A stretch of 64,000 nucleotides of DNA from Ophelia neglecta (taxonomy: Eukaryota): the NCBI GenBank assembly GCA_965285935.1, contig OZ260663.1:86180001-86244000 (forward strand). Reading direction: 5' to 3'. This document shows, piece by piece, positions 1 through 64,000 of the stretch. Positions within the stretch are counted from its first letter, which is position 1. Every line of letters begins with the position of its first letter. The notes beneath the pieces were generated by a model that had not been told where the DNA came from, did not search any database, and worked only from the letters and a program-made list of their open reading frames with translations. The translations under genes and the position numbers were made by a program.

Positions 1-69
1 AACCCACAACGGAATAAAAATCCACAAATTCAAATTTGTGTATTGAAAATTCAACTGTGTTTGTGGACA

Positions 70-495
70 TGGCTAGGACTCGAACCCACAACCCTTGCAG
101 AACCACCATCTAGCCCAGCGATATCAGACCACTAAAGCGTGGCCGAGTGGTTAGTGTGTCCGCCTCGCAAGTGGTAGATCGGGATTCGAATCCCGATCGC
201 GTCAAACCCAAGACGTCAAAATAGGTACTGATAGCTCCCCTGCCAAACGCCCGGTATTTCGGGGGTAGTAACTGGTCCACCCGGTGTCAGCATAATGTGA
301 CTGGGTGGGGTTCCCTTTCTGGTGTCCACGGCAGGTACACCAGTGAGGCAGCACTATAAAGAGGGCATTGGGCCCACTGTCACAAGTAGGCACCGTGGCG
401 ATATGACCATATCAGTGTTGAAAGCCACGTAAAACCCCAACCAACCAACCAACCCACCCAGCGGTATCAGCGATTCGATCCGTTGTGCTACATCT
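70..495 (-). mobile_element. Older tRNA-derived element (SINE head or tRNA pseudogene), interrupted by the SINE at 128-456
   Basis: Minus strand has an A box TAGCACAACGG (490-480) and a B box GGTTCGAGTCC (86-76). They lie about 51 nt apart once the insertion and one TSD copy are removed. Outer boundaries are approximate. Confidence 0.55.
128..456 (+). mobile_element. Full-length tRNA-derived SINE (V/Meta-SINE-like core, (CCAA)n tail)
   Basis: A box TGGCCGAGTGG and B box GATTCGAATCC. Core includes GGTGTCAGCATAATGTGACTGGGTGGGG and GCAGCACTATAAA; tail is TGTTGAAAGCCACGTAAAAC(CCAA)n. 14-bp TSD CCCAGCGRTATCAG at 114-127 and 457-470 (1 mismatch). Superfamily assignment is from memory. Confidence 0.85.
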
Positions 496-2151
496 ACAAC
501 AAATTGGCAACAGTAATTGAGACTCCGAAAAGACTTCAAATTGGCGGAGAGTAGAAAGCGGACAGCGAATGTAATAAGAAAACACACTTATGTATCAAAG
601 TGGACAGTGACCGATTGCCGGAAATATGTGAAGGAACGGAATGATCACAATTCTAGCGGCGGTACAAGTCAAATAGGCTATGTTGCCTGGTAGTTAAATT
701 AACTCCGGGGTGCCTTATTATATCATCGAAATGGGAAAACACGATCGCTTACTTCATAAAGTACACCTATGAATTATAAATGTATATAAAGTTTCAATCC
801 GATGAAATGAAAGTGTAATAAATGTATCTCCAATAAGAATTAATTGCAAATCAGAACTTATTATAAACCTGACTTACTTGACAAGGTTCCATGAAGTGGG
901 CCATCATAAACCGGCGGTTCAATGTTTTCAAACTTCAAAGGTGCATTGAATATCATATTTTATTTTCTAGTAAAATTTCCCAATTATTTATGTACAACCT
1001 CTACCCCCTCACCGAAATTTATCGCCTCTTCTATTCTCTAAAATGTTCGACACTTAACTATTTCTTCAACTTAAATTCAAAACTTAAATTTTTAACTTGC
1101 AGGTGCGTAATGTGAATATTGAATAGATGAAAACGACATTAATAATGGTGATTTAATCGACTTTTGATCAGTCAACTCTAATCGCAGCTGTCGCCTGTGC
1201 ATAGTCGGGCAGAAATAATATAACCCGCCAGCAACGTGACTACCAGTGCATGCCAATTCTCATTCAGGTGTAGATCAGGGTTCGATGGAACCCCGTGACG
1301 TCACGGGTCGATCCAGTATATACGTACAGTGAAACCTACCTTAAATACCACCTCCATAGTGAGACCACCTGTCATTTCGGACCACTAATATAAAGACCAT
1401 GCAGTACACTTTCAATGTAAAATTACCTGTATAAACAGACCACCTTAATAATCAGACCAGTATTTTCAAGTCCATTGGGTGGTCTTAGTTCACAGGTTTC
1501 ACTGTATATCGAATGCGCAGAACCGGCTTTTCTTATATATCTGCGGGCCTCGGTCGAGCGAGGATCGTAGGTGGCACTCCGAATAAAATTTTTAGTGATT
1601 AATTACAATAAGCGGCTGAACATACTTCATTTAATCGATAGATTACATCAACTTAGATTCAAATATTCAATGCTTGACAAATCTGGACAAACAAGAATTT
1701 AAACGAAAAGGATAGCAGCATCGTATCTGATTCAAAATTGCTCACATTCGGATTGCTCGGATAAACCCGAGTTGTTGGCGACTTTTGTCGATTATTGCGC
1801 TCATTTTACTTGGAATGCCAGGGCAAATGGTAAAGAATAGCTAGGTACAACATCCTATAATGGGGTTTTGGTGCAAAATTGTCTTTTTTTTCCAAAATCA
1901 CCGACTGAAACGTTAGTTAGTTTCATGCAGACTATGACAGAAAAAAGTCCGATTTGTTGATGTTTTTTTTTTATTCTTTAACATGTTAACGCGTTCATAT
2001 TTAGGTAATATGGGAGAGAGATAAAAAGAAATAACATGTATTAAAATAGGAAAAGTGCTCAATAGACTCGTTCGCCGAAAAAAAACTTTTCAATGGACTA
2101 GATAGCTACTTGTATGCTGACTTTTTGTGACAGCACCCATTTTATCATTAC
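251..2151 (+). repeat. Older segmental duplication block upstream of GPCR A, paralogous to 8487-10400 and 23264-25177
   Basis: Colinear sequence (SINE 3' half, CRE palindrome, MITE) with scattered substitutions and indels. Homology ends at TTTATCATTACA. Confidence 0.85.
1327..1504. mobile_element. Tc1/mariner-pogo-type MITE (178 bp)
   Basis: TA|CAGTGAAACCT...AGGTTTCACTG|TA: terminal inverted repeats, TA TSD and internal AGACCA repeats. Confidence 0.85.
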
Positions 2152-3076
2152 AGTATATCACCTTTATCTGTGACGCTCGCACAGTCATTCGAACTGAAGT
2201 CAGCATATTTGGTATGTATCGATATCCTCGCTTCTGGGAACCCCGACTTAGCTATTATTGTCGATAATATATTGACTACAAGGTCCCGACTCATTAACGG
2301 CCGCTAAAGTAGTGGAGAAAATAGATAAAAGGTTAAGCATACCCACTCTAATTAGCATCGTATAGTGATAATAGAGCTTACTTTATGTGTTTATAACATA
2401 TTACTCAATCCTATATAGCTATGTGTTTTGGTTTTCTGCATTATTTTGTTTCTTCTATTTTCACCTATATATCAATGTTTGTACTCTCTCCAATGTGGAG
2501 GTTAAATAAATAAACAAACAAACAAACAAAACAATGTATTCTTGTGCACATGTTACGCGTTTTTAAAGAAACTGGTACCTGTTCCAACTTCCGAACTACA
2601 AAGGAACGGCGTCGGTTGCCAGGGGGAGGGGGGGGGGGTCTTGGAGGAGGGGCTCGCCGTATCACCGCTCATTTATCTCCGAAAGGAGAGAAACAGCCTC
2701 TTAAATGAATTTTCTACTCAGGACCCTATCAGAAACCCCTCCTATACAAATACAACTTGCTTATTTTTTCGGAGCATTTATATACCCACAAAACCCAATA
2801 ACTGTTTTCGTTGCGGATTTTAGTCGATGCTCACTCTTGATAGCTCGAGCAATCTAAGAATTTAGCTACCGATGGTGAGGCGTCCGACCACTGACCACGC
2901 CCTTTCTCTAACTAACTGCAGAGATCAAAGCGAAAAACAGTGTTTATATCCATTTTACACGAGAATGCCGACTTATTCTTTAAAAAATTCTTGATTAGTG
3001 AATTTATTTCGGTCAGACGATGTTTGTTAGTCATTGGTCATTAACAAGACATACGCGTTAATTTATCCTGTTTGCG

Positions 3077-3407
3077 CTGGGCCCACTTGAAGAAACAAAC
3101 AACCTGCAAACTGGTGTGACGTGTTATCCGCGATTTAATATACTCGATCGTGATAGGACGCATTTGAATATAATGACGACCAATCAACGGATGAAACCGC
3201 TGGTCTCTTTGTCTTATAATGAGCGTTTTCCAGTATCCAGCCAGATTTGTTTGTTAAAAATCAGGTGTAGCAGGCATATGTTAATATGTGCTCCACAGAT
3301 TGGACTGCACACGAATAATCGGCTATTTATTAGAACGCAAAAGAAAAACAAAAACAAGACGAGATTTCAGGGAAGAGTGTCTCATTCCGTGACTGGTACT
3401 CCGTTTG
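3077..3407 (+). promoter_or_regulatory. Putative proximal promoter/5' region shared by all five GPCR copies
   Basis: TGACGT (3117-3122) and TGACG followed by CCAAT (3174-3184) are present upstream of every copy. Homology of A to the other units resumes at about 3077. The TSS cannot be determined. Confidence 0.35.
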
Positions 3408-4475
3408 ATGGTCGGAACCTTCCGGACTCTACATGCTTTACATTTCTATTCTAAAAATAAAGACTGGATGAAGATGGAACCTACCGAGAGTTCACTTCTC
3501 GAAGTCAACACATGGACTTGGTATGTAACGGAAAGTGTAACAGACTTCCCTTTGAGCTCATTGTTAACCATATGTAGAATGAGTCTCGTATCTTTCGGCG
3601 TGATAATCGTTATTTTCAAATCGTTCACACTTTTCAGCATGTTCAAATATGGCTTCGTTCGAAAGAGAAATAACATTTTTTTGGTAATAGTGTGCTTTGC
3701 CGATTTGCTTGCTGGGGCTTTCGGAATATACAACCCTGCATTAAACGAATTTTATGGGCAGGACTTAAGCTATTCAAGATGCGTGACTTCTGTCGGAGCC
3801 TCTATATATATATCTGGATTATCCATGTACAGCATGATGTTTGCCACTTTAGAGACTTACATAAGAATTGCCCACCCTTTCATTCACAATCGTCACGAAC
3901 ATTCCTGTCATTACTTTGCGGTTGCTGGTTTGATGTTGACTTGGCTTTTTATCGTATCTGTTGCGGCTCTTACGCAAAACAAATGGCATCCACAAATAAA
4001 TTGTGTTTTCCAAGAGATGATCGCTGGGGCACAGGGTATTTTTGTTATAGTCATGGTACCGACAATTCCACTAGTTATCATAGCGATTTTGTTTGTGAAG
4101 ATTCTGCAGGTGGCAAATCGACAACGGATGGCATTAGCTGCTATACAGGTTGACCACAATGAATCTGATGAAGAACGGGCAAAGAAAAAGAAAATTAGCC
4201 AAAGAATTAAACTTTTCAAATCGTTGGTGATTCTCATGTATATTTCAGCGATTCCATTCGTCACGCGAGGAGTTATTTATGCCATATTGGGTGAAAATAA
4301 CCCTATGTCATCATTATCGATACTTGGTCGCACCGTGGTATATTTAACTGTGCTTTTAAACAATTTTGCTAATCCCTTTCTGTTCCAAAGATTCTCTCCT
4401 GATGTCAGGAAAGCACATGCAGCTATATACGAACGTTTTTGTTGCGCCAAAAAAAACGAAAATGCAATCCCATGA
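3408..4475 (+). CDS. Intronless orphan class A GPCR, copy A
   Basis: Seven hydrophobic segments; TM2 CFADLL, C3.25 with ECL2 Cys, ETY-IRIAHPF, TM4 W, P5.50, TM6 AIPF, TM7 NNFANPFLF, helix 8 followed by CC. First in-frame ATG is 3408; ATG 3474 (AAGATGG, MEPTESS, 333 aa) has the better Kozak context. N1.50 is K in this copy. Confidence 0.92.
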   Translation: MVGTFRTLHALHFYSKNKDWMKMEPTESSLLEVNTWTWYVTESVTDFPLSSLLTICRMSLVSFGVIIVIFKSFTLFSMFKYGFVRKRNNIFLVIVCFADLLAGAFGIYNPALNEFYGQDLSYSRCVTSVGASIYISGLSMYSMMFATLETYIRIAHPFIHNRHEHSCHYFAVAGLMLTWLFIVSVAALTQNKWHPQINCVFQEMIAGAQGIFVIVMVPTIPLVIIAILFVKILQVANRQRMALAAIQVDHNESDEERAKKKKISQRIKLFKSLVILMYISAIPFVTRGVIYAILGENNPMSSLSILGRTVVYLTVLLNNFANPFLFQRFSPDVRKAHAAIYERFCCAKKNENAIP

Positions 4476-4515
4476 AAATAGAAATGTTTGGAATCGGATT
4501 AGGTATGGGATATTA

Positions 4516-5248
4516 CAGCAGAAACTCGTCACATAAAGAAAATCGAAAAAAAAACCCAAACTCGGTTTGGATGCAGAAATCACAAATCAATTTGCAGCTG
4601 ACGTCACTTCCTATGAGATTGGAAGTGGCTTCCCAAGTACTCTCGTAGTGCGTACATTGTTTCGCTAACTATAGTAGGGAAGGTATGTTCTTTGCCTATG
4701 AAATACATGATATGTTTCGTTTTTCTTTATTTCTCGCGGTGTGCAACTTTAGGTTATTTCATTTCCCGTACTGGTATAAAAACTATATTACCATATTCGA
4801 ACCTTACCGCGTTTTGTGACGTCAGAGGGTCAAGTGCTTGTCACGAGTCTGCTGCTTGCCTCCAGATTTCAAAGCTTGTACATCGTCGGTGGGTTGGTAC
4901 TGCCGTATCAGTTTGTGAACATTGGAGAGCGATATGAATAAATTTTCCGCGATATATTTAGGCGAATGTCCCTGAATGTGAAATTGGTATATCACTCTCC
5001 CCCGCAGATCTCTGCTCAAAGCCTTGACCATGACAAGATGACGACTGCGGCAATGTAGCGCTGTTGTAATAACACTGCATTTCCCCCATCTATATATAGG
5101 TAGGCACCCGTAAACAGGGCACAGCCTGTACCCGCCAATCTCATAGGAAGTGACGTCAGCTGCAAATTGATTTGTGATTTCTGCATCCAAACCGAGTTTG
5201 GGATTTTTTATTTTTTTTTGCTTTTCTTTATGTTGCGAATTTATGCTG
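4516..5248 (-). mobile_element. Internally deleted IS630/Tc1-mariner DNA transposon (733 bp)
   Basis: TIRs of about 107 bp (4516-4622 vs 5135-5248) and a TA TSD. The empty site GATAT-TA-AGAATT is present downstream of copies B, C, B' and C'. The interior encodes a transposase N-terminal HTH. Confidence 0.9.
4822..5031 (-). pseudogene. Truncated transposase: N-terminal paired-like HTH only (69 aa)
   Basis: MVKALSRDLRGRVIYQFHIQGHSPKYIAENLFISLSNVHKLIRQY...KSGG matches the IS630/Tc1 N-terminal pattern (S.DLR.RV...G.S...IA..L.IS...V). No DDE domain. TATATATA lies about 60 nt upstream (5091-5098). Confidence 0.75.
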
Positions 5249-6652
5249 TAAGAATTAAAGATAGAACATGTAGTTTATAATATTAATAAGATATGCGAAG
5301 CAGGAGGGCCACAGGGCTAGGAAATGTAATGAAAAATGGTAGACAGACGCTCAATGGGGCATGTGCCTCTCATTACGTAAAGACAGAGAATCAGTCGTAA
5401 ACTGTTAGATACAGTGGAGAGAATAATTGATCAGGAGCTATTTAGTCTCAATTCAAGTCCTTGTTTGCAGTTTACAAATTTTGTATACGCAATGTACTAA
5501 ACATCACATGTTTATTATATATTTTCCAAAAGAGATAATTCCCTAGAAAGATTATGCTTCAGATTAGGGTTTAACCCTGGGACTCCGAACTGTCTGGTGC
5601 GGCAGGTGTGATTTCTTAAATATTAAAATAGAATGCAAAATGGTAGGATACAATTTAAACATGAATGATTTCATTTTATGGATACTAATTCCATGAACAT
5701 TCAACATGTTTAACTGACCAGGTGTAGGAGCTGTTTGTTCCCCACATGGAGATAACACAATTAACCTAACCTAACATTCGTTCAGTCTATAAGGGTTAAC
5801 TTCCTAAATATCCACACTTTCTTGGTTGTTTGCATTTCTTCTTATCGAGTTAATGAGTATTACAACATTTGGTTAAATCACCCAGGTTTAATCATTTTAT
5901 ATTTAGTTGGTGAAATCATTAACGGAGGGTTAATATACCCTGGTAAATATAACCTAAATCATGTCTTTTGTCAAGAGTCACGTAATGATGCATTCAAAGT
6001 TCCCATTGTATTTGATTATGATTTAATGTGGTATTAATTTGTGGTAGAAACTGACAGAATTGGTAAAATTCGTAGTAAACACAGTACGGTCGCTGCAAGA
6101 TTACGCAGGCATCTGATGAAACTTGCATGTAGAGTTATTTGTTGTATAGTTATGGTTTTTCTTCAATAAATTCGAGTTGCAATAATAGGATCGTTTATAC
6201 TATCTGTTGGTGAGTATAGCAAATCTACCTAAAATCAATAGGTTCTCCTGAATCAATATCGAATTTTCTTAGTATATGTGGTTTATTTATATTTAAACAC
6301 CAGCTCTAGGTACAATAATAATGACACTAAGCCTGACAATAATAATTTATATTTAATTTCCTTAAAAAGCAGTAGAAAATTAATTGTCCACAGTAAAACA
6401 CGCGGTTTACAAGAAAACAACTATGAACAAGAGACTCAGGACCAACAAGAAACAATTAATACTTAATAAATTTATTTCTTAAGTAATTAGAAAGCAGTGA
6501 TATTTACCAACAATCTAAAGATCACCTATTGAAGCAAGCCCGATTTAGGGAAAAATAGAAGGTGCACCAAATCGGTAACGTTGACCTTCGCACGAACTAG
6601 CGCTTATAGCATTTTTTCAAGTTGATATAGGAGCCTTTGATATATATAATTG

Positions 6653-7514
6653 GTTTAAACATATTTTATTAACGGGACCGACCAAATAGCGCGGGGCTAA
6701 TCTAGTGGCTTCTCCCTAAATTTACAATACAGTTTAGTAACTTAGCATATGGATATGACATAGATAAACAGTCAAAGATAAACAGTTAAAGACGAATGAA
6801 TAACATCAACATATGTACATACATCTCGTACAGTATTTAGAATAACTAAATAGATAAAGATAAAGATAATAATAATTAAATTAAAATAAAATACGTGGTG
6901 CAAAAAAATAAATAATAATGATATTTAATATTAGTTGGTTGTGTCCCGTTATTTCAATATACAGACGTTTAAAACAGCCCGGTGTGAGTTTAAACTTTTG
7001 TCGTTCGTACCAAATAGTAAAGGAACGACCGAGGCGCGAATACCATTTGTGTAAAGGAAGTCCAGCATGGCGGCCCTGGAGACCACAAAACGGCTGCAGT
7101 GAAAAAAGTAATGAGAGGGTGTCTCATAATCCTCTCCACAAAGGCACAGTGGACTATCAATGCAGTGATTGTTAAACAGATCAGAATTTAAAGCGCTGCA
7201 TCCCATTCTCATCTCGGACAAGCTTATATTGATGGATCGGGAGCCCAGACGGAAGTAAGCAGAAGGCGAGGGAAGTGTAGGATTTGTTTTAACTTTAAAA
7301 ACGTTAAGAGAGACAAGAGATTGAAATTCCACAGGTAAATTATTCCACAATGAAATTGTATGAGGGAAGAAGGATCGTTTAAAGTACTCTGTTCGCACCT
7401 TGAACTGGGGAATTTTCATAGAGGCAGTAGAACGTGTGTGGTGACCATGATTAATCTTGGCTGGCAAGATTGAAATCAGATATTGGGGTGCTCTGTGGTG
7501 GTAAATTTTGTATA
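6653..7514 (-). mobile_element. 5'-truncated non-LTR retrotransposon (CR1/L2-like): ORF2 C-terminus and 3'UTR
   Basis: Perfect 14-bp TSD GATATATATAATTG (6639-6652, 7515-7528). Peptide RTEYFKRSFFPHTISLWNNLP and CCHC knuckle CLCG..ETPSHYFFHC. 3' end AATAAAATATGTTTAAAC. Empty sites near 16652, 31432 and 36983. Confidence 0.9.
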
Positions 7515-8486
7515 GATATATATAATTGTGTAGGTCAACCGGTACTTCGTAGATCGAAAGTACATTTAAATAAAGCTGCTAAAGTTTCTTTTCTATCGTT
7601 TTGAAACCAACCCATAAATCTCTGGGACACACAATGGCACCGTCACCATGTTGAAAATAGGCCACGCCTTATTTTTTTCGATCAAAAGTATGCACGATGG
7701 TGTTGAAACCTTCTCTCCAAAAGCGGTCTATGGCCCGTGGATACATGAATATTCGATTTCGAAATGGATTTGTTATTTTCAAATTGGGAGTAGGCCAAAG
7801 CTTATTTTTGACTTCAAAATGTATTCTCGATTAGCTTCAGGGTTCGCGGTATGCACTGTATGTATACTTCTACATGCAATCAATCAATCCCGGCCCTATA
7901 CTAAATAAATTTATACCAAATATAAGTCAAACCTGGATCATAACTTAAATGCACCAGAATTGCTTTTAAGCAAAAAAGGTTATATAAAATTCACTAAGAT
8001 AACTTAATTATAAAAAAGGAATTAAATATTCATAAGCTCTGAATGTCGAAATATTCAAAATCATGTAAGTTCGCATTCGACGCCAAGATTTCAACGTGCT
8101 TTTAATTAAGAAACATTCATTGAGAAATAATCGAAACATCAAATGGATCAAAATTATAAATTCAGGAAAAAATAAATTGCCTGGACCTGATGGTTTATAA
8201 TTTATTCTTTTGGACCAACATGATAAAATGTTCTGATGTCTGACCCAGTGTCATATCATTTTGTTGATAAGATTATCCTTATTTTAAAACAGTAAAAGAT
8301 TAAATCGAAATATCAGTCACACTTTGCCTCTTTTGTATTATCCTTTACTGTGACACAATGTGCTTGAGGTGCTGATAAACTGCATTGAGTAAAGCTATAT
8401 ATATATATTAAAGCTATGCCTTTTTATTTGACAAATGCAAATAATTAGCCAATATAAACAAACAATAGTAAAAAAATATCGTTATA

Positions 8487-8688
8487 CCGGTATTTCGGGG
8501 GTAGTAACTGGCCCACCCGATGTCAGCATAATGTGACTGGGTGGGGTTCCCTGTCTGGTGTCTACGGCAGGTACACCAGTGAGGCAGCACTATAAAGAGG
8601 GCATTGGGCCCACTGTCACAAGTAGGCACCGTGGCGATATGACCATATCAGTGTTGAAAGCCACGTAAAACACCAACTAACCAACCAA
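8487..8688 (+). mobile_element. 5'-truncated duplicate of the SINE at 128-456
   Basis: Same core, tail and 3' flank (CCCAGCGGTATCAG), so it was copied by segmental duplication rather than retrotransposition. Confidence 0.85.
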
Positions 8689-9563
8689 CCCAGCGGTATC
8701 AGCGATTCATCCACAACAAATTGGCAACAGTAATTGAGACTCCGGCTGTTCAATAGGGGTCTCCAGAGATCAGTACCCCCATGTTCGCCAGGTGGCGCGT
8801 CATGTATCCGACCAACATGACACTACTTGAAGGGTTAAATTTCAAATTGGCGGAGAGTGGAAAGCGGACAGCGAATGTAATAAGAAAACACACTTATATA
8901 TCAAAGTGGACAGTGACCGATTGCCGGAAATATGCGAAGCAAAGGAATGATCACAATTCTAGCGGCGGAACAAGTCAAATAGGCTATGTTGCCTGGTAGT
9001 TAAATTAACTCCTGGGTGCCTTATTATATCATCAAAATGGGAAAACACTATGGCTAACATCATAAAGTACACCTATAAATTATAAATGTATATAAAGTTT
9101 CAACCCTATGAAATAAAAGTCTAATAAGTGTACCGGCGGTTCCATGTTTTCAAACATCTAGGTGCATTGAATATTATATTTTATTTTCTAGTGAAAGTTC
9201 CCAATTATTTATGACCAATCTCTACCCCCTCACCGAAATTTATCGCCTCTTCTATTCTCGAAAATGTTCCACACTTGACAATTTCTTCAACTCTGAAAAA
9301 CGTAAGGGACACCTTAAAAAACAAAATTTAAATTCTTAACTTGCAGGTGTGAAATGTGAATATTGAATAGATGAATACGACATTAATAATGGTTATTTAA
9401 TCGACTTTTGATCAGTCAACTTTAATCGTAGCAGTGCATAGTCGGGCAGAAATAGTATAACACGCCAGCAACGTGACTATACGTGCATGCCAATTCTCAT
9501 TCAGGTGTAGATCAGGGTTCGACGGAACCCCGTGACGTCACGGGTCGATCCAGTATATACGTT

Positions 9564-9741
9564 CAGTGAAACCTACCTTAAATACCACCTCCATAGTGAG
9601 ACCACCTGTCATTTCGGACCACTAATATAAAGACCATGCAGTACTATTTCAATGTAAAATTACCTGTATAAACAGACCACCTCAATAATCAGACCAGTAT
9701 TTTCAAGTCCATTGGGTGGTCTTAATTCACAGGTTTCACTG
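9564..9741. mobile_element. MITE, duplicate of 1327-1504
   Basis: CAGTGAAACCT...AGGTTTCACTG in the same flanking context. Confidence 0.85.
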
Positions 9742-11448
9742 TATATCGAATGTGCAGAACCGGCTTCTCATATATCTGCGGGCCTCGGTATCGTAGGGGG
9801 CACTCCGAATAATTTTTTTAGTGATTAATCACAATAAGCGGCTGAACATACTTCATTAAATCGATAGATGGCATCAACTTAGATCCAAATGTAAAATGCT
9901 TGACGAGGAAAGGCAATTATTTTCTCCACCATCTGGACAAAGAAGAATTTAAACGAAAAGGATAGCAGCATCGTATCTGTTCCAAAATTGCCCACATTCG
10001 GATTGCTCGGAGAAACCCGAGTTGTTAGCGATTTTTGTCAATTATTGGGCTCATTTTACTTGGAATGCCAGGGCAAATGGCAAAGAATAGCGAGGTACAA
10101 CATCCTATAATAGGGTTTTGGTGCAAAATAGCCTTTTTTTCCAAAATCACCGACCGAAACGTTAGTTAGTTTCATGCAGACTATGACAAAAAGTCCGATT
10201 TGTTGACGATATTTTTATTATTCTTTAACATGTTAACGAGTTAATATTTAGGTAATATGGGAGAGAGATACAAAGAAATAGCGTGTATTAAGATAGGAAA
10301 AGTGCTCAATAGACTCATTCGCCGAAAAAAAAAACTTTTCAATGGACTAGACAGCTACTTGCATGCTGACTTTTGTGACAGCACCCATTTTATCATTACA
10401 AGTCTAGCTGTGTACATAGGTAACGTTAGGATTCAGAAATGAAAACATAAAAGGCGCGTAAATGAATTCAAAATATAGGTAATTAAAAACGAGTTTCTGT
10501 GGTAATGAGTGTTTACAGAGCGTTTGCTTTAGGAGGCAAGTCAAGGAAGCTTATAACTCTTAACGTTTAATAAATACGTATTTTAAGCGAGTTAATTTTC
10601 GTTATTTTACGCTATGTCGCTCGAGGATACTACGTAAAGACTATGTAGGTGCAGCTACATAGCTAAATACAATTTATTGCAGCAATAAATTACTTTCTAA
10701 TTTTTGGGACAACTGTTTTGTATATAATAATAATTTAGAATACTTAATGCAGGAATGGGTACAAATGTTTGCCACTTTTTCTGGTACAGGCCGTAACAAT
10801 GTGGAATAGGTTATAATTGTAAAAGGGCATGTGAACATGTGACCAAGTGTGCGGTCAGCCGTGGATGAAGCTGTATTGGCTAGGTCCTTTCCACACTGAC
10901 CCTCTGCCAGACAGATACTGTTTGAACCCTCCTCCAGCCCAATCACCGACCAACTAAGACTAATTATTATTGAGGAAATTATATATACTTCGGCTTCTCG
11001 AGTAGGTGGGTGGATGATTTGCACACTGAATAATACTATCGGCAAACTTATAGGTTATAATATTTCCTGTGTAAACCAACTAATTTCTGCATAATATTCG
11101 ATGAGCAGTTCATTTGTATGTTCAATTATGTAGTGGGTTACTTGCCTCCACCTTTGTGAATTTGTTATATTAAATGATATAACCATATCCGACACTATCA
11201 ATTGCTTGTTTTTGTTAATTCACAAATAGAACTGCATCTTTCGTTGACACATAAAATTAGAAAACGGTTAGTGAAAATAAAGGTGAGTGTGTGTGTGGGG
11301 GGGGGGGGCGGGGGGGGGGGATAGACGGAATTGGAGGTCATGGACATTTCTAGAGGCAATGAAGCATGATATACTTACTGAACGGTTAACGCTCAGGTTG
11401 AAGTTCATTTTAGGGTTAGAGTTAGGGTTATTAAAGTCTTGTGTTGTT

Positions 11449-11511
11449 TTATAATCTGAGGACTTCCTCTGGTTTTTTATTTAAAAACCAGGGGAAGTCC
11501 TCAGATTATAA
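11449..11511. repeat. 63-bp near-perfect inverted repeat (hairpin) next to a TTAGGG-like tract
   Basis: 29-bp arms TTATAATCTGAGGACTTCCYCTGGTTTTT with 1 mismatch and a 5-nt loop. TTAGGGTTAGAGTTAGGGTTA at 11410-11430. Duplicate at about 26225-26287. Confidence 0.9.
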
Positions 11512-11955
11512 CATTATATTATTAAACAATGCGGCGCCAAAGTGCTGAACTTCAGCCGAAACATTGGAACAAGAAGGCATCTCCAAATTAGTGTCAGCTG
11601 GATGGTATCCATCACTTATGCCCGGATGTACGTGGATATGCGTTTGTCAGATTCATAGACCTGCACATCCATTCAGTACTATACATAACGAAGTATAATA
11701 GCTTAAAATGTCACGCGACTTACTCGATTTGTCAAGGTCGTATTTAGTGATATATTCGAGATGAAATTCGCATGGGCGATAATGAGAGAAAGAACTCATA
11801 ACTTCATCTCTGGTTCCAGGTTTATTCTGTTTTCATCCATCAATGCTTATGGAAGGGAAAGTGTAAAGTTTATGAACGTGCCCATAGAAACTTTTTAATT
11901 TGATTTCTATTGTTTAAAGTACCTTCTGATAAGTGTAAATGAAAAAGTGCATGTA

Positions 11956-12130
11956 GAGTGAAACCGTTGAATTAAGACCATCCCGGGGACTGACAAATAC
12001 TGGTCTGGTTATAGAAGTAGTCTGTTTATACAAGCTATTTTCATTGAAAGTGAAAACTGTTATTTTTATTAGTGGTCTGAATTGCCAGGTGGTCTTAATA
12101 TAAAGGTGGTCTATAAGGCAGGTTTCTCTC
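11956..12130. mobile_element. MITE of the CAGTGAAACC/AGACCA family, opposite orientation, diverged
   Basis: TA|GAGTGAAACC...GGTTTCTCTC|TA with internal TGGTCT repeats. Confidence 0.75.
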
Positions 12131-13085
12131 TAACCATTAACATACATTCGCTCATTGCTCTTTCATGCATGGCCTACCTTTATCAAATTCCTCTAATAGC
12201 ACCTATTATAACAGGTAAATGATAGATTGTGTTCGGCCAGTGGAAATGGTCGGCGCTGGTACAAAATGGTAGCCTGGGGTAATAATGATAGGCGGTTGTA
12301 GATCATGGTGAAAAATGCTAGAATGAGGTAAAAAATGACGATGGTGAAACACGGTAATAATTATTGAAATGGTCTGACGGTCATTTGTCTACCTGTATTA
12401 ACTCTTAATTTGAGCTTTCCGTGGTGATCTGTTTAACCATCAGGGGACAGACTTTCAGACATGGATTTTGATTTTACTCCCCCGAAGTGGTACACGTGTT
12501 GTTCAGGCGTAGTGATACCTTACTTAGGCGTGGTGATTTGACATCCAAAGCGGTTTATATTTTTTACCCGTTCTTTGTAATATCATATCATTTTTAATTA
12601 TATAACATTTTGAAATGGAGAGAGGTACATTTCCTTACGCCACAGTGATAAGTGGCATATTCATAATAATTTTCCCCCGATCATATCAAAAGATGCGGCT
12701 TATTTGGACTGAGTGGCACAATGAAGTGAGTGAACCTTGTCGGAATGCCATACTACTCTACTCACTTCTATAATTATCGTTATAATTTGTTAAACTATCC
12801 GTGGAATTAGAATAATCAAGTCTATTACAGTAATATGACGCAAGTATCCAAATAATACAAGCCCATTAACTCCCCGAGCTAGCTCTCAAGCTAATTTTGT
12901 ATAGACAACAAACTGTGGATGTTGAAATTGACACTTGTACGGGCATTAGAAATAAACTGATTAGTCGATACAACATTAACTCGATCCTACCGGGAGTATT
13001 CATATGACTTTTAGTGTCTTTGATCATCATTCTCCCTGTTTAAATCACCTTATTTCACCCACTCTACACCCTCATGAACCAGCGG

Positions 13086-13244
13086 CAGGGGGGGATCCAG
13101 GGGGGCCTGCCCCCCCCCATACTAATTTTTTTACTCTGAAAAGCCTATCCATGCATGTACCTTTCTTAGGCCACCCCCCCCCCCCCACACACACACACAC
13201 ACATGGAGTGCCCCACCCCCTGGAAATTCCTGGATCCGTCCCTG
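13086..13244. mobile_element. Small non-autonomous DNA element (CAGGGGCGGATCCAG-type TIR, hAT-like)
   Basis: TIR CAGGGGGGGATCCAGG / CCTGGATCCGTCCCTG with poly-C and (CA)n inside. No clean TSD. Copy at 27862-28020; right-truncated copies start at 18012 and 32792. Confidence 0.65.
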
Positions 13245-13815
13245 ATCGGTTACCAAAAACTTTTACAAACGCTAAAACTGCTCAACAAAAATATTATCTT
13301 TCGACCGTAAGCCTCGGTCTAATGGTGATGCTAGTGAGGCCGAACATATTTGGCAGCGTAAAGCACTCCTTCAAGTATTTTTCATTTTTCTGGGTCAGAC
13401 ATTCTTAAACTGCAAGACAGAGGGATCACATCTATCTGGTTATCGAGTCCTTGACCTTCAGGAATGAAAGTACTAACCACATATCTGATATTGGAGAAAA
13501 TCTTCTGGGGCCCACTTCAAGAAAAAACAACCTGGTGTGACGTGTTAAAATATACTCGTGATAGGACGCATTTGAATATAATGACGACCAATCAACGAAC
13601 GAAACCGCTCGTCTCTTTGTCTTATAATGAGCATTTGCCAGGTTGAGGCCAGATTTATTTGTTGAAAAGCAGGTGTAGCAGGCATATGTTAATATATGAT
13701 CCAGAGTGTGAATTGCACAGTTATACTCGGCTATTTATAAGGAGGCAGAAGAAAAACAAAAACAAGACAAGATTTCAGGAAAGATTGTCTCATTCCGTAA
13801 CTGATACTCCGTTTG

Positions 13816-14883
13816 ATGGTCGGAACTTTCTGGACTCTACAAGCTATAAATTTCCATTCTGAAAATAAAGACTGTAAGAAGATGGAACCTACCGAGAGTT
13901 CACTTCTCGAGGTTAACACATGGACTTGGTATGTAACGGAAAGTGTAAAAGACTTCACTTCGAGCTCATTGTTAACCATATGTAGAATGAGTCTCGTAGC
14001 TTTCGGCGTGATAATCGTTATTTTCAACTCGTTCACACTTTTCAGCATGTTCAAATATGGCTTCGTTCAAAAGAGAAATAACATTTTTTTGGTAATAGTG
14101 TGTTTTGCCGATTTGCTTGCTGGGGCTTTCGGAATATACAACCCAGCATTAAACGAGTTTTATGGGCAGGACTTAAGCTATTCAAGTTGTGTGACTTCTG
14201 TCGGAGCCTCTATATATATATCTGGATTATCCATGTACAGCATGACTTTTGCCACATTGGAGACTTACATAAGAATTGCCCACCCTTTCATTCACAATCT
14301 TTACGAACATTCCTGGCATTACTTTGCGGTTGCTGGTTTGATGATGACTTGGCTTCTTATCGTATCTGTTGTGGCTCTTACGCAAAACAAATGGCATCCA
14401 CAAACAATTTGTATTTTTCAAGAGGTGATCGCTGGGGCACAGGGTATTTTTGTGATATTCACGGCAACGATAATTCAACTAGTTATCATAGCGATTTTGT
14501 TTGTGAAGATTCTGCAGGTTGCAAATCGACAACGGATGGCCATAGCTGCTATACAGGTTGACCACAATGAATCTGATGAAGAACGGGCAAAGAAAAAGAA
14601 AAATGGCCAAAGAATTAAACTTATCAAATCGTTGGTGATTCTCATGTATATTTTGGCGATTCCATTCGTCACGCGAGGAGTTATTTATGCCTTATTGGGT
14701 GAAAATTACCCTATGTCATCATTATCGATACTTGGTCGCACCGTGGTATATTTCACTGTGCTTTTAAACAATTTTGCTAATCCCTTTCTTTTCCAAAGAT
14801 TCTCACCTGATGTCAGGAAAGCACATGCAGCTATATACGAACGTGTTTGTTGCGTCAAAAAGAGCGAAAGCGCAATCCCATGA
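13816..14883 (+). CDS. Intronless orphan class A GPCR, copy B
   Basis: Intact 7TM ORF paralogous to A. Alternative start at 13882. N1.50 is present; P5.50 is replaced by Q. Confidence 0.92.
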   Translation: MVGTFWTLQAINFHSENKDCKKMEPTESSLLEVNTWTWYVTESVKDFTSSSLLTICRMSLVAFGVIIVIFNSFTLFSMFKYGFVQKRNNIFLVIVCFADLLAGAFGIYNPALNEFYGQDLSYSSCVTSVGASIYISGLSMYSMTFATLETYIRIAHPFIHNLYEHSWHYFAVAGLMMTWLLIVSVVALTQNKWHPQTICIFQEVIAGAQGIFVIFTATIIQLVIIAILFVKILQVANRQRMAIAAIQVDHNESDEERAKKKKNGQRIKLIKSLVILMYILAIPFVTRGVIYALLGENYPMSSLSILGRTVVYFTVLLNNFANPFLFQRFSPDVRKAHAAIYERVCCVKKSESAIP

Positions 14884-17800
14884 AAATAGAAATGTTTGGA
14901 ATCGGATTAGGTATCGGATATTAAGAATTAAAGATAGAACATGTAGTTTACAATTAAATTGTTACCTGAACAAATTTAAGCATGAAAGTTAATACAAATC
15001 TCAAATATATATCATTCAATTGCGTTTGATGTAAATCCATTATAGCAAGTTATTATAATAATAAGACATGCGAAGCAGGAGGGCCAAAGGGCTAGGAAAT
15101 GTAATGAAAAATGTTGGACAGACGCTCAATGGGGCATGCGCCTCTCATTACGTAAAGAAGACAGTGAAGAGAATAATTGATCAGGAGATATTAAGTCTCA
15201 ATTCAAGTCCTTTTTTGCAGTTTACAAATTTTGTATACGCCATGTACTAAACATCACATGTTTATTATATATTTTCCAAAAGAGATGATTCCCTAGAAAG
15301 ATTATGCTTCAGATTAGGGTTTAACCCTGGGACTCCGAACTGTCTGGTGCGGCAGGTGTGTTTTTTTAATTATTAAAATAGAATGCAAAATGGTAGGATG
15401 AAATTAAAACATGAATGTTTTCATTTTATGGATATTAATTCCATGAACATTCAACATGTTTAGCTGACCAGTTGTAGGAGCTGTGTGTTCCCCACATGGA
15501 GATAACACAATTAACCTAACTTCCGAGACAGGCACTGGCTGTTATGGCGTTATGCGTTAGATCTCCAGCCCTTAAAATCATATTTGGCATATTTATGACT
15601 CATTCGTTCAATCTATAAGGGTTAACTTCCTAAATAGCCACACTTTCTTTGTTGTTTGCATTTCTTCTTATCGAGTTAATGAGTATTACAACATTTGGTA
15701 AAATCACACCGGTTTAATCATTTTATATTAAGTTGGTGAAATCATTGACGGAGTGTTTATATACCCTGGTAAATATAACCTAAATCATGTCTCTTGTCAA
15801 GAGTCACGTTTAGTTGCATTCAAATTTCCAATTGTATTTGATTATGATTTAATGTGGTAGAAATTTGCTGTAGAAACTGCCAGAATTGGTAAAGTTGTCT
15901 GATTCTAAAATTTATAGTTATTCGTGGTTAAACTATTTTATTATTTCATAAGAATCCGTACTTTTCAACGGCTAATTGCATATCGTGTATGATTGTATGA
16001 TAGTACGCGTTCAACATTGTTATTCCAATTTTAAAAATATTGTTTAGATTACAGTTGTAAACACAGTACGGTCGCTGCAAGATTACGCAGGCATCTGATG
16101 TAGCTTTCATGTAGAGTTATTTGTTGTATAGTTATGGTTTTTCTTCAATAAATTCGAGTTGTAATTATTGGAGCAGTTATTGAGTTTATACTATCTGTTG
16201 GTGAGTAAAGCAAATCAACCTAATATCAATAAGTTCTCCTGAATCAATATCGAATTTTCTTAGTATATGCGGTTAATTTATATTTAAACACCAGCTCTAT
16301 GCACAATGATAATAACAATGAGCCTGACAATAATAATTTATTTCTAATTTTCCTTATAAAGCAGTAGAAAATTTTGACCACAGTAAAACACGCGGTTTAC
16401 GAGAAAATAACTATGAACAAGAGACTCAGGACCAACAAGAAAACAATTAATAATTGATATATTTATTCCTTAAGTACTTAGAAAGCAGTGATAATTACCA
16501 ACAATCTAAAGATCTCCTATTGAAGCAAGCCCGATTCAGGGAATAACAGAAGGTGCATCAAATCGGTAACGTTGACCTTCGCCCGAAGTAGCGCTTATAA
16601 CGTTTTTTCAAGTTGATATAGGAGCCTTTGAGGTTTTCAAGGGGACACCGTGATATATATAATTGAGCAGGTTAACCGTTACTTCGTAGATCAAAAGTAC
16701 ATTTAAACAAAGCTGCTATAGTTTCGTTTCTATCGTTTTGAAACCAACCCATAAATCTCTGGGACAAACAATGGTACTGTCACCATGTTGAAAGTAGGTC
16801 ACGCCTTATTTTTTTCGATCAAAAGTACGCACGATGGTGTTGAAACTTTCTCTCCGAAAGCGGCGATGGCCCGTGGATACATGAACATTTGATTTCGAAA
16901 TGGATTTGTTATTTACAAATTGGGAGTAGGCCAAAGCTTATTTTTGTTTTCAAAGTGTGTTCTTGATTAGCTTCAGGGTTCGCGGTATGCACTGATGTAT
17001 TAAGATAGGAAAAGTGCTCAATAGACTCAATAGACTCTATAAGGCAGGTTTCACTCTAACCATTTACATACATTCGCTCATTGCTCTTTCATGCATGTCA
17101 TACCTTTATCAAATTGCTCTAATAGCACCTATTTTAACAGGTAAATGATAGATTGTGTTCGGCCATTGGAAAATGGTCGGCGCTGGTACAAAATGGTAGG
17201 CTTGGGTAAAAATGGTAGGCGGTTGTAGATCATGGTGAAAAATGGTAGAATGTGGTAAAAAATGATAGGCGATGGTGAAACACGGTAATAATTATTGAGA
17301 TGGTCTGACGGTCATTTGGCTACCTGTATTAACTCTTAATTTGAGTTTTCCGTGGTGATCTGTTTAACTATCAGGGGACAGACTTTCAGACATTGGATTG
17401 TGATTTTACTCCCCCAGAGTGGTACACTTATTGTTCAGGCGTAATGATACCTTACTTAGGCGTGGTGATTTGGCACCCAAAGCGTTTATATTTTATACAC
17501 GTTCGTTGTAGTATCATATTAATTTTTATTATATAAGCTTTTAAATGGGAGAAAGGTACATTTCCTTACGCCACAGTGATAAGTGGCATATTCATAATAA
17601 TTTACCCCGATCATATCAAAAGCTGCGGCTTATTAAGACTGAGTGGCACAATGAAGTGAGTGCACCTTGTCGGAATGACTTACTACTCTACTCACTTCTA
17701 TAATTATCGTTACTATTTTGTAATACTATCCGAGGAATTAGAATAATCAAGTCTATTACAGTAATATGATGGAAGTATCCAAATAGCCTAATACAAGTCC

Positions 17801-18614
17801 ATGAACCCCTGAGCTAGCTCTCAAGCTAATTGTGTGTAGACAACAAACTGTGGATGTTGAAATTGAAACTTGTACGGACATTAGGAATTGGCTGATTAGT
17901 CGATACAACATTAACTCGATCCTACCGGGAGTATACATATGATCTTTGATCATCGTTCTCCCTGCTTAAATCACCTAATTACACCCACTCTACACCCTCA
18001 TGAACCCGCGGCAGGGGCGGATCCAGGGGGGCCTGCCCCCCCCCCCCCATACCAATTTTTTTTTACTCTGAAAAGCCCATCTATGCATGTACCTTTCGAT
18101 CGTAAGCCTCGGACTAATGGTGATGCTGAGGAGGCCGAACATATTTGGCAGCGTACTGCACTCCTTCAAGTATTTTTCCGGGCCAGACATTCTTAAAGCG
18201 CAAGGCGGAGGGATCACATCTATCTGGTTATCGAGTCCTTGACCTTCAGGAATGAAAGTACTTACCACATATCAGATATTGGAGATAATCACCTGGGGCC
18301 CACTTCAAGAAACAAACAACCTGGTGTGACGTGTTAAAATATACTCGATCGTGATAGGACGCATTTGAATATAATGACGACCAATCAACGAACGAAACCG
18401 CTCGTCTCCTTGTCTTATAGGCCTAATGAGCATTTGCCAGTATCAAGCCAGATTTATTTGTTAAAAAGCAGGTGTAGCAGGCATCTGTTAATATATGATC
18501 CACAGTGTGAATTGCACATTTATACTCGGCTATTTATAAGGAGGCAGAAGAAAAACAAAAACAAGACGAGATTTCAGGGAAGGATGTCTCATTCCGTGAC
18601 TGATACTCCGATTG

Positions 18615-19682
18615 ATGGTCGGAACCTTCTGGACTCTACATGCTTTAAATTTCTATTCTAAAAATAAAGACTGGATGAAGATGGAACCTACCGAGAGTTC
18701 ACTTCTCGAAGTTAACACATGGACTTGGTATGTAACGGAAAGTGTAAAAGACTTCACTTCGAGCTCATTGTTAACCATATGTAGAATGAGTCTCGTATCT
18801 TTCGGCGTGATAATCGTTCTTTTCAACTCGTTCACACTTTTTAGCATGTTCAAATATGGCTTCGTTCAAAAGAGAAATAACATTTTTTTGGTATTAGTGT
18901 GCTTTGCCGATTTGCTTGCTGGGGCTTTCGGAATATACAACCCTGCATCAAACGAGTTTTATGGGCAGGACTTAAGCTATTCAAGTTGTGTGACTTCTGT
19001 CGGAGCCACTTTATATATAACTGGATTATCCGCATACAGCATGATGTTTGCCACTTTGGAGACTTACATAAGAATTGCCCACCCTTTTATTCACAATCGT
19101 TACGAACATTCCTGTCATTACTTTGCGGTTGCTGGTTTGATGGTGACTTGGCTTCTTATCGTATCTGTTGTGGCTCTTACGCAAAACAAATGCCACCCAC
19201 AAATACATTGTGCTTTCCAAGATATGGCCGCTGGGGCACAGGGTGCTTTTGTTATATTCACGGAAATGATAATTCCACTAGTTATCATAGCGATTTTGTT
19301 TGTGAAGATTCTGCAGGTGGCAAAACGACAACGGATGGCCATAGCTGCTATACATGTTGACCACAATGAATCTGATGAAGAACGGGCAAAGAAAAAGAAA
19401 ATTGGCCAGAGAATTAAACTTATCAAATGGATGGTGATTCTCCTGTATATTTTAGCGATGCCATTCGTCTCGCGAGGAGTTATCTATGCCTTATTAGGTG
19501 AAAATAACCCTATGTCATCATTATCGATACTTGTTCGCTCCTTTGTTTATTTAAGTGTGCTTTTAAACAGTTTTATTAATCCCCTTCTGTTCCAAAGATT
19601 CTCTCCTGATGTCAGGAAAGCACATGCAGCTATATACGAACGTTTTTGTTGCGCCAAAAAGAGCGAAAGCGCAATCCCATGA
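18615..19682 (+). CDS. Intronless orphan class A GPCR, copy C
   Basis: Intact 7TM ORF with alternative start at 18681. Most divergent type in TM3, ECL2, TM5 and TM7. ECL2 has W to C. Confidence 0.92.
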   Translation: MVGTFWTLHALNFYSKNKDWMKMEPTESSLLEVNTWTWYVTESVKDFTSSSLLTICRMSLVSFGVIIVLFNSFTLFSMFKYGFVQKRNNIFLVLVCFADLLAGAFGIYNPASNEFYGQDLSYSSCVTSVGATLYITGLSAYSMMFATLETYIRIAHPFIHNRYEHSCHYFAVAGLMVTWLLIVSVVALTQNKCHPQIHCAFQDMAAGAQGAFVIFTEMIIPLVIIAILFVKILQVAKRQRMAIAAIHVDHNESDEERAKKKKIGQRIKLIKWMVILLYILAMPFVSRGVIYALLGENNPMSSLSILVRSFVYLSVLLNSFINPLLFQRFSPDVRKAHAAIYERFCCAKKSESAIP

Positions 19683-21436
19683 AAATAGAAATGTTTGGAA
19701 TCGAATTAGGTATAGGATATTAAGAATTAAAGATAGATCATGTAGTTTACATTTAAATCGTTACCTGAACAAATTTAAGCATGAAAGTTAATACAAATCC
19801 CAAATATATATTATTCAATTGCGTTTGATGTAAATCCATTACAACAAGTTATACTAATAAGACATGCGAAGCAGGAGGGCCAAAGGGCTAGGAAATGTAA
19901 TGAAAAATAGTAGACAGACGCTCAATGGGGCATGCGCCTCTCATTATACGTAAACACAGAGAATCAGTCGTACACAGTTAGATACATTGGAGAGAATAAT
20001 TGATCAGGAGATATTAAGTCTCAATTCAAGTCCTTTTTTGAAGTTTACAAATTTTTTATACGCAATTTACTAAACATCACATGTTTATTATATATTTTCC
20101 AAAGAGATGATTCCCTAGAAGGTTTATGCTTCAGATTGGGCTTTAACCCTGGGACTCCGAACTGTCTGGTGCGGCAGGTGTGATTCCTTAAATATTAAAA
20201 TAGAATGCAAAATGGTAGGATAAAATTTAAACATGAATGTTTTCATTTTATGGATATTAATTCCATGAACATTCGGCATGTTTAGCTGACCAGTTGTAGC
20301 TGTGCGTTCCCCACATGGAGATAACATAACTAACCTTACTGCCGAGACAGACACTGGCTGTTATGGCGTTATGCGTTAGATCTCCAGTCCTTAAAATCAT
20401 ATCAAACATATTAATGACTCAATCGTTCAGTCTATAAGGGTTAACTTCCTAAGCCACACTTTCTTGGTTGTTTGCATTTCTTCTTATCGAGTTAATGAGT
20501 ATTACAACATTTGGTTAAATCACACCTGTTTAATAATTTTATATTTAGTTGGTGAAATCATTAACGGAAGGTTAATATACCCTGGTAAATATAACCTAAA
20601 TCATGTCTCTTGTCAAGAGTCACGTAAAGATGCATTCAAAGTTCTCATTGTATTTGATTATGATTTAATGTGGTATTAATTTGTGGTAGAAACTGACAGA
20701 ATTGGTAAAATTCGTAGTTATTAATGGTTAAACTATTTCATTGTGTCACAAGAACCCGTTATGTTCAAAGGGCTAATTGCATATCGTGAATGATTGTATG
20801 ATAGTACGCGTTCAACATTGTTATTCCAACTTTTTGAATATTGTTAAGATTACAGTTGTAAACACAGTACGGTCGCTGCAAGATTACGCAGGCATCTGAT
20901 GAAACTTGCATGTAGAGTTATTTGTTGTATAGTTATGGTTTTTCTTCAATAAATTCGAGTTGCAATAATAGGATCGTTTATACTATCTGTTGGTGAGTAT
21001 AGCAAATCTACCTAAAATCAATAGGTTCTCCTGAATCAATATCGAATTTTCTTAGTATATGTGGTTAATTTATATTTAAACACCAGCTCTAGGTACAATA
21101 ATAATGACACTAAGCCTGACAATAATAATTTATATTTAATTTCCTTAAAAAGCAGTAGAAAATTAATTGTCCACAGTAAAACACGCGGTTTACAAGAAAA
21201 CAACTATGAACAAGAGACTCAGGACCAACAAGAAAACAATTAATACTTAATAAATTTATTTCTTAAGTAATTAGAAAGCAGTGATATTTACCAACAATCT
21301 AAAGATCACCTATTGAAGCAAGCCCGATTTAGGGAAAAATAGAAGGTGCACCAAATCGGTAACGTTGACCTTCGCACGAACTAGCGCTTATAGCATTTTT
21401 TCAAGTTGATATAGGAGCCTTTGATATATATAATTG

Positions 21437-22295
21437 GTTTAAACATATTTTATTAACGGGACCGACCAAATAGCGCGGGGCTAATCTAGTGGCTTCTCCC
21501 TAAATTTACAATACAGTTTAGTAACTTAGCATATGGATATGACATAGATAAACAGTCAAAGATAAACAGTTAAAGACGAATGAATAACATCAACATATGT
21601 ACATACATCTCGTACAGTATTTAGAATAACTAAATAGATAAAGATAAAGATAATAATAATTAAATTAAAATAAAATACGTGGTGCAAAAAAATAAATAAT
21701 AATGATATTTAATATTAGTTGGTTGTGTCCCGTTATTTCAATATACAGACGTTTAAAACAGCCCGGTGTGAGTTTAAACTTTTGTCGTTCGTACCAAATA
21801 GTAAAGGAACGACCGAGGCGCGAATACCATTTGTGTAAAGGAAGTCCAGCATGGCGGCCCTGGAGACCACAAAACGGCTGCAGTGAAAAAAGTAATGAGA
21901 GGGTGTCTCATAATCCTCTCCACAAAGGCACAGTGGACTATCAATGCAGTGATTGTTAAACAGATCAGAATTTAAAGCGCTGCATCCCATTCTCATCTCG
22001 GACAAGCTTATATTGATGGATCGGGAGCCCAGACGGAAGTAAGCAGAAGGCGAGGGAAGTGTAGGATTTGTTTTAACTTTAAAAACGTTAAGAGAGACAA
22101 GAGATTGAAATTCCACAGGTAAATTATTCCACAATGAAATTGTATGAGGGAAGAAGGATCGTTTAAAGTACTCTGTTCGCACCTTGAACTGGGGAATTTT
22201 CATAGAGGCAGTAGAACGTGTGTGGTGACCATGATTAATCTTGGCTGGCAAGATTGAAATCAGATATTGGGGTGCTCTGTGGTTAATTTTGTATA
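21437..22295 (-). mobile_element. Duplicate of the 5'-truncated LINE
   Basis: TSD GATATATATAATTG at 21423-21436 and 22296-22309; identical 172-aa ORF. Confidence 0.9.
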
Positions 22296-23263
22296 GATAT
22301 ATATAATTGTGTAGGTCAACCGGTACTTCGTAGATCGAAAGTACATTTAAATAAAGCTGCTAAAGTTTCTTTTCTATCGTTTTGAAACCAACCCATAAAT
22401 CTCTGGGACAATGGCACCGTCACCATGTTGAAAATAGGCCACGCCTTATTTTTTTCGATCAAAAGTATGCACGATGGTGTTGAAACCTTCTCTCCAAAAG
22501 CGGTCTATGGCCCGTGGATACATGAATATTCGATTTCGAAATGGATTTGTTATTTTCAAATTGGGAGTAGGCCAAAGCTTATTTTTGACTTCAAAATGTA
22601 TTCTCGATTAGCTTCAGGGTTCGCGGTATGCACTGTATGTATACTTCTACATGCAATCAATCAATCCCGGCCCTATACTAAATAAATTTATACCAAATAT
22701 AAGTCAAACCTGGATCATAACTTAAATGCACCAGAATTGCTTTTAAGCAAAAAAGGTTATATAAAATTCACTAAGATAACTTAATTATAAAAAAGGAATT
22801 AAATATTCATAAGCTCTGAATGTCGAAATATTCAAAATCATGTAAGTTCGCATTCGACGCCAAGATTTCAACGTGCTTTTAATTAAGAAACATTCATTGA
22901 GAAATAATCGAAACATCAAATGGATCAAAATTATAAATTCAGGAAAAAATAAATTGCCTGGACCTGATGGTTTATAATTTATTCTTTTGGACCAACATGA
23001 TAAAATGTTCTGATGTCTGACCCAGTGTCATATCATTTTGTTGATAAGATTATCCTTATTTTAAAACAGTAAAAGATTAAATCGAAATATCAGTCACACT
23101 TTGCCTCTTTTGTATTATCCTTTACTGTGACACAATGTGCTTGAGGTGCTGATAAACTGCATTGAGTAAAGCTATATATATATATTAAAGCTATACCTTT
23201 TTATTTGACAAATGCAAATAATTAGCCAATATAAACAAACAATAGTAAAAAAATATCGTTATA

Positions 23264-23465
23264 CCGGTATTTCGGGGGTAGTAACTGGCCCACCCGATGT
23301 CAGCATAATGTGACTGGGTGGGGTTCCCTGTCTGGTGTCTACGGCAGGTACACCAGTGAGGCAGCACTATAAAGAGGGCATTGGGCCCACTGTCACAAGT
23401 AGGCACCGTGGCGATATGACCATATCAGTGTTGAAAGCCACGTAAAACACCAACTAACCAACCAA
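23264..23465 (+). mobile_element. 5'-truncated SINE duplicate
   Basis: Same sequence and context as 8487-8688. Confidence 0.85.
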
Positions 23466-24340
23466 CCCAGCGGTATCAGCGATTCATCCACAACAAATTG
23501 GCAACAGTAATTGAGACTCCGGCTGTTCAATAGGGGTCTCCAGAGATCAGTACCCCCATGTTCGCCAGGTGGCGCGTCATGTATCCGACCAACATGACAC
23601 TACTTGAAGGGTTAAATTTCAAATTGGCGGAGAGTGGAAAGCGGACAGCGAATGTAATAAGAAAACACACTTATATATCAAAGTGGACAGTGACCGATTG
23701 CCGGAAATATGCGAAGCAAAGGAATGATCACAATTCTAGCGGCGGAACAAGTCAAATAGGCTATGTTGCCTGGTAGTTAAATTAACTCCTGGGTGCCTTA
23801 TTATATCATCAAAATGGGAAAACACTATGGCTAACATCATAAAGTACACCTATAAATTATAAATGTATATAAAGTTTCAACCCTATGAAATAAAAGTCTA
23901 ATAAGTGTACCGGCGGTTCCATGTTTTCAAACATCTAGGTGCATTGAATATTATATTTTATTTTCTAGTGAAAGTTCCCAATTATTTATGACCAATCTCT
24001 ACCCCCTCACCGAAATTTATCGCCTCTTCTATTCTCGAAAATGTTCCACACTTGACAATTTCTTCAACTCTGAAAAACGTAAGGGACACCTTAAAAAACA
24101 AAATTTAAATTCTTAACTTGCAGGTGTGAAATGTGAATATTGAATAGATGAATACGACATTAATAATGGTTATTTAATCGACTTTTGATCAGTCAACTTT
24201 AATCGTAGCAGTGCATAGTCGGGCAGAAATAGTATAACACGCCAGCAACGTGACTATACGTGCATGCCAATTCTCATTCAGGTGTAGATCAGGGTTCGAC
24301 GGAACCCCGTGACGTCACGGGTCGATCCAGTATATACGTT

Positions 24341-24518
24341 CAGTGAAACCTACCTTAAATACCACCTCCATAGTGAGACCACCTGTCATTTCGGACCACT
24401 AATATAAAGACCATGCAGTACTATTTCAATGTAAAATTACCTGTATAAACAGACCACCTCAATAATCAGACCAGTATTTTCAAGTCCATTGGGTGGTCTT
24501 AATTCACAGGTTTCACTG
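24341..24518. mobile_element. MITE duplicate
   Basis: Same as 9564-9741. Confidence 0.85.
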
Positions 24519-26731
24519 TATATCGAATGTGCAGAACCGGCTTCTCATATATCTGCGGGCCTCGGTATCGTAGGGGGCACTCCGAATAATTTTTTTAGTG
24601 ATTAATCACAATAAGCGGCTGAACATACTTCATTAAATCGATAGATGGCATCAACTTAGATCCAAATGTAAAATGCTTGACGAGGAAAGGCAATTATTTT
24701 CTCCACCATCTGGACAAAGAAGAATTTAAACGAAAAGGATAGCAGCATCGTATCTGTTCCAAAATTGCCCACATTCGGATTGCTCGGAGAAACCCGAGTT
24801 GTTAGCGATTTTTGTCAATTATTGGGCTCATTTTACTTGGAATGCCAGGGCAAATGGCAAAGAATAGCGAGGTACAACATCCTATAATAGGGTTTTGGTG
24901 CAAAATAGTCTTTTTTTCCAAAATCACCGACCGAAACGTTAGTTAGTTTCATGCAGACTATGACAAAAAGTCCGATTTGTTGACGATATTTTTATTATTC
25001 TTTAACATGTTAACGAGTTAATATTTAGGTAATATGGGAGAGAGATACAAAGAAATAGCGTGTATTAAGATAGGAAAAGTGCTCAATAGACTCATTCGCC
25101 GAAAAAAAAAACTTTTCAATGGACTAGACAGCTACTTGCATGCTGACTTTTGTGACAGCACCCATTTTATCATTACAAGTCTAGCTGTGTACATAGGTAA
25201 CGTTAGGATTCAGAAATGAAAACATAAAAGGCGCGTAAATGAATTCAAAATATAGGTAATTAAAAACGAGTTTCTGTGGTAATGAGTGTTTACAGAGCGT
25301 TTGCTTTAGGAGGCAAGTCAAGGAAGCTTATAACTCTTAACGTTTAATAATAACGTATTTTAAGCGAGTTAATTTTCGTTATTTTACGCTATGTCGCTCG
25401 AGGATACTACGTAAAGACTATGTAGGTGCAGCTACATAGCTAAATACAATTTATTGCAGCAATAAATTACTTTCTAATTTTTGGGACAACTGTTTTGTAT
25501 ATAATAATAATTTAGAATACTTAATGCAGGAATGGGTACAAATGTTTGCCACTTTTTCTGGTACAGGCCGTAACAATGTGGAATAGGTTATAATTGTAAA
25601 AGGGCATGTGAACATGTGACCAAGTGTGCGGTCAGCCGTGGATGAAGCTGTATTGGCTAGGTCCTTTCCACACTGACCCTCTGCCAGACAGATACTGTTT
25701 GAACCCTCCTCCAGCCCAATCACCGACCAACTAAGACTAATTATTATTGAGGAAATTATATATACTTCGGCTTCTCGAGTAGGTGGGTGGATGATTTGCA
25801 CACTGAATAATACTATCGGCAAACTTATAGGTTATAATATTTCCTGTGTAAACCAACTAATTTCTGCATAATATTCGATGAGCAGTTCATTTGTATGTTC
25901 AATTATGTAGTGGGTTACTTGCCTCCACCTTTGTGAATTTGTTATATTAAATGATATAACCATATCCGACACTATCAATTGCTTGTTTTTGTTAATTCAC
26001 AAATAGAACTGCATCTTTCGTTGACACATAAAATTAGAAAACGGTTAGTGAAAATAAAGGTGAGTGTGTGTGTGGGGGGGGCGGGGGGGGGGGGGGATAG
26101 ACGGAATTGGAGGTCATGGACATTTCTAGAGGCAATGAAGCATGATATACTTACTGAACGGTTAACGCTCAGGTTGAAGTTCATTTTAGGGTTAGAGTTA
26201 GGGTTATTAAAGTCTTGTGTTGTTTTATAATCTGAGGACTTCCTTTGGTTTTTTATTTAAAAACCAGGGGAAGTCCTCAGATTATAACATTATATTATTA
26301 AACAATGCGGCGCCAAAGTGCTGAACTTCAGCCGAAACATTGGAACAAGAAGGCATCTCCAAATTAGTGTCAGCTGGATGGTATCCATCACTTATGCCCG
26401 GATGTACGTGGATATGCGTTTGTCAGATTCATAGACCTGCACATCCATTCAGTACTATACATAACGAAGTATAATAGCTTAAAATGTCACGCGACTTACT
26501 CGATTTGTCGAGGTCGTATTTAGTGATATATTCGAGATGAAATTCGCATGGGCGATAATGAGAGAAAGAACTCATAACTTCATCTCTGGTTCCAGGTTTA
26601 TTCTGTTTTCATCCATCAATGCTTATGGAAGGGAAAGTGTAAAGTTTATGAACGTGCCCATAGAAACTTTTTAATTTGATTTCTATTGTTTAAAGTACCT
26701 TCTGATAAGTGTAAATGAAAAAGTGCATGTA

Positions 26732-26906
26732 GAGTGAAACCGTTGAATTAAGACCATCCCGGGGACTGACAAATACTGGTCTGGTTATAGAAGTAGTCTG
26801 TTTATACAAGCTATTTTCATTGAAAGTGAAAACTGTTATTTTTATTAGTGGTCTGAATTGCCAGGTGGTCTTAATATAAAGGTGGTCTATAAGGCAGGTT
26901 TCTCTC
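26732..26906. mobile_element. MITE duplicate
   Basis: Same as 11956-12130. Confidence 0.75.
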
Positions 26907-28595
26907 TAACCATTAACATACATTCGCTCATTGCTCTTTCATGCATGGCCTACCTTTATCAAATTCCTCTAATAGCACCTATTATAACAGGTAAATGATA
27001 GATTGTGTTCGGCCAGTGGAAATGGTCGGCGCTGGTACAAAATGGTAGCCTGGGGTAATAATGATAGGCGGTTGTAGATCATGGTGAAAAATGCTAGAAT
27101 GAGGTAAAAAATGACGATGGTGAAACACGGTAATAATTATTGAAATGGTCTGACGGTCATTTGTCTACCTGTATTAACTCTTAATTTGAGCTTTCCGTGG
27201 TGATCTGTTTAACCATCAGGGGACAGACTTTCAGACATGGATTTTGATTTTACTCCCCCGAAGTGGTACACGTGTTGTTCAGGCGTAGTGATACCTTACT
27301 TAGGCGTGGTGATTTGACATCCAAAGCGGTTTATATTTTTTACCCGTTCTTTGTAATATCATATCATTTTTAATTATATAACATTTTGAAATGGAGAGAG
27401 GTACATTTCCTTACGCCACAGTGATAAGTGGCATATTCATAATAATTTTCCCCCGATCATATCAAAAGATGCGGCTTATTTGGACTGAGTGGCACAATGA
27501 AGTGAGTGAACCTTGTCGGAATGCCATACTACTCTACTCACTTCTATAATTATCGTTATAATTTGTTAAACTATCCGTGGAATTAGAATAATCAAGTCTA
27601 TTACAGTAATATGACGCAAGTATCCAAATAATACAAGCCCATTAACTCCCCGAGCTAGCTCTCAAGCTAATTTTGTATAGACAACAAACTGTGGATGTTG
27701 AAATTGACACTTGTACGGGCATTAGAAATAAACTGATTAGTCGATACAACATTAACTCGATCCTACCGGGAGTATTCATATGACTTTTAGTGTCTTTGAT
27801 CATCATTCTCCCTGTTTAAATCACCTTATTTCACCCACTCTACACCCTCATGAACCAGCGGCAGGGGGGGATCCAGGGGGGCCTGCCCCCCCCCCCATAC
27901 TAATTTTTTTACTCTGAAAAGCCTATCCATGCATGTACCTTTCTTAGGCCACCCCCCCCCCCCCACACACACACACACATGGAGTGCCCCACCCCCTGGA
28001 AATTCCTGGATCCGTCCCTGATCGGTTACCAAAAACTTTTACAAACGCTAAAACTGCTCAACAAAAATATTATCTTTCGACCGTAAGCCTCGGTCTAATG
28101 GTGATGCTAGTGAGGCCGAACATATTTGGCAGCGTAAAGCACTCCTTCAAGTATTTTTCATTTTTCTGGGTCAGACATTCTGAAACTGCAAGACAGAGGG
28201 ATCACATCTATCTTGTTATCGAGTCCTTGACCTTCAGGAATGAAAGTACTAACCACATATCTGATATTGGAGAAAATCTTCTGGGGCCCACTTCAAGAAA
28301 AAACAACCTGGTGTGACGTGTTAAAATATACTCGATCGTGATAGGACGCATTTGAATATAATGACGACCAATCAACGAACGAAACCGCTCGTCTCTTTGT
28401 CTTATAATGAGCATTTGCCAGGTTGAGGCCAGATTTATTTGTTGAAAAGCAGGTGTAGCAGGCATCTGTTAATATATGATCCAGAGTGTGAATTGCACAT
28501 TTATACTCGGCTATTTATAAGGAGGCAGAAGAAAAACAAAAACAAGACAAGATTTCAGGAAAGATTGTCTCATTCCGTAACTGATACTCCGTTTG

Positions 28596-29663
28596 ATGGT
28601 CGGAACTTTCTGGACTCTACAAGCTATAAATTTCCATTCTGAAAATAAAGACTGTAAGAAGATGGAACCTACCGAGAGTTCACTTCTCGAGGTTAACACA
28701 TGGACTTGGTATGTAACGGAAAGTGTAAAAGACTTCACTTCGAGCTCATTGTTAACCATATGTAGAATGAGTCTCGTAGCTTTCGGCGTGATAATCGTTA
28801 TTTTCAACTCGTTCACACTTTTCAGCATGTTCAAATATGGCTTCGTTCAAAAGAGAAATAACATTTTTTTGGTAATAGTGTGTTTTGCCGATTTGCTTGC
28901 TGGGGCTTTCGGAATATACAACCCAGCATTAAACGAGTTTTATGGGCAGGACTTAAGCTATTCAAGTTGTGTGACTTCTGTCGGAGCCTCTATATATATA
29001 TCTGGATTATCCATGTACAGCATGACTTTTGCCACATTGGAGACTTACATAAGAATTGCCCACCCTTTCATTCACAATCTTTACGAACATTCCTGGCATT
29101 ACTTTGCGGTTGCTGGTTTGATGATGACTTGGCTTCTTATCGTATCTGTTGTGGCTCTTACGCAAAACAAATGGCATCCACAAACAATTTGTATTTTTCA
29201 AGAGGTGATCGCTGGGGCACAGGGTATTTTTGTGATATTCACGGCAACGATAATTCAACTAGTTATCATAGCGATTTTGTTTGTGAAGATTCTGCAGGTG
29301 GCAAATCGACAACGGATGGCCATAGCTGCTATACAGGTTGACCACAATGAATCTGATGAAGAACGGGCAAAGAAAAAGAAAAATGGCCAAAGAATTAAAC
29401 TTATCAAATCGTTGGTGATTCTCATGTATATTTTGGCGATTCCATTCGTCACGCGAGGAGTTATTTATGCCTTATTGGGTGAAAATTACCCTATGTCATC
29501 ATTATCGATACTTGGTCGCACCGTGGTATATTTCACTGTGCTTTTAAACAATTTTGCTAATCCCTTTCTTTTCCAAAGATTCTCACCTGATGTCAGGAAA
29601 GCACATGCAGCTATATACGAACGTGTTTGTTGCGTCAAAAAGAGCGAAAGCGCAATCCCATGA
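28596..29663 (+). CDS. Intronless orphan class A GPCR, copy B'
   Basis: Protein identical to B; one synonymous GTT/GTG difference seen (14520 vs 29300). Alternative start at 28662. Confidence 0.92.
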   Translation: MVGTFWTLQAINFHSENKDCKKMEPTESSLLEVNTWTWYVTESVKDFTSSSLLTICRMSLVAFGVIIVIFNSFTLFSMFKYGFVQKRNNIFLVIVCFADLLAGAFGIYNPALNEFYGQDLSYSSCVTSVGASIYISGLSMYSMTFATLETYIRIAHPFIHNLYEHSWHYFAVAGLMMTWLLIVSVVALTQNKWHPQTICIFQEVIAGAQGIFVIFTATIIQLVIIAILFVKILQVANRQRMAIAAIQVDHNESDEERAKKKKNGQRIKLIKSLVILMYILAIPFVTRGVIYALLGENYPMSSLSILGRTVVYFTVLLNNFANPFLFQRFSPDVRKAHAAIYERVCCVKKSESAIP

Positions 29664-32600
29664 AAATAGAAATGTTTGGAATCGGATTAGGTATCGGATA
29701 TTAAGAATTAAAGATAGAACATGTAGTTTACAATTAAATTGTTACCTGAACAAATTTAAGCATGAAAGTTAATACAAATCTCAAATATATATCATTCAAT
29801 TGCGTTTGATGTAAATCCATTATAGCAAGTTATTATAATAATAAGACATGCGAAGCAGGAGGGCCAAAGGGCTAGGAAATGTAATGAAAAATGTTGGACA
29901 GACGCTCAATGGGGCATGCGCCTCTCATTACGTAAAGAAGACAGTGAAGAGAATAATTGATCAGGAGATATTAAGTCTCAATTCAAGTCCTTTTTTGCAG
30001 TTTACAAATTTTGTATACGCCATGTACTAAACATCACATGTTTATTATATATTTTCCAAAAGAGATGATTCCCTAGAAAGATTATGCTTCAGATTAGGGT
30101 TTAACCCTGGGACTCCGAACTGTCTGGTGCGGCAGGTGTGTTTTTTTAATTATTAAAATAGAATGCAAAATGGTAGGATAAAATTAAAACATGAATGTTT
30201 TCATTTTATGGATATTAATTCCATGAACATTCAACATGTTTAGCTGACCAGTTGTAGGAGCTGTGTGTTCCCCACATGGAGATAACACAATTAACCTAAC
30301 TTCCGAGACAGACACTGGCTGTTATGGCGTTATGCGTTAGATTTCCAGCCCTTAAAATCATATTTGTCATATTTATGACTCATTCGTTCAGTCTATAAGG
30401 GTTAACTTCCTAAATAGCCACACTTTCTTTGTTGTTTGCATTTCTTCTTATCGAGTTAATGAGTATTACAACATTTGGTTAAATCACTCCGGTTTAATCA
30501 TTTTTTATTAAGTTGGTGAAGTCATTGACGGAGTGTTTATATGCCCTGGTAAATATAACCTAAATCATGTCTCTTGTCAAGAGTCACCTTAAGTTGCATT
30601 CAAATTTCCAATTTTATTTGATTATGATTTAATGTGGTAGAAATTTGCTGTAGAAACTGCCAGAATTGGTAAAGTTGTCTGATTCTAAAATTTATAGTTA
30701 TTCGTGGTTAAACTATTTTATTATTTCATAAGAATCCGTACTTTTCAACGGCTAATTGCATATCGTGTATGATTGTATGATAGTACGCGTTCAACATTGT
30801 TATTCCAATTTTAAAAATATTGTTTAGATTACAGTTGTAAACACAGTACGGTCGCTGCAAGATTACGCAGGCATCTGATGTAGCTTTCATGTAGAGTTAT
30901 TTGTTGTATAGTTATGGTTTTTCTTCAATAAATTCGAGTTGTAATTATTGGAGCAGTTATTGAGTTTATACTATCTGTTGGTGAGTAAAGCAAATCAACC
31001 TAATATCAATAAGTTCTCCTGAATCAATATCGAATTTTCTTAGTATATGCGGTTAATTTATATTTAAACACCAGCTCTATGCACAATGATAATAACAATG
31101 AGCCTGACAATAATAATTTATTTCTAATTTTCCTTAAAAAGCAGTAGAAAATTTTGACCACAGTAAAACACGCGGTTTACGAGAAAATAACTATGAACAA
31201 GAGACTCAGGACCAACAAGAAAACAATTAATAATTGATATATTTATTCCTTAAGTACTTAGAAAGCAGTGATAATTACCAACAATCTAAAGATCTCCTAT
31301 TGAAGCAAGCCCGATTCAGGGAATAACAGAAGGTGCATCAAATCGGTAACGTTGACCTTCGCCCGAAGTAGCGCTTATAACGTTTTTTCAAGTTGATATA
31401 GGAGCCTTTGAGGTTTTCAAGGGGACACCGTGATATATATAATTGAGCAGGTCAACCGTTACTTCGTAGATCAAAAGTACATTTAAACAAAGCTGCTATA
31501 GTTTCGTTTCTATCGTTTTGAAACCAACCCATAAATCTCTGGGACAAACAATGGTACTGTCACCATGTTGAAAGTAGGTCACGCCTTATTTTTTTCGATC
31601 AAAAGTACGCACGATGGTGTTGAAACTTTCTCTCCGAAAGCGGCGATGGCCCGTGGATACATGAACATTTGATTTCGAAATGGATTTGTTATTTACAAAT
31701 TGGGAGTAGGCCAAAGCTTATTTTTGTTTTCAAAGTGTGTTCTTGATTAGCTTCAGGGTTCGCGGTATGCACTGATGTATTAAGATAGGAAAAGTGCTCA
31801 AAAGACTCAATAGACTCTATAAGGCAGGTTTCACTCTAACCATTTACATACATTCGCTCATTGCTCTTTCATGCATGTCATACCTTTATCAAATTGCTCT
31901 AATAGCACCTATTTTAACAGGTAAATGATAGATTGTGTTCGGCCATTGGAAAATGGTCGGCGCTGGTACAAAATGGTAGGCTTGGGTAAAAATGGTAGGC
32001 GGTTGTAGATCATGGTATAAAATGGTAGAATGTGGTAAAAAATGATAGGCGATGGTGAAACACGGTAATAATTATTGAGATGGTCTGACGGTCATTTGGC
32101 TACCTGTATTAACTCTTAATTTGAGTTTTCCGTGGTGATCTGTTTAACTATCAGGGGACAGACTTTCAGACATTGGATTGTGATTTTACTCCCCCAGAGT
32201 GGTACACTTATTGTTCAGGCGTAATGATACCTTACTTAGGCGTGGTGATTTGGCACCCAAAGCGTTTATATTTTATACACGTTCGTTGTAGTATCATATT
32301 AATTTTTATTATATAAGCTTTTAAATGGGAGAAAGGTACATTTCCTTACGCCACAGTGATAAGTGGCATATTCATAATAATTTACCCCGATCATATCAAA
32401 AGCTGCGGCTTATTAAGACTGAGTGGCACAATGAAGTGAGTGCACCTTGTCGGAATGACTTACTACTCTACTCACTTCTATAATTATCGTTACTATTTTG
32501 TAATACTATCCGAGGAATTAGAATAATCAAGTCTATTACAGTAATATGATGGAAGTATCCAAATAGCCTAATACAAGTCCATGAACCCCTGAGCTAGCTC

Positions 32601-33395
32601 TCAAGCTAATTGTGTGTAGACAACAAACTGTGGATGTTGAAATTGAAACTTGTACGGACATTAGGAATTGGCTGATTAGTCGATACAACATTAACTCGAT
32701 CCTTCCGGGAGTATTCATATGATCTTTGATCATCGTTCTCCCTGCTTAAATCACCTAATTACACCCACTCTACACCCTCATGAACCCGCGGCAGGGGCGG
32801 ATCCAGGGGGGCCTGCCCCCCCCCCCCCCATACCAATTTTTTTTTACTCTGAAAAGCCCATCTATGCATGTACCTTTCGATCGTAAGCCTCGGACTAATG
32901 GTGATGCTGAGGAGGCCGAACATATTTGGCAGCGTACTGCACTCCTTCAAGTATTTTTCCGGGCCAGACATTCTTAAAGCGCAAGGCGGAGGGATCACAT
33001 CTATCTGGTTATCGAGTCCTTGACCTTCAGGAATGAAAGTACTTACCACATATCAGATATTGGAGATAATCACCTGGGGCCCACTTCAAGAAACAAACAA
33101 CCTGGTGTGACGTGTTAAAATATACTCGATCGTGATAGGACGCATTTGAATATAATGACGACCAATCAACGAACGAAACCGCTCGTCTCCTTGTCTTATA
33201 GGCCTAATGAGCATTTGCCAGTATCAAGCCAGATTTATTTGTTAAAAAGCAGGTGTAGCAGGCATCTGTCAATATATGATCCACAGTGTGAATTGCACAT
33301 TTATACTCGGCTATTTATAAGGAGGCAGAAGAAAAACAAAAACAAGACGAGATTTCAGGGAAGGATGTCTCATTCCGTGACTGATACTCCGATTG

Positions 33396-34463
33396 ATGGT
33401 CGGAACCTTCTGGACTCTACATGCTTTAAATTTCTATTCTAAAAATAAAGACTGTATGAAGATGGAACCTACCGAGAGTTCACTTCTCGAAGTTAACACA
33501 TGGACTTGGTATGTAACGGAAAGTGTAAAAGACTTCACTTCGAGCTCATTGTTAACCATATGTAGAATGAGTCTCGTATCTTTCGGCGTGATAATCGTTC
33601 TTTTCAACTCGTTCACACTTTTTAGCATGTTCAAATATGGCTTCGTTCAAAAGAGAAATAACATTTTTTTGGTATTAGTGTGCTTTGCCGATTTGCTTGC
33701 TGGGGCTTTCGGAATATACAACCCTGCATCAAACGAGTTTTATGGGCAGGACTTAAGCTATTCAAGTTGTGTGACTTCTGTCGGAGCCACTTTATATATA
33801 ACTGGATTATCCGCATACAGCATGATGTTTGCCACTTTGGAGACTTACATAAGAATTGCCCACCCTTTTATTCACAATCGTTACGAACATTCCTGTCATT
33901 ACTTTGCGGTTGCTGGTTTGATGGTGACTTGGCTTCTTATCGTATCTGTTGTGGCTCTTACGCAAAACAAATGGCACCCACAAATACATTGTGCTTTCCA
34001 AGATATGGCCGCTGGGGCACAGGGTGCTTTTGTTATATTCACGGAAATGATAATTCCACTAGTTATCATAGCGATTTTGTTTGTGAAGATTCTGCAGGTG
34101 GCAAAACGACAACGGATGGCCATAGCTGCTATACATGTTGACCACAATGAATCTGATGAAGAACGGGCAAAGAAAAAGAAAATTGGCCAGAGAATTAAAC
34201 TTATCAAATGGATGGTGATTCTCCTGTATATTTTAGCGATCCCATTCGTCTCGCGAGGAGTTATCTATGCCTTATTAGGTGAAAATAACCCTATGTCATC
34301 ATTATCGATACTTGTTCGCTCCTTTGTTTATTTAAGTGTGCTTTTAAACAGTTTTATTAATCCCCTTCTGTTCCAAAGATTCTCTCCTGATGTCAGGAAA
34401 GCACATGCAGCTATATACGAACGTTTTTGTTGCGCCAAAAAGAGCGAAAGCGCAATCCCATGA
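33396..34463 (+). CDS. Intronless orphan class A GPCR, copy C'
   Basis: Differs from C in ECL2 (W vs C), TM6 (I vs M) and one codon of the optional N-terminal extension. Alternative start at 33462. Confidence 0.92.
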   Translation: MVGTFWTLHALNFYSKNKDCMKMEPTESSLLEVNTWTWYVTESVKDFTSSSLLTICRMSLVSFGVIIVLFNSFTLFSMFKYGFVQKRNNIFLVLVCFADLLAGAFGIYNPASNEFYGQDLSYSSCVTSVGATLYITGLSAYSMMFATLETYIRIAHPFIHNRYEHSCHYFAVAGLMVTWLLIVSVVALTQNKWHPQIHCAFQDMAAGAQGAFVIFTEMIIPLVIIAILFVKILQVAKRQRMAIAAIHVDHNESDEERAKKKKIGQRIKLIKWMVILLYILAIPFVSRGVIYALLGENNPMSSLSILVRSFVYLSVLLNSFINPLLFQRFSPDVRKAHAAIYERFCCAKKSESAIP

Positions 34464-35813
34464 AAATAGAAATGTTTGGAATCGAATTAGGTATAGGATA
34501 TTAAGAATTAAAGATAGATCATGTAGTTTACATTTAAATCGTTACCTGAACAAATTTAAGCATGAAAGTTAATACAAATCCCAAATATATATTATTCAAT
34601 TGCGTTTGATGTAAATCCATTACAACAAGTTATACTAATAAGACATGCGAAGCAGGAGGGACAAAGGGCTAGGAAATGTAATGAAAAATAGTAGACAGAC
34701 GCTCAATGGGGCATGCGCCTCTCATTATACGTAAACACAGAGAATCAGTCATAAACAGTTAGATACAGTGGAGAGAATAATTGGTCAGGAGATATTAAGT
34801 CTCAATTCAAGTCCTTTTTTGCAGTTTACAAATTTTGTATACGCAATGTACTAAACATCACATGTCTATTATATATTTTCCAAAGAGATGATTCCCTAGA
34901 AAGATTATGCTTCAGATTGGGCTTTAACCCTGGGACTCCGAACTGTCTGGTGCGGCAGGTGTGATTTCTTAAATATTTAAATAGAATGCAAAATGGTAGG
35001 ATAAAATTTAAACATGCATGTTTTCATTTTATGGATATTAATTCCATGAACATTCGGCATGTTTAGCTGACCAGTTGTAGGAGCTGCGTGTTCCCCACAT
35101 GGAGATAACATAACTAACCTTACTGCCGAGACAGACACTGGCTGTTATGGCGTTATGCGTTAGATCTCCAGTCCTTAAAATCATATCAAACATATTAATG
35201 ACTCAATCGTTCAGTCTATAAGGGTTAACTTCCTAAGTCACACTTTCTTGGTTGTATGCATTTCTTCTTATCGAGTTAATGAGTATCACAACATTTGGTT
35301 AAATCACTCCGGTTTAATCATTTTTTATTAAGTTGGTGAAGTCATTGACGGAGTGTTTATATACCCTGGTAAATATAACCTAAATCATGTCTCTTGTCAA
35401 GAGTCACGTCAAGATGCATTCAAAGTTCTCATTATATTTGATTATGATTTAATGTGGTATTAATTTGTGCTAGAAACTGACAGAATTGGTAAAATTCGTA
35501 GTTATTAATGGTTAAACTATTTCATTGTGTCACAAGAATCCGTTATGTTCAAACGGCTAATTGCATATCGTGAATGATTGTATGATAGTACGCGTTCAAC
35601 ATTGTTATTCCAACTTTTTGAATATTGTTAAGATTACAGTTGTAAACACAGCACGGTCGCTGAAAGATTACGCAGGCATCTGATGTAGACTGCATGTAGA
35701 GTTATTTGTTGTATAGTTCTGGTTTATCTTCAATAAATTCGAGTTGTTATTATAGGAGCAGTTATTGCGTATATACTATCTGTTGGTGGGTAAAGCAAAT
35801 CAACCTAAAATTA

Positions 35814-36552
35814 CAGTGAAACTTGCCCATCAGACCACTTGTCTAAGCAGACCACTTGCCTATGTAGACCACCAAATTTCGGTCCCTTCAAAATTAACAC
35901 TGAAGTGCATGGGGCAATATGTTGTGTATTCAGACCACTTGTCTAATGTGTATTAAGACCACTAAATTTGGTCCCAAAGACCACCTAGAACTTGTCTAAT
36001 CAGACCAAGCCTAACATATTCAACCTTATGCCCAGTTTAATTGTTGGCGACATCATTCGATACTTGGCCATCCTAACTTCAAAGAGATTTAAAATCCAAT
36101 TTATTAGTTAATTCCACTCTGAAGGTGTGTAGAGATGTGATTGGTGTTGTTGTTTTCACACCACTTCTTGTATATTTATCCGAATTTCAACCATGCCCCT
36201 GGTAAACAACATGTGTTTAAAAGCTCGAGTCAACTTAGTTCATGTACATGTAATTGAAAATGTGAGGCCCCACATTCATAAAATAAATAACTTTATTGAG
36301 GTATAGTAATGCATTAACTTATTAAAGGCACATGTAATTGAAAATATGAGGCTTCACAATTATGAAATAAGTACCTTTATTGCGGTATGTTATTGAATTA
36401 ACATTCACTGAAAGCATGTAATTTGAAGTATTGGAAGTATTTCTTACTTAAAAATGGTTCGTCACATGTCTATATTGTCTAAACAGACCACTTGTCTATG
36501 TAGACCACTTTTGGTCAGTCCCTTGAGTGGTCTGATTACACAAGTTTCACTG
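35814..36552. mobile_element. Longer (739 bp) TA-flanked MITE with CAGTGAAACTTG TIRs
   Basis: TA|CAGTGAAACTTG...CAAGTTTCACTG|TA with many AGACCACTTGTCTA repeats. Absent from the homologous flanks of A, B, C and B'. Confidence 0.9.
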
Positions 36553-39500
36553 TAATTAGTTCTCCTGAATCAATATCGATTTTGCTTAGTAGTATATATG
36601 ATCAATTTATATTTAAGCGTCTGTTCTATGTACAATAACGTTAACAATGACCCTGACGATAATAATTTATTTTTCAATTTTCCTAAAAGCAGTAGCAGAT
36701 TTATTGACAAAAGTAAAACATGCAGTTAACAAGAAAACAACTATGAACAAGAGACTCAAGAGACCAACAAGAAAACTATAAATAATTGATATGTTTACTT
36801 CTTAAGTGCTTAAAGAGCAGTGTGAATTCACAACAATCCAAAGATCTCCTATTGAAGCAAGCACAATTCAGGAAATAATAAAAGTTGTATAAATTGGTAA
36901 GGTTGACATTTGCTCGAACTAGCGGTTATAACATTTTTTCAAACTGAGATAGGAGCCTTTGAGGTTTTCAAGGGGACACCGTGATATATATAATTGAGTA
37001 GGTCAACCGTTACTTTGTAATCAAAAGTACATTCCAATAAAGCTAGCCATAGTGTCGTTTCTATCATTTGAAACCAACCCATAAATCTCTGGGACAACCA
37101 AATGGCATTGTCACCATGTTGAAAGTAGGTCACGCCTTATTTTTTTCGATCAAAAGTAAGCACGATGGTGTTGTAACTTCTCTCCGAAAGCAGTCCATAG
37201 CCCGCGGATACATGAACATTTGATTAAGAAATGGATTTGTTATTTACAAATTGTGAGAAAGCCAAAGCTTATTTTTGTTTTCAAAATGTGTATAAAAAAG
37301 GAATTAAATGTTTATAAGCTTTGAATATCGAAAAATGTTCCAAAATCATGAAAGTTCGCATTCGTCGCCAAGATTTCAACGCATGTTAAATTTAGAAACA
37401 TTCGTTGAGTATAATCGAGACGTCAAATTGATCAAAATTATTAATGTAGGCAACTGAAATGAACAAAAATGTACCATCGTCAGGTACTTTCCTTGCAATA
37501 CGGCACAGATCCTGGGGTTACCGTTCTTTAGAGGAAAATAAAAGTTGCGCATAGCAGTATATCAGGAGTAGTAGTGCAGAAATGCCGATTAAACAACGTT
37601 TTGCAAGTCCAGCAATTCTTTAAAATTTGCGGAGGAAGCACAGTATCACTTGGACATTAACGAACGAAATTTATTTCTCTTGAAATAGCAGACAATGTAT
37701 TATTACCTACGACCGACCCGGCCTTTGGGCGAGGAACACACTGTGGCCGTGACCAGGCTGATTAAGCAGACTACTGATGCAGACTGTCGAGTTAGTTGTT
37801 TTGTAGTATTGGTTGTTCCTTAATAAATTCGAGTTGCAATTATCAGAGTTGTTGCGGTTATACTATCTGTTTGTATATATAATGATAGCAGGAATTTTGT
37901 CTATCATGACCAGTTTTCTTAGTAGAATATGTGCTTACTGTATTGTAATCGTCGGTTTTATATATAATAATAATAATGACAATGATATAATTTATTTATT
38001 GTTATTTTTTGTGTGAAAGCAGTAGCATATTTATTGGCTACAATAAATAGCAGTATACAATAATAAAAGCAGCAGCGTGAGACTCAGGGACAAAACAAAA
38101 TGCTTAAAAAGGAATATGAATATTTCGTAAGAGCCGTGGTTAATTAACTTTTTATTTTGGTGTAAATTGCAACCAGAAAAACCTAGTTTTAATAACCTAA
38201 TTGGGTGGAAATGAGAAAGATATTAGACATTTGGACACCAGTGTAATTCAATCTTATCTTTTAACCGTCTCATTTGTTTATAACTCCAGCTATATAATAT
38301 TGGGGTTATTATCAAAGTACAATAAAAACTCACTGTCATGCCGCTAACTTGTGTGGATATTGATGTTGTCCTGCACTACTAACTTGTCCATGTCTTCGCC
38401 ACTATACAGAGGTGCGAATACTACTCATTTCAGTGAATTATACACTAAATAAAAAACTCAAGAGATTATTGGTCCAGACTACCTTTCGCACGAAAATGTT
38501 TGCATATAATTTGTTATTATAGCAATTTTTCAGTTAAAACAATCTACATAGATGCCTGAACACGCACGCCGAAGATCCTTTCCTTTTTCATCAGTGAATA
38601 ATTCATAAATACTACTTTAACAAGCCAGATGATTTGTGTAACTACTTTTCTACATAGTAGAAGTACCAATGTATTCGATGAGCCACAATTTAGTCCAATT
38701 CAATTTACTTTATTTTGGTCCGTTGTTATAGAGTACAAAATATAGTATATTAAGTTATATTGATAATTAAATGTTATCTATAGTGGTCACCTGTGATTCA
38801 TACATACAATAAAATACACGTATTTTGTCTTTAGCCCCGGAGAAATATTCCGGAATATAAACTAAAATGTAAATTCCACAAGATAACTCTCAAAAAAAAT
38901 TCTTTTATTTTCATAGTAAAGGCGCTTTTTTCGGCACAGTTGTTTACGGTAAACTCTCCTTTTTAAGGTTACTTTTTACTAACCATAGCCCAAACTAACA
39001 TTAATTGAGAAAAAAAACATCTTCTAGTCCCTTACTGTGGGGGGATGGGGGGGAGGCAAGGATGGGTAATGATATTATGGTAAGCCCTTAACAGCTACAT
39101 TCCATATTCCATTCCATTTTCATTCCATAATCCAGTCCTTAGACTGTTCATATTTTAACCGAGACCAACATTTCGGTAATGATGAGCATGCTTCAAGTAA
39201 ACGTTGGTGGCAGTGGCGCGTAATTCGATCATCATCACGTGGACTAATCACCTTGGTGATTACCATATAGACGAATCCCATAATAGTTTCATTAGGAAAG
39301 GACTAGTAAACACCCCGTCTTTGTACATGAAAGATAGGGGTGGGCGCAGATGGACTTAAACATATTGTCCAGACCCTCGCAATGGGAGAAGGTCTATTAT
39401 TATTCCTTATTTAGGAATATTGGCTTCATTTTGGCTTTAACATGAAATGAGTCATGGACTATTGGCGGACGCCATCTCAGTTTAACAACGGTGCCCAGCT

Positions 39501-42500
39501 CTAATTGTGCAATTATTTTGCTCAAATAAGTTCTATCCGGCATGCCCGTATCTATTATCAGCGTCACGTGAGCCAGTCCCGCTGTGCGAGTTGTGCTCAT
39601 TAAAAGGATTAATACAGGGAAGGCTGCGTGTTACAGTGCTCATCTGGGCAAAGTAGCTTAGCTTACAAGGCGATAAATGTACTTGATGTAGTAACATGCC
39701 TAAGAATAGTAAAATCCATAGAAAATAACAAACCAGCGGTTAAGTGAATTTAAATAAATTAACACGACTAATCGTTTTTGTAAACATTATTATGTAAGTC
39801 CATGGTTAATTAAAGAAAAATTTCTGATAGATTTTGAATCTGGAAAACAAAATATCAAAGAATAATTGGGTTATTTGAATACAGTTGTTAGTACGTCTCG
39901 TATTTTGCTAATACCAAATTATTCTGGTTTCAGTCAGCATCTGAACTATTTAAGCCTCATGGGAAAAACAAATCATTTACACATCTTCATATCACCAATT
40001 AAAATGTTCTTTGTCACGTGAACCGATACACAAGAATCCGTCAGCTTCCATACAAACATTACGTTTTCGTTTAAGTTCATTCTTGCAGAATATTTTCTCT
40101 CATCAAACCTCCACTTACGGACCTCCGGCGGTATCACTTAGGCAAAACGGTATAAATTTTCCGCCACACTTTTAGACAGGCGTATTTTTCATTTTAAATG
40201 CTATAGTATAATAAAGACCCTCATTTTAATAGTTTGCTATACGATAGGGTTTCCGCAGGTCTCCCCAACCCCAGCGTGTTTAGAAATCCCCACACACCCA
40301 CCCTGTAAGCTGATCTTGGTTTTTCTTTATACTGAACAGCGCCCCTGATATATATAGGGCCTAGGCCTAATAGGCTATAGGCTAAAGCGAGTATAATTTC
40401 GCGTATCGTGTAATTTCACGTTACAAGTAGCCTTATTCCGCTCACGCTGTGCGCGAATTGGGCAACTTCAGTACGGTACGACCTGGGCGAAATTAAACTT
40501 ATGTCTGCACGGCGTTAAACGCTAAATACCTGTGATGTCCCCTATACTAAGATATAGGCCTATATCATACAACATAATCAGTTACTCTACTTGGCAGGTA
40601 CTGATAGACTTAGAGAGTTACTCCCTTGAATATAGGCAATTCCCTATTAACATTAAATCTCGACAGAAAATACAGCAGACCTCCTCATTTCACACAAATT
40701 TCACAGCCCTCGCGGTGCAAATCGCGAACAAGTTGGCCGTGTCCGGTCATGACGCTCGAGTCATGATGAGTTGGTTGATGTCCGGTGCAGGTGTTCGGCG
40801 GGCTATTATGTATCCTACAGCGGCCAGCGGGGCCCCCGAACACTCGGAAACCTGATAGCAATGGCCTTCCGATTTGACTAATGTTTAAACATGAAAAATA
40901 TTCAACACCTGCAGAAGGGAACAGGTGAAAAAAGGGTAGCCTTGATGTCTTGCAGTGGACATCAACGAAATTGTCATGGCCGGTCACGGCCAGCTTATTA
41001 GACAGACGGAAACACAGGAAGAAAAGGGCCGGTGGTTTTCGTATGGGGGAGGAGGGTAGGGCTGGGCTGGGGGTGGGTTGGGTGGGTTGGGGGCTCACCT
41101 TAAGCTATCGGAGGTTTATTGATAATTCCGTGCAGTATGGGAAGATTTCACCTCAATCGAAAGAGAGTTGACAGATAAATATTTCAGGTAAGCCTATGTA
41201 TGTCTGAAACCTGTGAAGCGGAGCCCGAGAGGTACAGGAGAAGTTAGGAGACTGAAAAAGGAGGGGGATATTGTGATAGCGAGGGGCTGACAGGGGAGTA
41301 GGAAACAAGAAAGATCATAGAAAAGTCGAAAGGAAGGAAAACACAGGGCAGTAGGCTCGAAAGGGATGCCATGTGACCGAAACCGGAAACCAAATAAAAA
41401 CCATATTAATATAAACAAATAAAAAGGTAAGCTTACTTTAATTGAATCGACAGATATATTAGATTTTCCAAGCTTGCCCTGGGGGGGGGAGGTGCTTTCT
41501 CCTACAGGTGTTCCCAGCATGCGACTATGACTGGTGTGTGGGATGGATATTGACTCCCAGAAATAGAGGGGGTTGGGGGCTTAGGCCCCTTCATATTGAA
41601 GCTAGGAGACAACTGAAACGCTTCCCCACCTCCACCCAACCCCCCCCCCCCCCCCCCCGATCCCCTCCCTCGACCCCCACCACACTCAAAACGCTTATGG
41701 GTATCTGAGATTTAAAATCAAAAGCAGCACGTAAATCGTATTCGAACGTATGTAAAAATCTACAAGCATGGACCTACAGGAAGCAACGAATCTATTAATA
41801 ACTTTGAGAGCCTTAGGAAACGAGATATGTGATATTGTCGGATATAGTTGTCACCTCAAGCCAATAAATTGTAACATGTACTTACATTTATTAGGTATTT
41901 TCAAAGTATTTTATCACCTATACCCTTAACATCGTTGGAGAGGTTTGCCTGGAAAAAAATATCACAAAATTTAAAATCGCCCTGGCAAGCTAAGTCGCAA
42001 TACAGTTTATGTGACTATATATGGAAATTAATTATAAATGTCGTCTGGAGAGCTTTGTGGCGCCAAAACCACTAAAAGTAAGTGGTTGCGGTTAGTGTAC
42101 CAGAAATTAACCCACGGGGCGTATATTTGATATAGGTATAGTTCAGGTTACAGAGCATCAATGACAATCATGAATATTCACGATCAACATAGCAATTTCT
42201 ATATATATTAGCATTCTGAACTCGCATAAGAATGATAGCATAAATATACCTGGATATTGACGTGAAAAATAGCATTCAATTTAGGTTAGAAATGACCATT
42301 TTTCCTTTTAAAAATATGAAATTCCACTTGTTGTTCTTTCCTGCTGTCCTTTATTTACAATGGGTATATTTATATAATGTTCCAGTATTTATGACTGACA
42401 TATAACAGATATATGCGGTTATGACACTTGATAGACCTCTCGAGTTGAGGTCAGGGCTATCTCGTATTGTGGCCGGCGGGTGCTCCTCCCAGTGCCTCCA

Positions 42501-43677
42501 GACAGAATCATAATGTGAACTCATTTTAACATACCAACATGTAGTCGGCATGAATGTGTCGAAAAGAAATTTAAATAAAAAGTATGTGTATATGTCTGCC
42601 CGTCTCTGTGGTGAATGTATTGTTCATGAGTGTGGTAGATGATGTGGAGTGGTAGTAAACTTAGATAACTATTGTATAGGCAGTGTATAATGAGGTGTCG
42701 AAAAATTACTGAATTTATGTCATGGTACATTCGCCTATATTGCTAAAGATATAGTTATATCAGCTATGAGTAATGGCACTTTTTTCACGGCAAATATAGA
42801 TCACTTGGTGCTTCTTTTGGAAAAAAAGAATATTCAATGTTTATAGAACTGGCAGAGGATTCGGTTGACGCCTTTGAGCAAGAACGTTACTGAATTTTTT
42901 GTACATTTCCTTTGTACAATCCACGCTACAATGTTCCTATACCCATGAGAGTACAAAATGTATGTTAATTATATTTGGAGGAATAAAAATTGGTTCCCTA
43001 ACTATATATTGGATTTTTTGAGGGACCGAACTCAGATTTTTTTTATGCTTCATTACCGTAATATTTGTAGAAAAAAGTTTATGTTTAAAACAAACCTTCT
43101 AGTAGCCTCCCCCCCCCCCCCCCCAGCCCCCGTTATCTAACGGAGCACACCCCACATGGCGTTTTGATGCTTGATATTGATCAGTCAACTTGACAACCAG
43201 GGCTCTGCCCAAAGGCATATATGTGTATAATAAATAGTTGTATAACAAGAATTATTAACATGCTTATCATTCATTATATCCGAGGAATCTCTTTATACAT
43301 GACATTGTACTCGTATGTTATATAACTTCATCGTCAGCCAATAGTAACTTAAGTATTTGGCCCAAACGTGCGTTGTGATTGAAAATCTGGCTGGCAGCCG
43401 AACACGGGGTGATTGGTATTTTCCGGTTCGTGTAGAGTAATCCTAATCTGATTAATCAAGCGGTAAGTCGGTTTTAATACGAATCACGAACGCAAATAAA
43501 TAAGTCCTATATAGGCCTATTCAAAGATCTCAATGTCCGTCAAACTAACTTGGCGGCACTGCTAAAAACACATCCAAACACTGAACACGTGTGTTTTAAT
43601 CAACCCACCTGTTAATGCCCCTTGTCTGTGTGACCCTTAGAGTGCAATATCTGATCAAACTCCTGTAAATATAGGCA

Positions 43678-43845
43678 CAAAAATAAACCTTTAAACTTAG
43701 ACCACCCAAGGGACTTGAAAATGCTAGTCTGATTAGGGAGGTCTGTTTATACAGGTTACTTTTTTTTATTAAACACATACAATATGGTCTTCATTTTAGT
43801 GGCCTAAACTGCCAGTTGGTCTGATTATAGAGTTGGTCTTAAAGC
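43678..43845. mobile_element. Decayed member of the 178-bp MITE family
   Basis: AGACCACCCAAGGGACTTGAAAAT...GGTCTGTTTATACAGGT...GGTCTTAAAGCA is the reverse complement of the interior of 1327-1504; termini are eroded. Confidence 0.6.
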
Positions 43846-45526
43846 ATAGAATATTTTGCCTGATGAGCATGTCAGTAATGTTGTATTGTTTAGAATACCC
43901 ATGGTGGGTATTTTACGGCAAATAAAAGAAGCGATGCCGGGTCTTGGGATTAATGTCAAATACTCTAGTTGAGGTTTCTAGTCATGGGCTCAAATTTTGG
44001 CAGGAGTGCATCGACTATGTTTCAGAATACGTGCCAAATTGGCAGTCGTCAGAATTTATATTTCAATAATAAGAAGAAATACTTCGTTCGTTTGTTCACC
44101 TATTATTTGAACATTATTCAAACATACATGGCCTTGTGATATATACATGACATCATATTTTGAATATATAAAACCCTAAGTATTTGGCCGGATGACTCTA
44201 GCATGGATCGGTTTGAAGGATCTCAACTTTTTAAAGATTTAAACGGGCCAGAATATTTTTCACACAAACACCATATGAAATGATTTCCCGTAGCGTGGAT
44301 TATGTCTTTTGTTAATATACATCACAAAATTAGACTTCATATTTCAGGATTAGGGAGCTCATTGACGGGAAACACGTGCACGATATGCAAGATTGATTTA
44401 GTCTCTACCGGTAACACTTGTGAAAATAATTCGCTGTATGGACTACATAATAGGCCTATCTAAGCCGATATTCAAAATCCTGGGGGGGGGGGGGGGGTTG
44501 CCACACAAGGTCGTTTCTATCGGAATACCCAAAGATATGCAGTGTCCCCTTCTATCCGGTTTTCGGGCCTTCACCCCCTAGAAGCCTCTCTGGGAGGGGG
44601 AACTCCTATCCCTCGAAACGCTCCCTGCTACACTGTTTGATCGTTAAGGGGCCGGGACCCGGAGCCCACACCCCCGCACGCCACCCCCACTGTGTCCTAC
44701 TCTAAACCCGTAATTGATAACATACACTATGAGTGCTCCTCAGCTTCGTTGTACCCATCATGGGCTGTATATTATACTAATTACAGGAAAGTATTCAAGG
44801 AATTTGAGAGCATTCTGCGGGTGGATTTTGGAAGCGATAGGTATGTGAATAGAGCTTGACGGATTACACATTTTGTCACCCTCCGGCGGTGCCTAACGTG
44901 TATTAGGCTTTTAAAGCAGTGTTCCTTGTGATTGCTCTTCAGATCTGGGGATAGGTTATGTTATTTTAACCAGCATGGCAGGGATTATGATGTATAAAAT
45001 ACGCTATGATGTGAACTAGATGCAGCATATAAAGAGTTATAAAAATAAAATCAAGCGAGCATGAAATAACAGACGCGGAAAATGTTAATTTCCTAATCTG
45101 TTACCATCTAAGATTCAACGATCCGTGAAATTGCTCCTCTCATATACGCTGTCGTAACTCTTTCAGTGTATTCTGTCCGATCCACCGTTTTTCATTTGCC
45201 CACTGACAACGTTCAATAATATGTGCCGCACTTACCTTTTCCACGCCCTCTGGAACCCCGTTCAAATCCTCTTCCCATCCCGGTCTTTCCATTCGCCCTC
45301 CATCCCTTGTCAGATCTTTGTGTCCCATCCAATCTTTCTATTTGTTCTCCCACTCTTTTGGTTCTCTCCTTACAACCCGCTTCCTACCCACTGGGACCAT
45401 TCGTCTACCAACCCTAGCCTGTCGGATTTCTCTGCCCCACCCTTCACCCAACCCCACCCACGCCCCCACCCCACCCCTTCCATTCGCTCAAGCCATTTTG
45501 TGTTTCCCCTATATCTACCTATCGTG

Positions 45527-46398
45527 CCATTGGCCCTCCTACCCCGGAGAGTCCCCATGTTCAACCCATCATTACTCCTACCCCGGACAGTTCTCTGTTC
45601 AACCCATCCTTTCCATTGGCCTTCCTATCCCGGACAGATCTATGTCCAGCATATCCTTTCCATTGGCCCTCCCATCCCGGACGGTTTCCTCTGTGCAACC
45701 CATCCTTTCCATTGGCCCTCCTACCCCGGAGAGTCCCCATGTTCAACCCATCATTTACATTGGCCCTCCTACCCTGGACAGTTCTCTGTTCAACCCATCC
45801 TTTATATTGGCCCTCCTACCCCGGACAGTTCTCTGTCCAGCATATCCTTTCCATTGGCCCTCCCATCCCGGACGGTTTCCTCTGTCCAACCCATCCTTTC
45901 CATTGGCCCTCCTACCCCGGAGAGTCCCCATGTTCAACCCATCATTTACATTGGCCCTCCTACCCCGGACAGTTCTCTGTTCAACCCATCCTTTATATTG
46001 GCCCTCCTACCCCGGACAGTTCTCTGTCCAGCATATCCTTTCCATTGGCCCTCCCATCCCGGACGGTTTCCTCTGTCCAACCCATCCTTTCCACTGGCCC
46101 TCCTACCCCGGACAGTTCTCTGTCCAACCCATCCTTTCCATTGGCCCTCCTATCCCGGACAGTTCTCTGTCCAACCCATCCTTTCCATTGGCCCTCCTAT
46201 CCCGGACAGTTCTCTGTCCAACCCATCCTTTCCATTGGCCCTCCTATCCCGGACAGTTCTCTGTCCAACCCATCCTTTCCATTGGCCTTCCTATCTCGGA
46301 CAGTTCTCTGTCCAACCCATCCTTTCCATTGGCCCTCCTACCCCGGAAAGTTCTCTGTCCAACCAATCCTTTCCATTGGCCCACCTATCCCGACCTCG
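45527..46398. repeat. 47-bp minisatellite (about 18 units) with a 4-unit higher-order repeat
   Basis: Unit CCATTGGCCCTCCTAYCCCGGACAGTTCTCTGTCCAACCCATCCTTT (period 47, e.g. 46138 and 46185). The variant GAGTCCCC recurs at 45549, 45731 and 45922. Confidence 0.95.
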
Positions 46399-48814
46399 GA
46401 CAATTTCCTCCTACCCTTCTCAGCCCTCTCCGTCCCACACATCATTTCCATTGGTCTCTTTGTAAAAACCCAGATCTCAGATATTCTCACCATTATTTGC
46501 GTCTCGCCAGTACCTGCTATACACCAGTCCATCACCTCCTCCACATCGCTAAAATGCTTTCCTATCCCCCCCCCCCCTCCCGGCCCTTCTTAAGAAAACA
46601 CTCCTGAACCCCAGGTGCGCATAATTGAGTGCGCAGTGTAGTGGAACTAAACAATAATCGGGGGACTGGCAAATGCCATTAGTCATTATATTATAACAGT
46701 GGATTAGATCTGGTTGTAGAAAGCACACCTGCGACTTCATTGTACACCTATGCAAATAATCGTCCCAATGATATGTATTCACGACCTCTTGTAGTCGAAA
46801 ATTAGGTGGTAAATCTATATAACAATACCAGCTTCGGCGTGAGGTCGCAAAAACCGCCTAGCTAAAGGATTGAATTGAAATAAAGCCAATGTTACAGTCG
46901 AGATCTTTTATTGGTCATGTTGTTAAAAATGAGTTAATATTAAACTAGCTGGTTTAAAATGCGTGGAAGGACTGCTAGAGTTTTAATGTCTAGTTAATGA
47001 CCTTGCCTACCATGGAGTGATGAATAAGGAATCTCTTCAATGACTTCTGTGACAGTGTCGGTCGGGGGTGATAATATATTCATTATTTCATTGCTCGTTC
47101 GTCTGATCGCTGATTACAACATCTGCTCGTTTTATTAATCATTTACACTTGGGACACCCATCACAATATGACGATTGTTATTGAGAGGACATGAAAAGGT
47201 CAGGCTTTAACAATCAATGAATCTCGTTAATTAGTTATATACTGCCACCTGCGACTCGATATAAAAATCTATTCAGTTGATAATGATATTTATCAATGCA
47301 TGTTGTGTTTGTATATCTTTTGGCAAACTTTGCTGATATGACGCATATTTTATGCTAGACTCTGCCTCCTGGCATTTACCCCTCGGAGTATAGCTCTTCT
47401 CTCCGCCCGCTCGCCTAGCTCTTCCCTCGGTCTCTATACACCTCACCCTTGGGCACCCTTCTTTCTTATCCGTTCCTTAGACTTATCCCCTCCCAGCCTC
47501 CCTAACTACATGATTAAGACCCTGAAGGCATCCTTAAATAACTGTCGCACGAACTCAGTACATTCTCCTAATCTCTGAGCCCCCCCCCCCCCCCCGGGGG
47601 AAATGCCCCCCCCCCCCAGACGTGGTCATAGTCAGCTTCGTTTTCTCATAGTCAATGAACTGTATTTTTATACATGTTATGTATCACGAATGAATACCAA
47701 GTGTTCCCCCACTCTAGTGCGTGTTTTAATGTAGAGATCTGTTTGCCGGACTGTTCCGTCGCTGACATTAATGTCTGTCCGCTGTTGACACCCGAGAGGA
47801 CACCCAACCCTCCCGCCGATGATCTCTACCGGGGGACTAGGGCTCTCTATGAAGATCAGACAATACCTTATTGATACCTGTCAGGTGTAAGAGAACAATG
47901 GGTGGAGACAATACGCGACAATGGTATCGGAGACGGAACCAGGCTCGAACTGGGTTCTGGTTCTACGGAAACGAACGGCACTAAGACTATCAGGGAGGGA
48001 CGGAACCCGCTCTGAGACAGGAACCTCAATATGACCTATATGGAACGAAACGGCTCCAGGAATCGAGCGGAAGTTTCTCCCTCCTCCGCCCCGCCCCCTC
48101 ACAGACCACACTCCTACCCCTCTCCGCCCCCTCCCCCACGCCTCTCCCACCTAACTCCGCTTTGCTAGCCGCCAGGTACGCATCATACAAACAATACCTG
48201 GCTATTGACAGCGACATTTCCCACGTTGTCGGCACTAATGGGCGGCGATCAATTCATTAGGGCCAGGTAATAAGGCCAGGGAGCCCCTCGGGAACAATAC
48301 CTGGAATCTGACAAGTATACTGACTGCTGCACCTGCAAACAGAGCAATGAAATGATCACCCTGTCCGGAAAAAAATACAAGGGGCGTGGGCGAGGGAAAT
48401 CTTCGGATGTTTGTTCTTCTTGCCGGCACCCGTTGATGAGGGCACTAAGAATAACTTGAATTCCATGTCCCGCATAAAACAATCTACCCCTATCGACACT
48501 TTTTCGGATGCCATTTGTCTTGTAAATTGATTGACACTGATAATAGGGCTAATTGTACAATAGGGAAACCTGACTGAGCAGGACAAAGTATTTGGTCAGG
48601 TGCAGGACTTGACGTGAACAGGCCCCGTTCGTGTTTACTTGTTACTGGCCCAATAAAACATGTCACCGGCTAGAGAAATATATATAGGCCTAAACATAGC
48701 TGGATACTTTTGCCCTAAACATCCACCTGGTAGGCCTACTCGTTTTTTTTGGAAGGGTAATTGTTGATGAGAGAATCCAATTTAAGTTTCAGATAAAATG
48801 GTATTGGTATTAAT

Positions 48815-50610
48815 TAATTTATTTATTTATCATATTTCTTCATGCTGAATAGAACTGTCAGCAGCAGCTGTTCTTCCCAGGGTCCAGTTACAATAAAAAA
48901 AATAAACACACAATACACATTAAATACATGAAAGATAATTAAAAATGCAATAAAATAAAATAAACATGCTTTTCAATTTCCACTCACCATGAGAAAAACC
49001 CGTCTATGCACAAAATTATATTATACAGATGCTCCCTCATCCACACATAATTAATACCATAACACACATGAAATAAAACCAATAAAAAGAACAAGCACAG
49101 CTTCGTAATATAAATAAAACAGTGTGAGCTACCATATCACCATATAATAATAATTCATAGGTATAAGGACAATCGTTAGGAGTTAATCGCCGTTTTAAAG
49201 GAGTGTATACTGGTTAGGTTTCGTATGTCACTAGTGAGTTGGTGCGATAAGGATGGTTCCGTGTAGTTGTCAAAGGACTGGCGCACCAGTTTGTATTGGA
49301 GCCTTTTAGCAACCAGTATATTAGAGTTGCTTCGGTATGTATTACGAGATCGAAGTTCTTGGACCAAGGTTAAAGTTGTCTTTAATATGACAGGAGCTTG
49401 ATTATTAATACATTTAATTAAAAGTGAGTATGTTCATAAAATAGTGTCTACGCTCAGCAAATTTTCCTAACTATATCAAGGCTTCGAACGCTGTAGTCAA
49501 AATTACCTGTGATAAAGCGGACTGTTCTGTTTTGGAATCTTTGGATTATTTTGAAGGTTCTTATCACTGCAATAACCTCATCTTGTTAAACAATAGTCGA
49601 AAAGTGGCCCGAACAATAGTAGTGTATACACTCAATAATAAGTTATTGTCAACCTTTTTTCTAAAAGGACCCAACTTGGCTATTTCAAATGAAATATTCG
49701 CTGCCAAACTATCCCACTATATCCCAAGAGAAGATTACGTCAAGAGTTACACCCAAATATTTTGAATCTTTAACATTAGACATATTAGTGTTGTCTATTT
49801 TTATAGTAAATTCAGCTGCATCCTTTACCTTAATGGTGTTTGGTGCCTATTTTCATTCTGCAACACTTCAAGAATTCAATGTTAAATGATTGTCACCGAA
49901 ACACTTTAATATCATAGCAGTACCGCTTTAGAGACAATCCTGAACTTCAATAAAATCACTGCCTATAGAAAAAAGAGCCATGTCGTCGGCAAACATATTA
50001 TAAAATGATTCTCTTATTGTAGTTGGCTAATCCTTAACAGAAAGGAGAAATAATATCGGGCCTAATACCGAGCCCTGAAGGACCCCGTATTTTAGTTCCA
50101 AAAAACTTGAAATTTGGACATGTGCACGCACAGCTTGTTTACGATTACTTAAATGATTATCGACCCATTTGTAGGTTTTATTAAGTATCCCATAATGGTT
50201 TAATTTTGTTAATAAAATGCTGTAATTTATAGTGTTAAGGCATTGAGAAAGGTCGGAAAAGCACATTTCGCCCACAGATCCATGATTACTGCCCCCTAGT
50301 AAGTCAATAATGACCTTGGCAGCGATGTCTAGGTTGAATGATTTGGGCGATACGCATACAGATCATGAGTGATAAGGTCATGAGCTACTGAATTGTCTTT
50401 GACTCTCCCTGTACAAGTCGCCGGATTAATTTTGAAACACGAGGGATTACAGAAACAGGTCGATAGTTATCTGCCATATCATTAGGACCCTTTATTCATA
50501 AATTGGGGTCACCCTAGCATATTTCTAATCACCAGGAAAAACAACTGTGACCAGTGAGCCATTAAACAAATTTGTTAAGCTGGGAGAAATCCCATCCGCA
50601 GGTCGCCGCA
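48815..50610 (-). mobile_element. Decayed, 5'-truncated CR1/L2-type LINE (RT domain to 3' end)
   Basis: Minus-strand motifs VTPIY, DNYRPVSVIP, FSDLSQCLNTINYSILLTKL, GVLQGSVLGPILF and FADD, broken by stops and frameshifts. (TAAA)n-like tail near 48815-48830. Confidence 0.85.
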
Positions 50611-51019
50611 TAACTTTACTATCTTACTATTACTTTACTTTTTCAATAATAAAAATTATTTTTATTATCATTATCATTATTATTATTTCGTGTACATACA
50701 TGAGAATCATTCCTTGCCTGACAATCCTTGGTAACTTCTTCTGTGAAGGTATTAACCAAGTTTATGCTTTCTTTCCATGCCTCTAATTTCTAGATTGATT
50801 ATAAGTTTATAAATATATATATATTGTAGACTATCAGATATATCGATAATATCTTTTTTCAAAAGAACAATACTTCTGTTCCTGCGCGCAAAAAAAAAGT
50901 TCTCCTAATTCGAAAAAATGGCATACTACATGCAGATATCCTTTAAACATGTTCAAGTTGTCATGTAATGGGGCGCGATGCACATTGGCTTCGTGTCAGG
51001 TATATGTGTCATACATATA

Positions 51020-51173
51020 CAGGGAAACCTGTAAATTAAGACCACCATAGGGAGCGGAGGTATGTTTAGACAGGTAATTTAACATTGAAAGTATACAGCA
51101 AAATCTTCATACTGGTGGTCTGAATTGACAGGTGGTCTGATTATAGAGGTGGTCTTTAAGGCAGGTTTCACTG
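51020..51173. mobile_element. MITE of the CAGTGAAACC/AGACCA family (internally shortened)
   Basis: TA|CAGGGAAACCTG...CAGGTTTCACTG|TA. Confidence 0.8.
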
Positions 51174-51279
51174 TATATAGTATTATGTAAACATATCTCG
51201 TGCTTCAATTTATCCTTTCAGAGGCAAAACTCTTTGACGAGAATTTAAGAAAGACTTCCTGAATCATGGCATGAAAATG

Positions 51280-51415
51280 NNNNNNNNNNNNNNNNNNNNN
51301 NNNNNNNNNNNNNNNNNNNNNNNNNNNNNNNNNNNNNNNNNNNNNNNNNNNNNNNNNNNNNNNNNNNNNNNNNNNNNNNNNNNNNNNNNNNNNNNNNNNN
51401 NNNNNNNNNNNNNNN
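51280..51415. other. Assembly gap (136 N)
   Basis: Run of N. Confidence 1.
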
Positions 51416-54400
51416 GATTTACCTATAACTAGTTGTATATTAAGCGTTTAAAAGCAGGCGGTAAGCTTTTGCAAACGATCGAGTTAAAACTTTAAAGTCA
51501 TAGCCCCGCCACCGCTATTCTGTTGCGATATGTGTGGTCGACAAAAAACTTGCAGCTTGGGCTAAGTCCTAAATATATGTGTTCAATTTTAACAAATACA
51601 CTTGGATTTGTATATCTGAGAGATGAACAAATAGAGTTATGTGTACTTCGTGGTTTGTGGGTGGCTCAGGGCCAGTGTTTGCCAAAAGAATAGTGCCAAG
51701 GACAACCTTGTTTACGTTGTGGAGTGATCGTAATTTTGTTACAAGTCCTCACACGTTTGCTGTTAACGGTAGAAAATTTGTTTGCGACAGAAAATCGAAT
51801 TCGTCCTTCTTTCAGATTTTATCTATCTGAGAAAAATGTCACAAATTTGATATAATTAAGCAATATTAGGAATAATTATTGTTTGGTTAGCCACTTAGCA
51901 ACATATTTACAGAGGGAAAACAAAAAAGCCTATCAAATTGGGAGTATTGTTACTAGCCAGAATATGGTTTGATCCATTTCACGCAATCCGTTCACTAAGG
52001 ACACGTCAAACTAATAACATTTTCCAATCTCAACATTCTCAAGTTATTGCTGACTCAAATCGTATTTACTCAGAAACGCAACAGTGCTGCGAAGCAGCTC
52101 AACGATGTGTCCTCGTTTGCGCAAATACTCAAATATGCGCGCCCTACACCGGAGCCCTCCAGGCTTACAAACAACAGATGGCGCTCTCGAAACAAGATGG
52201 CGACGGTGAAGTGCCCTCGTCTGCTCCCGAGAACCGAAAATATCTGTTCCTCGTCAAAGCGGATGCGGAGTGAAAATCTGTTTACCTCCATTTTGTACTC
52301 TGTAAAACATATATGTAAGGGCTTGTTGATGCATTGTTTTTTTTTGGGACTATGTCCTAATTATTGTAAATTATTTTATTTCAACGTTGACTATCCGGTG
52401 GACATAATACGCATAGCTATTGCACGAATATGAAAAATACACGCATTGATATAATCCGATTAACTTATACGGTTAAAAAATTACATTTAACCTTATCATT
52501 AATGTGATTATATATCATTTAATAACTGTGCTGTGTAATTTTCCAGGCCCCTTGCCTTAAATAAATCCGCCCCACGCTTTTCACAGTAACTCCAAATTTG
52601 ATTTAAGGAGGCTGAGGGTTGCTATCGATTAGATCTCCATAGCGAGTGACTTGGAGAGGGTAGTGGGTTGGCAGCTGGGGAACATATGGCCTGCTCTTCA
52701 CTGGCGCTGGGGAATCGCTGTGGGGGATGAAAGCCTGAAGAGGCCACAGGTACACAGCAGAGCGCGGAACCTGACATATGTGGAGGACGAAAAACGGCTT
52801 CTGATAAATGTACATGCCATAGTCTGCCTTGCCTAAATATTAACACACACACACCCACCCCCCTCCCTCGCCCTCCCAATCACAGCCATGCATTCAGCTG
52901 ACTACCATATATAGTAATAACATTAGAACACTAAAACAAGGTACTCGCTCGCTCCTATACGGTCGCTCAGACCAAACTATTCCATCCGTACCGTCGTTCT
53001 CTTTTTCTCCGGACGTCCATTTCTAAATCTTCTGTATTACACCCTGTCGCGTATCCCTGCCATTTCCGATTTCTGTACTTCTTTGTCAGTCAGTAACTTA
53101 ATCTCCACATGTTTTTCTTCATCTGGTTTGTATCCCCATTTTAAATTTTTTGCCCCTGTTCCACAAAAGTCTTCTTCAATTTCTACTTTAAGCCTTTCTA
53201 TTTTTCGGCTTGGCGTTTCTATCCCCATTGTCTCGTCTCATTTTCCCGACTTTCCCCAGTAATGTTTAGAAACATTATTTCCATCGTTTCAATGCCTATA
53301 CGGTTATTTCTGTTCAAATCTATTTTTCTCTCTCCATATCTTTAAGTCAAACCACTATGTACCTTAATTTCTATTCGAATGGTGGCGACGTCTGTAGGCG
53401 ACAGTCTATAATATATTTTTAAAGTTTTATATCAGTACAATCACTATCACAAGAGTATAGAACAAAGTTGTGTTTAGAGGAGTACACTTGTTATATTTTG
53501 AATAGTTTCAGATAAAACATATATCTATATTTTATGTAAGGTATCTTTATACCACATTAGTGTTTATTGTTTAAATCAAGTGAACCGGGTGTCCTTTATT
53601 AAGCATAGAATGGCAAAACCTTAAGCACATTTATTTTACGGCCCATCTTCATTATATATTTATATCTATCCCAAATCTCTCCGGCTTGATCTGTGTGTTT
53701 TAATACCGTAAATATGTAAGGAAACTCATGTTGCCGGTTTTGTCTTAACTTTTCGACATTTTCATCCAGTCGGATATTCCTTGTTTTGCTATCATTATGC
53801 TCTCGCATCCATCCGTTTCTTCTCTTACACATGGCTGATACCGTCCTCAGCCTTTGTTCGCACTATACCCTTTTCGTCCATTACCATTCCTTTCAATCTG
53901 ATCAGGATAAGTCGACACATCACGCCAGGAGGCCTGTTATCCTAAGCGGCCAGAATGGGTGCGTGCTAGCCGAGAGCTGAGCTACTTTACGGATGTCTCT
54001 ACTAATCTGGATCTGTCACAATTCGATTAGTTTTATCAGCGAGAAAGGCGTTTGTAACGCCTCTCGCTATCCTCATTGAGCCGACGGCTTAGACAGCACA
54101 CTGAGGGGGCTTTTGGTTCTTCTCAGCGTGATGTCCAAATAAAATATGTATTGTCTTTATCTCATAAGCCCTATTTTTTATGTACACTAAACTAAAGCGG
54201 ATATTTCAATTATCTTTCTTCTTCTATATAGTATTAATCATGTGATTTCTGAAGATTGTGCCCTAAGACAAGCATAAGATAAGAATATATACTGCTGGCT
54301 GCTCAGATTACTGCATATTCTTCGGCTAAAAATCCTCGGACATTATAAACCCAAGACCAGTCAATCCTATTTCACTGAACAGAAATCTGCTCGAATCTTG

Positions 54401-57400
54401 CAGCTGGTCCCTTTTTGCTATACATCAACATAGAAAAAAACACTGTTCAAACAATGGGCTTGTTTGAGTCTTGTCGGAATGAAACCAGCAAAATTTAGCT
54501 TATAAACAGAAAAGGGAAGAATGCATATAGGTGTTGGTTGTACTGTGGATGAAGTTTTCTCCTTTAACGCGGCACACCCATGCATACTAAGTCACAGTAT
54601 AGGATAGTACATTCCCCGCATGAACTCGGCGGCATTCATTACGGGAGCATTATTTGATCCGTTATCTCCGACAGAAAATTACCATTGTCGGAATATTGCC
54701 TCTGGATAATGGCTTGCACCGAATTGGAAGCCCTATTAGGGCGAAGCTGAGCTATTTTGATTGTCAAATTGAGCGAACTGCACACGTATGGCACAATATT
54801 GGATGTTGGCCCGGGCGATAAGCATGATGGGGTGTAATTTGAACGGGGTGAGTTTTGTAACCGTCGAGTAATGACTGACAATATCATGTGACTCATGTGT
54901 TCATGGCTGAGGCCTGATTGTGAAATAATTTGTGCTGTGAGTAGAAGAATTCACCAAACAAGTGTCTTTTTATCCACAGTTATTTGTATTTAGTCAACGG
55001 ATGATAGGGAACATGATACGAAAATAAATGCTAGTGCTGTATAATAAACGTGTGTACGAGGATGTCAAACAAGACAGTAAGAAATGGATGTGCCCCCCCC
55101 CCCCCCTTTGTACACAATTAAAGTGGTAGCGATAGGTTCTTTCGAATTTTAAACAGCGGAAAAATCCGAAAAGTGTGTTTTGGAAATCGTTTCGTGACAG
55201 CTTTTTCGAGAGAAACGGGCATAAAGTAGGGGTCATTTCGACATATAATGTCATTTTAAACATTTCAAGGTTTTCCAAACCTGCTCACTTAAATTTTGGA
55301 ACTCAGCAGTTTGCCCAGTTGACCTTGAAATTATATGCCAAGGACATAATTCCTATGCACCATGAGCTGCGTGCGGTTTCCTACATGCTCTCGATGATTT
55401 TCTTAACTCTGAGTGCTAAATTTAAGGCAGGAAATCACTGTATTGCTGAATCGAAATTGAAATTTTATTGCAAGTCAAATTCAAGGTCAGCACATAGTTA
55501 AGATTCAAAGAACTCTTTTCCTGTAGGAAAGCTTCTGCGGTGGGGTGCAGCGAGATAAAATGGTGACATAGGGTTTATTTATATAAGAGCAGACGACGGC
55601 AGACGGTCGAAGTTCTGGACGCTGGGTGTGCGTGGTCCCTGAAGATACCGATGATGATCACCCTGGTGGCAATTAGGGAAGTTAATAGACTCCCATCTGT
55701 GCCAGTCCTACACATCTGCGAGCCCTCAAATCCTCTTCATTTGGTCATTTTTACAATCTGTCAAATTACAAATGTCCTCCGTAATTGGCCCGAGTCACGT
55801 GGGCACATGCCATGGGCAGGTTATTTACTTATGCTTATTGGAAAAAAGCAAATGAAACTGCTAGACAGGAGGCAATTTCTTTAAAAGCTACCAATGGCAT
55901 TGTGCCAGTTACTAGAAGCAATATTCTGAGTGCTCGTCCAATCCAGCAGATTGGTGCTTCCATATTATACCAATCATAGTTCAGAGAGCTCTTTTTTCAA
56001 CCTCTTGATGTCAACCGTAAGATTCTGCTATATGACTTTTGCAGCTACATAGTCCATATGAAAATTATTGCACAAATGCCAAACGACAATCATGTAATAA
56101 CTAAACACGCCATACGTGTCCTCATGAGCAAAATGTCTACAACGAATGCAGAATTTCGTTCATCGGACAGTTTCATTCGAGGCACCTAAGAATCTCATTT
56201 GTGGACAACTGGCGTTATTTAGTTATTCCACATCTATTAACTCATTGACATGCCTCTACCGATATACGGGTCGACAGCTGAATGTCCCGCAGGCCGAAAA
56301 CACGGAAAAGCTCTCCAAACACACAATGACATTACAGCCAACTTGGTTTCCGTCTGACGGAGCAATGCGCTGTTTCGATTACTCGGTCCATTCTCCCTTG
56401 GTCGACTCGGGGGATGTACCGGGCTTTCTGCCCGGTCCCATCTGGCTCCGCAATCAGTTAGTTTGTTCAGCTGATAGAAGCATTGATGGAAATCACAGAG
56501 GGAAATTCAAAGCGATGGAGATGAGAGGAGGGGGGGGGGATCATAATATTTTGGTCTCTGTATCCCTTCCAGTGAGGGCTGTAACCCATAATATATGTAC
56601 ATATACATAGTGCAGAAAAGCAATGTTGCAGATGAACATTTCAGATCCGGGACTGCAGACGACACCGTTCAGCATGTGTTCATGGTTTTCTTGATTCGAA
56701 CAAGTTACGTGCAACTGCTTTACCTCAATTCTACCCAAATTAACCCCACCAAGCCGTCCCCCTTACGTGACTTTCCAGTCACTTAGCCCTTCCAACCCTT
56801 TGCTTTCCCTCCCTCCATGCCTCTCCCCACCAAACAACTCCCCTCAAACTCAGTACTACCCCCCCCCCCCCTCCCGCTTGATAGAAACCAAACCATAGCC
56901 TCCGGGACCATTTCTATTGCCTACTGCATCTGATATTCATGATTATCATTTCACATCTAGACAGCTTCGTGTTCTAATATCAGAGAGTTTCCCCGGAGAT
57001 TTCTTGTAATATTGCCTCTAATTCCTGTTTTGATATGAATCCCGCCCCTAGAGAGCACAAAGCCCGGGCTATGAAACCATACACTCGTTTATTTAGACTC
57101 TAGTTCATTTATTTTGGTTGCTAAATATCCAAATCAAACAAGCGAGCTGCGGGTTCTACAAGTGCCTCTTTGAAGAGGGTTTACTAGCATTTACTTGGTA
57201 TCTTAGGGTCACCATCAGCTATTGATTATTATTACAGCTGTTTCTGTATTTCTGGTTATATTTCGTCCATATAGGCCTATTTAACCAGGTTATAAGAAGC
57301 AGCGTTAGTTGCAAGTTACATCGAAAGTGATATTATGCAATGTGTAGGACGGGGTTGTAATAAGGTGTCTTAGCCAGTGGGAATATAACATTAAATTACA

Positions 57401-57589
57401 AAGGGGAGAAGGATTAGGGAGTATGTCTCAGATTAAACAAATATGTATTGAATGATCCTGTTCTTCTGAAGTTAATTTTAATATATCTGTGGGATATGCA
57501 AGTAACTTTTTTAACGTAACTCAAGTTATTAGTTTCGTCGTACTGTGTATTTTTCGTAGTTTAAACAAAAGAAAAGAATGCAAGTATTT

Positions 57590-58455
57590 GGTTTAGAGTT
57601 GAGTTTGACATTTTATTCATTTTACTCGACGGTACAAAATAAATCATGTTCGACTTATGATAGTCGTAACACTATAACAATACTGCAAAAGTATAATTGC
57701 AATCATTTCAGCACGCATGCGCACGTCAACATTCTTTCCACACGACACAAATTCATTCTAACAAACAACACATTAGCAATAAAGTTCAAATGAGGGACTA
57801 CAAAAACGCCATTGTCTGTACATTTTGTTCGGATGCTCGCAGTACCTAAGGTAGTCACAAAAAGTTAAAATGTAAAAGATTTGAATTAAAAGCCAATGCA
57901 CGACTAAGCGACCATGTTACTTGCTCACTTTCGAAGCCAATGATTAGGCCTATAGCGAAATCCTTATCGTTCTGTTTGCGAGTCACGCTTCACATTTCTC
58001 TCTATTAACATGAGATAATGTGATCCGAGTCGTATTTCTCAGCCTATCGCATGTAAAACAGCTATCTGGGTTTACCAGCTCGGCTCGCTCCGTGTGAGTG
58101 CCATAGTTAATTAATAAATGTCACAAAATATCAGTCATATCCGGGCACAAAGAATCCGGGCACCGCATGATGGCATTAGACGAACGCCGTTCTGTACACG
58201 TGTGTTCGCTGAAACATAATATCCGAGGAGGGTGTGCCGGCAATCCGATCTTCTAACTACCCGCGGGCGGAGATTTCCACTTCCGGTTAGCGTCAGGGGT
58301 CACAGAGGTGATGAACGCGGCCTCCAGGGGTCAGCACTGCGTGACATTGTGGTCATGGCGATCTGTCACAGTCCACACGATAACATTAGCCACGAACAGG
58401 TGCAGAACGGGTGCACGTGACAGCTTCGATCGATTCAAGGTGCAGTGCTCTCCGT
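57590..58455 (-). other. Id: Predicted non-coding exon 3 (3'UTR) of the Id gene
   Basis: Acceptor TACTGAT...CTTTCATTCTTTCAG| (AG at 58457-58456). AATAAA at 57617-57612 with a U-rich element at about 57580-57561. The cleavage site is approximate. Confidence 0.55.
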
Positions 58456-59154
58456 CTGAAAGAATGAAAGTGGTAAAATCAGTAAAAGCAACCAGATTAA
58501 AAAAGAAAAACAAACATGTCAAGTCAAGAGAACTGCTATTAAAACGACAATTGGTAGCAGAGAATAATCCATGATCGATGGAAGTGCTCAAGCTATTAAA
58601 TAACTTAATCGTTAAACGCCCGCAGCGTAAAATGGCCAGATAATTGCCATTATAATTTTCAGAAGGCAATATAAACCGCTATAACAATCAGGAGATTGGA
58701 CTTGAAGTTGACACTTCAACCGCGTCTAATATGGTGCTGTCAGTTTTAAAATTTGCCAGGTGTAAGGATCACGACTTCCGCACAGGTGTCCAAACATTAA
58801 AACTAACTACTGGTTTATTGTTTTCATCATAACGGGCATATTGAAACCGACCGGAAATGATATGAACTGGTTTGCATGTTCACCATCCAAGGTGCGTTTG
58901 ATCTTACAACAATAGAGCACCAGAACAATGTGAACTACCAACAACTCTCCTCCCTCTCTCTCTCCACTTGCATGATGGCGTTCAGGTAACGTGTAATTAT
59001 CCAACCAAATATCTCATATTTATTATAAAATTTTGTTATACAAACTGAGCAAAATGTCCATAATATTAATGAAAAGTACATGAAATTCATTACAATATAC
59101 GCTATTATTTACCTGCTGAATATTAAATTTCCTAGTTGGCTCTTCATTTCACCA

Positions 59155-59217
59155 CTAGCAGAAGGAGGGTCGGGAATCACTATCGGTGTCCATTTCTTCG
59201 TCTCTGGGCGAGTGACT
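59155..59217 (-). CDS. Id: Id/extramacrochaetae HLH protein, coding exon 2 (SHSPRDEEMDTDSDSRPSFC*)
   Basis: Strong acceptor TTTTATTTTTTCAG| in phase 0 with exon 1. The C-terminus resembles the acidic, Cys-ending tails of vertebrate Id proteins. A CAG|GTAAAT donor follows at 59113/59112. Confidence 0.8.
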   Translation of the reverse strand, partial: SHSPRDEEMDTDSDSRPSFC

Positions 59218-59896
59218 CTGAAAAAATAAAACGAAATAATTAAAAATGTGTTTTTTTTTATTTAATAAAAGTTATCACTAAATACTTTCAAAAGATATCT
59301 TCCTTTGATTAAATTTATGATAGATTTTTTTAACAGTGTCCCAGATTCCTGTATTTAGTCAGAATGAGAGCCTATTTACATTAACATAAAGTTTCTTTGC
59401 TAAACCAATTATATAAATAGTGAAATGTGAAACGCAGTGAAAACAATTTTGTTTTGAAATACCATAGACCTACAGGAGGCTGCTTTTATAATATATTACG
59501 TAGCTGAGCTTTTACTAAACTGACGTAACAGACGCCGAGGCCTGCAAACTGTGGCAAATATCGGTTTGAGTAAAGAGCATCGCCAGAATTATTCCCATTA
59601 AATCTCTAGCTGAATTTCCAACGTTCATAAGAAAATATATTTTAATAACCATAGCATTGTAACGGCGGTGCGTTCTCCCTATAAAATATAATTGACTGTC
59701 ACGTGTTCCGGGCCTTCATGTCAAACTGGCTGCTGAGATAAATTCCGAAGTTATCTTTTGGCGCCGGTCTTTCCGACATTTGTTTTAACTATCCTGTCAG
59801 AACGGGCATTTGATTCCTCAGAACAAGTGCCACACTAGAAATCTCCAGCCAGGCTGTAACTGTTTAGAGATACTTCCAGGTTATCGCTGGCGGGCG

Positions 59897-60285
59897 CAGG
59901 GCCGTAGGAAGGTATTTTAAAGTGGTGCGGCTGATCCCATATCACCACGAGCGTGAATAAATAAAGTGCGCCCCAGAGCCCCCCCCCCCCCCCCCCACAG
60001 CAAAATTTAGGCTTGATTCGATATCATTTTATGCACAGGATCATCTTATTTTGACATGTTTATATTATTAGAAAAAGCGATTCAAGACAAAAATGTATTT
60101 ATTTATCATTTACGATTACACCTAATAAATCGATTTGACGTCATTCGTATCTCCGTGACGCTCCCTGTTTTGGTAGGCATTGCCCATGCGCGTTTTTGAG
60201 TCCATTCGAGTTTTGAACACAAGGATCTGGACAAAAAAGTGGTGCGGTCATGGCCGGTAGAGCCGCTATGGTTCCTACGGCCCTG
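59897..60285. mobile_element. Non-autonomous DNA element in Id intron 1
   Basis: 14-bp TIR CAGGGCCGTAGGAA / TTCCTACGGCCCTG, AAAGTGGTGCGG near both ends, and a poly-C tract. No recognisable TSD. Confidence 0.7.
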
Positions 60286-61080
60286 CCCCCGGATTCAATT
60301 ACCAGCCAACACAGTTCCATCTATCAACGCACACCATCCTGACAGATCTTGTGAAAACAAAACCCCATCAACTGCGTGTAGGAAGCTACAATCGACAATA
60401 CACACACAGTACCCACGTTTGGTGAAATCCAGTCCGTTCAAGCTGTTACAACCATGAAGTCCTGTATAAAGCTACTAACCCTGAATATTTGGCCTAAATT
60501 AAATGCTTCTTCTTGACAGTGAATCCCGTTTTAAAGAAAAATCTCAATCTTTAATATTGCCACTCGCCTTTCAACTCAACGTTGCCTTGGTGACCACTCA
60601 AAGCCCGCTGCACTAATGAATATTCCTTAGTGGTCGGAACATGACCTAGCACGAAGGAATTTTTCACGCTAATCGTGGATAATTTATTCAACATGAACGC
60701 TCGGTGGGAGTGAAATTGAGTGAAAATGCCAACTCGCAGCGTTGTGATATAAATTCGAATATCTAAACATCTTTTTCGGGTGTGTGGTGTGTATTCTACC
60801 CGTAATGTGACCCGGGGAGGGAGAGATTTGATTGATTTGAACCAGTGCAGTGATACGGGTCCCCACTGGGCCTGTATCCGTCAGTGCTATACGCCAAGCA
60901 CCTGCCAGACTCGCTGGCGTCAGCTGAGAATGTTCGGAATCTGCCCGAGGAAAATTGACTTGGCTTACAAAAACAACCCTAATTTCTAAGTTTCTATTGC
61001 TATCCACCCCAAATTTTAACAGCATCTAGCGAAAATATTAGTTCTTCATTCGATCTCATTGTATTTTTGATTATCCTTAC

Positions 61081-61425
61081 CTGACTTAGATGAGATGTGT
61101 TTAATTGTGAGCTTTCAGCGAGAGGTCTTCGCTCTGTTGCCGATGAACACGGTGGTAGGAGTAGGGGAGCCACTGCCTTGACTGTGGGATGACAATCCAG
61201 GGTTAGCTCCAGGTCCATTATATAGTCTATAACGTGCTGAAGAAGCTGGACCTTGGACAGCTTCTTGTTTTGGGGAATTGAGGGAACTAACTCTCGGAGC
61301 TTCAGGAAACATTCGGCCATTTCCTCCTCTCCGTTCTCAGGTCGATTCTTGCCTACACGGAACTGATCAATGGCCATTCCGAAATCCGGGACTCGTGCCT
61401 GGCAAACCTTTGTCTGGGCCTTCAT
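61081..61425 (-). CDS. Id: Id/extramacrochaetae (inhibitor of DNA binding) HLH protein, coding exon 1; 135 aa after splicing
   Basis: Starts MKA in context [49 protein letters not shown] has no basic region. D-box-like [11 protein letters not shown]. Donor CAG|GTAAG at 61081/61080. Confidence 0.95.
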
Positions 61426-61537
61426 TTTGACCAGAAGATGCGTGAATTTATCCACAATAAACAGGTAAATATCCAATAGTTTCACCGGTAGTATCAGGGC
61501 GTGCGTGGTGATCTTGTCTGCTGGTGGTTTGGATCGC

Positions 61538-61681
61538 AACTGACAGCTGAGATGTAGTCTGCCCGTTTAAATAGGCATGCTCGCTCGGCGAAAGATAGCT
61601 CCGCCCTCATTAACTATGAACGCTAGCCGCCATCTTGGATGCACCTGCTAGACCAATCAGCGCGCAGCTGGGAATGCCAAT
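61538..61681 (-). promoter_or_regulatory. Id core promoter
   Basis: TATTTAAA (61573-61566) lies 32 nt upstream of Inr TCAGTT (+1 at 61541). YY1 motif CCGCCATCTT (61627-61636); CCAAT boxes at 61653 and 61677. Confidence 0.75.
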
Positions 61682-62059
61682 CACTGAAGCCGTAATAAAC
61701 ATCATAAACATTCTGGCGGCTTGTGTTTACACGCTTTACACGCAACGCTGGACACAGATGTCTATTACAAGGAAAACCACAAAATGATTTGCGGCTTGTT
61801 TAGATTTCAAACCTTCAATTATACTTTACAAATTAGCATTGGGACTGGGAATTGAAAATCCTCAGGGCTCTGTATGTCGAAATAAGCCCTGGAAACCTTT
61901 ATACATATTGCAAGTGTTAACCAGATGTGTGTAGCTGGTATATAGAAACCTTATATCAGATAGAAGAGTCGGCAAGATCGGATTTGTGTGTTTATCACCT
62001 GACATTGCCATCGCCACACTGACAAGCAGTCACCTGTACGTCGTAATCTCACCAGCTCG

Positions 62060-62145
62060 CGACAGTGCGGCGCCACGTGCGTGACGTCACCCATTCACGG
62101 CCTCTAGCTGGTATATCTCGCTGGCGCCACGATGTCTGGCGGCGG
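62060..62145. promoter_or_regulatory. BMP/Smad-responsive enhancer module of Id (Smad-CRE-Smad)
   Basis: GGCGCC-N5-GTCTG (62123-62138); CRE TGACGTCA (62082-62089); E-box CACGTG (62074-62079); second GGCGCC (62069-62074) followed on the minus strand by N5-GTCG. Confidence 0.8.
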
Positions 62146-64000
62146 TGTTACTGGGATGCCAATCAGTGTGTATATCAAAGGCCCCGGCCGCAGACCGCTG
62201 ATAAATTGCATTAGAATTCGTCACCTCTAGCCCGAGAGACACTTCACACAAGGGGAGCTCCGCACACCTGCACATTAACATATACCCATCTGGTTAGAGT
62301 AGCTAGTTAGCATATACATATATGTGGGAAAGGGGGGACCTGTTGAAAGAATGGTACATATCTCTATGCAACCGAAAAACTAATTAGCAATTGAAATAAC
62401 TATAATACGAATAAAATATTCTCATATGTAAATACATTATTAAAATGAGACATTGTTGCCTTATAATCTGCGATTAGGCCTCGTTACACTGGTCTTATTT
62501 TATGCGCCTTAATGCATTGTTATCCTTTAAAATGCAATTTTACAGTTTGTGTAAAGCAATTAAACATTTCATTATATAAAAGTGTAAATAGGGTATAGAA
62601 TTGTCTGCTTGTAATACTCCCAGTGCAGTAAATGCAAGCGGAATACCTGCAGACCCCCCCCCCCCTCCAGAACCCCCCCCCCCCCCCTCCCTCGAGCCAC
62701 CTCACACACAAGTAAAGGTAGACCGCAAGCCCTTTACACTATTGTAGCTACTTATAATTCTGGCGCCAGCTAGGCTCAGCCCTAACCAAAATAAATACTT
62801 ATAAACATGCTTTAAAACCACCCCGGGAGGCTCTAAAACCGCCGAGTACACAGTGAATTGGCGACAGAGCGACTCTATCACCGTCGCGCTATACATCGCA
62901 ATCCAATTGTAAAGTCTACCCTCTCGGCGGCATTCTCAGGCCGGTAGGTTATTAAGCTATGCAGGTGTGCGGGCCATTGTAAAAGCATGGGAAAACTGCG
63001 CCAAGTTAAATATCTCATTGTCCTACTAGCTGGGGGTAAGAGGAATTAATCACCATTGCCGAGAATATTTTGTATAATGAATAGCTAAGTATCAAAATGG
63101 CAATTTGAATGTCCGGCAGGAACAAGGCTACGTGTCCTAAAGAGCAATGGAGAGGCTCAATTGGGAAAGTATTGTTCTCAACAACAATTAGATACTTAAA
63201 GGTTGTGTGCATCGCCCCGGATTTAATTGGTGCTCGTTAATTTATTGTAGTTTCCTGGACGTAATCACAATTAAAGTGTCTTGGGGCATAATGTTATATT
63301 AAAGGCCCATATTTAATAGTATCAATTATTTATACAACTGTATAGAGACCTCCACACCTGGATTCATCAGGTTGTGACCGTGGCGTTTTGACATCAGGTG
63401 AACTTTTTAAACAGCCATTCAATATCTTTTTTGGACAAGCAAAGCTTGATTAATAATAAAAATTAGCATTTAATTACATATGGCATTGACAACTTACATA
63501 TTCATGTCATTTTTTATTGCTTTTTGTGACTACTCGATGCTGAGGCGTGCTGGGAGCGAAGTAAATTGTACGCCGACAACTTAAATTATATTTCCCTGCT
63601 CACATTGCCTTTTGTCATTATCATTTTATACACTTATATATAAATCACACATAAGTTTTGATCGAGGTATATACATGAACCATTATGCTATTTTCTTCAC
63701 AAACAGTTATAACTACAAATAGCCAGACTGGAGACCGACATAACTTTGTTTTTTAATCATTCATTCTTTGATCAGTGATATAACCATGCAGAGAACAGCA
63801 TATGGGCATACGCAATATTGCAAATTAAAAGGTAACAATCGTCCAAATAAATACTGGCAAATGTTTTAAAAATATGTATGTATACGCATTTATAAACGTT
63901 TTACACATTTAATCGTGTGGTAGTTTCTAATATTGATAGTATACTTTTACCTGTGTGATTACATACAATAATATTCATAGCAAGTGGGTATATATTACTG

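What the first reader, a model, noticed from the sequence alone, without database searches (positions are those of the whole stretch)
3408..34463. Expanding orphan GPCR family in which all the main class A activation switches are replaced
Seen, counting from C3.25, P5.50, P6.50 and P7.50: all five copies have R3.50T (ETY), Y5.58F, W6.48A and Y7.53F (NPxLF). They keep D2.50, S3.39, N7.45 and N7.49 (Na+ pocket), the TM3-ECL2 cysteines and a di-Cys after helix 8. Established: R3.50, Y5.58 and Y7.53 together stabilise the active, G-protein-coupled state. Inference: joint loss of these interacting residues in ORFs that stay intact and keep duplicating suggests a lineage-specific family with non-canonical activation, arrestin-biased signalling or a decoy/scavenger role, plausibly chemosensory. 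This is the best candidate for an undescribed system in the window.
Basis: partly seen in the sequence, partly recalled or inferred. Interest (0 to 1): 0.72.

Follow-up and report, generated by a model that had tools for sequence, protein, structure and literature searches.

The report
Tandem invertebrate receptors lacking activation switches
A cluster of intact, recently multiplied cell-surface receptor genes, probably from an annelid worm, has replaced the amino acids that such receptors normally use to switch on but keeps much of the surface that docks a G protein, so it probably signals by an unusual route.

Summary
The motif observation holds: five intronless 355-codon class A GPCR ORFs share T3.50, F5.58, A6.48, F7.53 and keep the Na+ pocket residues. 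Corrections: they are three paralog types plus a 15-kb, 99.2%-identical duplication that may be an assembly duplicate; two copies lack P5.50; the switch losses are one inherited event.

T3.50 is rare: all 148 aligned relatives keep R or K there; W6.48 loss is common (53 of 146). Nearest relatives (about 20-25% identity; the named best hits are annelid) had already lost Y5.58. Frames are kept: 0 frameshifts against about 8.5 expected.

Partner residues of the lost switches (E6.30, F8.50) are gone too, while I3.54, P34.50/F34.51, A5.65, Q5.68 and a long basic TM5/TM6 remain, unlike the arrestin-only C5aR2. Best reading (0.5): a lophotrochozoan lineage-specific, chemoreceptor-type expansion that still couples to G protein without the Arg/Tyr latch. 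Expression is untested. The scan noted a similar pattern before in a probable crustacean genome.

The parts
3408..4475 (+). GPCR copy c1 (type A), single exon, 355 aa; private N1.50K; true start may be M23 (3474)
   Evidence: (7tm_1 51.9 bits, cut-off 30.5)
13816..14883 (+). GPCR copy c2 (type B); P5.50Q
18615..19682 (+). GPCR copy c3 (type C); 3 nt and 3 aa from c5
28596..29663 (+). GPCR copy c4 (type B); protein identical to c2, 1 synonymous nt difference
33396..34463 (+). GPCR copy c5 (type C); modelled as 7TM plus helix 8, mean pLDDT 88.4
6059..35811 (+). Tandem 14.8-kb duplication (6059-21018 vs 20840-35811, 99.17%) that doubles types B and C; recent unequal crossover or haplotype duplicate in the assembly
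   Evidence: 49 mismatches in the first 14 kb
20840..20883 (.). Approximate junction: the 3' flank of c3 switches from c5-like to c1-like
3079..3407 (+). Upstream block shared by all copies, with TGACGTG (3117), CCAAT (3178), CAGGTG (3262) and TATA-like (3324) words; promoter labels recalled, not tested against chance. Distal part 4 variable of 99 columns, proximal part 36 of 209
251..2152 (+). Diverged copy (88-94%) of the 3' flank found at 8487-10400, suggesting another array unit left of the window
   Evidence: inference
36554..37453 (+). End of the array: 3' flank of c5, homologous to 16228-16960 and 6242-8169

Best explanation
A lineage-specific tandem expansion of single-exon class A GPCRs in a lophotrochozoan, probably an annelid, working as a small-ligand, probably chemosensory, receptor family that still couples to a G protein but without the Arg/Tyr latch. 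Shown: both the active-state latch (R3.50, Y5.58, Y7.53) and its inactive-state partners (E6.30, F8.50, W6.48/F6.44, L2.46, L3.43, I3.46) are replaced, while the Na+ site and most alpha5-docking positions are kept. Inferred: the Na+ site is the remaining off-state anchor; ligand binding in a pocket widened by small residues (A6.48, G3.37, G6.55, S/T3.32, S/T3.36) lets TM6 move; the G-alpha C-terminus docks on I3.54, P34.50/F34.51, I5.61, A5.65, Q5.68 and I5.72; and the invariant R153 (3.53, one turn below 3.50) supplies the missing positive charge. Efficacy is probably low. Paralogs differ at pocket-facing positions (3.32, 3.33, 3.36, 3.40, 5.46, 5.47, 7.36), which would tune ligand preference.
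For: 7tm_1 above cut-off in 3 of 3 types; confident 7TM model, best matches beta1AR/CB1/M5/A2A. No frameshift in 1065 bp on three lineages against about 8.5 expected from flank indel rates, P about 2e-4; no stop, P 0.03 in 5000 neutral simulations. 20 of 23 G-protein-contact positions (list recalled) are invariant across the three types; I3.54, P34.50, F34.51, I5.61, A5.65, Q5.68 match the commonest residue among relatives. The model has TM5 helical to residue 246, TM6 from 254 and a helical ICL2; residues 257-272 carry 8 K/R and no acid. Nonsynonymous rate is 1.9-fold higher in the outer than the inner membrane half (p 0.014), synonymous rate not different (p 0.52), the pattern reported for lophotrochozoan expansions (PMC11886862 section 22). 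EHV2-ORF74 with DTW signals through Gi and ETB with NPxxL couples to Gi.
Against: dN/dS 0.93 overall, interval about 0.6-1.5, with 0.5 or less rejected; inner half 0.72 and outer 1.11, neither different from 1. Paralog changes do not significantly avoid family-conserved columns (3 of 30 vs 5.8 expected, p 0.13); outer vs inner variable residues 29 of 128 vs 23 of 163, p 0.065, and pocket vs G-protein positions 10 of 34 vs 3 of 23, p 0.20. c1 has N1.50K and c2/c4 P5.50Q, which look damaging. Position 5.69 is Arg; a charge there impaired Gs coupling in D1R (bioRxiv 2022.01.18.476830). Loss of both tyrosines makes beta1AR deficient in G-protein activation (PMC7200737), and no relative among 148 lacks a basic residue at 3.50. 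The model is built on an alignment of canonical relatives and may inherit their shape. The chemosensory role rests on genomic layout only.
Confidence: 0.5

Rival explanations
1. G-protein-uncoupled receptors that bind ligand and act as scavengers, arrestin-only signallers or heterodimer modulators; the protein must stay whole and folded but its sequence is loosely constrained.
For: C5aR2 replaces the same two residues (L3.50, F7.53) and does not activate G proteins. Four switches lost together; intact frames with dN/dS near 1 fit a product needed whole but loosely constrained. Di-Cys after helix 8 and an acidic-context Ser in ICL3 are kept.
Against: C5aR2's other blocking features are absent: long TM5/TM6, helical ICL2 and a basic cytoplasmic face here. 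Residues 327-355 hold only 1-3 Ser/Thr, and c1 has none after the di-Cys; a Ser/Thr-rich tail as an arrestin feature is recalled, not from a call. Docking positions match G-protein-coupled relatives.
Confidence: 0.22
2. Redundant duplicates under relaxed selection, drifting toward loss; the switch replacements are degeneration on a long stem branch and the present copies do little or nothing.
For: dN/dS indistinguishable from 1; N1.50K and P5.50Q; match to family consensus at the 30 best-conserved columns only 0.57-0.67 against a median of 0.83, with 11 of 135 relatives at or below c5. Coding divergence 5.9-7.0% is close to flank divergence 6.6-11.4% (leaving out the c1-c3 downstream value of 3.4%, which spans the duplication junction).
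Against: Zero indels and stops in 3 of 3 independent types where flanks carry 30 frame-breaking indels in 5621 aligned bases; no broken copy found by tblastn in the window. D2.50, S3.39, N7.45, N7.49, P6.50, P7.50, W4.50 and the disulfide survived a stem of about 1.06 changes per column. Upstream promoter-like block conserved.
Confidence: 0.2
3. Constitutively active, ligand-modulated receptors: with the ionic lock and hydrophobic lock gone they signal at rest, and ligands act as inverse agonists or tuners.
For: EHV2-ORF74 (DTW) is constitutively active and restoring DRY lowered its activity 4-fold (PMC3414077). E6.30, L3.43, I3.46 and F8.50 are replaced here.
Against: The Na+ pocket, which favours the inactive state (established knowledge), is complete; the Tyr bridge that holds the active state is absent.
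Confidence: 0.08

Closest known systems
Lophotrochozoan lineage-specific class A GPCR expansions, candidate chemoreceptors (Nath et al. 2025, PMC11886862; Aplysia AcCR, PMC2700072)
   Same: Tandem, same-orientation, single-exon paralogs without close orthologues; faster change in extracellular halves; retroelement remains between copies.
   Different: Those families are described as keeping DRY/NPxxY or ERC with the Arg; these lack it. They keep the TM3-ECL2 cysteines and have an ECL2 of about 17 residues, whereas that paper reports no conserved TM3-ECL2 link and 25-30 residues. No sensory expression data here.
Annelid orphan 'adenosine/aminergic-like' class A receptors (Owenia CAH1798665.1, CAH1799812.1; Lamellibrachia KAI0216332.1; Paralvinella KAK2156087.1; unnamed P0001, P0086)
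   Same: Best profile hits (E 1e-14 to 1e-10); share HPF in ICL2 and the A/V-x-x-Q/H-x-x-x-I TM5 extension; P0001 and P0086 group with the query (SH-aLRT 85) and lack Y5.58.
   Different: Only about 18-26% identical; all with a residue there keep R or K at 3.50; P0086 keeps Y7.53.
C5aR2 (arrestin-coupled, DLC and NPxxF; bioRxiv 2025.11.01.685996)
   Same: R3.50 and Y7.53 both replaced, F at 7.53.
   Different: Unrelated branch; C5aR2 has short TM5/TM6/ICL3, non-helical ICL2, a hydrophobic cavity and a TM3-TM5 disulfide, none seen here.
EHV2-ORF74 (DTW; PMC3414077)
   Same: The same Arg-to-Thr change at 3.50, in a receptor that activates Gi.
   Different: Viral chemokine receptor; its state at 5.58, 6.48 and 7.53 was not checked here.
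Gs-coupled beta-adrenergic, D1, TAAR, A2A, 5-HT6 receptors
   Same: Top solved-structure matches by sequence profile and fold; A5.65, Q5.68, I5.72, I5.75, F34.51 present.
   Different: No D3.32, no N6.55, Arg at 5.69; all main switches replaced.

Membership tests
Class A (rhodopsin-like) GPCR | Pfam 7tm_1 above gathering score | tested here: met
   51.9, 51.5, 56.2 bits vs 30.5 for c1, c2, c3
Class A (rhodopsin-like) GPCR | Seven TM helices plus helix 8 with class A fold | tested here: met
   pLDDT 88.4, pTM 0.83; Foldseek prob 1.0 to beta1AR, CB1, A2A
Class A (rhodopsin-like) GPCR | Canonical D/ERY, CWxP, NPxxY motifs | tested here: not met
   ETY, (S/L)A(I/M)P, NPxLF; other landmarks kept; class A holds known exceptions
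Lophotrochozoan lineage-specific expansion (candidate chemoreceptors) | Tandem cluster of single-exon paralogs | tested here: met
Lophotrochozoan lineage-specific expansion (candidate chemoreceptors) | Species-specific clade, no one-to-one orthologue | tested here: met
   0 hits among 5525 candidates; best of 168 hits E 1e-14; clade support 99 on a 1.06 stem; limited by database coverage
Lophotrochozoan lineage-specific expansion (candidate chemoreceptors) | Faster evolution or positive selection in extracellular halves | tested here: inconclusive
   nonsynonymous 1.9-fold higher outside, p 0.014; omega outer 1.11 not above 1; residue-level p 0.065
Lophotrochozoan lineage-specific expansion (candidate chemoreceptors) | Expression in sensory epithelium | not testable with these tools
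Atypical arrestin-coupled receptor (C5aR2-like) | R3.50 and Y7.53 replaced | tested here: met
Atypical arrestin-coupled receptor (C5aR2-like) | Short TM5/TM6/ICL3, non-helical ICL2, hydrophobic cytoplasmic cavity | tested here: not met
   model helices 157-162, 207-246, 254-297; 8 K/R in 257-272; model may be biased by its alignment
Atypical arrestin-coupled receptor (C5aR2-like) | No G-protein activation, arrestin recruitment | not testable with these tools
   needs cell assays
Gs-selective receptors | A/V5.65 with hydrophobic 5.69 | tested here: not met
   A236 present, R240 at 5.69; F34.51, I5.72 present
Aminergic receptors, opsins, adenosine receptors | D3.32; K7.43; N6.55 (positions recalled) | tested here: not met
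   S/T132, L316, G288
Pseudogene | Stops or frameshifts | tested here: not met
   0 in 5 of 5 copies; about 8.5 frameshifts expected

The most novel reading that the evidence does not exclude
An animal-encoded, expanding class A family that activates G proteins by a rebuilt mechanism: the whole Arg-Tyr-Tyr latch and its inactive-state partners are gone, sodium alone holds the off state, and an arginine shifted one turn down TM3 (3.53) does the job of R3.50. It would be the end point of a stepwise series visible in living relatives (Y5.58 lost, then Y7.53F, then R3.50K or T), a natural experiment on the minimal activation machinery.
Probability: 0.25. Interest if true: 0.7.

Novelty: new variant of a known kind. 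Interest (0 to 1): 0.42.

Why it matters
R3.50, Y5.58 and Y7.53 are treated as the core of class A activation, and known exceptions mostly lose one or two of them. A family that lost all three plus W6.48, kept the sodium site and docking surface, and has relatives at intermediate stages offers a ready series for asking which switches are needed for G-protein coupling. It also warns that loss of DRY alone does not mark an invertebrate receptor as a decoy or pseudogene. The genomic kind itself, a tandem orphan GPCR expansion, is common in annelids (88-889 such genes per genome in PMC11886862), and no function is shown, which caps the score.

Tried and rejected
No whole genome held, so total copy number was not counted. 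Word-based homologue search: 0 hits among 5525 candidates; with an alignment, 4 hits at E<=1e-20 among 8000, one a query member and three canonical receptors. Single-sequence fold was unusable (pLDDT 47.7). Sequencing runs: no RNA holder listed; this is no evidence on expression. Laying three contig runs of one sample showed a c1-like variant (same 22 gap columns; 70 differences from c5 where c1 has 77) at about five times the depth of exact c5-flank contigs; the tool warns depth is no copy number, so it is only a hint of more copies, and it could not settle whether the 15-kb block is real. A strong pocket-versus-inside contrast (p about 1e-5) was rejected because I drew those regions after seeing the variable sites; the landmark-based split replaces it. 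An apparent excess of multi-hit codons (13) equals chance (13.7). The careful tree did not finish; the quick tree was used, 42 rows picked from 153; 10 short rows were dropped from the FastTree tree. Covariation of Y5.58 and Y7.53 loss (10 of 28 vs 3 of 117) and of basic 3.53 with Y5.58 loss (11 of 28 vs 12 of 120) is not counted as proof: rows are related, and two double-loss rows (P0001, P0092) are doubtful alignments. One search stopped with an error after its first tables; the rest was rerun. Paper search for ETY/DTY/R3.50T/DTW/Thr3.50 found nothing relevant; searches listed no description of this family.
Full report
Observation. Five + strand, single-exon ORFs of 355 codons lie at 3408, 13816, 18615, 28596 and 33396. 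The three tested score above the Pfam 7tm_1 cut-off, and a model built on a 140-row alignment is a confident seven-helix bundle with helix 8 (pLDDT 88.4) whose best solved matches are beta1-adrenergic, CB1, M5 and A2A receptors. T3.50, F5.58, A6.48 and F7.53 are present in all five, with identical codons. D2.50, S3.39, N7.45, N7.49, both disulfide cysteines and the di-Cys are invariant. Numbering was checked against 5-HT6 and MT1 and 150 relatives. Two details were missed: c2/c4 carry P5.50Q and c1 carries N1.50K.

Copy structure. There are three paralog types, 6-7% apart in DNA. c2/c4 differ by 1 nt and c3/c5 by 3 nt, because 6059-21018 is repeated at 20840-35811 with 99.17% identity. The 3' flank of c3 switches from c5-like to c1-like near 20840-20883, as unequal crossover would give; a haplotype duplicated in the assembly could look the same, and I could not tell them apart. 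A diverged 3' flank at 251-2152 suggests another unit left of the window (inference).

Relatives. No close homologue was found. The profile search gave 168 hits, best E 1e-14, of which 150 were returned, at about 14-25% identity. Four of the ten best carry names, all annelid (Owenia twice, Lamellibrachia, Paralvinella), and an Id/emc exon elsewhere in the window has a Paralvinella-clustered hit. A lophotrochozoan, probably annelid, source is inferred. Among relatives, 3.50 is R in 141 and K in 7 of 148, never T; Y7.53 is kept in 132 of 145, Y5.58 in 121 of 150, W6.48 in 93 of 146. So R3.50T is the unusual change and W6.48A is not. In two trees the query groups with P0001 (ERT, M5.58) and the fragment P0086 (S5.58, Y7.53), support 0.93 and 85, next to a clade with N5.58 and often F7.53 (0.44 and 70, weak). 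The losses therefore look stepwise and were inherited once by all five copies.

Selection. Against decay: flanks carry 30 frame-breaking indels in 5621 aligned bases, predicting about 8.5 in the coding region across three lineages; none is seen (P about 2e-4; AT-rich flanks may inflate the rate), and no stop (P 0.03). For relaxation: omega is 0.93 overall, interval about 0.6-1.5, and 0.5 or less is rejected. Outer and inner membrane halves give 1.11 and 0.72, neither different from 1. The nonsynonymous rate is 1.9-fold higher outside (p 0.014) while the synonymous rate is not (p 0.52); residue-level tests are not significant (p 0.065, 0.20), nor is avoidance of conserved columns (p 0.13). A stronger contrast used regions drawn after seeing the data and is set aside. 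The frame is kept; amino-acid constraint is weak or is a mix of diversifying and purifying sites that three sequences cannot resolve.

Mechanism. Beyond the four named switches, their partners are also replaced: E6.30 by I/N, F8.50 by V, F6.44 by M/L, C6.47 by S/L, L2.46 by V, L3.43 by M, I3.46 by A. Both the off-lock and the on-latch are gone, leaving the sodium site. In contrast I3.54, P34.50, F34.51, I5.61, A5.65, Q5.68 and I/L5.72 match the commonest residue in relatives, 20 of 23 recalled G-protein-contact positions are invariant among the types, TM5 stays helical to residue 246 and TM6 starts at 254 in the model, and the cytoplasmic end of TM6 is strongly basic. R153 at 3.53 is invariant; a basic residue there occurs in 23 of 148 relatives, more often in those lacking Y5.58, though they are kin. 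I infer that G-protein docking persists, with R3.53 replacing the lost charge, at low efficacy. Against this, 5.69 is Arg, which impaired Gs coupling in D1R, and beta1AR without both tyrosines is deficient in activation. The ligand is unknown: D3.32, K7.43 and N6.55 are absent, so it is not a standard amine, opsin or adenosine receptor (positions recalled). Variable residues at 3.32, 3.33, 3.36, 3.40, 5.46, 5.47 and 7.36 face the pocket by standard numbering.

Comparison with what is known. Tandem lineage-specific class A expansions are widespread in lophotrochozoans and annelids and are read as chemoreceptors (PMC11886862: abstract, passages, sections 15 and 22 read; supplements not opened, and they may hold this family or similar motif losses). 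Aplysia candidates are single-exon and clustered but keep the Arg (PMC2700072, passages). R3.50T occurs in EHV2-ORF74, which signals through Gi (PMC3414077, passages). NPxxL is compatible with Gi coupling in ETB (PMC11484851, passages). C5aR2 loses R3.50 and Y7.53 and is arrestin-only, but also has short TM5/TM6, a non-helical ICL2 and a hydrophobic cavity (bioRxiv 2025.11.01.685996, section 12 read). D1R motif: bioRxiv 2022.01.18.476830, passages; beta1AR: PMC7200737, passages. Searches (listings only) showed no account of this family or of an animal ETY receptor; the library lacks most subscription papers. An earlier unchecked note of this scan (e1-7499587) reports a similar motif-less tandem array in a probable crustacean, so the pattern may recur; I did not test it.

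Verdict. A real, intact, small GPCR expansion of a known genomic kind with an unusual, complete loss of the Arg-Tyr-Tyr latch. G-protein-coupled, chemoreceptor-type function 0.5; uncoupled decoy or arrestin receptor 0.22; relaxed duplicates 0.2; constitutive signaller 0.08. New variant of a known kind; interest 0.42.

Noticed in passing
window 61003-61432 (-): First coding exon of an Id/extramacrochaetae-type HLH gene (Pfam HLH 1.7e-12; Atlas Id1-like). A 64%-identical hit clusters with a Paralvinella protein, which fits an annelid source.
   Followed up: partly
window 4516-5274: 759-bp insertion private to the c1 3' flank with 117-bp, 88% terminal inverted repeats and a weak transposase-type HTH match (E 0.002); looks like a non-autonomous DNA transposon.
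   Followed up: partly
window 6949-7578 (-) and 21733-22359 (-): 3' end of a non-LTR retroelement ORF (weak zf-RVT, E 0.02), identical at protein level in both halves of the 15-kb duplication.
   Followed up: no
window 45527-46392: 47-bp tandem repeat, about 17 copies, open in all three + frames for 280-460 codons; no Pfam match for the longest ATG ORF. Probably a minisatellite.
   Followed up: no
window 15059-16058 and 20059-21018: Mismatches between the duplicated blocks are uneven (13 and 43 per kb against 0-9 elsewhere), suggesting gene conversion or mosaic flanks near the junction.
   Followed up: partly
window 50030-50362 (-); N run 51280-51415: Reverse-transcriptase fragment (RVT_1 E 2e-4) and a 136-base assembly gap.
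   Followed up: no
P0017, P0019, P0099, P0140, P0141, P0147: A clade of unnamed relatives with N/S5.58, F7.53, Y/F6.48 and K3.53, two with K3.50; it may be a wider family with partly rebuilt switches.
   Followed up: partly
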